The notes beneath the pieces are model-generated. The model did not search any database and was not told the DNA's origin. It saw only the letters and a list, made by a program, of their open reading frames with translations. Both the position numbers and the translations under genes were made by a program. DNA of 64,000 nucleotides. Source: Myxococcota bacterium. GTDB taxonomy: Bacteria > Myxococcota_A > UBA796 > CAJQPC01. Where the stretch lies: contig DASCPX010000160.1 of the NCBI GenBank assembly GCA_036012755.1, forward strand, positions 32,001-96,000, in the 5' to 3' direction. Positions 1 through 64,000 of the stretch are shown one piece after another; position 1 is the stretch's first letter, and every line of letters begins with the position of its first letter.

Positions 1-8
1 AGCGCGCG

Positions 9-581
9 ATGGCTCGCGCGGCCATGGGACACAGCGGCGCATTGCAGGAGCTCGAGACTGCACTCCGCCTCCAGCCCGATGAGCGGGGCTGGGCGCTCCT
101 CGCAGAGGGTCTCAGCCGCCTCGGCGCCTGGGAGCGGGCCGAGGCTGCCTACCTCGAGGCCGCCTCGACCGCCACGGACGAGCTGCCCTCCCTGGCGCTG
201 CGCCGAGCCGAGAACCTGGCCGTGCACGGGCGCGCCGATGACGCCCTGTCCGCGCTCCAGCCGGCGCTGAAGGGGACCCAGCTGGTGCGCCTGGCGGCGC
301 TGTTGATGGCAGGCGGCCTGCTCGTCGACCTCGGTCGCGCCGACGATGCCATCGAGGCAGCGATGGAAGCAGGCCACATCGCAGAGGCCCGCCGCAACTG
401 GTTCGCCTTGTCCTGCGCCGCGATGGACGCCGCCGCCGCCTGGCGACTCAAGGGCGACGACGCACGCGGAGTCTCCATCCTGCACGCGACGCTCACGAAC
501 ATCCGCCAGCAGGGGGACCCGGGAGTCCTGCTGATGGCCCGGCTCGTAGAGATCCAGCAGGAACAGCGGGCGAAACCCTGA
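9..581 (+). CDS. TPR-like helical repeat protein, probably 5'-partial
   Basis: Ala/Leu-rich helical repeats (ELETALRLQPD, AWERAEAAYLEAA); frame is open to the window edge. Confidence 0.6.
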   Translation: MARAAMGHSGALQELETALRLQPDERGWALLAEGLSRLGAWERAEAAYLEAASTATDELPSLALRRAENLAVHGRADDALSALQPALKGTQLVRLAALLMAGGLLVDLGRADDAIEAAMEAGHIAEARRNWFALSCAAMDAAAAWRLKGDDARGVSILHATLTNIRQQGDPGVLLMARLVEIQQEQRAKP

Positions 582-582
582 G

Positions 583-2391
583 TCAGCGCCAGATCTCGCC
601 GGCCCCCGGCGCAAGGGTCCTTGCCCCGGCCTCGGCGACGGCGCCGGAGAGCAGCTCCGTTCCCCCGGGGCCCTGGACCGTGATCGACGAGTCGCCCAGG
701 TTGATGAGCGCAGTGCTGCCATCCTCGAGGCTCCAGACCGGGGGCACCACATCGTTGGGATCGGCGAACTCCGCCAGCGGGCCGAAGTCGGGGCCGCTGG
801 TGTAGCGCAGCGGGTCTCGAGGCCTGGCGGTGACGCCGATGAGCGCGAGCAGGTCGGGGTCCAAGGCGAGCTCGAGGCGATCTTCGGCCAGCGAGGGGAG
901 GTCGTCGCCGAGTATCCAGGGCCCTCCGGAGAGCACCTGGGCAACGACGGCTCCGGTCGCCTCCGTATCCGAGAAGGGGTCTCGCAGGATCAGCTGGTCC
1001 GGATCGATCCACCACCACACGCCGTTCTGCCAGCTGCGGGCAGCGGTCGCGCGAGCAGCCCAACGCAGGTACTCCCGGCGCGGGTCCGGGTCGAACTCGA
1101 AGGCGATGTCGGCCCCTGTCCGGTAGCTGTCGGCGTAGCCCAGGGACGGCAACATCGGGGCGCCGCAAGCGAGGATCCAGGTCTGCTCCCCGGCAGCCTC
1201 GCGCAGGATCTGCATGCCGCGGATGTAGGCCTCCATACCGGTGACGTCCTCCTGGCGCACCCCCTCCTGGGCGCCCGCGTAGAGGAAGTCCAGCTTGAGG
1301 TAGGTCCAGCCCTCGTCGACGCGAACGCTGATCTGCTCGGCCAGCCAGTCCGCCGCGTCGGGATGGGTCACGTCGACGATGAGGTAGTCGTGGTCGCCGA
1401 AGTTCGAGAAGGACAGGGGCTCCCCTTCGGCGTCGTGAACGAACCAGTCCGGGTGCTCGTCGTAGAGGTACTCCCGCTCCACGTAGAAGGGCGCCATCCA
1501 GAGGCCAGGGGTGAGCCCCTCGGCCCGAATGTCCTCGGCCAGCTGGGCCATGCCGCTCGGGAAGTCCTCTCCGGCCTCCCACTGTCCCCACTGCACCTGC
1601 CAGCCGTCGTCGATCTGGAAGATCTCGAGGGCCTCGATCTGCGAGGCGACAGCAAGGTTCTCGCGGACCTGCTCCTCTGTGATCTCCGAGTAGAACTGGT
1701 ACCAGGTAGCCCAACCGACCGGCGGATCTTCGCGCACCTGGACGCCGTTGTGGACCCGCGCCGCCAAGGCATAGTCCCCGAAGCCGTCGGCGAGGCCAGC
1801 GGCGAAGCCCCCGTGGACCGGATCCAGCGTCAGCGGGGTCGAGGGGGTCACCGTGATGCGCTCTCCCCGACCTCCCCAGACAAAGGCCGCGAGGTCGTCG
1901 CCGAAGGCCGCGTAGGCCTTCGTCCGCGTCGCCGACAGCGCGCCGATCAGGAAGCACCCGCCGTCGGGCCGACCGGCGAGCCCCACCCACCAGGAGGTCG
2001 CGGAGGTCTCCTCGGTGGCGCTCATCCCGTCCCCATCTCCCCCGGCGACAGGCAAGCCGTCCTCCCACTCCAGCGGCTGCAGTTCGGTGACACCCGACCA
2101 CCACCAGGACTGGTAGCCCTGCTTCCAGACGACGAGGTCCTCGTCTCCGGAGAGCTCCATCTGGCCAGAGAGCACCAGGGCCTCGAAGACCCCCTCGCCG
2201 GAGATCTCGGGCTGCAGGCCGCCCTCGACCTCTGTGAACGAGACCTCGAGCTCACCCTCGCCGTGGACCTCTGCCCGGAGCTCGACGTACCCGCAGTGAC
2301 CCTCGGCCACCAGCACATCTCCCTCCAACCGAAGCGGGTCGCTGCACAAGGCCGGGGCCTCCGAGCTGCAACCGAGGAGGAGGACGAGCAT
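583..2391 (-). CDS. Alpha-galactosidase, glycoside hydrolase family 36 (predicted lipoprotein)
   Basis: GWATWYQFY, FQIDDGWQ, FPSGM..GLWMAPF, YLKLDFLY and DPD motifs typical of GH36; N-terminus MLVLLLGC. Confidence 0.85.
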   Translation of the reverse strand: MLVLLLGCSSEAPALCSDPLRLEGDVLVAEGHCGYVELRAEVHGEGELEVSFTEVEGGLQPEISGEGVFEALVLSGQMELSGDEDLVVWKQGYQSWWWSGVTELQPLEWEDGLPVAGGDGDGMSATEETSATSWWVGLAGRPDGGCFLIGALSATRTKAYAAFGDDLAAFVWGGRGERITVTPSTPLTLDPVHGGFAAGLADGFGDYALAARVHNGVQVREDPPVGWATWYQFYSEITEEQVRENLAVASQIEALEIFQIDDGWQVQWGQWEAGEDFPSGMAQLAEDIRAEGLTPGLWMAPFYVEREYLYDEHPDWFVHDAEGEPLSFSNFGDHDYLIVDVTHPDAADWLAEQISVRVDEGWTYLKLDFLYAGAQEGVRQEDVTGMEAYIRGMQILREAAGEQTWILACGAPMLPSLGYADSYRTGADIAFEFDPDPRREYLRWAARATAARSWQNGVWWWIDPDQLILRDPFSDTEATGAVVAQVLSGGPWILGDDLPSLAEDRLELALDPDLLALIGVTARPRDPLRYTSGPDFGPLAEFADPNDVVPPVWSLEDGSTALINLGDSSITVQGPGGTELLSGAVAEAGARTLAPGAGEIWR

Positions 2392-2426
2392 TGTCCCCTG
2401 TTACACCGCGCGGCCTGGAGGTGCTC

Positions 2427-3077
2427 ATGCGCGTCGTCATCACCGGAGCCAATCGCGGCATCGGCCTGGAGCTGGCTCGGCTCTCCCTGGCACGAGGGGA
2501 CGAGGTCGTCAGCGCCTGCCGTGTCGACGAGGGGACCGGTGTCGGCGAGGTCGTCGAGGGCGTCGACGTGACGACGGAGGAGGGGGTCTCGGCCCTCGAG
2601 TCGGCCCTCGGAGAGAGCGCGATCGACCTGTTGATCAACAACGCCGGACTGCTCCATCGGGTGGGACTCGGCGAGCTGGACTGGGAGAGCATCCGGCGCC
2701 AGATGGAGGTCAACGCCTATGGACCGCTGCGGGTCACCCAGCGCCTGCTCCCCCGCCTGCGGCGCGGCTCCAAGGTGGCGATCGTCACCTCGCGCATGGG
2801 ATCGATCGCCGACAACACCAGCGGGAGTCACTACGGCTACCGCATGTCCAAGGCGGCCGTGAACATGGCTGGCGCATCCCTGAGCCGGGACCTGGCTCCC
2901 CGAGGCATCGCCGTCTGCCTGCTCCACCCCGGCTACGTCACGACCCGCATGACGGGTTTCCACGGGAACTGGGGCGCCGAGGACGCTGCGAGGGGCCTGC
3001 TCGACCGCATCGACGAGCTCACCCTGGCCACCAGCGGCGGCTTCTGGCACGCCGAAGGTCAGCGCCTGCCCTGGTAG
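2427..3077 (+). CDS. Short-chain dehydrogenase/reductase, CsgA (C-factor)-like
   Basis: ITGANRGIG, NNAG, SRMGSI, YRMSK, LLHPGYV; GGAGG RBS before the ATG at 2427. Confidence 0.85.
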   Translation: MRVVITGANRGIGLELARLSLARGDEVVSACRVDEGTGVGEVVEGVDVTTEEGVSALESALGESAIDLLINNAGLLHRVGLGELDWESIRRQMEVNAYGPLRVTQRLLPRLRRGSKVAIVTSRMGSIADNTSGSHYGYRMSKAAVNMAGASLSRDLAPRGIAVCLLHPGYVTTRMTGFHGNWGAEDAARGLLDRIDELTLATSGGFWHAEGQRLPW

Positions 3078-3238
3078 GCCCGTGGTCGTTGGACCTCCTC
3101 GCTGGGAGGGGCACGGTCACGAAGTCGGAGGCCCGACGACCACGGTCGATCGCCAGATGCCGCGGCGGGCGCGCGGTTACCGGATCATCCCGAGAACTCG
3201 CGCGTCCCACGGGGCCGCCACCTTCCCCTCCTGAGCTG

Positions 3239-3643
3239 CTACCACTCGTATGACTCAGCGTTGGTCAGCTCCACCGTGTCGCCGCGGCTGGTGAAGATGT
3301 CCGGGTCGAGCTCCAGCACGAGGCGCTCCGCCGGGATCCACTCGAGGACGCGGTTCTTCGCTGTCCCCTCTTCCGGGTAGGTGGAGCCCAAGTTGTCGAG
3401 CATCTCGATCGTGACGTACCTCCCGTCGACGTCGTAGGTCCCCGTCCAATGGAAGTACCAGCCGTACTCGCCGCCCTCGGCCTCGCTCCCCTCACCCACG
3501 AAGTCCGGCTCCACGTCGAACTCGGCCTGCCCGAAGAACCACGCAACGTTGCTGTCCGCGATTGACCACTTTCCATGAAGATCGGACCGCTGTTCCGGGA
3601 ACGGACCGCAGGCGAGCATGAGCACCCATAGGCTGGCGCTCAT
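3239..3643 (-). CDS. Hypothetical lipoprotein (paralog A of a tandem pair)
   Basis: MSASLWVLMLAC start; near-identical blocks shared with 3836..4249 (EQRSDLHGKWS, AWFFGQAEF, EGTAKNRVLEWIP, ERLVLELDPD). Confidence 0.7.
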   Translation of the reverse strand: MSASLWVLMLACGPFPEQRSDLHGKWSIADSNVAWFFGQAEFDVEPDFVGEGSEAEGGEYGWYFHWTGTYDVDGRYVTIEMLDNLGSTYPEEGTAKNRVLEWIPAERLVLELDPDIFTSRGDTVELTNAESYEW

Positions 3644-4286
3644 GCGCAGGCTCCCGGGATCCACTCGAAGCGCACGTCGTAGGGGAACTCGAAGGCGGGG
3701 TCGACCACCGATGACTGCTCTTCCGCGATGCACATCATCCTGGCGTGGGGCCGCGGGCCACGAGGTTGGGCGCCGAGGCGAAGAGGATTGCCCGGGCTCG
3801 TCCCCGCGGGGTCATCACCTTCCCCAACCGAGCCACTACCAGTCGTATTGCTCAGCGTATGTCAGCTCGATCGTCGTTCCGGTGAAGACGTCCGGGTCGA
3901 GCTCGAGCACGAGCCGTTCTGTCGGGATCCACTCGAGGACGCGGTTCTTCGCTGTCCCTTCAACCGGCTCGGTGTAGCCCATGTTGTCGAGCATCTCGAT
4001 CGTGACGTTCCTCCCGTCAACCTCGTAGGTACCGGTCCAAGAGAACGACCAGAAGTACGGGCCATCCTCGACTTCGCTAGCCTCGCCAACGAAGTCCGGC
4101 TCGACTTCGAACTCAGCCTGCCCGAAGAACCAGGCCGTGTTGCTCGGCCACTGCCCCGGACCGGCTGGTGACCACTTCCCATGAAGATCGGACCGCTGCT
4201 CCGGGTACGAACCACAGGCGACCATGAGCAACGTCAGGCTGCCGATCATGCGCAGGCTCCCGGGATCCACTCGAAGCGAACGTCGA
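3641..4286. repeat. Two copies of a ~40-bp element immediately upstream of the duplicated genes (3641-3680 and 4247-4286)
   Basis: catgcgcaggctcccgggatccactcgaagcgcacgtcgt versus catgcgcaggctcccgggatccactcgaagcgaacgtcga; 2 mismatches in 40. Confidence 0.85.
3836..4249 (-). CDS. Hypothetical lipoprotein (paralog B of a tandem pair)
   Basis: MIGSLTLLMVAC start; paralog of 3239..3643. Confidence 0.7.
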   Translation of the reverse strand: MIGSLTLLMVACGSYPEQRSDLHGKWSPAGPGQWPSNTAWFFGQAEFEVEPDFVGEASEVEDGPYFWSFSWTGTYEVDGRNVTIEMLDNMGYTEPVEGTAKNRVLEWIPTERLVLELDPDVFTGTTIELTYAEQYDW

Positions 4287-4698
4287 AGGCATGGGCGTAG
4301 CCGCCCCCCCCCGCCGATCGGCATGTCAAGAAATTGCAAACCAGGACGTGGCAGGCTGCTCCTGCGGGTCGGAGTTCCGTCGCCGATGGTGCCGGAGCGC
4401 CGAGCCCGCGCTCGGTAGGACCTGCTGCCTCCGCGCCGCCCTGAGTCAATCAGTCGATCAGAAGACAGGCCGCACAGCGGCCGCGAGTGGCGCCGCCGCG
4501 AAGGACCCGCTGATCAACCGATTCCGTGACGGAGCTTCTCCGTCCGGCTCCGCCTTCTGAGGCCACGTGTCGGAGAGGTCGACCAGGCGGCGTCGGAGGC
4601 TCCGCACGATGGACCGTCGATGTGTCCTGACCGCACATCCCAGGACGATGATGGCGTCAACCGATAGGATGCTCGACCTCTTCGGCCTGGGAGTCTCG

Positions 4699-5322
4699 AT
4701 GCAGATCCGCTCTGACAGCTTCACCGATGGCAGTCGTATCCCCGCTCGTTTCGCGATGGGCAAGCCGGGCGAGGACGGCCCCGTGGCCTTCTCCGACAAC
4801 GACAACCCCCACCTCGCCTGGTCCGGGGCGCCGCTGGGGACGAAGAGCTTCGTGCTCGTCTGCCACGATCCGGACTGTCCGACGGTCGGCGACGACGTGA
4901 ACCAGGAAGACCGGTGGGTCCCCCGCGACCTGCCCCGCTGCGACTTCTTCCACTGGGTGCTCGTCGACATCCCCGCTTCGATCTGTGAGATCGCCGCGGG
5001 CAGCCACAGCTCCGGCGTGACGGAGGGGGGCAAGACACCCGGACCCGCGCAGTCCGGCGTGCAGGGAGTCAACGACTACACGAGCTGGTTCGCAGGCGAC
5101 GAGACCATGGGCGGAGACTACGGCGGCTATGACGGCCCCTTCCCCCCCTGGAACGACCAGCGCCTTCATCACTACGTCTTCACCGTCTGGGCGGTGGACG
5201 TGGAGAGCCTCGGGCTGAGCGGGTCGTTCAACGGACAAGCCGTGCGCGAGGCCCTCGCGGGTCGGGTGCTCGGCGTGGCCCAGATCACGGGCTCATACGC
5301 CATCAACCCAGCGGCGGCCTAA
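4699..5322 (+). CDS. YbhB/YbcL family (PEBP/Raf kinase inhibitor-like) protein
   Basis: NPHLAWS, HDPD, FFHWVLVDIP, GYDGPFPPWND, HHYVFTV. Confidence 0.9.
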   Translation: MQIRSDSFTDGSRIPARFAMGKPGEDGPVAFSDNDNPHLAWSGAPLGTKSFVLVCHDPDCPTVGDDVNQEDRWVPRDLPRCDFFHWVLVDIPASICEIAAGSHSSGVTEGGKTPGPAQSGVQGVNDYTSWFAGDETMGGDYGGYDGPFPPWNDQRLHHYVFTVWAVDVESLGLSGSFNGQAVREALAGRVLGVAQITGSYAINPAAA

Positions 5323-6476
5323 TAGCAGCAGCGCTTGGCGCGCTCGCCGCTCCCGCACGGGCAGGGAGCGTTCCGGCGCGGCGGTGGCCCGGGACGGAGC
5401 CTCTTCGCCAGGGCCTTGAAGCCTCCGTCGGCGTGGGCGAGGAAGCGCCGAGTCCCCTCGCAGAGCACCCCGGGACCGACCCGCTGGCGGGGGCAGTCTC
5501 CCCAGCAGCGTTGGAGCCACTGGCAGTCGTCACAGTCCGCGTGTCGGGCCGCCTTGGCCATGCCGAAGGCTCGCTGACGCGGTCCCTCCAGCACCTCCGT
5601 CAGGCCCTGCTCTCCGAGCTGCCCCAGCGGCTGGTCCACGAAGAAGTCGCAGCTGTAGAGGGCCCCGTCGTGGTCGACGACGAGGTAGTCGCCGCAGCTC
5701 TGCCGCCGCGTGCAGTCCCCGGCAGGGTGTCCCAGGTAGGTAGCCAGGATCGAGTCGAAGTCCCGGATCACGACGAGCTTGCCCCTGCGCATGTCCGCCT
5801 GCCAGCGATTCCAGAGCGCGCAGAGGAAACGCCCCCACTGCTCGCCATCGATCGACCAGGGCGCCACGGCGGTGGGGTCGTCTGGGTCGGCGTCCGCGGC
5901 GGGGATGAACTGGATGTACGAGAAGCCCAGGGCGACGAGGTTGTCGTAGCGCTCCGCAGCCAGCGTGTGGTTGTAGCGGCTCACGACCGACATCGCGTTG
6001 ACCTCGACACCCGCATCCAGCAGCAAGCGCGCTGCCTTCAGGGCGAGGGCGTGGGTCGGCCGACCCCCACGGGTGGGACGCTCGGCGTCGTGCTGCTCGG
6101 CGTCCCCGTCGATGGACAAGCCGACGAGCCAGCCCTCTGAAGCGAAGAACTCCGCCCAGCCTTCGTCCAGCCCGATCCCGCTGGTCTGGAAGGAGTTCGT
6201 GATCCGCGGGCCCTTGCCATCGCGCTGAAGTCGGGCCGCCCGCTGGTAGAAGTCGAGCCCGGCCAGCAGGGGCTCGCCCCCCTGCCAGATGAAGTCGACC
6301 TGCTCGACCCCGGCGCCGAGTGCCTCGGATACGAGGAGCTCCAGGGTCCGCTCGCTCATTCGCCGGGGGCTGCTCGAGACCTCTGCTCGGTCACGGTAGA
6401 AGCAGTAGCTGCAAGCCAGCGGGCAGTCCGCGCCGACCGGCTTCACGAGCAGCGTCAGGTTGGTCTCAGATGCCAA
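5319..6476 (-). CDS. Radical SAM/SPASM protein, anaerobic sulfatase maturase type, with C-terminal SEC-C motif
   Basis: KPVGADCPLACSYCFY (CxxxCxxC), WQGGEPLL, YSCDFFV, CDDCQWLQRCWGDCP, RNAPCPCGSG..CC; TTG start preceded by GAGGAG. Confidence 0.9.
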   Translation of the reverse strand: MASETNLTLLVKPVGADCPLACSYCFYRDRAEVSSSPRRMSERTLELLVSEALGAGVEQVDFIWQGGEPLLAGLDFYQRAARLQRDGKGPRITNSFQTSGIGLDEGWAEFFASEGWLVGLSIDGDAEQHDAERPTRGGRPTHALALKAARLLLDAGVEVNAMSVVSRYNHTLAAERYDNLVALGFSYIQFIPAADADPDDPTAVAPWSIDGEQWGRFLCALWNRWQADMRRGKLVVIRDFDSILATYLGHPAGDCTRRQSCGDYLVVDHDGALYSCDFFVDQPLGQLGEQGLTEVLEGPRQRAFGMAKAARHADCDDCQWLQRCWGDCPRQRVGPGVLCEGTRRFLAHADGGFKALAKRLRPGPPPRRNAPCPCGSGERAKRCCY

Positions 6477-6555
6477 GCCGCTCGATCTCCTCGCGCCAGT
6501 CGGCCTCCGCTCCCAGCTGGGCGAGACGAGTGATGCGTCCTTTCCTCAGGGGCAC
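6466..6555 (-). CDS. Possible 29-aa ORF or gene remnant (MPLRKGRITRLAQLGAEADWREEIERLGI)
   Basis: GTG at 6555; its stop overlaps the first codons of the radical SAM gene; too short to classify. Confidence 0.3.
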   Translation of the reverse strand: MPLRKGRITRLAQLGAEADWREEIERLGI

Positions 6556-6606
6556 GAGCGGAGGGCCTCACGCACGATGTCCACCTCGACCGGCGAGTCT
6601 CGCCGA

Positions 6607-6741
6607 CTACTTCTTCTTGCGCTTGTTCTTCTTCTTCTTGGATGCCTTGCTGCGCTTGTTCGCCGGGTCACGGAAGCCCGGCTTGTTCGCCTTGTCCTCA
6701 TCCTTGGAGAGGACGCTCTTGGGGGCCTGGGTCTTGTTCAT
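6607..6741 (-). CDS. Small 44-aa Lys-rich basic protein
   Basis: MNKTQAPKSVLSKDEDKANKPGFRDPANKRSKASKKKKNKRKKK; ATG overlaps the upstream TGA (ATGA coupling); GGAGG upstream; AAG-dominated Lys codons. Confidence 0.7.
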   Translation of the reverse strand: MNKTQAPKSVLSKDEDKANKPGFRDPANKRSKASKKKKNKRKKK

Positions 6742-7538
6742 GGCGCCGACCCTAACCTCCCGGCGGCCTCCGGGTAGGTGTACCAGGTGTCCATGTCCGT
6801 GTAGACGCGCCGCCCGAGCGCCAGGAGCGCGACACCGGTCGCCGCGGAGAGGATCCCGGCGGTGCCGAGGGCGACCTCGGTCTCCGACATCGTTCCGTTC
6901 TCGAGCCCCTCGGCCCCGACCATCATGCCGTTGTAGCCGACCACGCACAGCGCGACACCGGCGGTCGTGTTCATGACCTCCAGCGCGCGGATCCGCCTGT
7001 AGGTCCCCACGTCGCCGACGGCCCGTGCGAACTGCCCGGCGGTGAGCTCGTCATCCGCCAGGTATGCCTCCACCCCACCAGCTGACTGGAGCAGCTCGAT
7101 CGGCGCGGTCCCAGGCAGCTCCGCTCCACCGGCGAGGGCCACAGCGTGGTCGAAGCGGTACCAGCGCTCGAGTCGGTCGAGCTCGTGCTTGCGAGCCGAG
7201 TAGACCGTGAGGAAGGTCGCCAGGGTCATGCCACCGGCCAGCATCACGAGGCTGCCGCCCATCATGGTCATCGGGTCGGCCTGGTTGATGCCCACGAAGA
7301 GCCCGCCTGCGCCAGCCGCCATGATCGGCATCCCCACCGCCCACCCAAGGCCCCTGGCGCGCCGGTTCTCCTGGGCAGCCAAGGTGTATGCCTCGGCCAC
7401 CGGGACATCGCCGACCAGCCCGGCGAACTCGCCTGGAGTGAGCTCACGACCTTCGGAGTGTGCGTCGAAGGACTCACGGTCCCCTCGGATGACCGGGCCT
7501 TGCTCAGCGGCGAGAGCGGTCGCGACCAGCCACATCAT
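6738..7538 (-). CDS. Hypothetical membrane protein with a two-fold internal repeat
   Basis: MMWLVATALA signal-like start; repeats ELTPGEFAGLVGD/ELTAGQFARAVGD, each followed by two hydrophobic segments and a WY motif. Confidence 0.7.
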   Translation of the reverse strand: MMWLVATALAAEQGPVIRGDRESFDAHSEGRELTPGEFAGLVGDVPVAEAYTLAAQENRRARGLGWAVGMPIMAAGAGGLFVGINQADPMTMMGGSLVMLAGGMTLATFLTVYSARKHELDRLERWYRFDHAVALAGGAELPGTAPIELLQSAGGVEAYLADDELTAGQFARAVGDVGTYRRIRALEVMNTTAGVALCVVGYNGMMVGAEGLENGTMSETEVALGTAGILSAATGVALLALGRRVYTDMDTWYTYPEAAGRLGSAP

Positions 7539-7558
7539 GCGAGGCATCATAGAGAACG

Positions 7559-8560
7559 ATGATGTGGCTCGGACTCCTCTCCAGCAGCTTCGCGGCAGGC
7601 GCTTGGTGCGACGGTGCCTTCGCTGTCTCCACGTCAGACGGCGTGGTCGTCTTCCGAGATGGGGAGGGCCAGCGCCTAACGACCGGCGCCCAGACCACCG
7701 CCCTCGGCTGGCAGCCGGACTGCCGCCGCCTCGCCGTGGCCTCTTCTGCGCTGTTCCTCTTCGACTTCCACTTCGGCGAGGAGGACCCGAAGTTCCGGAC
7801 CACGCTGGACGACAGCCACGTCAGCGGCACCGGTCCGCGCGCGGAGCGCATCGTCTGGTACGAGGACAGCCTGGCCTACATCGAGCACGGCACACGCCCC
7901 GAGCTGCGCATCCTGGACGCTACGGCGATGACCTGGGTCTCGGTGGCGCAGACGACCCAGGCGGTCACCGACCTGGCCCTGAGCGGGCCGCGCTCCGGCA
8001 GCTTCGTCCTCGGGGAGAAGATGCTGTGGCGCTTCGATCCCGACAAGACGATCATGGTCTACATGGCGAAGCGGGTGGCGGTGCACCCGGAGACAGAGGC
8101 CCTCGAGGGCCCGAGTCACGACCTGACTATCGGTGGAGCGCCCTTCGCGGAGCCCGTTCTCCTCGTAGGACTGAGCGCTGACGGAGCTCGGGCCCTGGTC
8201 AGGCTCGATCCGGTGTCCTACGGCCCCTACGCGAGCGTCTCCACCAGCGGCGCGAGGACGACCTTCGGCATCGGTCCGAACCCACAGCGCGTCGACGAGG
8301 GCTGGGCCAGCGACGGCTCCTTCCTGGTCGGTCCGTCCCAAGGACAGCTCGTGCGCGACGACGGCGCCGGCTCACGGACGGAGCTCGGCGTGCTCATGGA
8401 CGAGGTCGCCGAGGTCCACATCAATGAGGACGGAAGCCGCGTCGCGGTCGTGAAGACCGACGGCAGCGTGGTCTTCGTCGACCTCGCCGATCAGCCCTCG
8501 CGCTCGAACACGGCCGCTGCGCCCATTCCGCCACCGATGCACATCGAGACCACGCCGTAG
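7559..8560 (+). CDS. Hypothetical secreted beta-propeller (WD40-like) protein
   Basis: Blade-like motifs ALGWQPDCRRLAVAS, GLSADGARALV, GWASDGSFLV, INEDGSRVAV; 3' end overlaps fadA tail-to-tail. Confidence 0.6.
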   Translation: MMWLGLLSSSFAAGAWCDGAFAVSTSDGVVVFRDGEGQRLTTGAQTTALGWQPDCRRLAVASSALFLFDFHFGEEDPKFRTTLDDSHVSGTGPRAERIVWYEDSLAYIEHGTRPELRILDATAMTWVSVAQTTQAVTDLALSGPRSGSFVLGEKMLWRFDPDKTIMVYMAKRVAVHPETEALEGPSHDLTIGGAPFAEPVLLVGLSADGARALVRLDPVSYGPYASVSTSGARTTFGIGPNPQRVDEGWASDGSFLVGPSQGQLVRDDGAGSRTELGVLMDEVAEVHINEDGSRVAVVKTDGSVVFVDLADQPSRSNTAAAPIPPPMHIETTP

Positions 8561-9669
8561 CGGGAGCCTCGACGCTTCATCTCGTGGAGCAGGGTGGCGG
8601 TGAGCTTGGCGCCCGTGCAGCCCAGCGGGTGACCGAGCGCGATGGCGCCGCCGTTGACGTTGACCTTGTCCTCGTCGATGCCGAGCTCGCGCACGCAGTA
8701 GACCGCCTGCGAAGCGAAGGCCTCGTTGATCTCGAAGAGATCGATGTCGTCGATGGACAGGCCGGCCCTCTCCAGCGCAGCCGGGATGGCCTTGGCCGGC
8801 CCGATGCCCATGATCTCCGGGTCCACACCGACCACCGCGTAGGCCTTGAGCGTCCCGAGAGCCTCCAGACCGGCGGCCTCTGACTTCTCGCGACTCATGA
8901 TGAGCGTCGCGGCAGCGCCGTCGGAGACCTGCGAGCAGTTCCCGGCGTGGGTCGTGCCCTTGGCAGCGAAGGCCGGACGCAGCCGCGCGAGACCCTCCAC
9001 GCTCGTGTCGGCGCGGACGCCTTCGTCCGCATCGACGGTCACGTCCTGCCAGGATCCGCCTCGGTAGACGCGGGTCTGCACCGGGATGATCTCGTCGGTG
9101 AAGCGACCGGCTTCGATGGCCGCGGCGGCCTTCTGGTGAGAGCGGACGGCGAAGCTGTCCTGGGTCGCGCGGTCCACCTCGAACTGCTTGGCCACGTTCT
9201 CGGACGTGATGCCCATGGCCGTGTAGATCTCGGGGTTGGTGGCCATCAGGCGCGGGTTCGGCGTGGGCCTGTCACCGCCCATCTTGACCTGGCTCATCGA
9301 CTCGACGCCGCCGGTCAAGGCCACGTCGTACCAGCCGGCCTCGATGCCCGCCGCCGCCTGCGCGAGGGCCTGGAGACCCGAGCTGCAGAAGCGGTTGATG
9401 GTCATCGCCGGGACCGTTTTGGGGATGCCCGCCGCGAGCGCGGAGATCCGCGCCACGTTCATGCCCTGCTCGCCCTCCGGCATCGCCGTGCCGATGACGA
9501 CGTCGTCGATCTCACTCGGGTCGAAGTCCGGGACCTTGCCCAGCGCGCCCTTGAGCGCGAAGGTCAGGAGATCATCCGGACGGGTGTCCTTGAAGGAGCC
9601 CTTCTTTGCCTTGCCGACGGCCGTACGCACAGCGACGACGACGACGACATCACGAGAGTTCTCGCCCAT
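8491..9669 (-). CDS. fadA: Acetyl-CoA C-acyltransferase (thiolase)
   Basis: [33 protein letters not shown]. Confidence 0.95.
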
Positions 9670-9678
9670 TTCTGTCTC

Positions 9679-12030
9679 CTAGTTCCGAAGGGGCTTGCCG
9701 GTCTGCAGGAAGTGCTGGATACGCATCTGCGTTCCCTGCTCCCCACAGAGGCTCAGGAAGGCCTCGCGCTCGAGGTCGAGCATGTGCTGCTCGTCGACCC
9801 AGGTGTTGGTTGGGATGTCTCCGCCAGTCAGCACGTTGGCCAGCTGCTTGCTGACGACCATGTCGTGGTCGGTGGCGAAGCCGCCCTCGTGCAGGGTGTG
9901 GAGGAAGAGCTCGATGGCCGAGCGACCGCTGGGGCCCGGCAGCATGAAGCGACGCGGACGCGGTGGCTGCCAGCCAGCCTTCACCAGCCCGAGGGCCAGG
10001 TCCTTGGCGTCCTGGACCAGGGCGTCCTGGTCCATCGTGAGGCGATCCTGGGAGCGGAGGTAGCCCAGGGCGCGGGCCTCCTCCGCGCTGGTCGCGACCG
10101 CCGCGAGGCCGATGTTCTTGAAGATCTGCTGCACGAAGGGGTTCGGGTCGTACTCGGTGCCCTCGGGGATGTTCCCGAGCGCGCGAGCGACCACCTCCTT
10201 GCAGCCACCGCCTGCGGGGATGAGCCCGACGCCGACCTCGACGAGGCCTGCATAGAGCTCGCCACCGGCCTGGCAGGCCGAAGACTGCATCGCGACCTCG
10301 AGACCGCCGCCCAGGGTGAGCCCACGGGGAGCGGTGACGACCGGGCGCCGGCTGTACTGGGCACGCTTGAGCGTGTCCTGCATGCCCTTGACCATGCCCT
10401 CGATCTGGTCCCACTCCTGCTGCATCGCGAGCATGACGAGCATGAAGATGTTGGCACCGGCGCAGAAGGCCGGTCCGCCCTGGTTTCCGATGACCAGCGC
10501 CTCCCACTTGCCCTCGTCCAGCTCGTTCAGGCCCTGGTCGTAGAGCGTGAAGATGTCGGCATCGAGAGCGTTCATCTTCGAGTGGAAGGACAGGCCGAGC
10601 ACTCCGTCCCCGAGGTCGAGGAGGTCGGCGCTGGCGTTCTTCGCGACGGTTCCGCTCTGGCGCTTCAGATCGTCGAGGATCAGCCAGCCGTCGCTCTGCG
10701 GCACGACCTTGGCCTTGCCCTCGAGAGCGCACCAGTAGGTCTGGACCCCATCGACCCGAGCGTAGAAGGAGCTCCTGCCTGCGGCGAGCATGTCGTTGAC
10801 CCAGGCGGGGACCGTGCGGCCCTCGTCGACCATGCGCTGGACGCTCTCGGCCACACCGATGGCGTCCCAGCCTTCGAAGATGCCGGCGTCCCAGCCGTAG
10901 CCCCAGCGCATGGCCCGGTCGATGTTGACGATGTCGTCAGCGATCTCGGGGATGCGGCCCGCCGTGTAGAGCAGGGTGTCGGCGGTGACGGCCCAGGCGA
11001 TGCCCGCCGCCTTGTCGGAGCCGGCCAACAGCGCCTTGGTGCCACCCTTCTTGGCGGCCTTGACGGAGTCGAAGCGAGGCCGGCCCTGGTCCTCGTACTC
11101 GCCGGTCTCGACGTTGCGGGAGAGGATGGCCTTCTTCCCGTCGACCTTGGTCTTGAAGTAGAAGCCCTTTCCGGTCTTGCCGCCGAGGCTGCCCTCGTCG
11201 ACCATCGACTGAATCCAGGTCGGGATCACGAACTTGTCACGGTCGGGATCGTCCGGGCACGAGTCGTAGACCGTCTTGATCACGTGGGCGAGGGTGTCGA
11301 TCCCGACGAGGTCGCCCGTGCGGAAGCAGGCGCTCTTGGGCCGACCCATGGCCTTGCCGAAGATGCCGTCGATCTCGCTGACGTTGAGCCCGAAGGAAGG
11401 CATGTGGTGGAACACCGAGCACATGCCGTAGGTGCCGACCCGGTTGCCGATGAAGTTGGGCGTGTCCTTGCAGAACACGATGCCCTTGCCGAGGCGGCGC
11501 TCCCCGAAGGCGGCGATGGCGTCGACCACAGCCTGGCTGGTGTGCTCGCCCTGGACCAGCTCGAGGAGCCGCATGTACCGGACAGGATTGAAGAAGTGCA
11601 TGACCAGGAAGTGCTCTCGCATCTCCTGGCTCATGGGCGCCGACATCTCGGCGATGCTCAGGCCGGACGTGTTGGAGGCGACGACGCTGCCTGGGCGGCG
11701 ATGCTCGGCGACCCAGCCAAAGACCTTGTGCTTGATGTCGAGGCGCTCGACGACGACCTCGATGACGAGATCGCACTCGGCGAGCAAGGCGGCGCCTGCG
11801 TCGTCGTAGGTGGCGGCCGTGATCAGCGAGGCGTCACTCTTCTTGAAGAACAGCGACGTGTTGGAGCCCGCCGGCTTCGCCTTCACCGCGCTCTCGAGGC
11901 CAGCCTGGGCGGCCTCGAGGTTGATGTCGTAGAGGACCGATTCGATCCGGGCGTTGGCGAGGTGGGCGGCGATGCCCTGCCCCATCACGCCGGCTCCGAG
12001 CACGGCGACCTTGTTGATCTCGTAGGACAT
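9679..12030 (-). CDS. fadN: 3-hydroxyacyl-CoA dehydrogenase / enoyl-CoA hydratase fusion (FadN type)
   Basis: VLGAGVMG, SNTSG, HFFNPVRYM, C-terminal crotonase domain (FCAGAN, LGGGLE, GLIPAGGG), ends GKPLRN. Confidence 0.92.
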   Translation of the reverse strand: MSYEINKVAVLGAGVMGQGIAAHLANARIESVLYDINLEAAQAGLESAVKAKPAGSNTSLFFKKSDASLITAATYDDAGAALLAECDLVIEVVVERLDIKHKVFGWVAEHRRPGSVVASNTSGLSIAEMSAPMSQEMREHFLVMHFFNPVRYMRLLELVQGEHTSQAVVDAIAAFGERRLGKGIVFCKDTPNFIGNRVGTYGMCSVFHHMPSFGLNVSEIDGIFGKAMGRPKSACFRTGDLVGIDTLAHVIKTVYDSCPDDPDRDKFVIPTWIQSMVDEGSLGGKTGKGFYFKTKVDGKKAILSRNVETGEYEDQGRPRFDSVKAAKKGGTKALLAGSDKAAGIAWAVTADTLLYTAGRIPEIADDIVNIDRAMRWGYGWDAGIFEGWDAIGVAESVQRMVDEGRTVPAWVNDMLAAGRSSFYARVDGVQTYWCALEGKAKVVPQSDGWLILDDLKRQSGTVAKNASADLLDLGDGVLGLSFHSKMNALDADIFTLYDQGLNELDEGKWEALVIGNQGGPAFCAGANIFMLVMLAMQQEWDQIEGMVKGMQDTLKRAQYSRRPVVTAPRGLTLGGGLEVAMQSSACQAGGELYAGLVEVGVGLIPAGGGCKEVVARALGNIPEGTEYDPNPFVQQIFKNIGLAAVATSAEEARALGYLRSQDRLTMDQDALVQDAKDLALGLVKAGWQPPRPRRFMLPGPSGRSAIELFLHTLHEGGFATDHDMVVSKQLANVLTGGDIPTNTWVDEQHMLDLEREAFLSLCGEQGTQMRIQHFLQTGKPLRN

Positions 12031-12048
12031 TGAGTGAACCCTCATTCA
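12031..12048. promoter_or_regulatory. TetR-family (Bacillus FadR/YsiA-like) operator directly upstream of fadN
   Basis: TGAGTGA-ACCC-TCATTCA, an 18-bp palindrome with one mismatch, abutting the start codon. Confidence 0.7.
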
Positions 12049-12121
12049 GTCGTTCATTGGTCTCACCCGGCGCGAGGGGCGGCGCAAGCCGGTAGACTGG
12101 CCCGGCAGGGTCGAGGTCCAG

Positions 12122-13027
12122 ATGCTCCAGCTCGCCGTGGGTTGCGCCACGACGCCCTCGGCTGGGCCGAACTCGGTCATCGAGACGGTGAACATCACCC
12201 AGACCTCGACCTGGACGGTCGTGGAGCCGACCCCCGGAGGTCCGCCCTTCGCCGGACCGATGCTCCCGGTGGGCGAGACCGCACTGGAGGGTGGCGTCGC
12301 CGGGACGTGGGTGGACTCGGACCCCAACGCCCAGGTCGGCAACGCCCCGGCCTTGCTCCAGGCGGAGGCCAGCGTCCGCTGGCAGGTCGCCAGCACCTTC
12401 GAGATCTCGGTCTTCGGCCTGGCGGCCTCTCCGAAGCTGGCCGAGCCGATCGCCCCACGCGACGTCTTCGTGGCCAGCACCGCCTGGCGGCTGGGCACCG
12501 GTCTTCGGTTCGGCGAGCGCCTGCCGAGCGGTGTCGGCATGCGCATGGGCGGCTGGGTGGCGGCTGGCCAGGACGGGCTCTACCGCGAGGTGCGCGAGGT
12601 CCTCGACTACGAAGAGGTCGACAACAGCACGGGCAGTACCAGCACGACGACGCAGGAAGAGGTCTTCTACGAGACCTCCCGCCCCCTGGTGCCCTGGGGG
12701 CTCGTGAGCGCCGGGGTGGACTACCAGCCCTTCCGAGGGCCGACGATCGGTGTCGGCGCGGCAGTACAGAACGTGCCGGTGTACGTCGGCAACACGACGG
12801 CCACCCGGCACTGTGTGGCCATCGACGGTGAGCAGACCTGTGACGGCACCCTCGAGATCGAGCCCTCCGAGATGGCGGTCGTCGTCTCCCCCTGGCTCGA
12901 CCTCGGGTGGTTCGCTGGCGAGCACACCTCGCTCAACGCCCAGCTCTGGTGGCACGCCTACGGGCCGGAGTCGCTGACACGGTCTGTTCCCCTCGGCGCG
13001 AGGGCCGCGCTCGGCTTCCGCTGGTAG
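12122..13027 (+). CDS. Hypothetical outer-membrane beta-barrel-like protein
   Basis: MLQLAVGC start; alternating beta-strand pattern; terminal aromatic residue (RAALGFRW). Confidence 0.6.
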   Translation: MLQLAVGCATTPSAGPNSVIETVNITQTSTWTVVEPTPGGPPFAGPMLPVGETALEGGVAGTWVDSDPNAQVGNAPALLQAEASVRWQVASTFEISVFGLAASPKLAEPIAPRDVFVASTAWRLGTGLRFGERLPSGVGMRMGGWVAAGQDGLYREVREVLDYEEVDNSTGSTSTTTQEEVFYETSRPLVPWGLVSAGVDYQPFRGPTIGVGAAVQNVPVYVGNTTATRHCVAIDGEQTCDGTLEIEPSEMAVVVSPWLDLGWFAGEHTSLNAQLWWHAYGPESLTRSVPLGARAALGFRW

Positions 13028-13036
13028 GGTCGCCCG

Positions 13037-14488
13037 ATGTGGCTGACGCTCGCGCTCGCGTGCACCCGTGGACCTGCAGCAGACGCGCCGGATGTGGTCA
13101 TCGTGATCGTGGACGCGCTTCGCGCCGACGCGCTGGGCTACCCGGGCAAGAGCCGGGATGCCTCACCCAACCTCGACGCCCTCGCCGCCGAGTCGGCGCG
13201 CTTCACGCGTGCCTACTCCGCAGCGCCCTGGACGCTGCCCTCGGTCGCGACGCTGCTGACAGGCCAGTGGCCCCGGGAGCACCGCGTGGTCACCGATGTG
13301 CTCTCAGAGGGTCGGTTCGGGGTCCTCCCCCGCCGGAGTTGAACCCTCGCCGAGACCTACAGCGACCGCGGCTACCGGACAGGCGCATGGGTCAACGACA
13401 CCTACCTCGCTCCGGAGTTTGGCCTGGACCAGGGCTTCGACGTCTACGCCTACCAGGGCGCGAGCTCGCAGTACGGGCACCGCTCGGCAGCAGACACGGT
13501 CGCGGCGATGCTGGAGTGGGTCGACGACCGCGAGCAGCCCTTCTTCGCCGTCGTGCATCTCAGGGAGCCCCAGCACAACTACCAGCCCAACGCCAGCTGC
13601 CGAGGTCGCTTCACCGAGGGCCTCACGCCGAGCTTCGAGCTGCCAGTCTCGCAGGAGATCCTCAAGAGCTGGATTCGCCGAACCGAGCCCGTCAGCGACG
13701 AGGACATCGACTACGTCAGGCGCCTCTACGACGAGGAGGTCTGCACGATGGACCAGGCCATCGGCGAGCTCGTCGCGGGCCTGGAGGCTCGGGAGCGGTG
13801 GGACGACACCTGGTTCGTCCTCACCGGGGATCACGGCGAGGAGCTCTGGGACAGCGGCAACTTCGGCCACGGCCACACAGTCAAGTCGGTCCTCACGAAC
13901 GTCCCCCTGCTCGTGCGGATACCGGGATTCCCGACCCACAGCAACGACTCGGTGGTGGGCCACGTCGAGCTCATCAGCTCCCTGCGACAACAGCAAGGAC
14001 CCCTCTGGCTGATGCTCGAGACTGGCGAGACCGTCGAGGGTCGCGTCGCCTTCTCCAGCTCTCCGAGTCGTACCCTCGACCAGTTCTCCGTGGTCACGGA
14101 GACCGAGCGCACGGTCGTCCTCCCCGACTCCAAGACCGCGATGGTGTGGGACCTCGACGAGCGGGGCTGGGAGACCGGGATCAACCGGACCCACAACACC
14201 GAAGCGGCGGTCCGGGACAGCCCCGAGTACGCCCTCCTGGCGACTGTCAAGGAGGAGCCCCTGGACCCGACGCTGCCCGCGCGCTTCAGCCGCATGGACG
14301 GCGTCGACCTCGACCGCTGGGCGGAGCTAGCTGAGCGCAGGGGACTGAGATCAGCCCACGATCCGAGGCTCAGGGGACGACCTCGCAGCTGGAGCCTTCC
14401 TCGTCGAGGTCGAAGTCGATCACGGTCGGGGACTCGCCGCCGGCGCCGACCGTCAGGTTCCCGCTGCGCACGTAGGTCGGCAGGATGA
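13037..14488 (+). CDS. Sulfatase-like / alkaline phosphatase superfamily lipoprotein, interrupted by an in-frame TGA at 13340-13342; 3' end uncertain
   Basis: VIVIVDALRAD, APWTLPS..LLTG, REPQHNY, TGDHGEE, GHGH; both ORF halves are in the same frame and colinear with the paralog at 51118. Confidence 0.8.
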
Positions 14489-15998
14489 ACCCCTCCGAGG
14501 AGGCTTCGCCCCAGACGACCAGGGTGTCCCTGCCATGCTGCTCGAAGAGATAGATGTCCCCGAGGAACAAGCCCTCCATCGCGCAGAACATGTCGATGGA
14601 CTCCGCCATCTCCCTCCTCTTCGATCCGAAACCCGGGGCCCGGTAGCTCCGGGGGGGAGGTGGCAGCTCGGGCTCGGGCAGGCGAGCGACGTCGTGGATG
14701 TGCTCGCTGTCCACGCGGAAGGAGTGGTGGGAGAGCTCGGTCTGGCAGGTCTCGGCCTGGCCGGGGGCGACCATCGGGTAGCCCGAGAACTCGCTGACGA
14801 CGCGGATCTCCAGGTCGGGTCGGCGCACCTGCAGGGGCCAGGTCAGCTCGCCCTCCCGGCCGTCCCGGAGTTGAAGGACGTAGACCGGACCCTCCTCGCC
14901 GGAGAGCTGCCCGACGAGCCCGCGCAGCTGGTGGGCCCCGCAGATGCTGCTGTCGCGGAAGTGGGCGAGGGAGTCGATCCGGCCTGGCCACGACAGTCCG
15001 ATCGGCTCGGTGGTGCCTGGGTCCTCGACTGCGCGCACGGCGGCCAGTCCGTCGAGGGCGGCCATTCCCGGCGGGAGGAAGACCAGGCCCAGGGGCGGGG
15101 CCCGGCGCAGCCCAACACCCGCGAGCGCTACCAGCGGCAAGGACGCAGCCGCGAGCCAACGGGGCTGTGTTGCCTCCCCCAAGAGGGCGGTCGTCGTGAG
15201 CAGGACCCCCGCCGCGAGGACGAGGATCGCCAGGCGCTGCCGGCGGTGGGGCCCTGGGAGCAGCGCACCGACGGTCGCCAGGATCCCGAGCACCAGGTGG
15301 CCGGTCCAGCTCGGCAGGGCCACCAGCGTCTCCAGCGCGGTCCCGAAGAGGCCGAACAGCTCGCCGGCAGAGGGCACATCTCCGTTGGTGGCCAGGAACC
15401 AGCTGCCCAGGAGCCCCGCTCGCGGCTTGGGCGCCAACAGCGGATCCAGGACGAAGTGGAACGGAGCGATGGACAGTGCCAGGCCTGCGGCCATCCGAGC
15501 CAGGTGCTGCAGGGGCCTCTCCGATAGCGCCGGGGCCACGAGCAGCATCACCAGCGCCGGCGCGACGATGGGCTTCACGGCCAGGCTGAGGCCGCAGAGG
15601 ATCGCACCGCCGAGAGGCTTGTCGCTGAAGGCGAGGGCCAGGCCCAGGGCGCAGAGCCCCAGAGCCGGTGCGTCCCCGCCATCGAGGGCAGAGGTGAAGA
15701 CGAAGAGGGGGGCGCAGGCCGCCAGGAGCCCTCCCGACCAGGGCGAGCCGTCCAGGCGCTCGGTCAGGCGCGCGCAGCCGAGCACGGCCAGCGTGCCCAG
15801 GATGACGCTGGTCGGACGCAGCCCGCCGATCAGCCCAACCAGCAGTGGATGCAGTGGGTAGGGATGGCCGCCGAGCTCCACCGCAGCCGCGATGCCCGGG
15901 GCGTCCGGGCCGAAGGGCGAGGGGCCGATGAGCAGCGCGCCGGCGACGCGAACGCCCAGGGCCACCAGCATCAACACGAGGTACGGGACCGGGTTCAT
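14370..15998 (-). CDS. Polytopic membrane protein, possibly GT-C glycosyltransferase-like
   Basis: Many hydrophobic segments, GPD in the first loop, AVKP and QPRW motifs, soluble C-terminal domain. Confidence 0.55.
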   Translation of the reverse strand: MNPVPYLVLMLVALGVRVAGALLIGPSPFGPDAPGIAAAVELGGHPYPLHPLLVGLIGGLRPTSVILGTLAVLGCARLTERLDGSPWSGGLLAACAPLFVFTSALDGGDAPALGLCALGLALAFSDKPLGGAILCGLSLAVKPIVAPALVMLLVAPALSERPLQHLARMAAGLALSIAPFHFVLDPLLAPKPRAGLLGSWFLATNGDVPSAGELFGLFGTALETLVALPSWTGHLVLGILATVGALLPGPHRRQRLAILVLAAGVLLTTTALLGEATQPRWLAAASLPLVALAGVGLRRAPPLGLVFLPPGMAALDGLAAVRAVEDPGTTEPIGLSWPGRIDSLAHFRDSSICGAHQLRGLVGQLSGEEGPVYVLQLRDGREGELTWPLQVRRPDLEIRVVSEFSGYPMVAPGQAETCQTELSHHSFRVDSEHIHDVARLPEPELPPPPRSYRAPGFGSKRREMAESIDMFCAMEGLFLGDIYLFEQHGRDTLVVWGEASSEGFILPTYVRSGNLTVGAGGESPTVIDFDLDEEGSSCEVVP

Positions 15999-16153
15999 CG
16001 CATGCTTCGGATCAGGCAGGGTCCTCCGGAGAGGCACGGTACCAACCTACCTGCGGCCCGGGATGCGGCCTCCATGGGGGATACCCACCTCCGACAGCAG
16101 TACGATCGACCGATGGCAGAGCTTCAGATCATGGCAGTCCGCCTGATCCAGAC

Positions 16154-16840
16154 ATGATCGCCCTCGCGATCATCGCCTGCGTCGACACGCCACCACTCGG
16201 GCCACCGACGAAGACCACGCCGCCGAAGCTGGCGGCCGGCCGCCCTACCTTTCCCGAGCGGGCCCGGTGGTCTGATCACTCCAGGAAAGACCGAGTTCTT
16301 CGAGGTCGGCCTGTCCGGGGGGGCCTGGAGCACCGGACAGCGCGGGGGCCTCAGCCTGAGCCTGCCAGCTGGAGACCATGCCCCCGGCTCGTTGACAGCC
16401 GTCGTCGTCCCACCGACCGGGTCGGGCTTCATCAACGGCATGCACCTTGGCGAGGACGACTTCCGCCAACAGGAGCTCTACCGGCAGGCCGGTCTCGCCG
16501 TCCTCACCTTCGAGGTGGACGGACTGGTCAGCGTCGAGCAGTACTTCGCTCACTTCGCAGGCGCCGAGAACGTGCGCGATGCCGTGCACTACGCACGAAC
16601 CTCGGTTCCCGAGATCGATGCGGCGCGGATCTTCGTGGCCGGCCACGGAATGGCCGGTGACCTGGCGCTCTTGTACGGCTCCATCGATCCGGAGCTCGCA
16701 GGCGTCCTGGCCTACAACAGCGGAGGCAGGGGCTGCTGGTCGCCGCAGCCGAGCATGACGATGAGCAAGGAGCCTCCTGGGAGAAGCCTACGCCAGGGAT
16801 CGAGTCCACGGCTTCGGCTTCTGTTAGGGGGCAGCCATGA
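16154..16840 (+). pseudogene. Alpha/beta-hydrolase (peptidase S9-like) lipoprotein, frameshifted near 16260 and truncated after ~16730
   Basis: MIALAIIAC..PTFPER continues in another frame as LSLPAGDHAPGSLTAVVVPPTGS..EIDAARIFVAGHGMAG; no catalytic Asp/His region follows. Confidence 0.6.
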
Positions 16841-17208
16841 ACGACCGCGTCCAGGGAATCGCCTTCGGCTACGACTGCAAGGTCGGCTTCCACGAGTACG
16901 AGCGACACATCCGGCAGCGCGTGCTCATCGACTTCGACGCAGAGACGGACTGGCGGGAGAGCGCCCGAGCGGACCGCGCCCGCGACCTCGTCGACTACTA
17001 CGAGGTCAACAAGGCGATCACCGCCCTGATCGAGAGCAGGGACTGGCGACTCGTGGAGGCGATCGCCGAGGCAGTCGCCGAGCTCATCTGCAGCAAGTTC
17101 CCGGTCTCGGCAGTGCGGGTCCGGGTCCGCAAGATCCCCTTCGACATGCCCAACTGCGAAGGCGTCGCGGTCGAGTGCTACCGGCGCCGAGAGGACTTCG
17201 GCAGCTAG
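16837..17208 (+). CDS. folB: Dihydroneopterin aldolase
   Basis: VGFHEYER..QRVLID, VDYYEV, LVEAIAE, VRVRK. Confidence 0.85.
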   Translation: MNDRVQGIAFGYDCKVGFHEYERHIRQRVLIDFDAETDWRESARADRARDLVDYYEVNKAITALIESRDWRLVEAIAEAVAELICSKFPVSAVRVRVRKIPFDMPNCEGVAVECYRRREDFGS

Positions 17209-17225
17209 CGGCGCGGGGCGGTACC

Positions 17226-17276
17226 TTGACGTTCCCAGCTGCAGAGCTTACATGCATGTTTGTGCAATTATGCAAT
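17226..17276 (+). promoter_or_regulatory. Candidate arsM promoter and ArsR operator
   Basis: TTGACG at 17226; AT-rich stretch with perfect palindrome ACATGCATGT (17250-17259) and TGCA-ATTA-TGCA (17263-17274); AAGGAG RBS follows. Confidence 0.55.
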
Positions 17277-17289
17277 CCAAGGAGTCATC

Positions 17290-18111
17290 ATGAGTGAGCC
17301 CACGAACCTCCGCCAGCGCGTCTCCGAGTCCTACACCAAAGCCGTGAACACCCCCTCCGGTGGCTGCTGTGGCAGCAGGGAGCCCAAGGGCGCCTCAGCC
17401 CGGGTGGCCGGCTACGAGGACCTGTCCGAGCTCCCCGCCGAGGCAGTGGAGAACTCCTTCGCCTGCGGCAACCCGGTCGCCTTCGCAGAGGTCACCGAGG
17501 GGCAGATCGTGCTGGACCTGGGCTCCGGAGGCGGCCTGGACCTGCTGTTGGCGGCGGAGAAGGTGGGCCCGTCGGGCAAGGTCATCGGTGTCGACATGAC
17601 CGACGCCATGTTGAAGCTGGCAAGGGACAACATCGCCTTTGCCGGGCTCGACGCAATCGTCGAGGTCCGCAAGGGGCTCATCGAGGAGCTGCCCATCTCC
17701 GACGCCAGCGTGGACTGGGTGATCTCCAACTGCGTGATCAACCTGTCCCCGGAGAAGCACCGCGTCTTCGCCGAGATCGCCAGGGTGCTCGCCCCCGGCG
17801 GTCGCATCTCGGTCTCCGACATCGTCGTCGAGGACATGCCCGAGCACCTCCGGAACATCCCCGGTCTCCACGAGAGCTGCGTCTCCGGCGCCATCCCAGA
17901 GGCGGACTACGTCGCCGGCCTGGAAGCCGCAGGCCTGGCCGACGTGAGAGCCGAGTCCAAGCACGTCTACGACTACGACGAGCTCTACGGCATCGTGCAG
18001 TCCGACCAGGAGTCGCTGCTGGCCTGCGTGCCGCCAGAGATCGTCGAGCGCGAGCTCCGCGGGCTGGTGGGCAAGGTGCGGAGCGTGCGCTTCACGGCGA
18101 CGAAGCCGTGA
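17290..18111 (+). CDS. arsM: Arsenite S-adenosylmethionine methyltransferase
   Basis: GGCC, SFACGNP, LDLGSGGG, VISNCVINLSP and ESCVSGA carry the conserved ArsM cysteines. Confidence 0.9.
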   Translation: MSEPTNLRQRVSESYTKAVNTPSGGCCGSREPKGASARVAGYEDLSELPAEAVENSFACGNPVAFAEVTEGQIVLDLGSGGGLDLLLAAEKVGPSGKVIGVDMTDAMLKLARDNIAFAGLDAIVEVRKGLIEELPISDASVDWVISNCVINLSPEKHRVFAEIARVLAPGGRISVSDIVVEDMPEHLRNIPGLHESCVSGAIPEADYVAGLEAAGLADVRAESKHVYDYDELYGIVQSDQESLLACVPPEIVERELRGLVGKVRSVRFTATKP

Positions 18112-18419
18112 AGTGCTGCGGCGTCGAGCTCGGCGAGGTGCTCTCGCCCAAGGTCTTCAAGGCCCTGGGCGATCCTCGCCGGGTCGCGATCCTCGATCAG
18201 CTTGCTCGCCAGGGTGGCGAAGCCTGCGTCAGCGATGTGGCCAGCTGCTGCGACGTCGACGTGTCGGTGGTCTCCAGACACCTCGCCACCCTGAAGGCGG
18301 CCGGCATCCTGGAGGCCCAGCGTCACGGCCGACAGATCCGCTACCGCCTGCGAGCTCGGGAGCTGGCAGCGCTGCTCAGGGAGATGGCCGACGCGCTGGA
18401 GACCTGCTGCGGGGACTGA
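18108..18419 (+). CDS. arsR: ArsR/SmtB family repressor
   Basis: FKALGDPRR, ACVSDV, VSRHLATLKAAG winged-helix pattern; GTGA coupling to arsM. Confidence 0.85.
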   Translation: MKCCGVELGEVLSPKVFKALGDPRRVAILDQLARQGGEACVSDVASCCDVDVSVVSRHLATLKAAGILEAQRHGRQIRYRLRARELAALLREMADALETCCGD

Positions 18420-18423
18420 GGAA

Positions 18424-19617
18424 TCAGGGGAGCTGGAAGAGCCAGACATCTCCTGAGTCGTCGGCGGCGATGCCCCCGAAGAAGCCCTCGCCCGCGACCA
18501 GCTCGGGGTAGGACAAGGCGACTCCTTCGCGCTCGAGGTCGCCGAGCCCGGCCCACTCCCCGCCGCTGCGCCAGGCGAGCCCGGACTCGTCGGTGGGCGA
18601 CGTCCAGCCCAAGAGCGCGCGGCCGTCTGGGGCGACCGCCATGTTCGGAGACGCCCTCTGACCCTCGAGCTCCGAGAGCACGGCGCTGCTCGGGCTCCAG
18701 CTCTCCCCTCCGTCCGTGCTGGTGGCCAGGAAGGTCTCGTACTCCCCCTCGACCCCGTCCGCCCAGATCATCAACAGCTCACCGCCGGGCTCCTCCGCGA
18801 GCCTGGGTCCCTGGACCGGGCAGTAGTTGATCACCGGATGCACGTCCCCCGCCGCGGTCCAGCTGTCGAAGCCGGCGTGACCAGAGGCCGCGTACATGTC
18901 GCGGATGTCGTCCTCGTTGTTCCGCCAGGCGAAGACCACGTCCGAGTTCTGGGTGAACAGCAGATCGTGGGCGCAGCACTCGCAAGGCACGCCGGGAGCG
19001 CCGGTGCTGACGGGCTCCAGCTCCCAGTCGGCGGTCTCGCGGGCGATGCCCTTCCAGCCGTTGTCCCAGCTCCCGGCCGGGAAGGCGTGGTAGGTGGCCC
19101 AGACGCTGCCGTCCGGAGCCAGGTGGGCTCGCAGGAAGATCCCCTCGAAGTGGAGGTCGCCGCGGCCCTCTCCGATCACGGCGAGCTCAGCGAAGTCCAG
19201 GGCGGTACGCGAGGAGCCGTAGACGACCTGCCGCTCGCCGGCGGACATGGACACGATCACCCTGTCGTCGTCCACGACGAGCTCCGGGTGCGAGGCCCCG
19301 TAGACAGACGCCGACCCGCTGGAGTTCACCACCACCGGCTCGCTCCAGTTCGTCCCGTCCACCGACGTGCTGACCCAGGCGTGGCCCGAGCGCACCCAGC
19401 TGGCGTAGAGCTCACCGTCGGGAGCCACCGCGAGGTCCGCCCCGGAGGCCCCGCCCTCGGCGGAGACGGCGGTCCAGCTCAGCTCCGAGGAGGGCTCGCC
19501 CGAGTCGGGGGAAGAGTCCGACGACGAGTCCCCAAGGGTCGAATCTCCGAGCTCCGAGTCTCGAGGGAGATCAGGATCAGGGGTAGCGCACGCGAGGAGG
19601 ATGACCACGGCGCTCAC
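18424..19617 (-). CDS. BNR/Asp-box (sialidase-like) beta-propeller lipoprotein
   Basis: Asp-boxes SVDGTNW and STDGGESW; PCECC and CPVQGP; MSAVVILLAC start. Confidence 0.7.
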   Translation of the reverse strand: MSAVVILLACATPDPDLPRDSELGDSTLGDSSSDSSPDSGEPSSELSWTAVSAEGGASGADLAVAPDGELYASWVRSGHAWVSTSVDGTNWSEPVVVNSSGSASVYGASHPELVVDDDRVIVSMSAGERQVVYGSSRTALDFAELAVIGEGRGDLHFEGIFLRAHLAPDGSVWATYHAFPAGSWDNGWKGIARETADWELEPVSTGAPGVPCECCAHDLLFTQNSDVVFAWRNNEDDIRDMYAASGHAGFDSWTAAGDVHPVINYCPVQGPRLAEEPGGELLMIWADGVEGEYETFLATSTDGGESWSPSSAVLSELEGQRASPNMAVAPDGRALLGWTSPTDESGLAWRSGGEWAGLGDLEREGVALSYPELVAGEGFFGGIAADDSGDVWLFQLP

Positions 19618-21455
19618 TGGGGATCACAAGGTCCGTCGCAGGGATGAACGAGCTCGCCCGTGGTGAAGAGGTGGCGGATCTGGTCGAAGGTCGCCTCCTG
19701 GAGCACCGCCGAGTTGTGGACGTTGTTGTCGGTCTCGGGGATGGTGTTCTCGTCAGGGGGGAAGTACTCGGCGAGGTCCTCTGGCACACGGATCTGGGTG
19801 AGCGCAGGCACGGTCACCGGGCCCTCGACCTCCTCGAGCCCGTAGACAGGGTCTGTAGCGGGTCCGAGCTGCACGGCGCCAATGCTGCGAACAAGCAGAT
19901 CTGTTGCGATATTGGGCACCTGGCAGTCCCCGATGGCCTCCTGCACGACCACGACCTTGTCCTGATCACGAAGCAAGGTGGCGATGCCAGCCGGGTCGCT
20001 GCGGTCGAAGTGCGACTGGACCAGGCCGAGGAACACGTTCTGGCCGAGCGGGTCAGCGTAGAGCAGGTCGATGAGCTGGTCGAGCTCCTCGAAGTGGACC
20101 GAGCGCTGGATCATGTTCGTCCAGCCCGCGCCGGGAACCGCGAGCACAGCGAGGCTGATCCGGTCGCTCAGGGCCACCTGTGAGGCCCCCTGGATTCCAC
20201 CCAGACTGATGCCGTAGTACCAGACCTGCTCAGGGTCCACCTCGACGCCCTCGATGCCCTCGATGACCGCCTCGACCAGCGTGAGGTTGTTCACATGGGA
20301 CTGTACGAGGCGATCGGTGACCAGGCTCACCCGAGACAGATCGGTGAGGACCTCGCTGATGATCAGGTCCCGGTCCCCGCTGCTCAGGCCGATCCAGTCC
20401 GTGGCGACGAGCACGGCGTCCAGCTCGGTGGACAGGGCCTGCACGTCGCTGTTCTCCAACATCCAGCGACCGTTGCCGAAGAGCCCGTGCCCGATGAGCA
20501 CCAGCGGCCTGGGACCGGTGGCCTCGGCGGCGGGGTAGACCATCGTGAAGTCATAGGGCCGGGGGTCGTCGATGCGCGCCACCTCCTCGCCGTCCCACTC
20601 GATCTCATTGAGATCGTTCAAGAAGTTAGGCGGGATGAAGGTCCCCTCGAGGATGGTGACGTCCTCGCCGTCGAGGACGGTGTCGATCTCGTAGGTGGGC
20701 ACGTCCTCTGCCAGCGCCTGCTCCTTCATCGAGGTGATGGGGCCAAGGACCTCGTGCTCGCTCGCGACCTGGAACTCCCAGGTCAACAGCAGCTCGTCCC
20801 GCTCCCAACCAGCGTCCGCGAGCACATCGAAGAGCGCTTCGTAGTCGGGACGGAGGGCCTCTATGACGTCCGAGTCTGTAGCGAGACCGTCGCGGAGGGC
20901 CTCGAAGGCGGCGGGCGAGGCGAAGGGCTCGCCGTCGATGTTCCGCAGGTCGGTGGTCAGCACGACGGCGTAGCGGTGCCCGAAGGCCATCGGCGTCATC
21001 GGGCGCACGATGAGCGGATGCCGGTCGCTGTAGCCTTCTCCGCGGTTGTTCTGGTCCATCTCGGCCAGCGCCGGGATGGCCTCTCCGGTGTCGGTGTCTA
21101 CCAGGGCGATGGCCGCCCCGGGTTGGACAGAGCCCTCCTGTGCACCCCACCCGTAGAGGAAGCTCGGGTCGACGTCAGAGCCAAGGGCGACCAGCGCCGG
21201 GCTGGCGGGCGAGACACCGTCGAAGCCGCTGTAGAGATCGATGTCGAGGGGGAGCTCGCCGTCGGGACCGTCCCAGTGCTCGTTGCCGTAGAGCGTGCGG
21301 ACGCCCGTCGGAGAGTCCGGATCGGGCTCCGTCCAGTACAGGCTGGGGAACGGCGTGAGGCAGTCGTCGCCCGTGGCCATCGGGTTGCAGTCCGGATCCG
21401 GATCCAGGTGAATCGGCTCATCTTTGGCACAGGCCAGGGTCAACAGCAGGGACAT
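19614..21455 (-). CDS. Alpha/beta-hydrolase (lipase-like) lipoprotein
   Basis: IGHGLFG, nucleophile elbow YGISLGG, GDCQVPN, late His (NVH); MSLLLTLAC start. Confidence 0.75.
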   Translation of the reverse strand: MSLLLTLACAKDEPIHLDPDPDCNPMATGDDCLTPFPSLYWTEPDPDSPTGVRTLYGNEHWDGPDGELPLDIDLYSGFDGVSPASPALVALGSDVDPSFLYGWGAQEGSVQPGAAIALVDTDTGEAIPALAEMDQNNRGEGYSDRHPLIVRPMTPMAFGHRYAVVLTTDLRNIDGEPFASPAAFEALRDGLATDSDVIEALRPDYEALFDVLADAGWERDELLLTWEFQVASEHEVLGPITSMKEQALAEDVPTYEIDTVLDGEDVTILEGTFIPPNFLNDLNEIEWDGEEVARIDDPRPYDFTMVYPAAEATGPRPLVLIGHGLFGNGRWMLENSDVQALSTELDAVLVATDWIGLSSGDRDLIISEVLTDLSRVSLVTDRLVQSHVNNLTLVEAVIEGIEGVEVDPEQVWYYGISLGGIQGASQVALSDRISLAVLAVPGAGWTNMIQRSVHFEELDQLIDLLYADPLGQNVFLGLVQSHFDRSDPAGIATLLRDQDKVVVVQEAIGDCQVPNIATDLLVRSIGAVQLGPATDPVYGLEEVEGPVTVPALTQIRVPEDLAEYFPPDENTIPETDNNVHNSAVLQEATFDQIRHLFTTGELVHPCDGPCDPQ

Positions 21456-21530
21456 GGGGTGCCATCGTAGTCAGCGCTTGTAAGAACTGCTCGTGCAACC
21501 CGTTGTCCGGTCCACCCCGGAGGCCGTCCG

Positions 21531-22453
21531 ATGATCTTCTGCTCGCCTGTGTCCAGAAGACACCCCCTACCCGGCCGGTCGTACAGCCCCTCGGACCGGT
21601 GACGGAGTACCCCGTCGCCTGGGGCGACAGCCTGTGGGAGATCGCCTGGCGCTACGGCGTCCCTGGCGGCTACGAGGCCATCGCCGAGGCCAACGACATC
21701 GCCAACCCTCACTGGATCCTCGCCGGGGATCGCCTGCGGATTCCCGGGCTGGTGCCGGGCACCCTGTCGGCCTGGCCTGTCGAGCAGCCAGTTCCCACCT
21801 CGCTGAAGTCCTGCGACGTCGACGTCACAGAGGCCCTCCACCTCACCTCGAGCCTGCCCCCGACCTGCGAGCTCCGCGTCGTCGAGGCCCAGCTGGACCA
21901 GGACCGCGATCTCGAGCGCCTGATCGGCTGCAAGGTCGACGACAACGACTACGAGATGTCCACCTGGCAGGTCGTGCTGGTCGATGGCCCCCGGGAGACC
22001 GAGCCCTTCGAGCTCGCCGTCTTCGGCGAGGGCAGCGTCGTGGAGGGGCCGATGGGCTGCGAGCTGCTCGCGACCCGCTGGGTGGAGGCGCCGCTCGGAA
22101 TGTCGACCAGCTGGCACCTGACCGGGCGACGCATGCGGCTGGTGGACGGGCAGCTGTCCTTCTCCTCCGACGAGCTGCGCAGCCGGCGGCTGCTCTTGTC
22201 CTTCGACGTCTCGACCCCGGAGCAGGACCTCTCGGACCGAGACGCCCGGGTACGGAGCATCGAGCCGATGCTCCAGGGTGTGCACATGCCGCCCTACCAG
22301 GCGCCCTGGGGCGCGAGGTACGACGAGCTCGGCGATTCTAGAACCGGCCTGCTCTACCCCAAGAGCTACCTGCCTCCGAACCCACCGGCGACCGTCGACA
22401 TCCAGGCGATCCGGGTGGGCGCGTGGGAGCAGATCACGGTCGCCTGGATCTGA
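21531..22453 (+). CDS. LysM peptidoglycan-binding lipoprotein; apparent 1-bp deletion just after the start codon
   Basis: YPVAWGDSLWEIAWRYG..IAEANDIANPHWILAGDRLRIP; GGAGG then ATG at 21531; adding one C gives ATG ATC CTT CTG CTC GCC TGT (MILLLAC). Confidence 0.75.
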
Positions 22454-24001
22454 TCACTCCGGCTGGATCTCCGCCCGGAGATCCTCGAGCGCCGTGATGT
22501 AGCGGGGGGTCCGTACGTCGAGATCCACGGGGCGCTCGGCCTCCGACAGCGCTCGATCGATCACCGCCAGCGCCTTGTCCCCTTCGCCGAGGGCGACGAG
22601 GATGTCCGCCTCGCGCTTGGCCGCCCGCAGGGCCTGGTCTCCGTAGGCCAGCGCTCGCGCCGCAGAGGACCAGGCGAGGGCCTCGTCGTAGCGCTCCTCC
22701 TTCAGCAGGATGCCGGCTCCGGCGTAGAAGAAGGTGAACTCGTGGGGGTATGCGCTGGCGGCGTCGCTCAACAGGTCCATGGCCCGGTCCCCCTCGCCGG
22801 CCGCCTGGTAGAGCGACGCGAGGTAGGTGTAGTAGGGCCGGTCCAGGGCCGGGTCGCCGCTGAGCGCGCCCGCCAGCGCCGAGGCCGCGGCTGCGTAGAG
22901 GGCCGGCTGAGCAGCCTCGGGGACGTAGTCGGCGAGCACGTCGATCAGCTCGGCGGCGAGGACCCCTTCGGCGTCGACGAGAGCTCGGCGAATGGTCGCG
23001 GTGAAGGCGGCTGCCGCCTCCTCCGAGAGCTCTACATCGGCCCACCACACCCACTCGTAGAGTCGGTCCCGGCCGTGCTCGGAGAGCCAGAGCACGTCCT
23101 CCTCGGCGGGGTCGACCCTGAGCCGGGCGATGCGGAGATCGACGCTGTCCTCTGAGGCGCTCTCGATGACCGCGCGGGCCTCCTCCTCGCGGCCGTCACG
23201 GATCAGGCGCAGGGCCACCTCGGACCTCTCCGCAAGGGACAGCTCGGCGTCCTGTAGGAGCTCGTCGACGGGGACCAGATCGCGCCCGGTGGAGCGCAGC
23301 CAGGCCAGGAACTCGGCCTCGCTCAGGTAGCCGACGTGGCGGTCGATCTCGGTGCCATCAGGCCGGGCGACGACCACGGTCGGGTAGCCGCCGACCCCAT
23401 AGCGATCCTTCCATGTCCAGCTGGAGGCGAGGTCGACGTCGATCTCGGTGAGCGCGAAGCCGTCGAGATCAGCCGCGTTGGCCGGATCGTGCAGGACCTC
23501 GGCGGAGAGCTGGTTGCAGGGCGGGCACCACACGGCTCCGAAGTCGATCAGGACGAGCTCGCTCTCGACGCGGGCCTGCTCGAAGGCCTCCTCGGGGCCG
23601 AGGCCGGCAGACTCGATGTGGACCTCGACGGGGGGCGTGGGGGCGTAAACGCCCAGGTATTCGCTGCCTCTGCACCCATCGACGGTGCCCAGGAAGGCGA
23701 GCTCCACCGGGCGACAGGCAGTGCCCCCGTCCTCGCAGAGGCTGAGCGCCAGCTGGCCTTGGACGACCCTGGGCTCCTTGCCCGGCAGCGCCAGGGCCAG
23801 CCCGGGCTCCAGCGCGTCACCAAGGGTGGAGACCCCGATCCGCCGGGAGTCGACCTCCACCCATCCGCTGGCGGGGGCGTCGGGGGCGATGTGCTCGCCT
23901 GGGGGCGGGTCGACGACCAGGAGCCCGAGCTCCTTCTTCCAGGACAGCTCGACAGAGGGCAGCCCTTCAGCGAGTGCGAGCGTGGACAGGGCGAGGATCA
24001 C
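22454..24001 (-). CDS. Secreted thioredoxin-family protein with C-terminal TPR-like region
   Basis: IDFGAVWCPPC, GYPTVVV; N-terminal domain with LCEDGGTAC; GTGA coupling to ftcD. Confidence 0.8.
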   Translation of the reverse strand: MILALSTLALAEGLPSVELSWKKELGLLVVDPPPGEHIAPDAPASGWVEVDSRRIGVSTLGDALEPGLALALPGKEPRVVQGQLALSLCEDGGTACRPVELAFLGTVDGCRGSEYLGVYAPTPPVEVHIESAGLGPEEAFEQARVESELVLIDFGAVWCPPCNQLSAEVLHDPANAADLDGFALTEIDVDLASSWTWKDRYGVGGYPTVVVARPDGTEIDRHVGYLSEAEFLAWLRSTGRDLVPVDELLQDAELSLAERSEVALRLIRDGREEEARAVIESASEDSVDLRIARLRVDPAEEDVLWLSEHGRDRLYEWVWWADVELSEEAAAAFTATIRRALVDAEGVLAAELIDVLADYVPEAAQPALYAAAASALAGALSGDPALDRPYYTYLASLYQAAGEGDRAMDLLSDAASAYPHEFTFFYAGAGILLKEERYDEALAWSSAARALAYGDQALRAAKREADILVALGEGDKALAVIDRALSEAERPVDLDVRTPRYITALEDLRAEIQPE

Positions 24002-24882
24002 GGTTTCTCCAGGGCGATCTCGAGGATCTTGTGTTCACAGGCAGGCGGCAGCGCGAGGTTGGCGAGACCCGCCGCGACCGTCTCCCCCGCCGCGAACACG
24101 GCTGCAAGGGGAATCATGCCGACGAGCTCCGCGCCGAGCACCTCGACCCCCCGCGCGGCGGCCTCGTCCCGAACCGCGGCGAGCAGGGCATGGGGAGGCG
24201 TAGTGGGCCAGTCGACCAGGTTCGTGGTCACCTGCGTGCCGCTGCGAGAGGGGCTCTTCCAGCCGAGGGCGCGAACCCCGGGCAGGCCGGGTGGATCTCC
24301 GAACTCTCGAAGGCGCCGGGCGATCCCGCGGGCGATGCGGACGTCCGCGCTGTCGAGGTCGACGTTGTAGGCGATGAGCACACCCCGAGCGCCGATGGCG
24401 ACGGCGCCGGCCGAGGGGTGCTTGCGACGGGGACCGAAGTCCGGCGCCGTGCTGCGGAGCTTGTCGTCGAGCCCCTCGAACTGTCCACGGCGCACATCGG
24501 CCAGGAGCACGTCCCCGCCGTAGAACCAGCCGGGGAGATCGGCGGGCAGCGCTGTGGCGAGCCGTCGTGCGAGTTGGCTGCAGAGCTCCAGGTCCCCGTC
24601 GGGGAAAGGCGAAAAGGGCACGACATCCGCTGCCCCCATGCGGGGATGGGTGCCCTCGTGCCTCCTCATGTCGATGTGGGCCACGGCGGCCTCGACGCAG
24701 CGGCGAGCTCCTTGCAGCACCGCATCCGGCTCGCCGACGAAGGTCAGCACCGTGCGGTTGGTGTCCCAGTCCGGGTCGACCTCCAACAAGCGCACCCCGG
24801 GCGTGTCGTCGACGGCCCGGGCGACCGCGTCGATCGTCTCGGGGTCGCGACCCTCGGAGATGTTGGGGACACACTCGATCAC
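23998..24882 (-). CDS. ftcD: Glutamate formimidoyltransferase
   Basis: ECVPNISEGR, HEGTHPRMGAADVVPF, GARGVLIAYNV, ELVGMIP. Confidence 0.9.
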   Translation of the reverse strand: MIECVPNISEGRDPETIDAVARAVDDTPGVRLLEVDPDWDTNRTVLTFVGEPDAVLQGARRCVEAAVAHIDMRRHEGTHPRMGAADVVPFSPFPDGDLELCSQLARRLATALPADLPGWFYGGDVLLADVRRGQFEGLDDKLRSTAPDFGPRRKHPSAGAVAIGARGVLIAYNVDLDSADVRIARGIARRLREFGDPPGLPGVRALGWKSPSRSGTQVTTNLVDWPTTPPHALLAAVRDEAAARGVEVLGAELVGMIPLAAVFAAGETVAAGLANLALPPACEHKILEIALEKP

Positions 24883-25754
24883 GACGACTCCTTCGTCGCG
24901 CGGCCCTCGAAGACCTCGACGCAGAGCCCGATCGCGGAGACCCTGGCGGCGATGTCGTCGAGCTCCGGCCGAGGCAGGCAGGTGAACCCGTGCCGCGCGG
25001 GGGGGCGGGCGATGCTGTAGACCTGCACCAGCTCGATGACGCCCCGATCCGCGATCCGCGCGAGGTTGTCCGACCAGGCGTCGAGCTCGGCGCTGGAGGG
25101 CCCGGTGCCCAGGAAGCGGAGGAACATCGACTGGATGACCAGCGGGCGCTCTTCGGCACAGGACTCCAGGTTTCGCAGGATCCGCGACAGCGGCGTCGTC
25201 GTGCCGGCGACGAACTGGAACCAGGCCTCTGTGCCGGCATCGAGCTTCGCCCAGACCCTGCCGCCGAGGTCATCGAGGGTGCGCAGCGCCTCGGCGACGG
25301 CGGGCCGATGCAAGAGCGTGGCGTTGGTGAGCACGACGGGTGTGACCTCGTCGAGTCCGTGGCGCTGTAGCAGCCGGCCCGCGATGCGCAGGGCCTCGTG
25401 GAAGCCGCCGAAGGCCGTGGGCTCCCCATCCCCGGCGAAGGCCACGTCGTTGACGCGCCGGAGCTGCTGGGCGGTGGTGTCGAAGGGCGGGGTGACCCAC
25501 AAGCGGCCGCTAGCCGCCAGGCCGAGCAGCGAATCGAGCTCGCGTTCGAGCAGGCCGAGATCGACGTCCACGACCAGCGGCGCCTGGCGTCTATCGACCT
25601 GGCAGTAGGGACAGTCGAAGTTGCAGACCCCGTCGGGGTTGAGGTTCACCCCGACGGACAGGCCCTTGGAGCGCCTCGAGACCACCGGGTAGACGTAGGC
25701 GTTGTCGCCCAGGGCTCGCCGGTGGTCGCTGAAGTCGAGGGTCCGCTGTCTCAC
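24879..25754 (-). CDS. Radical SAM protein of unknown function
   Basis: YVYPVVSRRSKGLSVGVNL, CNFDCPYCQ, FAGDGEPT, KLDAG. Confidence 0.85.
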   Translation of the reverse strand: MRQRTLDFSDHRRALGDNAYVYPVVSRRSKGLSVGVNLNPDGVCNFDCPYCQVDRRQAPLVVDVDLGLLERELDSLLGLAASGRLWVTPPFDTTAQQLRRVNDVAFAGDGEPTAFGGFHEALRIAGRLLQRHGLDEVTPVVLTNATLLHRPAVAEALRTLDDLGGRVWAKLDAGTEAWFQFVAGTTTPLSRILRNLESCAEERPLVIQSMFLRFLGTGPSSAELDAWSDNLARIADRGVIELVQVYSIARPPARHGFTCLPRPELDDIAARVSAIGLCVEVFEGRATKESS

Positions 25755-26205
25755 TGGTGAGGGATATCCGGCTGGCGAGCAGGCCAGCCGGCCTCGACGA
25801 GGGCCACGGCGAGCGCCTCTGCATAGGCCTCATTCGTCACGGCGGTCGGGTGGAGCTCGTCCAGGAAGGCCTCGTCCTCGGAGAGACCCTGCTCGCGGAG
25901 CACCGAGCAGGCGTCGACGTGGGCGAGCGCGCCGGCTGCCTCCATGGCTTCGAACCAGGGATCCCAGGGGTGCTCGCCGCCGGCCAGGCGCAGGCGGCTG
26001 CAGGGAGCCAGCGTGACGAGGTCGGCGTCGTGAGCGACAGCCCAGTCCGACAAGCGCTGCTGGTTCTCCGCGTACTCCACGACCGGCACACGCGCGGCAG
26101 CCTCTGCGTGGGGGCTCCTCACCCATCCCACGGGCAGGCGAGTCGTCCCCGCGCGCTGGCTCTCGATGCGGCCGGCAAGTGCGCTGTGGCCGGTCAGCCA
26201 GCGCC
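25751..26205 (-). pseudogene. C-terminal fragment of an SGNH/GDSL hydrolase
   Basis: WLTGHSAL..RVPVVEYAEN..FLDELHPT (DxxH); the N-terminal half is absent and the fragment abuts the response-regulator fragment. Confidence 0.6.
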
Positions 26206-26531
26206 ACGACGTCCCGACAGGTGGCGTTGTCGAGGGGCTTGGCGAGGTAGTCGAAGGCCCCCTCCTTCATCGCCTCGACCGCGCTGTCCACGGAGCCGTG
26301 AGCCGTGATCAGCACGACGGGGACGCCACGCCCCCGCATGCGGCGCAAGAGCTCCATGCCGTCCATGCCCGGCATCCGCAGGTCCGTGAGCAGCACGTCG
26401 ACCTCGGACTGTGCGGAGAGGAAGTCGACCGCGCTCTCGTAGGTCGAGACCTCGTGACCGGCCCGCCGCAGGACCATGCCCAGGATGTGGCCCATCCGGG
26501 GTTCGTCGTCGACGATCGCGATGCGACTCAT
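26200..26531 (-). pseudogene. NtrC-type response regulator, receiver domain only
   Basis: IAIVDDE, LLTDLRMPGMDG, ITAHGSVDSAVEAMKEGAFDYLAKP; homology stops at RDVVA; ATGA coupling to the kinase. Confidence 0.75.
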
Positions 26532-27346
26532 TCGAGCTGGATCCGGAAGCCGCCAGAGGACTGGAGCGACAGGGTACCGCCGTCGGCCTCGACCAGCCTT
26601 CGCGCCATCGCCAGGCCAAGCCCCGTGCCCCAGGCCTTGGTGGTGAAGAAGGGCTCGAAGATCTGCTCTCGCAGCTCCTCCGGAACGCCGGGTCCGTCGT
26701 CCTCGACGACCAGGGTGCCGGCCTCGGCTCGTACGGCCACGGAGCGGGCTCCCGCCTGGGCGGCGTTGAGCAACAGCCCCAGGACCACGCGATCGAAGAG
26801 GGTGGGGAGCTCCATCGGAGCCGAGATGGAGACCTCGACCCCATCGAGCTGCCCGCCGGCCAGGGCGACAGCGCGACGGATGACCTCCTCGCCGGAGGCC
26901 GAACCCCCGATCCGACGGACAGGGCGCGAGAAGTCGAGGATGTCCCCGACGAAGGCATCGAGCCGGTCGACCTAGTCGACGATGAACTGGCATGCCTCTT
27001 CGGCGTCGGGACCGGAGACCTCTTCTGCGAGGACCTCGGCCGAGCTGCGGATCACACCCAGTGGATTGCGCACCTCGTGGGCGACTCCCGCCGCCATGCG
27101 CCCGAGCGAAGCCAGCTTCTCGCTCTCGACGAGCTGGCCCTGCTGGTCCTGGAGCTCCGCCCGCAGCTCGAACTGGCGCCCGATCATCCACCCGAGCGCG
27201 GCGAAGGTGAGCGCGTAGACGCCCATGACCGGCCAGGTGACGACGTACTCGCCCGCCATCATCTCGATACCGAGGAGCTCCATCCCCAGCGCATCCACCA
27301 GGCCCAGGCCACACCCGAGCGCTGCGCCGATCCAAGGCTTCCTCAC
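26528..27346 (-). pseudogene. Sensor histidine kinase with an in-frame TAG at 26972-26974
   Basis: Two TM segments, [15 protein letters not shown] (Glu expected), LLNAAQA, DDGPG, PFFTTK, GTGLGL, all in one frame. Confidence 0.8.
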
Positions 27347-27425
27347 ACCCTTGCCCTAACAGGCTGGCCTCGCCTCCTCGCGCCTCGCTGACAGGGACTG
27401 TGGACGAGACCAGCCATGAGCTGTT

Positions 27426-27728
27426 TCAGGCCACCTTCAGCGCACCTTCGCGCCGGATGAGGTAGGCCAGGAAGCCGACGGACCCGGTGCCGATGGTCGC
27501 GGCGACCCAGGGCAGGGGCGACAGGCCGAGCTTCCTGGCGTCGCGCCACATCCAGACCAGCGCCAGCGCCACGAAGATGGCGAAGTCAGCGGCTGTCTGG
27601 ATGTTCGCCGGGGTGGCGAAGGCCGCCTCGATGATGGGCATTACGCCGCCGCTGGACCAGATGGACCAGGCGGAGACCGCGACGAAGTCGACCAGGACGA
27701 ATGAGAGAAGAACCTGCTTTGTGTTCAC
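27426..27728 (-). CDS. Small membrane protein, DUF2834-like
   Basis: Three hydrophobic segments, WMWRDARKLG, GFLAYLIRR; GGAGG before the GTG. Confidence 0.7.
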   Translation of the reverse strand: MNTKQVLLSFVLVDFVAVSAWSIWSSGGVMPIIEAAFATPANIQTAADFAIFVALALVWMWRDARKLGLSPLPWVAATIGTGSVGFLAYLIRREGALKVA

Positions 27729-27761
27729 GAGACCTCCGTTGTTGGTGTCACCTGGGCTTTC

Positions 27762-27776
27762 GCAAACGGCGTGCCA
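27762..27776 (-). promoter_or_regulatory. Sigma-54 -24/-12 promoter
   Basis: TGGCACGCCGTTTGC matches TGGCAC-N5-TTGC, 33 nt upstream of the GTG at 27728. Confidence 0.85.
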
Positions 27777-27826
27777 GCCCGAGACCGCCTGCCAGGGCTC
27801 GTGGACGAACCCTCCGTGGCCCATGC

Positions 27827-27842
27827 GCAACGTCGGCGTTGC
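27827..27842. promoter_or_regulatory. Candidate enhancer-binding-protein site
   Basis: Perfect inverted repeat GCAACG-tcgg-CGTTGC about 50 bp upstream of the sigma-54 box. Confidence 0.45.
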
Positions 27843-27895
27843 AAGGCCGCGACACCCGGCTTACCGACCAGACCAAACTCATCGACGAGAACAAG

Positions 27896-28729
27896 ATGCT
27901 CCTTCTCCTTGGCCTGCTCGCTTGCGAGACGGACGTGGCCCGGATCCCCGGCGACCTCCCTCGCACCGGCGAGACCCTCGAGACCGTCAACGGCAAGCCG
28001 GTCACCCGCAGCATGCTGGACGCCCACCTCCGCGCGATGCCCGAAGAGGTCCGCGCCCAGGTCGAGGAGCAGGGCCAGGTCGACCAGCTCCAGGAGCAGG
28101 TCGTGGTCCAGGAGATGCTCGTCCAGGAGGCGCTCGCTCAGGACCTCCACGACGACGAGGACGTGAAGCTGATGCTGCTCATCGCAGAGCGTGAGGCCCT
28201 CGTCGAGGCGCTGTTGCGCAAGGTCGCGGCGGAGCGCACGACCGACGAGGCGCTCCAGGCCTACTACGACGAGCACAAGGTCCAGTACCGCAAGGACGAG
28301 GTGAAGCTCAGCCAGATCGTGACCAACGACCTGGAGACCGCAGAGGCCGCGGTGGCCGCCGCTGGTGTCGAGGGCGCGGCCTTCTCCGCCGTCGCCGGCG
28401 AGTACTCCATCGACCCTCGGGCGAAGGAAAACGGCGGCGAGGTGGGCTGGGTCAGCAAGCGGGAGATGCCACCGCAGCTCCAGGCAGCCCTGACAGAGGC
28501 CAAGGCCGGCGACATCGTCGGACCCATCGAGGTCCCTGGGGCCGTGCTCGTGTTGTTCATCGAGGACGCCCGTGAGCTCGTCCCCTTCGAGGACGTGCGA
28601 GATGAGCTCGAGCCGCAGGTCCAGCAGGCCGAGGTCCGCGCCTACGTCGAGGAGCTCCGCGACACGACCATCGCTCCCCAGGCGACCCTGGGCGCGCCAG
28701 AGCTGCCGGCCGCTCCAGAGGGCGGATGA
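27896..28729 (+). CDS. Parvulin/PpiC-type peptidyl-prolyl isomerase lipoprotein
   Basis: TVNGKPVT, AGEYSID..NGGEVGW, GDIVGPI, PFEDVRDE; MLLLLGLLAC start. Confidence 0.85.
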   Translation: MLLLLGLLACETDVARIPGDLPRTGETLETVNGKPVTRSMLDAHLRAMPEEVRAQVEEQGQVDQLQEQVVVQEMLVQEALAQDLHDDEDVKLMLLIAEREALVEALLRKVAAERTTDEALQAYYDEHKVQYRKDEVKLSQIVTNDLETAEAAVAAAGVEGAAFSAVAGEYSIDPRAKENGGEVGWVSKREMPPQLQAALTEAKAGDIVGPIEVPGAVLVLFIEDARELVPFEDVRDELEPQVQQAEVRAYVEELRDTTIAPQATLGAPELPAAPEGG

Positions 28730-29481
28730 GCGGTGTCCTGATCCTGGGGGCCAGCTCCGGGTTCGGGGCCGCCTCGGCGCGCGCCTTCGCGAGGGCCGGG
28801 CACGACGTCTTCGGCGTCCACCTCGACCGGAAGAGCACGATGCCCCTGGCGGAGGCCGTGGCTACCGACGTCGAGGCAGAGGGCCGGCGCTGCCGGATGT
28901 TCAACGTGAACGCCGCCGACGCAGACCGCCGCGAAGAGGTCCTCGCGGAGCTGGTCGACGAGGACATCGGGGTCCTTCTCCACTCCCTGGCCTTCGGCTC
29001 CTTGCGCCCCTTCACCGGGGAGCGGCCGCTGCAGCCCAAGCAGCTCACGATGACGCTCGAGGTGATGGCCCACTCCCTGGTCTGGTGGGCCCGCGGTCTC
29101 GTCGGCCAGGGCTCGATGAAGGCGGGTGGTCGTATCTTCTCGATGACCTCGTCGGGCTCGATCGTGGTCCTGCCGAGCTACGGCGCCGTCAGCGCAGCGA
29201 AGGCCGCCCTGGAGAGCCACACCCGCCAGCTCGCGGTCGAGCTCGCCCCCCTCGGCATCACGGCGAACTCGATCATGGCTGGCGTCACGGACACCCCGGC
29301 CCTGCAGAAGATCCCCGGCAAAGAGACGCTGATCGGCCTGGCCGCTCGGCGGAACCCCGGCGGTCGCCTCACTCGGCCAGAGGACGTGGCTGACGCCCTC
29401 GTCGAGCTCTCTCGCCCCGGGCTGGCCTGGATGACCGGCAACGTCATCCGCATCGACGGCGGCGAAGGGATCGTGGCCTGA
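28726..29481 (+). CDS. SDR, enoyl-ACP reductase FabL-like
   Basis: LGASSGFG, VLPSYGAVSAAKAALE (YxxxxxxK), GVTDTPAL. Confidence 0.75.
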   Translation: MSGVLILGASSGFGAASARAFARAGHDVFGVHLDRKSTMPLAEAVATDVEAEGRRCRMFNVNAADADRREEVLAELVDEDIGVLLHSLAFGSLRPFTGERPLQPKQLTMTLEVMAHSLVWWARGLVGQGSMKAGGRIFSMTSSGSIVVLPSYGAVSAAKAALESHTRQLAVELAPLGITANSIMAGVTDTPALQKIPGKETLIGLAARRNPGGRLTRPEDVADALVELSRPGLAWMTGNVIRIDGGEGIVA

Positions 29482-30707
29482 GCCTCGAGGGCGCGATCCA
29501 GCCCCACTTCGCGGCCTGGCTCACCGGGAGCGCGAGGCTCGAGCGGCGGCGCGCACGCAGCGAGCTCTTCCGCAGCCTCTTCGGCAAGGACCACGAGCTC
29601 ACCTTCTGGCACCGGGCCGACTCCCCCCACTCCTGGCTCTTGACCCAGGTGCTGCCTGCCTTCGTCGAGCGCTACGACGTGGCCCTGTCCTGCCGCACCA
29701 TCGCTCCGCCGGACAGCGACGCCGTGTCACAGCCGGGGCTCTACCGGGACTGGGAGCTGGCCGACGCGATGAAGCTGGCACAGGTCCACGGACTCGAGGT
29801 GCCGAGGGTGGCTGCCACAGAGGTCGACGCCGCACATGGCCGGCTCGAGGGTCTCGACGGCCTGGACTACGTGGAGGCGGCCCGTGAGCTCGGGGCTCGA
29901 CTCTTCGCCGGCGAGGCCGTCACCGGTGAAGCCGCCGAGGCCTCCACGCTGGATGCCAACCTCGCTCGGCTCCACGGCGCCGGCCACTACCTGCCCGGCG
30001 TCCTCAGCTACGCCGGCGAGCACTACTGGAGTGTCGGCCGCCTGCCCCTGCTCGAGCGACGCCTCGAGGCCCTGGGAGCGGGCGAGGGCTCGTCCTCCAG
30101 CACCCGGAGTCCGACCCCGGTGAGCGGGCGATGCCTCGAGGTCTGGCTGTCGGCGAGGAGCCCCTACAGCTACCTGGCCATCTCGCGCATAGAGGCCATC
30201 GTCGCCGAGCACGACCTCGAGCTGATCGTGCGGCCCATCCTGCCCATGGTCATGCGCGGCATCCCAGCCCCCCGCCGCAAGCGCTTCGCGATCCTCTTCG
30301 ACGCTGCCCGCGAGGCCATGGACCTCTGCGTCCCCTTCGGCCGCATCTGCGACCCACTCGGCCCCGGGGTGGAGCGGGTGCTCGCGATCTGCCCCCTAGC
30401 CGAGCGAGAAGGCCTATCCCTGACCTGGCTGAACTCGGCGATGACCGGCATCTGGGCCGAGGGGATCGAGGTCGCGGAGGACGCCGGACTGCAGCAAGTC
30501 GTCGAGCGCGCCGGCCTCGACTGGGCGCAGGCGGAAGAAGCGCTGGCCGACGACAGCTGGCGCGCGATGGTCGAGGCCAACCGCCAGGCCCTGATGGCCG
30601 AGGGGCTCTGGGGTGTGCCGAGTTTCAAGCTGAGCGGTCCTGGGACCTGGACAGCTTGGGGCCAGGACCGCTTGTGGATCCTGCGCGCCGCACTGGAGGC
30701 TTCGTGA
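29478..30707 (+). CDS. Tandem DsbA-like / 2-hydroxychromene-2-carboxylate isomerase family protein, probable CTG start
   Basis: Two thioredoxin-fold modules (DSPHSWL and RSPYSYL), GLWGVPSF, WGQDRL; protein-like frame extends back to a CTG overlapping the upstream TGA. Confidence 0.75.
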   Translation: MSLEGAIQPHFAAWLTGSARLERRRARSELFRSLFGKDHELTFWHRADSPHSWLLTQVLPAFVERYDVALSCRTIAPPDSDAVSQPGLYRDWELADAMKLAQVHGLEVPRVAATEVDAAHGRLEGLDGLDYVEAARELGARLFAGEAVTGEAAEASTLDANLARLHGAGHYLPGVLSYAGEHYWSVGRLPLLERRLEALGAGEGSSSSTRSPTPVSGRCLEVWLSARSPYSYLAISRIEAIVAEHDLELIVRPILPMVMRGIPAPRRKRFAILFDAAREAMDLCVPFGRICDPLGPGVERVLAICPLAEREGLSLTWLNSAMTGIWAEGIEVAEDAGLQQVVERAGLDWAQAEEALADDSWRAMVEANRQALMAEGLWGVPSFKLSGPGTWTAWGQDRLWILRAALEAS

Positions 30708-31906
30708 TCCTTCTGTTGGCATGCAACGGCCCGGACTGGCAGGGGGACGACCCGGTCTCCGCGGTCGACGACACGGGCGCCCTCGACACCAGCGACACCG
30801 GCTCGCCGACAGAAGACGACTACGACATCTTCGAGCAGATGCGGGACGGCGAGCTCGACGCCGAGGCCGGCTTCTACGCCGTCGCAGCCAGCGGCGGGTG
30901 GCCCATCGAGCACGACGGCGCCTGCGTCTTCGCGGCCCTCGACGAGGGCTCAGAGGTCTCCTTGGCCGGCGACCACAACGACTGGACCCCGGAGCCAATG
31001 ACCCTCGGGGACATCTGGTGGGCGGAGGTCGAGATCGCCGCGCCCGAGGGCAGCCTCTACAAGTTCGTCGTCGAAGGGGACTACGTCGCGGACGACTGGT
31101 CCCGGGCCTACGGCTACGACGACTTCGGCGCCTACAGCCTCGTCGAGGGCGGCGGAGGCAACCTCGAGTGGTGGCTGATCGACGGTCGGGTGGTGCGGGT
31201 CTGGGTGCCGCTCGGCGCCGTGACCCACCAGCTCTACGTGGCCGACGGACAGAACCTCTTCGACCCCGACGCGGCCTACGGCGGCTGGCGCCTCCAGGAG
31301 GTGCTCGGCTCCGGCACGATGGCCATCGGCATCGACAACAGCGGCGCCGGTCGCCTCGACGAGTACGGCCCTGTCGAGGACGACATCGGCGACGGAGACG
31401 TCTACGGCGGCGGCGGCGACGCCTACGCCGACTGGGTGCTCGAGATCGTCAGGCCGAAGATGGAGGCCGAGTACGGCGCGGCCGGGACCAGGGGGCTCAT
31501 GGGCTCCTCCATGGGTGGGCTCATCAGCCTCTACATGGGCTTCCGTGACCCGGCCGAGTGGGACTACGCGGCCTCGCTCTCGGGCACCCTCGGCTGGGGC
31601 AGCATCGGCTACGACGACCCCGTGATCTTCGAGGCGGCGACAGAGAAAAAGGACATCGCGGTCTTCCTCGACAGCGGCGGCACAGAGGGCAGCGGCTGCG
31701 TCGACAGCGACGGCGACGGCGTAGAGGACGACGGAAACGGCAGCGACAACTACTGCGTCAACCGCCAGCTCGCGGACCTGCTGGCCGACACCGGCTGGAG
31801 CTGGGAGACCGACCTCTGGCACTGGCACGAGGCCGGCGCGACCCACAACGAGGCCGCCTGGGCAGACCGGGTCTGGCGCCCGGTGAGCTACTTCGAGGGC
31901 TTGTAG
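30704..31906 (+). CDS. Esterase (alpha/beta-hydrolase) lipoprotein with N-terminal CBM48-like domain
   Basis: LAGDHNDW..YKFVV, DGQNLFD, GSSMGG, HNEAAW; GTGA coupling; MILLLAC start. Confidence 0.8.
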   Translation: MILLLACNGPDWQGDDPVSAVDDTGALDTSDTGSPTEDDYDIFEQMRDGELDAEAGFYAVAASGGWPIEHDGACVFAALDEGSEVSLAGDHNDWTPEPMTLGDIWWAEVEIAAPEGSLYKFVVEGDYVADDWSRAYGYDDFGAYSLVEGGGGNLEWWLIDGRVVRVWVPLGAVTHQLYVADGQNLFDPDAAYGGWRLQEVLGSGTMAIGIDNSGAGRLDEYGPVEDDIGDGDVYGGGGDAYADWVLEIVRPKMEAEYGAAGTRGLMGSSMGGLISLYMGFRDPAEWDYAASLSGTLGWGSIGYDDPVIFEAATEKKDIAVFLDSGGTEGSGCVDSDGDGVEDDGNGSDNYCVNRQLADLLADTGWSWETDLWHWHEAGATHNEAAWADRVWRPVSYFEGL

Positions 31907-32304
31907 CTGGCCGACTCCGCTCGGGTCGCGATGATCTCGACGTTCCCCTCGGGGCCGTTTGCCAGCCCATGCACGCTGAAGTCGACGCCGCCCGGGGCTG
32001 CCTCCATCCAGATGGGGCCAGGCTCGAGTTCGCGGCCGAGATAGTGACCGCAGGCGCCCAGGGATGACCGCACCTCGATGTCATCGCTGGCCACCGCGGA
32101 CTCGGCGATCTCGCGCGAGCCACACTCGGTGGGAACCCGACCCACCGTCTGCTCCAGGGCGAGCACGGTGTTGCGCAGCGAGTCGACGTTGGCGAGCACG
32201 AGCTCCTGCTCGAGCGCGCGGCTGTCTCTCCAGGCGTCCCAGAAGGCAAAGACGGCGCCGCAGAGGGCGAAGACGACGAGGGCGATCTGGAGCTTGCGAC
32301 TCAC
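31888..32304 (-). CDS. Hypothetical single-pass membrane protein
   Basis: N-terminal TM then long helix and short beta region; TAGACT 7 nt before the GTG. Confidence 0.55.
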   Translation of the reverse strand: MSRKLQIALVVFALCGAVFAFWDAWRDSRALEQELVLANVDSLRNTVLALEQTVGRVPTECGSREIAESAVASDDIEVRSSLGACGHYLGRELEPGPIWMEAAPGGVDFSVHGLANGPEGNVEIIATRAESASYKPSK

Positions 32305-32325
32305 TGGCGGGAGTCTACAGACCTC

Positions 32326-32883
32326 TCAGGGAAGGATGAGCACGTCGGTGCGCCGGCTCTTCGGCAGCGCCGCTCGCAGGGTGTCGATCTCCGCGTCGTC
32401 CAGCGCCACGCAGCCCAGGGTCCAGTCGACCTCGCCGCCGCCCCCGTGGATGAGGATCTCGCCGCCGAGCCGCGTGTCCTGCGGGGGCTTGCGGCCCTCG
32501 TCGATGGCAAGGACGATGGCGTCGTGCTGGGCCTGGGTGATGAGCTCGGCTTTCAGGCCCCGGGCCGCGTCCGCCTTGGCCGGGTAGTGCACCGCGATGG
32601 CGCCGTAGAAGTTCGACCAGGGCTTGTCGCTGGTGCGGTACCAGCCCTCTGGGGTGCGCAGGTCCCCTCGCCGCTGTTTGTGGCCCTCGTTGTAGGCGTA
32701 GGCGAGGCCGACCTGCCAGCAACCGACGAGCTGATCGTCGGCGTAGAGCCCGAGCCGCCTGCTCTCTTTCTCGACCACCACCACAGCCGAGCCGTGGAGT
32801 CGGGGGTCATCGCCGAAGCCCTCCGTCGCCGAAGGACAGTCCTGTGCGAGGGCGGCGGTGACGAGGAGGAGCATGCCCGTCAC
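32326..32883 (-). CDS. L,D-transpeptidase family (YkuD) protein; start at 32883 or 32874
   Basis: GDLRTPEGWY, ILIHGGG, WTLGCVAL. Confidence 0.9.
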   Translation of the reverse strand: MTGMLLLVTAALAQDCPSATEGFGDDPRLHGSAVVVVEKESRRLGLYADDQLVGCWQVGLAYAYNEGHKQRRGDLRTPEGWYRTSDKPWSNFYGAIAVHYPAKADAARGLKAELITQAQHDAIVLAIDEGRKPPQDTRLGGEILIHGGGGEVDWTLGCVALDDAEIDTLRAALPKSRRTDVLILP

Positions 32884-32890
32884 GACAACA

Positions 32891-33829
32891 TCACTCCTCG
32901 GCGTGTTCCTCGATGTCCTGGGCGACCGCGGTGTCGAGGTCCAGCGTCGGCAGATCCGTCGTCGCGTCCGCGTCGCCGAGCATGTGGTCGCGCTCGTCGG
33001 CGAACTCGAGCATGTGGGGGTTCTCGAGCATGAGCTGGAGCTCGCGAGACAGCTTGGCGGCGTGGAAGCCGTCGATGACCCGGTGGTCGAAGGTGCCGTT
33101 GAGAGCGAGCAGCTTGCGGGCGACGATGGCGCCGTCCTCGACGACCGGCTTGTCCTCGACCGTGCCGACGAGCACGATCATCGCGGTGCGGGCCAGGGGG
33201 AAGAAGGGAGCCCAGGCGGTGCGCACCCCCATCATGCCCAGCGAGGTCACCATCGCAGAGCCGAAGGGGTCCCGGGGAGCGCCGAGGAAGGCCGTGTCGA
33301 TGTTCAGGGTGTACTGGAGGAACTCGATGATGCCGAGCAGCCACCGGTAGACGAAGCCAGGGATCAGCTCCGCCTGGCCCTTCGTGCGCTCGAAGTCCGC
33401 GTCGTCGCCCTTGCGGATCTTCTTGGCGGCCCCGCGCAGCTCCGCGGCGATCTCGCCGACGTCCTTCTTGTCCGCGTTGCGCACGCAGAAGCCGGACAGA
33501 TCGGTCTTTCCGACGTTCTCCTCGTCCTGGATCGCGACCTGCAGGAAGACGTCGACGTCACGGCGACGTTGGAGCTTGCCCCAGCGCACGAGCGCGTTGA
33601 CGTCCGGGTGCTTGGCGATGGCGATGGCCACGGCCCGCGCGACGCAGTGGGTGATGGTGATCTTCTGGCCGGTCTCGCGGCGCTTCAGATCGATCCACGC
33701 CAGCAGCTTCTCCGCCCGGACCTCCAGCATCCCGTAGATGGTCGGATCCCGCGGGTTGTCCCACGCGACCGCAGCGATCTTGCGAAAGGAGCTCGCGTGC
33801 TTGAAGTCTCGAAGCTCGATGTTCGGCAT
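32891..33829 (-). CDS. Stand-alone 2-oxoacid dehydrogenase E2-type acyltransferase catalytic domain
   Basis: GSAMVTSLG, TFDHRVIDG; no lipoyl domain. Confidence 0.8.
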   Translation of the reverse strand: MPNIELRDFKHASSFRKIAAVAWDNPRDPTIYGMLEVRAEKLLAWIDLKRRETGQKITITHCVARAVAIAIAKHPDVNALVRWGKLQRRRDVDVFLQVAIQDEENVGKTDLSGFCVRNADKKDVGEIAAELRGAAKKIRKGDDADFERTKGQAELIPGFVYRWLLGIIEFLQYTLNIDTAFLGAPRDPFGSAMVTSLGMMGVRTAWAPFFPLARTAMIVLVGTVEDKPVVEDGAIVARKLLALNGTFDHRVIDGFHAAKLSRELQLMLENPHMLEFADERDHMLGDADATTDLPTLDLDTAVAQDIEEHAEE

Positions 33830-33839
33830 TGAAAAGCCC

Positions 33840-35828
33840 CTAGAACAGATCGGGTCCGACCTCGATGTAGTCCGATGAGAACTCCACCGGGTGGACGAAG
33901 CCCGCCGGTGGGTACTCCTTCCAGGTGTCCTCGGCTTCCTCTGCCGAGAGATCGTCCGCGTAGGCGTCCCACCAGGCGAAGAGCTCCTCGTTGTACTCGG
34001 CGGCGGTGCGCAGCACCTCGAGGTTGTTCTGTGCGTCATCCGAGAGATGGGGCGCGAGGTCCTCGCCCACGAGCTGCTCGAAGACGCGCCCTCGGGTGTC
34101 GCGTGCGAGCTCCGTATCGAGGACCGAGACGTTCATCTCGCCTTCGTAGAGGTAGCCGCGGTTGTTGAAGTTGCAGCTGCCGACGCTCACGTAGCGGTCG
34201 TCGATGATGCGCAGCTTGGAGTGGGTGTCGATGTTTGTCGGGTACCAGTAGATGTCGTCGTAGACCCAGTCCTCGATGGCCACCATGTCTGCGGTCTTGA
34301 GCTGCAGCACGAGGTAGCGGTCGCCGAACAGATCCCGGAAGTACTGGTCGGTGAGGTAGGTGTACTTGAGCCCCCCGTCCCACTCGGACACGGGCTTGGT
34401 GACGACGATGAGCACCAGCTCGGGGACCTCGAGCATGCGCGCGGCGATGGTCTCGTTGAGGATCGGGGCGCGGAAGTACTGGTCCTCGATGAAGATGTAC
34501 TCGGTGGCCTGGGCAAAGGCCTTCCGGTGGGCCTCGAGGTTCTGCTGCTCCTCCAGCGGCTCCGGCTGGGTGACCGTTACTTGCGCGAGGGCGCCGTGCT
34601 CGACGGTGTGGGGCTCGTCGAGGACCACTGCGGAGGCGTTGTTGGCGTACAGATCGCTGGTGTCGATGCCGTACTGCCAGCGCTCGGCGAGGATCTCCTC
34701 AACGTCTCGAGCGACCGGCCCCTCGACGCGGATCATGTAGTCCCGGCGGGGTCCCTGGTCGGGCTCGACCTCGCGGTCCCGCACGGCCTCGCGGTCGGAG
34801 CGCGAGGCGTCGAAGACCATGCGGCGCTCGTCGAAGACCTCGTGCTCGTCGTCCCAGTCGGTGGCCTTCACGTTCATGCCGCCGACGATGGCGATCTCGC
34901 CGTCGATGACGACCGCCTTCTGGTGCCAGCTGGCAGCGTCGACCTCCAGCTCCCTGGCCCTGCGGCCGCCCTCGTCGGGCACCCAGGCCCGGCCCTCGTA
35001 CTCGGGGCGGGCCATGAGCCGCTCGAGGTAGCTGAAGGGCTCGACCCGCTCCTCGTAGACACCCTGGGAGGGGACCGAGACCTCGCTGCCCTGCAGCATC
35101 ACCTCGAAGTCGTCGAGGGCCTCTGCGTGTCCGCGCAGATCCGAGTCGGTGTTCAGGTAGATGAGCCAGTCGGAGTTGTCGCCCCAGAAGCGGTTGATCA
35201 ACAGGCGCTTCTGCACCTGGGGCATGTCCTCGAGCACGTACATCGCCGTGTAGCGCTCGCGAGCGGAGGTGCTCATCTGGTAGTGCCCTTCGGGGCGAAT
35301 GAGCTCGAAGTCCGACTCCCACCACCAGGTGGCCCAGAAGACCTCGTCTGTGGCGGACCTGAGGTCCTCGTAGACGACCTCCCAGGACTCCTTGCCGTTG
35401 ATGAGCACGTCCACGTCGTTGTCGCTCGGAGCGGGGCCGCTTCCGGCGAACCAGGCGTGGTCGACGCCGAGGTAGACCGTCTTGACCTCGCAGCTCTCGC
35501 CGTCGATGACGCGGGTGTCGCTGGACTGGGCGCTGCGACCGCCGTCGACCTCCACGCGCACCGTCTGGCCGTCCCAGTCGATGTCGATGGTGGCAGGGAG
35601 GTGGTCCTCGGCCTCGGCGAGCACGGCGAACTGCGCAGCCTCGTCGTCGAGGGGGTGGAGCTCGATGGTGTCGCCCGAGAGCTCCGCCGTCAGGGGCTGG
35701 GCCCAGACGTCGGTGACGACGAGCTCGAGGGTCTTCTCACCACAGCCGGTGATCGTGCCGTCTCCGTCGCGGAGTCGCGCCAGCGGTCCGTCTCCGTCGC
35801 CGCACCCGATGACGAGCGCGAGGAGCAC
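33840..35828 (-). CDS. Phospholipase D family lipoprotein
   Basis: Two HKD motifs (HQKAVVID..GGMN and HSKLRIID..GSCN), IEDQYF; MLLALVIGC start with TAGTG overlap. Confidence 0.88.
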   Translation of the reverse strand: MLLALVIGCGDGDGPLARLRDGDGTITGCGEKTLELVVTDVWAQPLTAELSGDTIELHPLDDEAAQFAVLAEAEDHLPATIDIDWDGQTVRVEVDGGRSAQSSDTRVIDGESCEVKTVYLGVDHAWFAGSGPAPSDNDVDVLINGKESWEVVYEDLRSATDEVFWATWWWESDFELIRPEGHYQMSTSARERYTAMYVLEDMPQVQKRLLINRFWGDNSDWLIYLNTDSDLRGHAEALDDFEVMLQGSEVSVPSQGVYEERVEPFSYLERLMARPEYEGRAWVPDEGGRRARELEVDAASWHQKAVVIDGEIAIVGGMNVKATDWDDEHEVFDERRMVFDASRSDREAVRDREVEPDQGPRRDYMIRVEGPVARDVEEILAERWQYGIDTSDLYANNASAVVLDEPHTVEHGALAQVTVTQPEPLEEQQNLEAHRKAFAQATEYIFIEDQYFRAPILNETIAARMLEVPELVLIVVTKPVSEWDGGLKYTYLTDQYFRDLFGDRYLVLQLKTADMVAIEDWVYDDIYWYPTNIDTHSKLRIIDDRYVSVGSCNFNNRGYLYEGEMNVSVLDTELARDTRGRVFEQLVGEDLAPHLSDDAQNNLEVLRTAAEYNEELFAWWDAYADDLSAEEAEDTWKEYPPAGFVHPVEFSSDYIEVGPDLF

Positions 35829-36472
35829 TACCAGCTCCCGACGAGGATCTGCAGCTGGTAGGGGTGGGCGCAGGAGCTGCCGTCGACGGAACGCACGGTG
35901 ATCTCGTACCAGCCGGAGTCGTCCGAGCCGGTGGAGCCACCGTGGTTCAGGAACTCGAAGCCACCGAAGCCGTTGTCGTCGCTGGAAGCCACGAGGCCGC
36001 GGTACTCACCGTCGGAGTCTTCGAGCCAGAAGAGATCGACGGCGTAGTCGCCCTCTTCTGGGACCTGGTACAGCCAGACCTCGACGTCGAACCAGGACCA
36101 CGCGCCGTCCTCGACGTAGAAGACGAAGTGGTCTTCGTCACCGTCGGGGTGGAGCCACGGCAACAGCAGGGTCTCGTAGGTGTCGGTGAGGTCCCCCAGG
36201 TCGTCGTCGTCGGAGTCCGGCACGGCTCCTTCATCGATGATGCCGTCGCAGTCTTCGTCGATGCCGTCACAGGTCTCGACCGCCTCGGGATGACGACTCT
36301 CATCGAGGTCGTCACAGTCGAGCTCCTGATCCCAGCCATCGCCGTCGTCGTCGACGGGCGCCTCCTCTTCCTCTTCGAGAAGGCCGGTGTCCTCGAAGCC
36401 GCTGTCCTCGGACCAGTCCGTGGACACCAGGTTCGACTCGACGCATGCCAGGAAGAGAAGGGCCGTTGTCAT
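35828..36472 (-). CDS. Lipoprotein with a putative metal-binding (MopE-related) motif and a PPC-like domain
   Basis: DDDGDGW..DCDD..HPEAVETCDGIDEDCDGIIDE; MTTALLFLAC start. Confidence 0.75.
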   Translation of the reverse strand: MTTALLFLACVESNLVSTDWSEDSGFEDTGLLEEEEEAPVDDDGDGWDQELDCDDLDESRHPEAVETCDGIDEDCDGIIDEGAVPDSDDDDLGDLTDTYETLLLPWLHPDGDEDHFVFYVEDGAWSWFDVEVWLYQVPEEGDYAVDLFWLEDSDGEYRGLVASSDDNGFGGFEFLNHGGSTGSDDSGWYEITVRSVDGSSCAHPYQLQILVGSW

Positions 36473-36571
36473 CGAGGGCCTTCTACATGGGATCGCGCCC
36501 AGGTCGCGAACGGAGACGGGCGCAAGAGGTGTGCCAGCGGCCGCTCGGGCCGCAACCCTCGCCGGGCTCAT

Positions 36572-38228
36572 CTAGAAAGCCAGGAACTCCCCGCTCAGGC
36601 TGCCTTCGATGGGCGCGTCGGTGGTCGAGTCCGCGGCGTCGAAGTGCAGGTCGCCGATGACGTAGGCCACGAACTCGAAGTCGTCCATGGTCTCGGTGTC
36701 GATGTAGAGGAGCGCGCCGATCGCCCGGTCGAGGTCCAGATCGACGTCCCCCGGAGCGACCTGCTCCTCCTCCATGGCGAAGTAGACGAGCACGGCCTCT
36801 GTGTCCGAGATCCAGGCCGGCAGGTAGATCAGCGCGCTGCCTTCTGAGGTGCCCGCGACCGCCGTGCCCTCGACCTCGGGCATGGGCTCCTCGAACACCA
36901 TCGACAGCGTGGAGCTCCCGGTCTGCCATGGATCACCGGTCTGGAGCGTGCCCCAGGTCGTAGAGAAGGTCGCCTCGATAGAGCCGGACGGAACGAAGCA
37001 GTAGGAGTCCCGGGGCTCGTAGGGCCACTCCGGCGGCCCGTCCGCGAGCGCTGCCTCGATGTCCGGCCGGCGAGCCTCGATCTGGTCGAACACGACCTCC
37101 TGGGCCTCTTCGATCTCGGACCAGGTGGACCCGCTGACCTCTGGCTCGATGAGGGTCGCCATACGATCGATGCGCTCCGCTGCGATGCCCTCGTCCCAGT
37201 GGGTATCGAGCATGTCCTGCAGCCGCTCGACATAGAGCGCCTGACCATCCGGGTGCCTGTAGAGCCGCCACGCCAGCATCGAGCTGGCGTAGACGCTGGT
37301 CCCCTCCGAGCCCTCACCCCCGCCGTAGAAGACCGCATCTGTGCCCCATGGGATGAAGCGGAAGCGGCCGTCAGAGGGGTCGGCGTAGAGGTAGAAGTTG
37401 TTGGTGTTGCCGTTGTAGCCATCGCCGTGCTCCACGAGCACCTCGGCCGCCCAGAAGTCGATGAAGGACTCCAGGTCGAGCACCGTCTCCAGCGCGCTCA
37501 GGAGCTCATCGTCGTCGGTCGCGACCGCCTCTACGAGAGCGTCGATGTCGTCCCAGTCATCCTCTCCCTCGTTGGTCTTCTTCTCCAGCGTGCCGGTCCA
37601 GCCCTCGCGGAAGTCCGACAGGGTGCCCTCGTAGAGGTTGCCCTCGGACTCGTCGAAGTGACGCGCCAGCATCGGCTCCTTGATCGGCTCGACGTTGACG
37701 TAGATGCCGAGGTCCTCGCCGTTGACCGTGACCTGGGCCAGGCTGCAACGAGGCGCCGGCATGCTGGCGTCGGTGAAGAAGCTGTAGCTGATGCACTGAC
37801 GCACGTAGGAGGGGTCGCTGACGGCGTTGTTCAGGGTCAGGCGGCGCACCGAGTTGAAGGTGGCCTCCGCGTCGTACTCGCCGAGGATCCAGCTTCAGCG
37901 ACGGCTTCACGTCGCTCAGCGAGCCGAGGAAGCCCTTCTTGCGCACGTCGACCCGCTCGATGGTCTCCCCGTCGAGTGTGACGGAGGCCTCGAACCAGGA
38001 AAACGGGTTCTCGAAGGGCTGCGCCTGGCAGTCCTCGGCCATGATCGTGCTCTCCAACGTGCGGGTCTCCTGGCGGAGCTCGTCCCAGTCGTCCTCTGGG
38101 AGCTCGATCTCGACGCGCAGGAGATGGTCGAGGTCGTAGACGGCCTCCGACAGGTCCTCTGCGGGCTGATCGAGGGCGGGAACCACCGGGCCGGAGCACG
38201 CGAACACAGCAAGCAAGACAGGGCTCAT
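36572..38228 (-). CDS. CotH kinase family lipoprotein, 1-bp frameshift near 37886
   Basis: VRKKG..KPSLKLD continues in another frame as LGEYD..RRLTLNN, GIYVNVE, GDGYNGNTNNFYLY, FIPWGTD. Confidence 0.85.
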
Positions 38229-38456
38229 GCCACCGAGCGTACCCGCCCGACCAGCGCCTCGACGATCCCATCGAGCCAACCGCAGCCCCGAGTCTTCGCC
38301 GAGCCCCTCGCGGATGCGCCGGCTTGAAGACGGCATCGACCGGCGCCGCGCCCGGCCCCTTCTCCGGTGGGAGCGCACAGCCGAGCCCACCGAGGCCCGC
38401 GGCGGCGACGAAAGCGCGTCTGCTCAGGTCGTCCGCTGGCCTATCCTCGGGTCTTC

Positions 38457-40031
38457 ATGCGTGTGCTGCTGCGCGACGGCTGGGACATGATGCGCGTGTC
38501 CTACCGGGCACGGCTCTGGAGTGGACTGCGCCCTCGAGGCACCCTCCGCGTGCTCAAGGAGTTCGCCAAGGGACGACGGGACCTCTTCCTGTCCCTGGCC
38601 AAGTACGCGGTGGAGCGCCCCGACCAGCTCGCCGTGGTCGACGACAGCCGCACCTGGACCTTCGCGGAGCTCCATGAAGCCAGCATCCGCCTCGCCGGGG
38701 CCATGCAGGCACGCGGTCTGAAGCGGCGCCAGCGGGTCGGCCTCGTCTGCCGGAACCGTGCCGAGTTCTTCATCGGCATGGCGGCGACACTGCACCTCGG
38801 CTGCATCGCCGCGCCCATGAGCCCTCACTCGCCCGTGGCCAAGACCAGGGACAAACTCGCCGGCGCCAGGCTGTCCGCCCTCATCATCGAGCAGGACCTC
38901 GCCGAGGCCTCGCCGGTCCCCGGCCCATTGGTCCCCGGCTCTCCGGGCTGGTCCCGCGCGCTTCGACACGAGCCCGCGAAGAGCTCTCGTGGGGTCCTGT
39001 GGTTCGACGACGAGCCCGACATGATGCTCTACACGAGTGGCACGACCGGCTCGAGCAAGGGGGCTCGCATCAACATGCGGGGCGCCTCGATGATGACGCC
39101 CGTCCGCTACCTGGCGGGCTTCGACCTGCGACGCGGAGACCGCATCTTCACCAGCTGTCCGCTCTACCACGCGGCGCCGATGCTGCTGACGGGCTTGAGC
39201 CTCGCCATCGGCGGGACTGCCCTCGTCAGCCAGCGCTTCGAGGTCGAAGAGGTCATCGCGCGCATGATCGACGAGGGCATCACCCACGCCTTCCTGGTGC
39301 CCACGCTGATCGAGCGACTGCTGCGCAGCCCGAACGCGAAGAGGCTGCGCACGGCTCCCCTCAGAGCGCTGCTGTCCGGCGGGGCAGCCTTGCCGGCAGA
39401 CCTCAAGCGCAAGGCCTTCGCCGTCCTCGGACCCAAGCTCTACGACTTCTATGGCGCGACGGAGCTCGGCATCGTCACGATCGCCTCGCCCCACGACCTC
39501 CGCCGCCACCCCGGCAGCGTCGGGCGCCCCCTCCCCGGTCTAGATCTGCGCTTCATCGGCGATGACGGCCGCGACGTGCCCCCCGGGGAGCCCGGCGAGC
39601 TCTACGTGAAGAGCGACATGATCAGCCCCTACGAGGGCGTCGAGGCCTCCAGTCCCCTGGAGACCGAAGGCTGGGCCAGCGCCGGCGATGTCGCCCGCCT
39701 GGAGGACGGCCACCTCTTCATCGTCGACCGCAAGAAGGACATGATCGTCAGCGGTGGCGCCAACGTCTTCCCTGGCGAGGTCGAAGAGGTCGTCCGCGCC
39801 CACCCGAGCGTGCGCGAGGTCGCGGTCGTGGGCCTGCCGGACCCGGAGTGGGGCGAGGCGGTCACCGCCTTCGTCGTGGTCGAGGAGGGCAGGTCGCTGG
39901 ACGCGGAGGTGCTGCGCGAGCACTGCAAGGAACGCCTCAACCGTGTCGAGGTGCCGAAGTCCTTTCGCGCCATCGACGAGCTGCCCCGAAACCCCACCGG
40001 CAAGCTCCTGCGGCGGAGCCTGGTCCAGTGA
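38457..40031 (+). CDS. AMP-binding acyl-CoA synthetase
   Basis: YTSGTTGSSKG, PLYHAA, YGATE, SAGD, DRKKDMIVSGG, PRNPTGK. Confidence 0.9.
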   Translation: MRVLLRDGWDMMRVSYRARLWSGLRPRGTLRVLKEFAKGRRDLFLSLAKYAVERPDQLAVVDDSRTWTFAELHEASIRLAGAMQARGLKRRQRVGLVCRNRAEFFIGMAATLHLGCIAAPMSPHSPVAKTRDKLAGARLSALIIEQDLAEASPVPGPLVPGSPGWSRALRHEPAKSSRGVLWFDDEPDMMLYTSGTTGSSKGARINMRGASMMTPVRYLAGFDLRRGDRIFTSCPLYHAAPMLLTGLSLAIGGTALVSQRFEVEEVIARMIDEGITHAFLVPTLIERLLRSPNAKRLRTAPLRALLSGGAALPADLKRKAFAVLGPKLYDFYGATELGIVTIASPHDLRRHPGSVGRPLPGLDLRFIGDDGRDVPPGEPGELYVKSDMISPYEGVEASSPLETEGWASAGDVARLEDGHLFIVDRKKDMIVSGGANVFPGEVEEVVRAHPSVREVAVVGLPDPEWGEAVTAFVVVEEGRSLDAEVLREHCKERLNRVEVPKSFRAIDELPRNPTGKLLRRSLVQ

Positions 40032-42733
40032 GCACCACCAAGCAACTCGACCGCAGCCTGGGCTTCCCGTCGGTCTACTCGATCGCCGTCGGCGCGATGC
40101 TCGGGAGCGGCATCTTCGTCCTCCCGGGCCTCGCAGCGGCCATCGCCGGACCATGGGTGGCCCTGTCCTACATGCTCGCCGGGGTCCTCGTACTCCCGGC
40201 CGTGCTCTCAAAGGCAGAGCTCGCGACCGCCATGCCCGTCGCCGGCGGCACCTATGTCTACATCGACCGCAGCATGGGGCCCTGGATGGGCACGGTCACC
40301 GGCCTCGGCACATGGCTGTCCCTGTCCTCCAAGTCTGCCTTCGCGCTGGTCGGCCTGGGCTCCTACCTCGTGCTGTTCACGGACCTGCCGGTGACCTGGG
40401 TCTCTCTCGCCATCCTCGGCGTGCTGCTCCTGGTCAACGTGCTCGGCGCGGGCAAGGCGACCCTCATCCAGATCCTCATCGTCAGCGTCACCATCGTGGC
40501 CCTGACCGTCCTCGGCATCGGAGGCGGTCTCAAGGCGAACCTCGCGCTGTTGGAGCCCGCCTTCCCCGCTGGCTCCGCTGGCATCGTCGCCGGCGCGGGC
40601 TTCGTCTTCGTCAGCTACAGCGGCGTCACAAAGATCTGCTCGGTCGCCGAAGAGGTCCGGAACCCGGACCGCAACATCCCGCTGGGCATGCTCGCGGCCC
40701 AGTTCACGGTGATGGTGATCTACGCCGTCATCGCGCTCGCGTTGACCTCCAACATCCCGGTGGGGCAGCTGGAGGGAACCGTCACGCCGGTCGCCGCCCT
40801 CGGGGGTGTCGTCTTCGGCGAGGTCGGGCTCGTGGGCTTCGCCATCATCGCCATCGCGGGGCTCGTGTCCATGTGCAACGCGGGGGTCCTGTCGACGACC
40901 CGCTTCCCCTTCGCCATGGCCCGGGACAGGCTGCTGCCGGACGTGCTCAAGACCGTGAACGCCCGCTTCCGCACACCGACTGCCGCCATCGCGGTCACGG
41001 GTGTGCTGCTGGTGGCGATGGTCACCTTCCTCCCGGTGGTCACCCTCGCCAAGTTGGCGTCGGGGTTCAAGATCTTCGTCTTCTGCATCGTCAACCTCGC
41101 CGTCATCGTGCTCCGCGAGTCCGGCGCGCGCTGGTACAAACCCACCTTCAAGACGCCGCTCTACCCATGGATCCAGATCCTCGGCATCCTCGGGGGGATC
41201 TGGCTGCTCACCCAGCTCGGCACGAAGGTGCTCTACGGTGTCACCGCCGCGATGACCATCGGCACGGCCTGGTACTTCGGCTATGCCCGCCGAAGGGTGG
41301 ACCGCAAGGGCGCCGTCAAGCACATCTGGGGCGAGGCCCACGCGCTCCAGGCCACGCAGAGAGCCGAGGAAGAGGAAGAGGAAGAGGACAAGCCACCCCG
41401 CGTCATCGTGCCGGTCTTCGGCTACGAGCCCGCGCCGGGACACCTGCTACGGCTGGCCGCCGGCTTCGTCGAGGAGGGCGTGCTGGAGGTCGTGCGCTTC
41501 GAGGAGATCCCCCACGCCCTGCCGCTGATCGCGCACCTGGATCCGGACGCGGAGATGGAACGCCTGAAGCGCCAGACAGAGGTCATCGCAGAGGACCTCC
41601 ACGTGCTGGTGGACTTCCACGACGTCGTCACCCACAACGCCATGGAGGCGCTACTCAAGCACGCCCGCGCCACTGAAGCCGAGTGGATCGTCATGGAACC
41701 GGCCCGCGGCGAGCTCCGCAGGCTCGTGCGCTACCCGATGGCCTGGTGGCTCGACAACGTGCCCTGCGACATCGCCATCTACACCGACAAGGGCTTCTCC
41801 GAGACCAGCCTGAACACCTCCTGGGACGAGCTCGACTCGCCGACAGAAGAGGTGCGGTCCCAGCCCTTCGCCCGCATCCTCGTGCTGGCCGAGCCGGGCC
41901 CCCACGACTCGATCGTCGTGCGCATGGCCGACGAGCTCGCCCGCAAGGCACGGGGCGAGATCACCCTGTTCTACGCCGCCGGGCCCGGCGACTCGAACGA
42001 GCGCATCCAGAGCCTCCGCGACTACCACAGCCAGCTCAAGCTGCTCTGCACTCGCCCTGCGCGCAGCCTCATCCCGCGCACCGACCACGTCGCCCTGACC
42101 ATCCGCGAGATCACCTGCGACTACGACCTCATGGTCGTCGGTGCGCCCTCCGAGCGCACGCTGCGGACGCTGTTCTTCGGCAGCAAGGAGCACCGCGTCG
42201 TCGAAGCCGCCCAGTGCTCGGTGCTGAAGATCAAGGCCCCGCGCCACCAGGTCCACCACCGTCTCGGCGCTCTGGAGGACCGCTATGACCTCGGACCCGT
42301 GCTCGAAGCCGGCGTCGTGAAGACCGGGCTCCGCGTGGGTCGCAAGGAAGAGCTCTTCGCTCGCATGGCCCACCACCTCGCAAAGCACGCGGGCGTCGAG
42401 GAGGACCGCGTCGAGACCGCCTTGTGGCGCCGCGAGCGCCGGCAGAACACGGCCTTGCGCAGCGGCATCGCGCTCAGCGCCCCGACCACCGCCGCGCTCA
42501 CCGAGACCCTGGTCGGGGTCTTCACGCTGGCGCGCCCGGTGCGCTTCGGGGCCCCGACGAACATCCCCGTGGACGTCTGCGTCGTCAGCATCGGTCCGAC
42601 CCAGGATCGCAGGCGTCAGCTTCGGCTGCTCGCCCAGCTCTCCGAACGCATCGTGGGTACGGATGTGATCGACGCGCTGCGCTCCGCAGAGGACGCCGCC
42701 AGCGTCATCGCCTCGATCACCGCAGACCCCTGA
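40028..42733 (+). CDS. APC-family amino acid permease fused to USP-like domains and a PTS EIIA-like domain
   Basis: GAMLGSGIF, PVAGGTY, AEEVRNP, AMARD; FARILVL and FFGS..AQCSVL (USP); RERRQNTALRSGIAL and PVRFGAP (EIIA). Confidence 0.85.
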   Translation: MSTTKQLDRSLGFPSVYSIAVGAMLGSGIFVLPGLAAAIAGPWVALSYMLAGVLVLPAVLSKAELATAMPVAGGTYVYIDRSMGPWMGTVTGLGTWLSLSSKSAFALVGLGSYLVLFTDLPVTWVSLAILGVLLLVNVLGAGKATLIQILIVSVTIVALTVLGIGGGLKANLALLEPAFPAGSAGIVAGAGFVFVSYSGVTKICSVAEEVRNPDRNIPLGMLAAQFTVMVIYAVIALALTSNIPVGQLEGTVTPVAALGGVVFGEVGLVGFAIIAIAGLVSMCNAGVLSTTRFPFAMARDRLLPDVLKTVNARFRTPTAAIAVTGVLLVAMVTFLPVVTLAKLASGFKIFVFCIVNLAVIVLRESGARWYKPTFKTPLYPWIQILGILGGIWLLTQLGTKVLYGVTAAMTIGTAWYFGYARRRVDRKGAVKHIWGEAHALQATQRAEEEEEEEDKPPRVIVPVFGYEPAPGHLLRLAAGFVEEGVLEVVRFEEIPHALPLIAHLDPDAEMERLKRQTEVIAEDLHVLVDFHDVVTHNAMEALLKHARATEAEWIVMEPARGELRRLVRYPMAWWLDNVPCDIAIYTDKGFSETSLNTSWDELDSPTEEVRSQPFARILVLAEPGPHDSIVVRMADELARKARGEITLFYAAGPGDSNERIQSLRDYHSQLKLLCTRPARSLIPRTDHVALTIREITCDYDLMVVGAPSERTLRTLFFGSKEHRVVEAAQCSVLKIKAPRHQVHHRLGALEDRYDLGPVLEAGVVKTGLRVGRKEELFARMAHHLAKHAGVEEDRVETALWRRERRQNTALRSGIALSAPTTAALTETLVGVFTLARPVRFGAPTNIPVDVCVVSIGPTQDRRRQLRLLAQLSERIVGTDVIDALRSAEDAASVIASITADP

Positions 42734-42736
42734 GGC

Positions 42737-44254
42737 TCAGGGAGCGCCGCCGATCCAGACCCCCTCGATGCCGATCTCGTTCAGGGCAGCGGCGTCCAAT
42801 GGGTCCCCGTCGAGGACCACGAAGTCCGCCGTGCAGCCGACGTCCAGACAGCCGAGATCCGGTCGGCCCAAGCTGGCCGCGCTCCCGCTGGTGTAGCCAT
42901 CGAGCACGTCACCTGGGTCGACCGCGCCCTCGCTTCGCACAGAAGCCGACCAGGCGGTCAGAAGCGGCGAGGGCTCCGGCCACACCGGCCAGTCCGTACC
43001 CATGGCGACGGGGATGCCTGCGTCGAACAGCCCCGCGTGGTCGTATGCGCGATCGAAGCGCTCCTCGCCCCAGGCCTCCGAGGTGTCCGACAGCGAAGCC
43101 GGCAGCACGTGGGAGGGCTGGACACTGACGATGAGCCCCAGCGCCCGGATGCGCTCCAGGTCGCCCTCGGCGATGAGCACGGCGTGCTCCAGGGTGTGGG
43201 GCTGGGTCAACAGGGCCTGGGCCTCGAAGGCGGTGATCGCCGCGTCCACCGCGGCGTCGCCGTTGACGTGCAGCTTCAGCGGCATGCCCCGGGCCTCGGC
43301 TTCCGTGACGATGGCCGTGAGCGCCTCTGTGTCGAAGTAGTGGTCGCCGTACTCCTCGGGGTCGTCCGCGTGCGGCTCCTGGGTCCAGGCTGCGTTGGTT
43401 CCCATGCTGCCGTCGACCCAGATCTTCCCTCCCCCGAAGCGAAGCCGGTCGCTCTCGTAGAGGCCGCGGACCTCGTCGAGGGCGGCGACATCGTCGAGCT
43501 CGAAGATGGGGCCGTACCAGGTGACGCGGATGGGCAGCTCCACGTCCTCGTAGATCCAGGGTCGCGTCAGGTCGAAGCCCGGCAGCGCCATGATCTCCGC
43601 GACGCCGGTGACGCCGGTGGAGTGGAAGCGGTCCATCGCGTCGACGAGCCCGCTGGAGAGCAGCTCGTCGTCGTAGTCGGCGAGAGCGACCCCGCTGACC
43701 AGCGCCATCGCGCCCTCCATCAGGTAGCCCGTGGGCTCGCCGTCCTCGTCCCGCGCGATGGTGCCGTCGGGGGGATCCGGAGTGTCGGCCGTGATGCCGG
43801 CTCGCTCGAGCGCCAGGCTGTTCACCACCGCCGAGTGGCCCGAGTTGTCCACGAGGATGACCGGGCGGTCCGACACGACCTCGTCGATCGCCCGTCCGTT
43901 CGGCTCGCCGAGCTGCTCGCGGAGCCACCCGTAGCCGACGATCCATGGCTCGTCGGGGGTCTCCGCGGCGTACTCCGCGACCTTGTCGAGCATGACGCTC
44001 TCGCTGCCCACGCCGAGGAGCAGCAAGCGGTCCATCGCGAAGGACCCGGCGAGGAGGTGGGTGTGGCTGTCCTGCATGCCAGGCACGACATGGCCGACCT
44101 CGAGGACCTCGAGGGCGTCGACCTCTTCATCGAGGTTGGTCACGACCCCCTGGGTGACGCCGATCGACTGGGCGGTCCGGCTCCCATCGAGGTGGATGGT
44201 CCCGGTGACGAGCAGATCGACGGGTTCGTTGGCGCAGGCGAAGAGAAGCAGCAT
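42737..44254 (-). CDS. Amidohydrolase family 3 lipoprotein
   Basis: PGMQDSHTH, SGHSAVVNS, KIWVDG, HVNGDAA, LEHA, GTDWP; MLLLFAC start. Confidence 0.88.
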   Translation of the reverse strand: MLLLFACANEPVDLLVTGTIHLDGSRTAQSIGVTQGVVTNLDEEVDALEVLEVGHVVPGMQDSHTHLLAGSFAMDRLLLLGVGSESVMLDKVAEYAAETPDEPWIVGYGWLREQLGEPNGRAIDEVVSDRPVILVDNSGHSAVVNSLALERAGITADTPDPPDGTIARDEDGEPTGYLMEGAMALVSGVALADYDDELLSSGLVDAMDRFHSTGVTGVAEIMALPGFDLTRPWIYEDVELPIRVTWYGPIFELDDVAALDEVRGLYESDRLRFGGGKIWVDGSMGTNAAWTQEPHADDPEEYGDHYFDTEALTAIVTEAEARGMPLKLHVNGDAAVDAAITAFEAQALLTQPHTLEHAVLIAEGDLERIRALGLIVSVQPSHVLPASLSDTSEAWGEERFDRAYDHAGLFDAGIPVAMGTDWPVWPEPSPLLTAWSASVRSEGAVDPGDVLDGYTSGSAASLGRPDLGCLDVGCTADFVVLDGDPLDAAALNEIGIEGVWIGGAP

Positions 44255-44283
44255 GGGCGGCAGCTAACGCGCCTCGGGGTCCC

Positions 44284-46083
44284 TCAGGTGGACACCGTGC
44301 GCCGCAGCGCCTCTGCCACCTCCAGCGCGTCCTGCCCCTCCAGCGCTCGGCGCAGGTCCCTCTCGATGCGCCGCTGAGCAAAGGGCGCGGTGACCTCGTC
44401 GAGCCTCTTGGTGATGTCCTGCACGACGACGCGGTCGTCGCCGGGCATGGCCGCCGAGAGCTTCTCGATGATCCCGCGGATGCGCGGCTCTTCACCCTCG
44501 GCGAGCAGGCCGGGATCGAGGCGCAGGGCCTTCTCGACCGCCCCGATGACCTGCTCGGCCTCCACTCGAGCCTCGATGAGCAGGCGCTCGTCGACGTCGG
44601 ACTCGGCGAAGTCCAGGGCCTCCTCCAGCATCTGCTCGATCTCGCTGTCTTCGAGGCCGTAGCTGGGCTGCACCTCGATCTCGGCGTGGGTCTTCGTGTA
44701 CTGCTCGGTCGCCGAGACCTGCAGGATGCCGTCGGCGTCCACCGTGAACTGCACCTTCACCCGTGGCAATCCGGCGGGCATGTCCGGCAGCCCCTTGAGC
44801 TTGAACTTCGCCAGGGAGCGGTTGTCCCGAGCCATCTCGCGCTCGCCCTGCAGCACGTGCATGTCGACGGCGTTCTGTCCGTCTACGTGGGTCGTGAAGG
44901 TCTCGCTCGCCGCACAGGGAATGGGCGTGCAGCGCCAGATGAGGCGCTCGACGACTCCACCCATCGTCTCGATGCCCAGCGACAGCGGCACGACGTCCAT
45001 CAGCAGCATGTCCTCTGCCAGCTCCGAGTTTCCCGTGAGGATGTCCGCCTGCATGGCGGCGCCGAGGGCGACGACCTGGTCCGGGTCGAGCCCGCAGTAG
45101 GGGTCGCGACCGAAGAACTCGCCGACCATGCTGCGCACGAGCGGGACGCGGGTGGACCCTCCGACGAGCACGACACCGTCGATGTCATCGGCAGAGAGCT
45201 CGGCGTCCTGGAGGGCCTGGGCGCAGCTCCTCAGCGTGCCCGCGACGAGGGGCCGGATGAGCTCCTCGAAGCGCTCTCGCGTGATGGTGCCCCACCGATG
45301 GCCCTCGGTCAGCGCGTGCTTGGTCGCCACCGCCTCGTCCAAAGCCGCGCGCAGCTCGCCCCCGGCGAGGCCGGGACCCTTCATCTCCTCGACCAGCGCG
45401 CGGTCGAAGTCATCGCCACCGAGCTGGGTGTCACCGGCGGTGCTGAGGACCTGGAAGACACCGTCGGTGAGCTCCAGGATGGAGATGTCGAAGGTGCCAC
45501 CGCCAAGATCGTAGACCGCGTAGATGCCCTGGGCCTTCTCCTGGAGTCCGTAGGCGATGGCCGCCGCCGTGGGCTCGTTGAGCAGGCGCAGCACCTGGAG
45601 CCCGGCCAGCTTGCCGGCGTCGCGGGTGGCCTGCCGCTGGGCGTCGTCGAAGTAGGCCGGCACGGTGATGACGACACCTCCTGGCTGAGCCATCAGGCAG
45701 TCCGTCGCCTGCATCAACAGCAGCCGCAGCACCCATGCGCTGGCCTCGATCGAGGTCATCATGCGCTCGTCGCCGACGTCGAAGCGGGCGACCTTGTCGC
45801 TCCCCTCTGCCAGGCTGTATGGCAGGCCGCTGATGACCTCGCGAGCGTCATCCATCGAGCGACCCATGAAGCGCTTGAAGGAGGTGAGCAGCGCTCGGGG
45901 GTGCTGCGCGGCGTCGACGAGCGCCTCGTGGCCGACGAGCGGGGCATCAGCGCCCGGGACGTGGCGCACGGCGCTGGGGGTGAGCGGGCGTCCCTCGTCG
46001 TCGAGGAGGACCCGCGCGCGGCCGCCGAGGACGACCGCCACCAGCGAGTTGGTTGTGCCGAGATCGATGCCGATGTTGGCCAT
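44284..46083 (-). CDS. hscA: Fe-S assembly Hsp70 chaperone HscA
   Basis: [44 protein letters not shown]; located in the isc operon. Confidence 0.93.
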
Positions 46084-46084
46084 G

Positions 46085-46627
46085 TCAGTCCTTCACGAGG
46101 TTCGAGACGTACTTGAGTCGAGCGAGGCACTCCGGGACCGCCGAGAGATCTGCCTCGCCACGCTCCCAGGCCGCGAAGTAGCCAGCGATCTCCTGGCCGA
46201 TCGCGGCGTCGAGCGCGGCTCCGCCGGCCTTCTTGTCCTCTGGGGAAGCCATCGACAGCTCGAAGATCTGCTCCAGGAACTCCGGGCTCACCGCCGGGGG
46301 GTTCTTCTCCGGCTGCCGAGACTCGCCGGTGGAGAGGTACCAGGCCCTGGCGACCGGGTCGCGGAGGACCCGTCGGGCCTCGTTCAACGAGGCGGTCCAC
46401 TGGAGCGCGAGGCGCCGCTGGAGCGCACTCTCACCCGCGAAGCGGTCGGGATGGGTCACCCGGCTCCTGGCGCGCCAGGCGGCGTCGATGGCCTTGCGCT
46501 GCAGCGAGTAGGCGCGCTGCAGACCCAGGATCTCGAAGTGGTCGGGGCGGGGCGGCGGTGGCTGGAGCGCCCCGCAGCTCACACAGAGGGGACCGCCCAC
46601 AGTCTCGTTGCACTTCCAACAGCTCAC
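46085..46627 (-). CDS. hscB: Fe-S co-chaperone HscB with N-terminal tetra-Cys motif
   Basis: CWKC..CVSC, HPDRF J-domain motif, LRDPVARAWYL. Confidence 0.88.
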   Translation of the reverse strand: MSCWKCNETVGGPLCVSCGALQPPPPRPDHFEILGLQRAYSLQRKAIDAAWRARSRVTHPDRFAGESALQRRLALQWTASLNEARRVLRDPVARAWYLSTGESRQPEKNPPAVSPEFLEQIFELSMASPEDKKAGGAALDAAIGQEIAGYFAAWERGEADLSAVPECLARLKYVSNLVKD

Positions 46628-46634
46628 GGCGTCC

Positions 46635-46964
46635 CTACAGGGTGAACGACTCCCCGCAGCTGCAGGAGGTCCCGGCGAGGGGGTTGTTGAAGACGAAGCC
46701 AGTCCGCATCAGGGTCTTCTCGAAGTCGATCTCGGTGCCGTTGAGGAAGAGGTATGACTTGCGGTCCACGGCCACGGTGACGCCGCCGTTGAAGGTGAAG
46801 ACCTTGTCGCGCTCCTCTGGCGCCTCGACGATGTCCAGGAAGTAGGACAAGCCCGAGCACCCGCCACCGCGCACACCTACCCGCAAGACGTGGTCCGGGG
46901 TCTGGCGCATCTTCTTCAGCTTCTCGAAGCGGGTGATGGCAGCAGCGGTGATGTTCACGGCCAT
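46635..46964 (-). CDS. iscA: A-type Fe-S carrier
   Basis: GGGCSGLSY, CSCGESF. Confidence 0.93.
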   Translation of the reverse strand: MAVNITAAAITRFEKLKKMRQTPDHVLRVGVRGGGCSGLSYFLDIVEAPEERDKVFTFNGGVTVAVDRKSYLFLNGTEIDFEKTLMRTGFVFNNPLAGTSCSCGESFTL

Positions 46965-46967
46965 GGT

Positions 46968-47372
46968 TCAGGAGTCCTCTCCGGCGAGCTTGGCGAGCTG
47001 CTTCTTCTTGTAGTCGGCGAGCGCCGCCTTGATGGCGTCCTCGGCCAGCACGGAGCAGTGGATCTTGACCGGGGGCAGGGAGAGCTCCTCCGCGATGGCG
47101 CCGTTGTCCAGCTGCTCGGCGAACTCGACGCTCTTGCCCTTGACCATCTCTGTCACCAGCGAGGAGCTGGCGATGGCCGAGCCGCAGCCGAAGGTCTTGA
47201 ACCTGGCGTCCTCGATGATGCCGTCCTCGTTGATCTGAAGCTGCAGCTTCATGACGTCACCGCAGGCGGGAGCACCCACCAGCCCGGTCCCGACCTCGTC
47301 GGAGGCGTTGTCGAGCGCGCCCATGTTGCGGGGGTTCTCGAAGTGATCGATCAGCTTGTCGCTGTAGGCCAT
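46968..47372 (-). CDS. iscU: Fe-S scaffold
   Basis: GAPACGD, FGCGSAIAS, LPPVKIHC. Confidence 0.97.
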   Translation of the reverse strand: MAYSDKLIDHFENPRNMGALDNASDEVGTGLVGAPACGDVMKLQLQINEDGIIEDARFKTFGCGSAIASSSLVTEMVKGKSVEFAEQLDNGAIAEELSLPPVKIHCSVLAEDAIKAALADYKKKQLAKLAGEDS

Positions 47373-47384
47373 CTCGGCAATCTC

Positions 47385-48608
47385 CTAGTGGGCCGCCCAC
47401 TCGATGCTCTTCAGATCGATGCCCGCCTGGACCATCTCCCACAGCGGGCTCATCGCTCGGAGCTTCTGGATGTTGTCGGTGACGCGCTCGATGACGAAGT
47501 CGACCTCTTCTTCTGTGTTGAAGCGACCGAGTCCGAAGCGGATGGAGGTGTGGGCGAGCTCGTCGTCGACGCCCATGGCCCGCAGCACGTAGCTGGGCTC
47601 CAGGCTCGCGGAGGTGCAGGCCGAGCCGCTCGAGACCGCGATGTCCTTGATGCCCATCATCATGGCCTCACCCTCCACGCAGGCGAAGCTGACGTTCAGG
47701 TTGTTGGGCAGGCGGTGGTCCCAGGAGCCGTTGAGGTAGATCTCGGTGAGCCCCTGCTGCAGGCCCGCCCAGAGGCGGTCGCGGAGCCCTCGGACCCGCT
47801 CGATGTGGCCGGCGTCGAGGTCTTCCTTCGACAGCGCCGCGGCGGCCCCCAGGCCGACGATCTGGTGGACGGCGAGGGTCCCACTCCGCATTCCCCGCTC
47901 GTGGCCACCGCCATGGATGATGGCCTCGAGCCTGATCCGCGGGCGACCGCGACGGACGTAGAGGGCACCGATGCCCTTGGGCCCGTACATCTTGTGGGCG
48001 GAGATGCTGACGAGGTCGACGTTCATCTCCTTGACGTCGAAGGGCAGCTTGCCGAGCCCCTGGACCGCGTCACAGTGGAAGATGACCTTGTTCTGCCGGC
48101 AGATGGCGCCGATCTCGGCGACGGGCTGGATGACGCCGATCTCGTTGTTCGCCAGCATCACCGAGGCGAGGATGGTGTCCGGGCGGATCGCTGCCTCGAA
48201 CTCCTGGAGATCGACGCGTCCGTCCGCGCCGACACCCAGCCAGGTGACCTCGAAGCCCTCCTTCTCCAGCTGGCGACAGGAGTCCAGCACGGCCTTGTGC
48301 TCGGTGACGACGGTGATGACGTGCTTGCCCTTCTTCTGGTTGAAGCGGGCACCGCCGATGATGGCGAGGTTGTCGCTCTCGGTCGCCCCAGAGGTGAAGA
48401 CGATCTCCTTCGGAGAGGCACCGATGAGCTCGCCGACCTGCTCCCGAGCTCGGTGCACGGCCTCCATCGCTGTCCAGCCGAAGACGTGCGTGCGGCTGGC
48501 GGCGTTTCCGAAGACCGTCGTCAGGTACGGCATCATCGCCTCGAGCACCCGCGGGTCGACCGGAGTCGTGGCGTTGTTGTCCATGTAGATGGGTGTCTGG
48601 ACAGGCAT
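47385..48608 (-). CDS. iscS: Cysteine desulfurase
   Basis: [38 protein letters not shown]. Confidence 0.97.
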
Positions 48609-48612
48609 TGGT

Positions 48613-49074
48613 TCAGCTCGTGTGGACGGCCGCCACCATGTCGGGGGCGTCACGGCCGTCGGCGTTGCAGACGGTGCAGGCCTGGCGCGGGGTGAGCGGG
48701 TCACACACGCGGCAGCCCTCCAGGTACTCGATGGATGCGGCGAGGTCGCCCCGGAAGGCCTGGAGGCGAGCCAGCCGGGTCTCGGTCTCGGCCAGCTTCT
48801 CTCGGTAGAAGTTCGCCAGGCGCGCCATGGCATCAGGGCCGCGGGCCTGCTCGTTGAGGTGGGCGAGGAAGTCCTGGATCTCGTTCAGCGAGAAGCCGAT
48901 CTCCTGGAGACGCTCGATCCACCGGATCCGGAGCAGGGCGTCATCCGAGTACAGCCGGAAGCCGCCGGGGGTGCGACCGACCGGACGCAACAGCCCCAGC
49001 TCCTCGTAGAAGTGGAGGGCGCGAGCGGTCTTTCCGCTGAGCTTCGCGAGCTGTCCGATCCGAAGTGTCGCCAT
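48613..49074 (-). CDS. MerR-family transcriptional regulator with C-terminal CxxC-x8-CxxC
   Basis: [32 protein letters not shown]; tail [16 protein letters not shown]; ends 4 nt before iscS. Confidence 0.92.
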
Positions 49075-49088
49075 CGAGAGTGCCAACT

Positions 49089-49132
49089 CTTACGTACACG
49101 TCAGGTTTAGCCTTGGAGAGCCTCCAAGTCAA
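49089..49132 (-). promoter_or_regulatory. Promoter of merR-isc with two palindromic operators
   Basis: -35 TTGACT (49127-49132); possible -10 TAAACC at 17 bp; CTTGGAG-n3-CTCCAAG (49112-49128) and CTTACGT-n2-ACGTCAG (49089-49104). Confidence 0.75.
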
Positions 49133-49241
49133 ACCCTCACGTGCGCGTCAGGTTCCCCCCAGTGGGTCACGACGCAGTGACTCTTGCAGCGACAGCCGTC
49201 TAATCGCTCCCGAGGCGTGGCGCTCCCCTCGCCTCGCGGGA

Positions 49242-51083
49242 TCACAGTGTCCTGAGCCACATGTCGAGCGCGATCAGGGTCCACAAGCGGGGACCGTGGT
49301 CACGTTCACCAGCGGCGTGCTCACGGGCCAGCTTGCGGATCGCGTCGACCCGGAAGATGCCGAGGGGGTCGTCGCAGACCGACTCGACGTGCTCCCAGAG
49401 GAAGGCCTCTCCGGCGCCGCGCAGCCAGCGGTTCATCGGGGCCGGCATCGAGCGCTTGGGCCTCCAGACGAGCTCCGCGCCCAACTCCTGCTCCATCGCC
49501 TGCGCCAAGGGCCAGCGGCCGTGCCAGCGACCGAAGCGTCGCTTGATCTTGCAGCGGCCGGGCACGGCCGCCGCCCAGGTGACCACGTCCCGATCGAGCA
49601 GCGGATGGCGGACCTCTACGCCCTGCGCCATCGAGCAGCGGTCGGTCCTCAGCAGGGTGTCCTCGGACAGCCACCCCCGCTGGTAGACGTGCAGCACCTG
49701 GTTGATGGGGTCGGCGTCGACCTCGTTGTAGAAGGGCTCGAGCAACATCCGCCGGATCCCCGGACGCACGTGGGCGGGGTCGCGGAGGATGTCCATGCGC
49801 CCGTCGACGTCGAAGACGTTCGACCCACCGACCTCTCGGACGAGGCCGAAGTGTTCAGGATCCTCCAGCGCCTGACCGCGGCCAACCGGGGCCAGGGCGC
49901 GCTCCAGCAGTCCACGGGCCGGGCGCGGGAGCTTGGCGCCGATCCGCGCCGCGCGCATCTCACGCACTAGCGCGGCGACCGCGGGACCCCCGAGCACCTC
50001 GTCCACCCCGTCCCCGGAGATCAGGATGCGCAGCCCGAGCTCCCGAGCGTGGGCAGCCGCGAGGTACTGGACGACCGCGCCCGCAGAGGGCATCGGCTGG
50101 CCAAGGACGTCTACGACCTTCGGCACGGCCGCGACGAAGTCCTCTTGCGAGATCCGCAGGGTCTGGTGCTCGCAGTCGAAAATGCGCGCGATGCGGCCGG
50201 CGAAGGAGGCCTCGTCGGGGCCGCCATCAGCGAAGGACACGTTCAGGCTGCGGATGGGACGACGTCGGCTCCAGAGCCGCGCGATGGACGATGAGGAGAT
50301 CCCGCCAGAGAGCAGCAGGCCGACTGACTTGTCAGCGACGCAACGACGCTCGATCGAGCGGTCGAGCAGCACCTCGAGGCGAGCCTGGATCGCCTCCTCC
50401 GGCTCCGGCTCGGCGCCAGGAGGCGAAGACTCGGGCAACCACCAGCGATGCAGGCGCACGCCCGTTCCGTCGACCCGAGCGATGTGGCCCGCCGGAAGGA
50501 GCTGGATGTCCCGCAGCAGGGTCCGCGGCGCATGGACGTAGCGGAAGCTGAGGTACTCGGCGAGCTCCTCGACCGCGATGTCCCGAGAGACCCAGGGCAG
50601 CAGCAAGAGGGCCCGAACGTCGGAGGCGAATGCGAAGCGCCGCTGTCTCCAGACGAAGTAGAGCGGCTTCACCCCGGCGGGGTCCCGAGCCAGGTGGAGC
50701 ACCCGGTCTCGACGGTCCCAGACGGCCAGGGCGAAGTCGCCGTTGAGCCGCGCGACCGTGTCCGAACCCCAGGTCTGCCAGCCCCGAAGCACCGCGTCCG
50801 CGTCACCGCCGGTGCGCGGTGGCTGACCCTCGAGCTGTCGTCTCAGACCGTCGAGGTCATAGATGCGGCCGTCCAGCACCAGGGTGTAGGGGTTCGCGGC
50901 GATCGGCTGCCGGCGCCCGGCCTCCGTGAGCGCCATGCGGCGCTGGACCAGGATCGCCGGCCCCTCGGCCCAGGTCCCCGAGTCGTCCGGGCCGCGATGG
51001 GCGACCGCATCTGACATCAGTCCGGCGAGGTCCCGGGAAGGAGCGGTACCTCTGAAGTCGACGATGCCGGCGATGCCTCCCAC
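49242..51083 (-). CDS. Asparagine synthetase B-like protein with degenerate motifs
   Basis: GGIAG, AHRGPD, ARDPAGVKPLY, LLSGG, SGDGVDE, EVRHPLLD; GTG start. Confidence 0.85.
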   Translation of the reverse strand: MGGIAGIVDFRGTAPSRDLAGLMSDAVAHRGPDDSGTWAEGPAILVQRRMALTEAGRRQPIAANPYTLVLDGRIYDLDGLRRQLEGQPPRTGGDADAVLRGWQTWGSDTVARLNGDFALAVWDRRDRVLHLARDPAGVKPLYFVWRQRRFAFASDVRALLLLPWVSRDIAVEELAEYLSFRYVHAPRTLLRDIQLLPAGHIARVDGTGVRLHRWWLPESSPPGAEPEPEEAIQARLEVLLDRSIERRCVADKSVGLLLSGGISSSSIARLWSRRRPIRSLNVSFADGGPDEASFAGRIARIFDCEHQTLRISQEDFVAAVPKVVDVLGQPMPSAGAVVQYLAAAHARELGLRILISGDGVDEVLGGPAVAALVREMRAARIGAKLPRPARGLLERALAPVGRGQALEDPEHFGLVREVGGSNVFDVDGRMDILRDPAHVRPGIRRMLLEPFYNEVDADPINQVLHVYQRGWLSEDTLLRTDRCSMAQGVEVRHPLLDRDVVTWAAAVPGRCKIKRRFGRWHGRWPLAQAMEQELGAELVWRPKRSMPAPMNRWLRGAGEAFLWEHVESVCDDPLGIFRVDAIRKLAREHAAGERDHGPRLWTLIALDMWLRTL

Positions 51084-51117
51084 GGGCCGCCCTCTAACAC
51101 CGGGATAGACTCGTGCC

Positions 51118-52431
51118 GTGGGCCTCCTGGCGCTGATTCTGGGCTGTTCGTGCGCGGAGGACCGCGACCCCGATGTCGTCTTCGTGCTGGTCGACACCCT
51201 GCGAGCCGACGCCCTGTCCTTCGCAGGCGCTCCCCTGCCCACCTCACCTCACCTCGACGCCCTCGTGGAGAGCGAGGCCGCCTGGTACACCCGTGCCTAC
51301 AGCGCCTCCAGCTGGACGCTGGCCTCGACGGCCACGCTGATCACGGGCCAACGGCCATTCAGCCACGGCGTCGTGCGCGCCGCGGACAACGACCGCTGCT
51401 ATGGCCGGCTGCAAGAACACCTGCCGACCCTGGGCAGCGTCTGGCGAACCCGTGGCTACAGAACGGGCGCCTGGATCAACAACGGCTTCCTCGCCCCCGA
51501 GTTCGGCTTCGCCCGGAGCTTCGACGTCTACGACTACGAGGGCGCCGAACTCCTCGGTCACAGGACCGCCGCCCAGACCGTAGACGCAGCGCTGGAGTGG
51601 CTCGACGCCGGCGAGGGCCCGGCCTTCATGATGGTCCACCTGATGGAGCCCCACGTCGACTACGACCCGGGACCCCCATTCGCGGGGACCTTCACCTCGA
51701 CAATGCCGGCGAGCATCTCGATCCCCCTCGGCTCGGCCCTGCACGGGGGCTGGATGGCCAGGGTCATCCCGCCTCCAGACGACGACGACCGCGCCTTCGT
51801 CCGGGCCGCCTACCAGGAGGAGGTCCTCGCGGTCGACCAGGCGGTCCACACCTTGATCGAGGGCCTGAAGAGCCGGGATCGGTGGGACGACGCCTTTTTC
51901 GTGCTCACCAGCGACCATGGCGAGGAGTTCTGGGAGCACGGCGGCTTCGAGCACGGCCACACGATGCGCTCGGAGGTGACCAGGGTGCCGCTCATCGTGA
52001 AGGCCCCGACCCTGGAGCCGGGCAAGCGTGACCAGCTGGTGGACGCCGTCAGCGTCTCTCGGGCCCTGGCCGCCGGACACCCCGGACCGCTGGTGACAGG
52101 TGACGCCTTCGCGCTGTCCGAGGACATCCTCTACGGCCCCCAGATGGCGAGCATCGTGACCCCCACCCATCGCCTGGAGGTCGCGCTGCAGACGAACGAG
52201 GTGACCCTCTGGGAGCTCGATCCCTCCGGCTGGGAGCCCGAGCGGTGGATGCAGGACTCGCCAGAGGTCCGCCAGGTGGCCGGAGAGCTGCGGGACCAGC
52301 TCCGCAGCACCCGCGGTGGACTGGCGGCCGCGCAACCCGTGAACCCCACCGGCATCGATCGCGAGGTCTTCCAGATGCTGCGCGAGCTCGGCTACATCGA
52401 CGGCGGCGCCGTGGCGAATCCGTGTGAGTGA
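51118..52431 (+). CDS. Sulfatase-like / alkaline phosphatase superfamily lipoprotein
   Basis: VLVDTLRAD, SWTLAS..LITG, MEPHVDY, TSDHGEEF, EHGH, LRELGYI. Confidence 0.85.
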   Translation: MGLLALILGCSCAEDRDPDVVFVLVDTLRADALSFAGAPLPTSPHLDALVESEAAWYTRAYSASSWTLASTATLITGQRPFSHGVVRAADNDRCYGRLQEHLPTLGSVWRTRGYRTGAWINNGFLAPEFGFARSFDVYDYEGAELLGHRTAAQTVDAALEWLDAGEGPAFMMVHLMEPHVDYDPGPPFAGTFTSTMPASISIPLGSALHGGWMARVIPPPDDDDRAFVRAAYQEEVLAVDQAVHTLIEGLKSRDRWDDAFFVLTSDHGEEFWEHGGFEHGHTMRSEVTRVPLIVKAPTLEPGKRDQLVDAVSVSRALAAGHPGPLVTGDAFALSEDILYGPQMASIVTPTHRLEVALQTNEVTLWELDPSGWEPERWMQDSPEVRQVAGELRDQLRSTRGGLAAAQPVNPTGIDREVFQMLRELGYIDGGAVANPCE

Positions 52432-54649
52432 GGTCTCGCTGGGGGCCTTCATCCTGGAGGACCCGATCGGCGCAGGCGGGATGGGCGAGGTCTGGCGCGG
52501 GCGCCACGGCGAGGTCGAGGCCGTCGCGGCCCTCGATCATCCCGGGGTCGTCCTCGTCTTCGATCACGGCGAGGTCGACGCGCTCCAGTCCGCCGCCTCG
52601 GGGGGCACGCTGCAGGTCGGCGAGCCCTACCTCGTGACCGAGTTCGCCAGCGGGGGGAGCCTCGACCGCAGGCGGCGACCTCGAGACTGGGCCGAGCTCC
52701 GAGCGCTGCTCCTCGCGCTGCTGGACGCTCTCGGGCACGCCCACGCCCACCGCGTCATCCACCTCGACCTGAAGCCCGGGAACCTCCTGCACTGCACCCG
52801 GGCCGACTTCCGGCCGGGCCTGAAGCTGACCGACTTCGGACTCGCCCAGGCCCTCGACGAGCTCCATCGACAACCTCATCGCAAGCCGGCGGGCACCCCC
52901 CAGTACATGGCTCCGGAGCAGTTCTCACGCGATGCCTCGCGAATCGGACCCTGGACCGATCTGTACGCGGTCGGCTGCATCGCCTGGGAGCTGGCCTGCG
53001 GCAGGCGGGTCTTCCCGGAGGGTGGACTCACCGACCTGATGCGCTCCCACGTCCACGCCCGGCCACCGGCCTTCACCCCGACCTTCTCCGTACCCGCGGA
53101 CCTGGAGGCGTGGGTGCTCAAGACCCTCGAGAAGGCCTCTGAGAAGCGCTTCCCGTACGCAGCCGACGCCGCCTGGACGCTGATGGGGCTCGGCGATCCC
53201 GTGGACCTCGACCGCAGCACAATGGACCTGGGTCTCTCCGAGGCCTCGACCTTCTGCTTCCAGACCCTCGCCCCGCTGACCGCCGAGCTGAACGTCCCCG
53301 AGCCGGTCAGCGACGAGGCAGAGAGCCGCAGCTGGGGTCATCCGCCCATGCCGCGAGACTGGCGGGCGCCGCTGGTGACGGTTCGGCGCACTGGAGAGGC
53401 CAGCGCCCTGGTGCTGTACGGGCCTCCGGGTGTCGGCAAGACCCGCGTGGCGAACTGGCTCGGGCTGCGGACCTCCGAGCTCGGCTCGGCCCGCTTCTAC
53501 GAGGCACGCTACGCCCAGGCCGAGGCAGGCATCTCCGGGCTCCTGGGCCGGGAGTTCGGCCAGGAGCGCGGGCAACCCCGAGTACGCCATCCAGCTCGTA
53601 GGCGACTGGCTCGGCCGCGGCCTGCTCCGGGCGACACCGACTGGCTTCGCCCTCTCCAAGGGCGCCGACCTGCGACTGCCAGCCAACCTCCGAGAGGTCT
53701 GGTCCGAGCGGCTGGAGCCGCTGTTGGCGGTCCTCGACGAGGACGAGATCGAGGGCCTCGACGACGAGCGCCTGGGCCTCTTCCGGCTCGAGGCCGGCCG
53801 TATCGGCGCGGCGGTGGATCCGCTCATCGCTGCAGCGAAGCGGGCGTGCATGGACGAGGACTACGGCCGCAGCATGCTCCTCGTCGAGACCGGGGAGCGG
53901 GCGCTGGACCAGCTCGGGCTGCCACCCGGTGACATCCGGCGCTTCCACATGAAGCGGCGAAGGCTGGTCTGCGTGACCAACGCCTGGGAGTTCGACAAGG
54001 TGCTGGGCCAGGCCGAGTCCCTGCTCATGGAGGCCCGGCGACACGGCTGGCCCACCTTCGACGTGCAGGCCATCCTGGCGACGAACCTGGCGATCCAGGG
54101 GGAGCACGCAGCGGCCAAGGCCTACATCCTCGAGGCCCTCGACCAGGAGACCGACCCCGGCCAGCGGGCGCAGCTGCTGTCCATCCGCACTACGCAGAGG
54201 CCATCCGGATCTGCAGGCAAAAGAGCCAGACCTCGATGTTCGTCTCGATGAACAACCTGGCGCTGGTGCACCTGCTCCGCGGCGACGTCGAAGCCGCGCA
54301 CGAGCTGCTCGGCGAGATCGTGCTGGAGGCGCCGAAGCTCTACGCGATCTACCCGGAGATCTACACCCGGGGGCTCCTGCTGGAGGTAGCGGCAGAGTTG
54401 GGCGACCTGGCGCTCTGGGACCAGTCTGTGCACGGCCTCAAGCCGCGCTTCGAAGCACAGCCCTTCTACGACAACGACTTCGCCGAGTCCTTCCAGCGTG
54501 CCGGGCGCCGCATCAGCGACCTGGCGCCCCGACGAGCCCGCTACGCGCTGGAGATGGCCGCAGCCCAGTTCCGCACCCTCGGTCGCGACGAGGACGCCGA
54601 CGAGACCGAGCTACTCCTCCGCCTGCTGCCGAGCGACTCGACGTCCTAG
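52424..54649 (+). pseudogene. Ser/Thr kinase - P-loop ATPase - TPR protein with several deletions and frameshifts
   Basis: GAGGMG, HLDLKPGN, TDFG and APE present but the VAxK strand is missing; Walker A GPPGVGKT; GNP motif and TPR tail lie in other frames (shifts near 53560 and 54200). Confidence 0.8.
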
Positions 54650-55465
54650 ACGGCTCCACCGGGTCGGCTCGTCGGCCGGGGGCACGGGGAACTCGCCGTC
54701 GCGGGTCTCCGCCCAGCTCACACGCAGCTCCTGCAACGCCCGGTCCCAGCGGGCCAGCATCGGCGGGATCGCGAAGGGCACGGCGAGCGCTCCGACATCC
54801 TCGACCGAGGCCTCGAGCTCCCCGCGGAGGTCGATCGGCTCCAGCGTGTACACACCCAGCGCCGGGCCGTGCTTGTCGAGGTGGACGCAGATGATGGCCT
54901 CGACGTGACGAAGCACCTCGATGAGCCCGATGGGCTGGAAGCGCCGAACCGGGTAGCCCGAGGCGTCGCCCATGCCGCTGAGGAGGAACAGCGCCTCCTC
55001 GAGCTCCTCGGACAGGGGCAGCTCGGCGCCGACGAGGAGGCCATCGAGCGTATCGTCCACGAGCAGCTCACCGAGCCGGTCCGGCTCCGCGACGGGCAGG
55101 CGGAAGCGCTGGCAGGGCTCGAACCAGGCACCGCCGCGGCGGGGCGCCCGGAACTGCTGCTCGTCGTCCTCGCCGACCTCGTGCGGGACGCGGGCGAGCT
55201 CGCCCTCTTCTCGGAAGCCGATCAGCGGCTTGCCCGGGAACAGCGACATCACCAGCGTGCCGACGTCGATTCCGGCGCAGTTGACGCCTCGGTGGGCATC
55301 CCGGGCGCTGTCGTCGGTGAAGGCAGCTCCGGAGACGACGACCCGGTGGATCCGAGGCAGCTCGCCTTCTTCCCAGCCCTGGATCCAACGCTCACGCCCG
55401 CGACAGAGGCGTCCGGGGCGTGAGGGGTCGAAGTGGCCGTGGCTGTAGCCGAGCGCTCGCACCAT
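54611..55465 (-). CDS. Hypothetical protein
   Basis: Protein-like composition and host codon bias; HLDKHGP and PFAIPPMLARWDRAL blocks; family not recognised. Confidence 0.65.
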   Translation of the reverse strand: MVRALGYSHGHFDPSRPGRLCRGRERWIQGWEEGELPRIHRVVVSGAAFTDDSARDAHRGVNCAGIDVGTLVMSLFPGKPLIGFREEGELARVPHEVGEDDEQQFRAPRRGGAWFEPCQRFRLPVAEPDRLGELLVDDTLDGLLVGAELPLSEELEEALFLLSGMGDASGYPVRRFQPIGLIEVLRHVEAIICVHLDKHGPALGVYTLEPIDLRGELEASVEDVGALAVPFAIPPMLARWDRALQELRVSWAETRDGEFPVPPADEPTRWSRLGRRVARQQAEE

Positions 55466-55560
55466 GCGGCGGCGACTATCGCGGCCTGAGCGGCTTGCCC
55501 ACAGGTGTTGCCCGCACACCGGCAGGCGACTAGGTGAGGCGACCCTTCTGGGAGGCCCCG

Positions 55561-57540
55561 ATGGCCGACACCTTCTACATCACGACGCCGCTGTACTACG
55601 TCAACGATGCCCCTCACATCGGCCACATGTACACGACGGTCGCGGCCGACGTGATCTCGCGGTGGCGCCGGCTCAAGGGCCACGACGTCCACTTCCTCAC
55701 CGGCACGGACGAACACGGTCAGAAGGTGCTCCGCGCCGCAGAGGCCCGGGGGCTCACGGCCCAGGCCCACGTCGACGAGCTCGTGCAGCGCTTCGTGGCC
55801 CTCTGGGACCGCCTCGACATCACCTGCGACGACTTCATTCGGACCACCGAAGAGCGCCACGTGGGCGTCGTGCAGCAAGTGCTCACGGAGCTCTACGAGC
55901 GAGGCGACATCTACAAGGAGTCCTACTCCGGCTGGTACTCGACCTCGGAGGAGCGCTTCTGGACGGAGAAGGACGTCGTCGAGGGGGAGGACGGCACGAA
56001 GCTCTGCCCGGCGTCGATGAAGCCTGTCGAGTGGATCGAGGAGGAGAACTACTTCTTCAAGATGAGCGACTACGCGGACCAGCTCCGCGCCCACCTCGAA
56101 GCGAACCCCGACTGGGTCCGCCCACAGGCCCGCCGGAACGAGCTCATCGGCGCCCTGAAGAAGGAGGTCGGCGATCTCTGCGTCACGCGCCCCAAGACCC
56201 GGCTGCCCTGGGGCATCGAGGTGCCCTTCGACAACGACTACGTGACCTATGTCTGGTTCGACGCCCTGCTCAACTACGTCTCGGCGGTGGGCTTGAAGTC
56301 GGATCCGGATGAGCTCTCCAAGCGCTGGCCCGCCGACTACCAGCTGCTCGGCAAGGACATCCTCACGACTCACACGATCTACTGGGGGTGCATGCTCTTC
56401 GCCATGGGTCTCGAGCCCGCGAAGTGCCTCTACGCCCACGGCTGGTGGACAGTCGAGGGCCGCAAGATGGGCAAGTCCCTCGGCAACGTCGTCGATCCCC
56501 ACCTGTTGATCGACGCATACGGCAGCGACAGCGTGCGCTACGTGCTGATGGGCGAGAAGTCCTTTGGCGGTGACGGTGACTTCAGCCACAGGAGCTTCCA
56601 GCTTCGCTACAACGCGGATCTCGCCGACAAGATCGGAAACCTCGCCCACCGCGCGCTCTCGATGACGCAGAAGTGGCTGGGCGGTCGGGTCCCGGCCCTC
56701 GACGCGAACCGAGCCGAGGACGACACCCTCCAGGCCGAGGTCTCCGCGGCCGTGGCCGACTTCGACGCCGCCGTGGAGGCAGTGCAGTACAAGGTCGCGC
56801 TGGAGGCTCTAGTGCGCATCGCGCGCGCGGGGAATGAGTACGTGCAGGCCCAGGAGCCATGGGCGCTGAACCGGAAGGGGGAGACCGAGCGTCTCGCCGG
56901 CGTGATGCGCCGGACCCTGGAGCTCTGCAGGATCACGGGCACGCTCCTGGCGCCTTTCTGCCCGCGAAAGTCCAGTGAACTGCTGGCCCGTCTCGGGGTC
57001 GAGGAGCCCGGCCTGGCCGGTCTCGAGCGCCTCGACGGTCTCGTCGAGGGCACCGAACTGACCCACGGGGAGCCGCTGTTTCCGCGGATGCAGGAACTCC
57101 CCGAGACCATCGCCGCCGCCCTCTCGGCCGTGGAGGGCGAGACCAGGACGAAGACGGCGCCGAAGAAGCCGAAGAAGCCGAAGAAGCCGAAGAAGCCGAA
57201 GAAGGAGCAGTACGACATGATCGAGTTCGACGACTTCACGAAGGTCCAGCTTCGGACTGGACGGGTGGTCTCCGCCGAAGGACACCCCAACGCCGACCGC
57301 CTGCTGCTCCTGAAGGTCGACGTGGGCGAAGGCGAGCCCCGGACCGTCGTCGCCGGGATCGCCCAGCGCTACGCACCCGACGACCTGGTCGGCAAGGACG
57401 TCGTGGTCGTGGTGAACCTGAAGCCGGCCAAGCTCCGGGGCATCCTCAGCGAGGGCATGTTGCTCGCCGCCGGGGGTGGCACGGTTGTTGCGCTCGCGAC
57501 CACCTCCGAGCCCGTTGATCCCGGCACCGTGGTGCGGTAA
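55561..57540 (+). CDS. metG: Methionine--tRNA ligase with C-terminal tRNA-binding domain
   Basis: YITTPLYY, HIGH, GTDEHG, YVWFDAL, KMGKS, NLKPAKLRGILSEGM. Confidence 0.97.
   Translation: MADTFYITTPLYYVNDAPHIGHMYTTVAADVISRWRRLKGHDVHFLTGTDEHGQKVLRAAEARGLTAQAHVDELVQRFVALWDRLDITCDDFIRTTEERHVGVVQQVLTELYERGDIYKESYSGWYSTSEERFWTEKDVVEGEDGTKLCPASMKPVEWIEEENYFFKMSDYADQLRAHLEANPDWVRPQARRNELIGALKKEVGDLCVTRPKTRLPWGIEVPFDNDYVTYVWFDALLNYVSAVGLKSDPDELSKRWPADYQLLGKDILTTHTIYWGCMLFAMGLEPAKCLYAHGWWTVEGRKMGKSLGNVVDPHLLIDAYGSDSVRYVLMGEKSFGGDGDFSHRSFQLRYNADLADKIGNLAHRALSMTQKWLGGRVPALDANRAEDDTLQAEVSAAVADFDAAVEAVQYKVALEALVRIARAGNEYVQAQEPWALNRKGETERLAGVMRRTLELCRITGTLLAPFCPRKSSELLARLGVEEPGLAGLERLDGLVEGTELTHGEPLFPRMQELPETIAAALSAVEGETRTKTAPKKPKKPKKPKKPKKEQYDMIEFDDFTKVQLRTGRVVSAEGHPNADRLLLLKVDVGEGEPRTVVAGIAQRYAPDDLVGKDVVVVVNLKPAKLRGILSEGMLLAAGGGTVVALATTSEPVDPGTVVR
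57160..57204 (+). repeat. (CCGAAGAAG)x5 tandem repeat encoding (PKK)5 in the MetG linker
   Basis: Five exact 9-bp copies. Confidence 0.95.
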
Positions 57541-57561
57541 ACCCGCAGCCCTGCGGGTTTT
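57539..57561 (+). terminator. Intrinsic terminator-like hairpin after metG
   Basis: AAACCCGCA-gccc-TGCGGGTTT followed by T. Confidence 0.7.
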
Positions 57562-57653
57562 CGGACTATTCGGAAAACTTGTCACACCCCTGGGATCACC
57601 GACGTATAGTTTGGCGACCTCAGGCCACCACCGGGATTTTCGGGAGAGACCTC

Positions 57654-59333
57654 ATGCACGCACCAATCCTGCTCCTCGCCGGCTTCGGCAGCCTCACGGG
57701 CTGTACCGACTACGAGCTGGTCACCGACCCCGGTAACTTCCAGGGCATCGATGACGACCGCGTGCCGGACATCGCCACGGATCCGACCGAGTACGACTTC
57801 GGTGCGCTGCAGGTCGGCGACCGCGAGTCTGCCACGATCGACGTGCGCGTCCTCAACAACGGCGACGCCGACCTCAGGATCACCGAGATCCGCCTGAGCG
57901 ACGCGGAGGCCCCCTACGACCTGGGCCCGGTCGACTCCGTCCTCATCCCCGCGGGCATGGCCACCCAGTTCACCGTGACCTTCACTCCCGCCACGGCTGA
58001 GGACTACGAAGCCAGCATCCTCATCGACAGCAACGACCCGGACACGCCCACCGCAGAGGTCCGCCTGCTCGGCCAGGGCATCGCTCCGATCATCGACGTC
58101 GACCCCGCCGAGTACGACTACGGCACGATGTACATCGGCTGCACGAGCTGGCTCCCGATCACCATCGCCAACGTCGGCAACGACAACCTGATCATCGACG
58201 AGTTCCAGTACTCGACCGGCTCCACCGACTTCGTGTTCGACCCGATCGGAAACCAGCTGCCAGAGGATCTCCAGCCCGACGTCTTCAACGGCGACATCAC
58301 CGAAGAGGCCTGGTCACTGAGCCCCAACACCTCTGTCGAGGTCTGGGTCGACTACGCCCCCCTCGATGAGTACCAGGACATCGCCTACCTGCAGATCTAC
58401 AGCAACGACCCGGCCGCGCCGATGGCTCGGGCGACGCAGAACGGCAACGGCGCCCTCGCCGGAGAGAACACGGACGTCTTCGAGCAGCCCATCAACGGCG
58501 CCACGGACATCATGTTCGCGGTCGACTGGTCCTGCTCCATGTGGGACGACGTCTCGAACGTCGATTCCAACTTCGACATCTTCGTCACCACGCTGGCCTC
58601 GATGGACGCCGACTATCACGTGTCCGTCGTGACAGAGGACGATGGCTGCATCAACTACCCCGCCGGCACCCAGCCCTACATCGACAACACCATGTCGCTG
58701 TCGGACCAGGAGGACGTGTTCGGGACGATGCTCTGCGAGAGCTACAGCGGCGTCTACTGCAACAGCTACGGAAGCAACACCGAGCGCGGCTTCATGCTGC
58801 TGGAGGCGGGCCTGAAGACCGCCAACATCCAGACCGGTGGCTGCAACGAGGGCTTCTACCGCGAGAACGCAACGCTCTCGCTGGTCGGCGTCTCCGACGA
58901 GCCCGAGCAGAGCGTCAACCCGTACACCTACTACGTCTCGCTGTTCCAGAGCATGAAGGACGACACCGACGACGTGGTCATGCACGCCATCGGCGGTGAC
59001 TACCCGACCGGCTGCGGCACGAACCAGGCCTACACCGGCTTCTACGAGGCCACCGTGGCATCCGGCGGTGTCTTCCTCAGCATCTGCGCCACCGACTTCG
59101 GCTCCCACCTCGAGACCCTCGCAGAGGGCTCCGCCGCGGACCTCACGAGCTTCGAGCTGACCGACATCCCGGTGCCGGACACCATCGAGGTCACGGTCAA
59201 CGGCATCCCGACGACCGTGGGCTGGTCCTACAACAACGCTGACAACAGCATCGACTTCGAAGAGTCCTACGTGCCGGAGGGTGGCTCCACCGTCCAGGTC
59301 TACTACGCCCTCTTCGGCGACTGCGACGGCTGA
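57654..59333 (+). CDS. Lipoprotein with two ASH/choice-of-anchor-D Ig-like domains and a vWA domain
   Basis: Repeated DFG..NxGxxxL..SNDP modules; MIDAS-like DWSCS; VSDEPEQS; SICATDF. Confidence 0.8.
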   Translation: MHAPILLLAGFGSLTGCTDYELVTDPGNFQGIDDDRVPDIATDPTEYDFGALQVGDRESATIDVRVLNNGDADLRITEIRLSDAEAPYDLGPVDSVLIPAGMATQFTVTFTPATAEDYEASILIDSNDPDTPTAEVRLLGQGIAPIIDVDPAEYDYGTMYIGCTSWLPITIANVGNDNLIIDEFQYSTGSTDFVFDPIGNQLPEDLQPDVFNGDITEEAWSLSPNTSVEVWVDYAPLDEYQDIAYLQIYSNDPAAPMARATQNGNGALAGENTDVFEQPINGATDIMFAVDWSCSMWDDVSNVDSNFDIFVTTLASMDADYHVSVVTEDDGCINYPAGTQPYIDNTMSLSDQEDVFGTMLCESYSGVYCNSYGSNTERGFMLLEAGLKTANIQTGGCNEGFYRENATLSLVGVSDEPEQSVNPYTYYVSLFQSMKDDTDDVVMHAIGGDYPTGCGTNQAYTGFYEATVASGGVFLSICATDFGSHLETLAEGSAADLTSFELTDIPVPDTIEVTVNGIPTTVGWSYNNADNSIDFEESYVPEGGSTVQVYYALFGDCDG

Positions 59334-59351
59334 TGCTCACGCGGTGAGTAC

Positions 59352-59382
59352 GGCGGCCGGCTCCTTCGGGATGCCGGCCGTC
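59352..59382 (+). terminator. GC-rich hairpin with cUUCGg tetraloop
   Basis: GGCGGCCGGC-TCC-TTCG-GGA-T-GCCGGCCGTC; weak U tail, so it may be a stabilising stem instead. Confidence 0.55.
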
Positions 59383-59420
59383 CTGTTCCTTGTGCATACT
59401 CACACTCGGAGGAAACGCCG

Positions 59421-60413
59421 ATGCTCTGGGGCCTGATCCTGTCATGCCTGTTCTGCAGCGACAACAACACCCCGCAATGGGACACAGGCGGGTGGTGGGA
59501 CTCCGGGGACTGGTGGAGTGACTCCAGCGACGACTGCTACCCGTGGATCTCCATCCGCTACGAGGACGAGCCAGTCGAAACGCTGGACTTCGGCACGGTC
59601 GGCGCGGCGGAGCCCGTCACGGTGGCCCTCACGATCCTGAACAAGGGCGACTGCGACCTCGAGATCGACGACGCCCAGACCACGGACGCGGACGCGCCCT
59701 TCAGCGTTGGCGCCCTGGACTGGCCGATCATCGCCCCGGACGAGGAGGCCGAGCTGGAGGTCACGTTCTCCCCCACAGAGGCAGGGAGCTTCGCGACGAC
59801 CATCGAGGTGACCAGCAACGATCCCTTCGAGGACCTCTACAGCATCGAGCTGGTGGGCGAGCTCACCAGCGGTGGCCTGGAGATCTCTCCCCAGCTCATC
59901 GACTTCGGGTCGATCGAGGTGGGCTGCGAGGTCGAAGAGACGGCGACGGCCTCCAACGTAGGCAGCGGCCCCGTCACCATCGAGTCCATCGAGATCTCCT
60001 CCGGGAGCGACGAGATCACCTTCGCAACCGACACGCTCCCGGCGACCCTCGAGAGCGGCGAGAGCCTCGACCTGCGCGTCGCCTACGCACCAGTCGACGA
60101 GTTCGACGACCAGGCCTACCTGACCGTCACCTCGACCGACCCGTCGAACCCCGTGCTCCTCGTCACCATCGACGCCGCCGGGGTCTTCACCGCAGAGTTC
60201 GAGGACAGCTTCGAGCAGGAGGGCTCGCGGCGGGTCTACATCCTCACCGAGGTCGCGGTCGAGAGCACCATCGAGGTGCGCGTCTCCGGCGTGACGGCGT
60301 CCGGTTGGAGCTTCGACAACTCCGCGAACGCCGTGGTCTTCGACGAGGGCAACGTGCCCACCGAGGGCTCGGTCATAGAGATCAGCTACGCGCGCCAGCC
60401 TGTCTGCGAGTAA
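59421..60413 (+). CDS. Paralog with two ASH/Ig-like domains and the C-terminal domain, no vWA
   Basis: NKGDCDL, SNDP, EVGC, YAPVDEFDD, IEVRVSG..GWSF..PTEGS align to the 57654 protein. Confidence 0.8.
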   Translation: MLWGLILSCLFCSDNNTPQWDTGGWWDSGDWWSDSSDDCYPWISIRYEDEPVETLDFGTVGAAEPVTVALTILNKGDCDLEIDDAQTTDADAPFSVGALDWPIIAPDEEAELEVTFSPTEAGSFATTIEVTSNDPFEDLYSIELVGELTSGGLEISPQLIDFGSIEVGCEVEETATASNVGSGPVTIESIEISSGSDEITFATDTLPATLESGESLDLRVAYAPVDEFDDQAYLTVTSTDPSNPVLLVTIDAAGVFTAEFEDSFEQEGSRRVYILTEVAVESTIEVRVSGVTASGWSFDNSANAVVFDEGNVPTEGSVIEISYARQPVCE

Positions 60414-60480
60414 GGCGTAATCCGAGGCGTCACAGACCCCCCTGTCGGGCACGTAAGCCTTAGCGGGCGGAGGTCACTTC

Positions 60481-61035
60481 ATGCTGCTGTTCATCGCATC
60501 TGCTTGTCTGTCCGAAGGAACCGTCGGTGTCGATCTGACCGCGCCGCTCCCAGCCGTCGACGAGGTCCCCACGATCCACCTGTCGGCCTCGGAGCTGGAC
60601 TTCGACGCCACCCGACCCGGCGAGCCCCAGGAGTCCGTCGTCGCCACGCTGAGCTTCGATCCCACGACCGCGTTGGACTACGAAGACACCCTGTCGGTGA
60701 GCTCGAACGACCCGGACACCCCAGTCGCCACCACGACCTTGTTCGGCCTGGGCATCGCCCCGGTCCTGGAGTTGTTGCCCAGCGAGATCGAGGTCGGGCT
60801 GGTGCCCGTCGGCTGCAACTACGAGGTCGACTTCTTCCTCTCGAACGCAGGCAACGAGGACCTCGTCGTCGAGGACTACGCCTTCGCGGCGGACTCCATG
60901 GAGGTGGTGGACACCCCCACCCTGCCTTGGGAGCTCGACGTCGGCGAGGACATGCAGCTCACGGTGGTCTATACGCCGACGCAGGCTGTGTTCGAGGAGG
61001 GAAAGCTCACGCTGGTGAGCAACGACCCGCTCGGC
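60481..61035 (+). pseudogene. Third ASH/Ig-like paralog, internally deleted and 3'-truncated
   Basis: GGAGG RBS, MLLFIASAC; first Ig domain is about 40 aa shorter than in the paralogs; homology ends at SNDPLG. Confidence 0.7.
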
Positions 61036-61419
61036 GATGGAACGAATGGCTGCGGGCGACCTTGCCCACCGGCTGCCCGACGAGGGTCCCACCGAGCTCC
61101 GGCAAGCGGCTAGCGCCTTCAACACGATGGCAGACCGCGTCGACACGATGCTCCGCAACGAGCGGGAGCTCATGGCCGGAATCTCCCACGAGCTGCGCAC
61201 ACCGCTGACCCGTCTCCAGCTCGAGCTGGCCTTGTTGGAGGACCGGGCTCCAGAGCGAGTCGAGTCGATGCGGGGGGACGCCAGCCGGGACCGCAAGACC
61301 GGCGGGAGCGGGCTGGGCCTGATGATCGTGCGGCAGGTGGTGGAGCTCCACGGCGGAGAGGTGCGCGCGGAGAACCGCGCCGAGGGGGCCTGCGCGTGAC
61401 CTTGGACTTCACGGGTTAG
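61035..61419 (+). pseudogene. Histidine kinase remnant (HAMP, HisKA, end of HATPase)
   Basis: AFNTMADR, SHELRTPL, then directly RGDASRDRKTGGSGLGL; N, G1 and F boxes missing; one extra G near 61385 restores EGGLRVTLDFTG-stop. Confidence 0.8.
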
Positions 61420-61428
61420 ATTCGCTCC

Positions 61429-63210
61429 TTGCCGCGAGGAGCGTCGTTGAGCTGGTACTACACCCGTGAGCCGGGCGCCGAGGGCAGCATCCTCACGGAC
61501 GAGGGCGATGCACCTGGCGTGCTGCTGTCGGAGCTCCTCACGAGCGGACGCCCGCCGCTGAAGGCCAGCCTGGAGATCGCCTCCGCTGTCGCGGACATCC
61601 TCACCATCGCGGAGGAGGACGAGGGTTGCCACGGCGACATCAAGGCCGGCTTCGTGCGCGTGGACGCCAGCGGTGGGGTCTCCCTCGAAGGCTACGGGCA
61701 GGTGAGGCGGACCTCTCGAGCGCCCGAAGGCCGACCGGAGGGTGTGAAGACGGACGTCTACGGTCTCGGAGTCGTGCTGCACTCGCTGATGAGCGACGAG
61801 ACGCTCGGCCGCATGCCGAAGGACCCGGACGACCACGACGACGCCGTCGTGAGCCGCGTGCTCTCGATGGACTTCAGCGAGGTTTCCGGTCGTCGTTGGC
61901 TGGAGGACGTCCGGCGCTTCCTCTGCCAGATCCTGGCCTACGACCTGGAGGAGCGACCGGACGCACTCGACACCGCGAACGTGCTGGCCACCGTCGCTGA
62001 CCAGTGCCCCGGCAGCGGGCTGGCCCAGTGGGCGCCCAGGGCGGTTCGGCGCGCCGGCGGTGAAGCCGCGCCGAGCAGGGCCCCGGTCGAGGAGACCCTC
62101 CGCGGCCCATCGGACATCCGCTCTCCCCTCCCTCGTGGCAAGACCGGGCAGTTCAAGCCGGTCCACCGCCAGGCCCCCTCGTCCAAGGGCGAGTCGACAC
62201 AGATGTGGAGCCGCGACCGCATCGCCGCGATGCTCCAGGACGAGGACGACGACTGGGACGAGGAGCTCGACGCGCCCAGGCAACTCTCCGACCAGTGGCA
62301 GGCCGAAGAGCTCGAGCCACCGACGCCAGTGGCTGGCGACTTTGCTCCGCCCCCGCGTCAACAACCGCCGCGTCAACAACCGCCGCGTCAACAACCGCCG
62401 CGTCAGCAACCGGCTCCCCCCGCACCGGCTCCCCCGGCACCGGCTCCCCCGGCAGGATCTCCTCCCGTCGCGCAGGGGCCCGTCATCCAGGGACCGGTCG
62501 CAGAGGGACCGACCCCACCAGCGCCGCCCCCGGCCAAGGAGGGCAGCTCGATGAAGCTCGTGGTGCTCGGGATCGGCTGCCTGGCCTTCGCCTGCCTCGG
62601 GCTCGCGGGCGCTTCGGCCATCGCCTGGATGATGAGCAACGAAACCGTCAACGCCTCCCTGTTCGAGCCGGAGGAGATCCAGGACATCGAGCCGTCACTG
62701 GCGGACCTCGAGGATCTCGAGGACGTCCAGCCGCGCGAGCGCATCGACTCGGACGAGCCTGACCCCGCCGAGTTCAACTCGCCGCCAGAAGCCGAGGCCC
62801 CGACGAAGACGACGACGAAGACAACGACCACGGCGAAGACCACGGCGAAGCCCTCGACGAAGACGACGACGACCTCGAAGCCGGCGTCCACGACCTCGTC
62901 CACCACGAAGTCCTCGCAGACGACATCCACGAAGTCCTCGACGGAGTCCACCCAGACGGCCGAGCCGGACGCCGTCCCCCCGGGGACGCCATACGAGGCC
63001 AAGATCAGCCTCTCGGCGACCGAAAAGGCCGAGATGCGGTGTGGTGACGGCCAGGTCCAGAAGTTCGCCGGCGCCGTCCGGCTGAAGTTCGTGGGAGAGG
63101 TCAACTGCGTGATCTCGCTGGGCAGCTCCCGAGGCGTCGTCACCGTGACAGGGCCTGGCCAGTACATCTGCGGCGACAACGGCAGCGTGATCAGCTGCAG
63201 CTCCCCATGA
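61429..63210 (+). CDS. Membrane-anchored Ser/Thr pseudokinase with Pro-rich and Thr/Lys-rich linkers; start at 61429 or 61447
   Basis: HGDIKAG, EGYG in place of DFG, RAPE, TDVYGLGV, ERP; one TM segment; Cys-containing C-terminal domain. Confidence 0.75.
   Translation: MPRGASLSWYYTREPGAEGSILTDEGDAPGVLLSELLTSGRPPLKASLEIASAVADILTIAEEDEGCHGDIKAGFVRVDASGGVSLEGYGQVRRTSRAPEGRPEGVKTDVYGLGVVLHSLMSDETLGRMPKDPDDHDDAVVSRVLSMDFSEVSGRRWLEDVRRFLCQILAYDLEERPDALDTANVLATVADQCPGSGLAQWAPRAVRRAGGEAAPSRAPVEETLRGPSDIRSPLPRGKTGQFKPVHRQAPSSKGESTQMWSRDRIAAMLQDEDDDWDEELDAPRQLSDQWQAEELEPPTPVAGDFAPPPRQQPPRQQPPRQQPPRQQPAPPAPAPPAPAPPAGSPPVAQGPVIQGPVAEGPTPPAPPPAKEGSSMKLVVLGIGCLAFACLGLAGASAIAWMMSNETVNASLFEPEEIQDIEPSLADLEDLEDVQPRERIDSDEPDPAEFNSPPEAEAPTKTTTKTTTTAKTTAKPSTKTTTTSKPASTTSSTTKSSQTTSTKSSTESTQTAEPDAVPPGTPYEAKISLSATEKAEMRCGDGQVQKFAGAVRLKFVGEVNCVISLGSSRGVVTVTGPGQYICGDNGSVISCSSP
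62353..62454 (+). repeat. 15-bp coding tandem repeats: (PRQQP)x4, then (APPAP)x~3
   Basis: CCGCGTCAACAACCG x4 (last copy has 1 mismatch), then GCTCCCCCSGCACCG repeats. Confidence 0.9.
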
Positions 63211-63647
63211 GAGCAGTGGTGCAGCGGGTCAGCTCCGCTTCGGTAGAGGTGGACGGCGTTCCAGTCGGGCGGTGTGGCCGCGGCCTCCTCGTGCTCCTGG
63301 CGGTCGCCCCCCCGGACGGCGAGGCCCAGGCGCTCTGGATGGCGCGCAAGCTCGCCGGACTACGCATCTTCCCCGACGACGGCGGCAGGATGAACAACAG
63401 CGTGATCGAGCTCGGCGGCGAGGCCCTCGTGGTCTCGCAGTTCACGCTCTACGGGAACTGCAGGAAGGGGCGACGCCCCAGCTTCATCGCCTCTGCCGGA
63501 CCCGATCACGCCAAGCCGCTGTACGAGCGCTTCTGCGCGCTGCTTGCCGAAGAGGGCGTCCCCACCGCGCGAGGCATCTTCGCCGCCGACATGAAGGTCT
63601 CCCTGGTGAACGACGGCCCGGTCACGCTGGTCATCGACACGCCGTGA
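63207..63647 (+). CDS. dtd: D-aminoacyl-tRNA deacylase
   Basis: MRAVVQRV, SQFTL, GRRPSF, NDGPVT. Confidence 0.96.
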   Translation: MRAVVQRVSSASVEVDGVPVGRCGRGLLVLLAVAPPDGEAQALWMARKLAGLRIFPDDGGRMNNSVIELGGEALVVSQFTLYGNCRKGRRPSFIASAGPDHAKPLYERFCALLAEEGVPTARGIFAADMKVSLVNDGPVTLVIDTP

Positions 63648-64000
63648 TCGACCTCGCCACCGAAGCGGCCCGCCGCGCCTGCCGAATCATGAGCGATCGC
63701 CCCACCCTGGAAGTTCGGCACAAGGGCGTGGTGGACCTCGTGACCCAGGTCGACCTCGCCTGCGAGGAGGCAATCCGCTCGGTCCTGGAGCCCAGCGGCA
63801 TCCCCATCCTGGCGGAGGAGGGCGGAGGCTCGCGATCCGACACGCGCTGGATCGTCGATCCCCTGGACGGCACGACCAACTTCGTCCACGGCTTCCCGAG
63901 CTACTGCGTGTCGATAGCGCTCCAGGACCAGGGGGAGCTCGTGCTCGGCGTGATCGGCGACCCCGTGCACGATCGCCTGTTCACCGCCCGAGCCGGACAG
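63644..64000 (+). CDS. suhB: Inositol monophosphatase family protein, 3'-partial
   Basis: Manual translation from the GTG at 63644: DLVTQVD, LAEE, WIVDPLDGTTNFVHG. Confidence 0.88.
   Translation, partial: MIDLATEAARRACRIMSDRPTLEVRHKGVVDLVTQVDLACEEAIRSVLEPSGIPILAEEGGGSRSDTRWIVDPLDGTTNFVHGFPSYCVSIALQDQGELVLGVIGDPVHDRLFTARAGQ

What the first reader, a model, noticed from the sequence alone, without database searches (positions are those of the whole stretch)
583..60507. Ultra-short, uncharged signal peptides across the window: a possible unusual export/lipidation system
Seen: about 18 proteins from many unrelated families start with a few hydrophobic residues and a lipobox-like Cys at position 7-12, with no Lys/Arg. 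They are MLVLLLGC (2391), MSASLWVLMLAC (3643), MIGSLTLLMVAC (4249), MLQLAVGC (12122), MWLTLALAC (13037), MIALAIIAC (16154), MSAVVILLAC (19617), MSLLLTLAC (21455), MILLLAC (30704, and 21531 after one indel fix), MLLLLGLLAC (27896), MLLALVIGC (35828), MTTALLFLAC (36472), MSPVLLAVFAC (38228), MLLLFAC (44254), MGLLALILGC (51118), MLWGLILSC (59421) and MLLFIASAC (60481). Equally short AxA-type signals occur at 7538, 7559, 24001 and 32874. Several starts are pinned by GTGA/TAGTG overlaps (19617, 24001, 30704, 35828) or by a close divergent neighbour (2391, 51118). Known: canonical Sec/SPII signals have a basic n-region and the Cys at about residue 15 or later; 5-8 hydrophobic residues cannot span a bilayer as a helix. 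Inference: this lineage may use modified SecA/SecY/SRP, Lgt, LspA or LepB, and standard predictors would miss much of its secretome. I cannot confirm from here that this is unreported.
Basis: partly seen in the sequence, partly recalled or inferred. Interest (0 to 1): 0.85.

Follow-up and report, generated by a model that had tools for sequence, protein, structure and literature searches.

The report
Ultra-short uncharged export signals, genome-wide
In this uncultured marine myxobacterium and some of its relatives, hundreds of proteins that must leave the cytoplasm, including the essential outer-membrane assembly protein BamA, start with only a methionine and about six to twelve greasy residues and no positive charge, far shorter than the textbook bacterial signal peptide.

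Summary
All 17 lipobox N-termini I could look up sit at the stated coordinates. Fifteen lie in frames with coding-type codon usage; 16154 and 38228 are probably spurious ORFs, and 21531 needs an indel that one metagenome contig carries.

Genome-wide, 723 of 5858 gene starts fit the pattern, against 138 of 81751 internal start codons. In 488 genes the short start is the first possible start after an in-frame stop.

The starts have the same upstream ribosome-site profile as other genes. They are conserved in orthologs, some with stops 1-6 codons upstream. Short signal peptidase I-type signals also occur, including on BamA, TolC-like, TonB-receptor and OmpA-family proteins.

The trait is graded within one order of uncultured Myxococcota. 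I found it in 0 of 91 lipoprotein starts from 9 genomes outside that order.

Orthologs show these are canonical signals that lost their Arg/Lys n-region.

SecY, SecA, Ffh, SRP RNA, LepB, LspA, Lgt and Lnt are all present. I found no convincing trait-linked change in SecY, SecA or Ffh, so the "modified machinery" idea is not supported.

Six literature searches found no report of this. The scan has noted the trait before on two other pieces of this genome and in other lineages.

The parts
2368..2391 (-). Signal-coding segment MLVLLLGC (Cys8) of a 602-aa melibiase/GH31-like protein (583-2391)
   Evidence: ATG start, TAA stop 3 codons upstream, no alternative start. Pfam.
3608..3643 (-). Signal-coding segment MSASLWVLMLAC (Cys12) of a small lipoprotein (3239-3643), tandem paralog of the next one
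   Evidence: alternative GTG 7 codons upstream; upstream LLR -20.7; GGGAG at -11..-7. The ATG start is favoured but not pinned.
4214..4249 (-). Signal-coding segment MIGSLTLLMVAC (Cys12) of the paralogous small lipoprotein (3836-4249)
   Evidence: same upstream sequence as 3643; upstream LLR -14.1.
7506..7538 (-). SPase I-type short start MMWLVATALAA|EQ of a 266-aa protein (6738-7538)
   Evidence: alternative starts 3-4 codons upstream would add MMPR; the best match on the syntenic G002 contig (only 27% identity) starts MWLAWIAASAAA with a stop 3 codons upstream.
7559..7603 (+). Short uncharged hydrophobic start MMWLGLLSSSFAAGA of a 333-aa protein (7559-8560); cleavage site uncertain
   Evidence: TAG stop 2 codons upstream, no alternative start.
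12122..12145 (+). Signal-coding segment MLQLAVGC (Cys8) of a 301-aa protein (12122-13027)
   Evidence: first start after the stop (28 codons upstream); coding LLR 0.38 per codon.
13037..13063 (+). Signal-coding segment MWLTLALAC (Cys9) of a sulfatase-family gene that carries an in-frame TGA at 13340-13342
   Evidence: TAG stop 3 codons upstream; the G002 ortholog starts MWLPLLFGC with a stop 4 codons upstream. Pfam.
19588..19617 (-). Signal-coding segment (V)SAVVILLAC (Cys10) of a 397-aa BNR-like protein (18424-19617)
   Evidence: GTG start, TGA stop 2 codons upstream; the X2 contig spans the site with no change in these codons.
21429..21455 (-). Signal-coding segment MSLLLTLAC (Cys9) of a 613-aa protein (19614-21455)
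   Evidence: stop 5 codons upstream, no alternative start.
23969..24001 (-). SPase I-type short signal (V)ILALSTLALA|EG of a 515-aa thioredoxin-TPR protein (22454-24001)
   Evidence: stop 11 codons upstream, no alternative start, GGAG upstream; the G002 ortholog starts VILLLSSVSLA|QG.
27896..27925 (+). Signal-coding segment MLLLLGLLAC (Cys10) of a 277-aa PPIC-type PPIase (27896-28729)
   Evidence: 19 ortholog loci all have the aligned lipobox Cys. G005 has a stop 6 codons upstream of MLSLLALLAC.
30704..30724 (+). Signal-coding segment (V)ILLLAC (Cys7) of a 400-aa esterase-family protein (30704-31906)
   Evidence: GTG overlaps the stop of the upstream gene; GGAGG upstream. Coding potential picks this start, although upstream in-frame alternatives exist.
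32845..32883 (-). SPase I-type short signal (V)TGMLLLVTAALA|QD of a YkuD L,D-transpeptidase (32326-32883)
   Evidence: no alternative start, GGAGGA upstream; the G002 ortholog starts MLILLSSLAQA|AD.
35802..35828 (-). Signal-coding segment (V)LLALVIGC (Cys9) of a 662-aa PLD-domain protein (33840-35828)
   Evidence: no alternative start; abuts the end of the upstream gene; the G002 ortholog starts MLLLLSMAC.
36443..36472 (-). Signal-coding segment MTTALLFLAC (Cys10) of a 214-aa MopE-motif protein (35828-36472)
   Evidence: one alternative ATG 33 codons upstream; upstream LLR -15.1. The short start is favoured but not pinned.
44234..44254 (-). Signal-coding segment MLLLFAC (Cys7) of a 505-aa amidohydrolase (42737-44254)
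   Evidence: TAG stop 3 codons upstream in G000 and G002. Orthologs have Cys at 7-11.
51118..51147 (+). Signal-coding segment (V)GLLALILGC (Cys10) of a 437-aa sulfatase (51118-52431)
   Evidence: TAG stop 3 codons upstream; the G002 ortholog starts MLLLSLFLGC.
57654..57704 (+).
   Evidence: the G002 ortholog starts MIMLLAAGLGC (Cys11).
59421..59447 (+). Signal-coding segment MLWGLILSC (Cys9) of a 330-aa DUF1573/Ig-like protein (59421-60413)
   Evidence: no alternative start, GGAGGA upstream; identical start in G002 with a different upstream sequence.
60481..60507 (+). Signal-coding segment MLLFIASAC (Cys9) of a 210-aa DUF1573/Ig-like protein (60481-61113)
   Evidence: TAA stop 8 codons upstream, no alternative start, GGAGG upstream.
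16154..16180 (+).
   Evidence: codon LLR -0.56 per codon over 168 codons. Not called by the gene finder. No Pfam hit.
38196..38228 (-).
   Evidence: codon LLR -0.17 per codon. Not called. No Pfam hit.

Best explanation
These are genuine translation starts, and they serve as minimal Sec-type signal peptides.

In this family of uncultured marine Myxococcota most exported proteins have lost the basic n-region. What remains is Met (or a GTG/TTG initiator), 5-10 very Leu-rich residues, and then directly either the lipobox Cys (consensus M-x-L-L-L-L-A-C, Cys most often at position 8) or a small-x-small signal peptidase I site.

They descend from canonical signals in two ways. Either the Arg residues behind an unchanged start codon were lost (BamA), or the start moved to a Met inside the hydrophobic core (PPIase).

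Inferred: export still runs through the ordinary SecYEG/SecA route, followed by Lgt-LspA-Lnt or LepB. All of these are present and none shows a trait-linked change.

Inferred: the higher hydrophobicity of the short cores compensates for the missing charge. A 6-9-residue helix cannot span the bilayer, so the N-terminus must sit inside the lateral gate or membrane rather than at the cytoplasmic face. That would explain why Lys and Arg are nearly absent from short signals, not merely infrequent.
For: Starts:
- In 488 genes the short start is the first ATG/GTG/TTG after the upstream in-frame stop; in 239 of them the stop lies within 10 codons.
- Coding potential alone picks the same start in 558 of 607.
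- The upstream base profile of the 607 matches that of 2458 reference genes (T at -12, A at -11, G at -10 to -8). An SD-like core is present in 55% against 53% in reference genes and 32% upstream of internal start codons.

Enrichment: 723 of 5858 gene starts against 138 of 81751 internal start codons.

Charge: 19 of 488 have Lys or Arg before the Cys.

Orthologs:
- PPIase: all 19 loci keep the aligned lipobox Cys. Eight have Cys at 9-12 and no charge (G005 and G018 pinned by stops 6 and 8 codons upstream). Ten have one or two Arg before the core and Cys at 13-20.
- Amidohydrolase: Cys at 7-9 with TAG 1-3 codons upstream in 4 of 5 orthologs. G020 has MMNRR... with Cys20.
- BamA: the same GTG-ATC start in G000, G003, G015, G017 and G019, with the Arg residues present in G017, G003 and G019 (G018 starts V-K-R) and absent in G000 and G015.
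- On the syntenic G002 contig, 10 of the 10 comparable window genes start short and uncharged.

Cargo must be exported: BamA, two further Omp85 proteins, 3 of 5 TonB receptors, TolC-like and many OmpA-family proteins; YkuD, PPIase, LysM, sulfatase and DUF1573 in the window.

Machinery is present.

Short cores are more hydrophobic: mean Kyte-Doolittle 2.59 against 2.09.

Tat-type and canonical Lys/Arg signals persist in the same genome, so n-regions are not being lost through systematic miscalling.
Against: - There is no protein-level evidence. No RNA run was listed, and no proteomics or Ribo-seq was available, so cleavage, lipidation and export are inferred.
- The gene calls come from my own codon-usage caller, not a standard tool.
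- The published compensation for a missing positive charge is a longer hydrophobic stretch (title of Hikita & Mizushima 1992, seen only in the reference list of PMC5427057). Here the stretch is shorter, so known E. coli behaviour does not predict that these signals work.
- Position -2 of the short lipobox is Leu in 62% of cases, outside the [ASTVI] rule quoted in PMC8689077.
- The comparison of machinery covered only SecY, SecA and the C-terminal 340 residues of Ffh in 18-20 genomes. The trait classes rested on small samples (20-80 kb per genome).
Confidence: 0.75

Rival explanations
1. The short signals work only because this lineage has an altered or additional targeting or translocation factor. 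Candidates are a prl-like SecY/SecA, a specialised LspA or Lgt paralog, or an unknown partner.
For: - G000 has tandem lspA-lspA-lgt-lgt plus three more lgt copies.
- The short class has its own lipobox flavour: Leu at -2 in 62% against 16% in canonical signals of the same genome.
- 14 SecA columns separate trait-high from trait-low genomes.
- E. coli data do not predict that such short signals function.
Against: - Lgt copy number is 3-6 throughout the order and 1-6 across the phylum. Tandem lspA also occurs in trait-low G020.
- SecY has 0 discriminating columns. Its plug region is the same in nearly all 20 genomes of the order, and the pore-ring residue 187 (position recalled) is Ala or Ser in all 20.
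- Ffh has 1 discriminating column.
- Most of the SecA columns are shared by trait-low G004 or not shared by trait-high G015, so they follow phylogeny.
- Both SPase I and SPase II signals are shortened, so a change in Lgt or LspA cannot be the common cause.
Confidence: 0.12
2. The short N-termini are not cleaved export signals. They could be uncleaved N-terminal membrane tethers, or tags for a route other than Sec.
For: - Six to nine residues cannot span a bilayer as a helix.
- There are no experimental data on processing.
- Earlier scan notes (unchecked) describe similar tags in bacteria said to lack SRP.
Against: - The short segments end in the same lipobox Cys or small-x-small motif, at the position homologous to the cleavage site of canonical signals in orthologs.
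- Cargo includes beta-barrel proteins that must be released into the periplasm.
- SRP protein and SRP RNA are present here.
Confidence: 0.07
3. This is an artefact. True starts lie upstream (non-canonical start codons, frameshifts, assembly errors), or the matches are chance.
For: - Two of the 17 window sites lie in non-coding-like ORFs, and one needs an indel.
- Five window sites have upstream in-frame alternatives.
Against: - 239 genes have an in-frame stop within 10 codons of the start.
- Enrichment at gene starts is about 70-fold over internal start codons.
- The ribosome-site profile equals that of reference genes.
- The same short starts occur in several independently assembled relatives.
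- A 7962-nt contig of another run spans three window starts with no change in their signal codons. That run may be a source of this assembly, so it is not fully independent.
Confidence: 0.04

Closest known systems
Canonical bacterial lipoprotein (Sec/SPase II) signal peptides. A passage of PMC8689077 describes them as 16-26 residues on average, made of a positively charged N-terminal sequence, a hydrophobic helix, and the lipobox [LV][ASTVI][GAS]C.
   Same: A hydrophobic core is followed directly by a lipobox with an invariant Cys. Lgt, LspA and Lnt are encoded. The position is homologous to canonical signals in orthologs. After the Cys comes a Pro/Asp/Glu-rich stretch that resembles the disordered tether described in PMC8689077.
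   Different: There is no charged n-region (19 of 488 have Lys/Arg). Cys sits at position 7-10 in most, not about 17-27. The core and the lipobox are merged, with Leu at -2 in 62%. The trait is proteome-wide in one lineage.
Canonical Sec/SPase I signal peptides. A passage of PMC5427057 describes them as generally 20-30 residues with n-, h- and c-regions.
   Same: A hydrophobic core is followed by small residues at -3 and -1. The cargo is periplasmic and outer-membrane proteins. LepB is present.
   Different: Total length is 9-17 residues, with no Lys or Arg. An example is BamA, with 13 residues before A|Q.
Engineered E. coli signal peptides without a positive N-terminus (Hikita & Mizushima 1992, J Biol Chem). 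I saw only the titles in the reference list of PMC5427057; the content is recalled.
   Same: They show that a Sec signal can work without a positive charge if the hydrophobic core compensates.
   Different: By its title, that compensation is a longer hydrophobic stretch. Here the stretch is shorter but more Leu-rich, and the state is natural and genome-wide.
Ultra-short signals noted earlier by this scan in hot-spring/WOR-3 bacteria and in a freshwater myxobacterium (AI notes, unchecked).
   Same: Met plus about 5-10 uncharged hydrophobic residues on exported proteins.
   Different: Those hot-spring lineages are reported to lack SRP and to have few lipoproteins with such tags. This genome has Ffh and SRP RNA, and most of its short signals are lipoprotein-type.

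Membership tests
Sec/SPase II lipoprotein signal peptide | Lipobox with an invariant Cys directly after a hydrophobic stretch | tested here: met
   1092 of 5858 genes have an N-terminal lipobox. In the short class -3 is Leu in 61%, -1 is Ala/Gly/Ser (required by the search pattern, so not an independent finding), and -2 is Leu in 62%, outside the [ASTVI] rule.
Sec/SPase II lipoprotein signal peptide | Positively charged N-terminal region | tested here: not met
   19 of 488 strictly pinned short signals have Lys or Arg before the Cys. The search pattern did not exclude them.
Sec/SPase II lipoprotein signal peptide | Length about 16-26 residues (PMC8689077 passage) | tested here: not met
   Among the 488 pinned signals, Cys is at position 8 in 153, 9 in 98, 10 in 77 and 7 in 72.
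Sec/SPase II lipoprotein signal peptide | Genome encodes Lgt, LspA and Lnt | tested here: met
   LspA x2, Lgt x5, Lnt at 246.6 bits, over the cut-off.
Sec/SPase II lipoprotein signal peptide | Positional homology with canonical signals in orthologs | tested here: met
   PPIase: 19 of 19 loci have the aligned Cys, 10 of them with an Arg-bearing n-region. Amidohydrolase: G020 has a canonical signal.
Sec/SPase II lipoprotein signal peptide | Diacylglyceryl modification and cleavage before the Cys | not testable with these tools
   Needs palmitate labelling with globomycin, or mass spectrometry.
Sec/SPase I signal peptide | Hydrophobic core followed by small-x-small, on proteins that must be extracytoplasmic | tested here: met
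   Of 3037 genes with no alternative upstream start, 291 have a hydrophobic-from-residue-2 start without a lipobox and a first polar residue by position 20; 73% of these have small-x-small near the run end. The set includes some cytoplasmic false positives.
Sec/SPase I signal peptide | Basic n-region and overall length of 20-30 residues (PMC5427057 passage) | tested here: not met
   Examples with pinned starts: 13 residues on BamA, 10 on a TolC-like protein, 11 on two TonB receptors, none with Lys or Arg.
Tat signal peptide | Twin-arginine motif in the n-region | tested here: not met
   The short signals have no Arg. Separate Tat-like lipoprotein starts with RR are present in the same genome.
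Altered (prl-like) Sec translocon | Trait-linked substitutions in SecY pore ring or plug, SecA or Ffh | tested here: inconclusive
   Discriminating columns: SecY 0, Ffh C-terminal part 1, SecA 14 (confounded by phylogeny). The pore-ring positions are recalled, and were mapped on the E. coli SecY chains. SecE, SecG, YidC, SecDF and FtsY were not examined.

The most novel reading that the evidence does not exclude
Sec-dependent export in this lineage needs neither a cytoplasmically anchored, positively charged N-terminus nor a membrane-spanning signal helix. About six Leu-rich residues behind an uncharged (formyl-)Met would be enough to open the translocon and to present the cleavage site. The signal would work as a half-spanning, N-terminus-buried plug, not the textbook hairpin. 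If so, the minimal bacterial signal peptide is about a third of the accepted length. This state has arisen repeatedly within one order of Myxococcota and, according to unchecked scan notes, in unrelated phyla as well.
Probability: 0.3. Interest if true: 0.85.

Novelty: new variant of a known kind. Interest (0 to 1): 0.7.

Why it matters
Signal-peptide rules are used to annotate every bacterial genome: a basic n-region, a core of about 10-15 residues, and a lipobox Cys at about residue 15-35.

Here about 800 lipoproteins, roughly 200 other exported proteins, and even BamA break those rules while the ordinary machinery is present. Rule-based and trained predictors may therefore miss most of the envelope proteome of this marine lineage, though I could not test that.

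The graded series among relatives runs from Arg-bearing signals with the Cys at 13-20 to 7-residue uncharged ones on the same orthologs. This is a natural experiment on the minimal requirements for Sec targeting, translocon opening and SPase I/II cleavage. It can be tested directly with reporter fusions.

Tried and rejected
- **DNA-pattern census across hundreds of genomes.** Local counts worked.
- **RNA evidence for starts.** No RNA holder was listed.
- **Lgt or LspA copy number as a cause.** Rejected.
- **SecY pore ring or plug as a cause.** No trait-linked column.
- **Acidic early mature region as a special compensation.** Rejected: net charge of +2..+11 is -1.28 in short and -1.34 in long signals of the same genome, against a proteome average of -0.58.
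- **Taxonomic naming.** The closest named records are only 'MAG: Myxococcota bacterium' or 'Deltaproteobacteria bacterium'.
- **Literature.** Six full-text searches found no description of such signals. Subscription journals and supplements were not searched.
- **Not run.** Structure or complex prediction, because the peptides are too short for the tool.

Full report
**The window and the observation**

The window is G000:C160:32001-96000 of a 6.73-Mb, 250-contig assembly with about 69% G+C.

I tabulated each site for start codon, upstream stop, alternative starts, codon usage and SD-like cores.

- Ten sites have no alternative ATG/GTG/TTG in the open frame: 2391, 12122, 13037, 19617, 21455, 35828, 44254, 51118, 59421, 60481. 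Eight of them have a stop only 2-8 codons upstream; at 12122 it is 28 codons upstream, at 59421 29 and at 35828 59.
- Five sites have upstream alternatives: 3643, 4249, 27896, 30704, 36472. Upstream codon usage is clearly non-coding at 3643, 4249 and 36472, weakly so at 30704, and neutral at 27896, which rests on orthologs.
- Two sites, 16154 and 38228, lie in ORFs with non-coding codon usage (-0.56 and -0.17 per codon). My gene finder does not call them, and they have no Pfam hit. I regard them as chance matches.
- The site at 21531 does not exist in the window as assembled. One contig of run X8 (depth 3) carries an extra C after 21538 that would create a short lipobox start for the LysM gene. 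The deeper X2 contig agrees with the window.
- Of the AxA-type starts, 7559, 24001 and 32883 are pinned. 7538 could begin 3-4 codons earlier and would then include an Arg.

**Genome-wide test against chance**

I built a codon-usage gene caller and obtained 5858 calls covering 92% of the genome. The start it chooses depends only on coding potential.

| Where the pattern 'initiator + 4-11 uncharged residues + [GAS]C' was sought | Matches |
|---|---|
| Called gene starts | 723 of 5858 |
| Internal in-frame start codons | 138 of 81751 |
| First starts of uncalled ORFs | 49 of 24302 |
| Gene starts after shuffling residues 2-16 | 24.8 per genome |

Of 1092 genes with an N-terminal lipobox, 607 have the Cys at position 13 or earlier even when the farthest start within 45 codons is used.

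- In 488 of them the short start is the very first start codon after the in-frame stop.
- In 239 of those the stop is within 10 codons.
- Coding potential picks the same start in 558 of the 607.
- Cys is at position 8 in 153, 9 in 98, 10 in 77 and 7 in 72 of the 488.
- 19 of the 488 have Lys or Arg before the Cys, although the pattern allowed them.

**Are the starts real?**

The 36-base profile around the 607 starts matches that of 2458 reference genes with unambiguous starts. Both show T at -12, A at -11 and G at -10 to -8.

| Set | SD-like core present at -22 to -4 |
|---|---|
| 607 short-signal starts | 55% |
| 2458 reference starts | 53% |
| Upstream of 1393 internal start codons | 32% |

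The peak of stops exactly three codons upstream (97 of 607) is the TAG of this TAGG-like ribosome-site motif.

A 7962-nt contig of run X2 spans 18701-26662 with six base differences and no gaps. None of the differences lies in the signal codons at 19617, 21455 or 24001. X2 is flagged as a possible source of this assembly, so it is not fully independent.

**Orthologs**

*PPIase (27896).* Nineteen loci across the order all keep the aligned lipobox Cys.
- Eight have Cys at 9-12 and no charge: G000, G001, G002, G005, G008, G009, G012, G018. G005 and G018 are pinned by stops 6 and 8 codons upstream.
- One, G006, has Cys at 15 and no charge.
- Ten carry one or two Arg before the core and have Cys at 13-20.
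- In G011 a Met sits inside the core, where the short forms begin.

*Amidohydrolase (44254).* Five orthologs have Cys at 7-11, four of them with TAG 1-3 codons upstream. G015 has Cys at 14 without charge. G020 has MMNRR... with Cys at 20. Two loci aligned too far inside the protein to see the N-terminus.

*BamA.* The signal was visible in 13 of 19 loci.
- Four lack Lys and Arg: G000, G002, G012 (with a stop just upstream) and G015.
- Eight carry them, and one is ambiguous.
- G000, G003, G015, G017 and G019 share the same GTG-ATC start. Here the Arg residues were lost behind an unchanged start codon.

*Syntenic contig of same-genus G002.* I queried 20 window sites against 100 kb of it.
- 13 sites had a match.
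- 10 of these could be compared at the N-terminus, and all 10 start short and uncharged. Two have stops 3-4 codons upstream: 13037, and 7538, whose match is only 27% identical.
- 3 matches began too far inside the protein.
- 7 sites had no match.

**Not only lipoproteins**

Among 3037 genes with no alternative upstream start, 708 are hydrophobic from residue 2.
- 404 of these have [GAS]C within 16 residues.
- Of the other 304, 291 reach their first polar residue by position 20, and 73% of those have small-x-small there. This set contains some cytoplasmic false positives.

Hallmark outer-membrane proteins carry such signals:
- BamA has 13 residues before A|Q, with a pinned start.
- Two further Omp85 proteins have them.
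- So do 3 of 5 TonB-dependent receptors whose N-terminus could be read. One of the other two is canonical and one is unclear.
- A TolC-like protein has a 10-residue signal with a stop 5 codons upstream.
- Many OmpA-domain proteins have them.

Canonical signals such as MKNSFSR... and MHKTLRH..., and Tat-like RR signals, are also present. About 85 lipoprotein starts are clearly canonical.

Pfam on the window's proteins shows typical extracytoplasmic families: YkuD, PPIC-type PPIase, LysM, two sulfatases, three DUF1573/Ig-like proteins, thioredoxin, the MopE motif, PLD, esterase, amidohydrolase and melibiase.

**Anatomy of the short class**

- The consensus is M-(x)-L-L-L-L-L-A-C, with Leu at 45-62% at positions -6 to -2.
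- Mean Kyte-Doolittle hydrophobicity is 2.59, against 2.09 for the uncharged run of the long signals.
- Position -2 is Leu in 62%, against 16% in the canonical signals of the same genome, which follow the usual V/A/T/S preference. The core and the lipobox appear to be merged.
- The early mature region is Pro/Asp/Glu-rich. Its net charge is the same in short and long signals (-1.28 and -1.34 per 10 residues), so it is not a special compensation.

**Phylogenetic extent**

I ran the same pipeline on fetched regions of other genomes. Each entry gives 'forced short' signals out of all N-terminal lipobox genes, with the length sampled.

| Kinship to G000 | Genome: forced short of lipobox genes (length sampled) |
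|---|---|
| Own genome | G000: 607 of 1092 (6.73 Mb) |
| Same genus | G002: 9 of 20 (80 kb) |
| Same family | G003: 6 of 13 (80 kb); G005: 6 of 11 (80 kb); G012: 3 of 8 (80 kb); G006: 2 of 9 (60 kb); G007: 2 of 4 (20 kb); G008: 3 of 9 (40 kb); G009: 2 of 16 (60 kb); G010: 1 of 1 (20 kb); G004: 1 of 5 (57 kb); G011: 0 of 3 (40 kb) |
| Other families of the order | G015: 6 of 11 (80 kb); G018: 6 of 18 (75 kb); G019: 2 of 7 (40 kb); G013: 1 of 7 (60 kb); G016: 1 of 11 (60 kb); G017: 1 of 5 (59 kb); G014: 0 of 3 (80 kb); G020: 0 of 2 (60 kb) |
| Outside the order (3 of the class, 6 of the phylum) | 0 of 91 (794 kb in all) |

The trait is therefore graded and patchy within one order and was not seen outside it in these samples. 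The samples are small and the genomes are related, so these figures describe the pattern and are not a statistical test.

The closest named records are only 'MAG: Myxococcota bacterium' or 'Deltaproteobacteria bacterium'. Near-identical DNA occurs in marine, seawater and hydrothermal-vent metagenomes of 12 studies.

**Machinery**

G000 encodes:
- one SecY and one SecA;
- one Ffh and an SRP RNA at 52.6 bits;
- three S26 signal peptidases and two deformylases;
- two tandem LspA followed by two tandem Lgt, plus three more Lgt;
- Lnt.

Lgt copy number is 3-6 in all 21 genomes of the order sample and 1-6 in the 61-genome phylum sample, so it does not follow the trait.

I aligned SecY to E. coli SecY chains. 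It keeps Ile at five of the six pore-ring positions; the positions themselves are recalled. The sixth is Ala or Ser in all 20 genomes of the order, whether the trait is high or low.

I compared 8-9 trait-high genomes with 7-8 trait-low genomes.
- No SecY column separates the two groups.
- One column of the C-terminal 340 residues of Ffh does.
- Fourteen SecA columns do. Most of these are shared by trait-low G004 or not shared by trait-high G015, so they follow phylogeny.
- I did not examine SecE, SecG, YidC, SecDF or FtsY.

**Reading**

Shown:
- The starts are real and the pattern is far beyond chance.
- The pattern covers both SPase I-type and SPase II-type signals, on proteins that must be exported.
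- The short signals derive from canonical signals.
- They coexist with canonical and Tat signals and with a complete, ordinary-looking Sec/SRP/Lgt-LspA-Lnt set.

Inferred:
- Export runs through that ordinary machinery.
- The Leu-rich core compensates for the lost charge.
- Because so short a segment cannot span the membrane, its N-terminus must be buried, which would select against Lys and Arg.
- After deformylation the alpha-amino group could supply one partial positive charge.

Cleavage and lipidation are untested.

**Comparison with what is known**

A passage of PMC8689077 gives lipoprotein signals as 16-26 residues with a positively charged N-terminus and the lipobox [LV][ASTVI][GAS]C. A passage of PMC5427057 gives signal peptides as generally 20-30 residues with a net-positive n-region.

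The reference list of PMC5427057 cites Hikita & Mizushima 1992. That title says a missing positive charge can be compensated by a longer hydrophobic stretch, which is the opposite direction in length from what is seen here.

Six full-text searches found no description of such signals. Subscription journals were not covered.

The scan itself has noted the same trait on two other pieces of this genome, in a freshwater myxobacterium, and in hot-spring/WOR-3 bacteria said to lack SRP. Those are unchecked AI notes. I checked SRP here and it is present.

**Verdict**

This is a real, lineage-specific, proteome-wide variant of Sec signal peptides. It is not a new export system on present evidence.

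Noticed in passing
window 13037-14334 (+), stop at 13340-13342: The sulfatase-family gene with the short signal has a single in-frame TGA at codon 102. The G002 ortholog (45% identity over 416 residues) has Thr at that position. It is a pseudogene, a strain variant or an assembly error.
   Followed up: partly
window 21503-22453 (+), around 21538: The frame of the LysM protein gene is broken at its 5' end in the window. One X8 metagenome contig (depth 3) has an extra C after 21538 that would give it a short lipobox start. The X2 contig (depth 11.5) agrees with the window.
   Followed up: partly
G000:C59:99943-102591: A tandem lspA-lspA-lgt-lgt cluster; the genome has five Lgt-family genes in all. 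Multiple Lgt copies (1-6) are common across the phylum sample, and tandem lspA also occurs in G020, G021 and G025.
   Followed up: partly
genome-wide, -12 to -7 upstream of start codons: The ribosome-site region shows a T-A-G-G-(G/A)-T-like preference rather than a plain GGAGG. Its TAG produces an in-frame stop exactly three codons upstream of 97 of the 607 short-signal genes.
   Followed up: partly
window 3239-3643 and 3836-4249 (-): Two tandem paralogous small lipoproteins (134 and 137 aa, no Pfam hit). Their signal, early mature sequence (CG.[FY]PEQRSDL) and the 16 bases before the start are near-identical.
   Followed up: no
window 44284-49074 (-): A run of genes whose N-termini look like an iron-sulfur cluster assembly operon (HscA-like, small Fe-S proteins, a cysteine desulfurase-like protein, a MerR/IscR-like regulator). 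This reading is from translated N-termini only and was not scanned against Pfam.
   Followed up: no
G000:C27:285091-286578 (-): The gene immediately downstream of ffh is itself a short-signal lipoprotein, starting (V)IVLLAC.
   Followed up: no
G000:C149:39842-40597 (-): The best BamD/YfiO-family match starts with a 17-residue uncharged signal ending in A-V-A and has no lipobox Cys. BamD may therefore not be a lipoprotein in this lineage.
   Followed up: no
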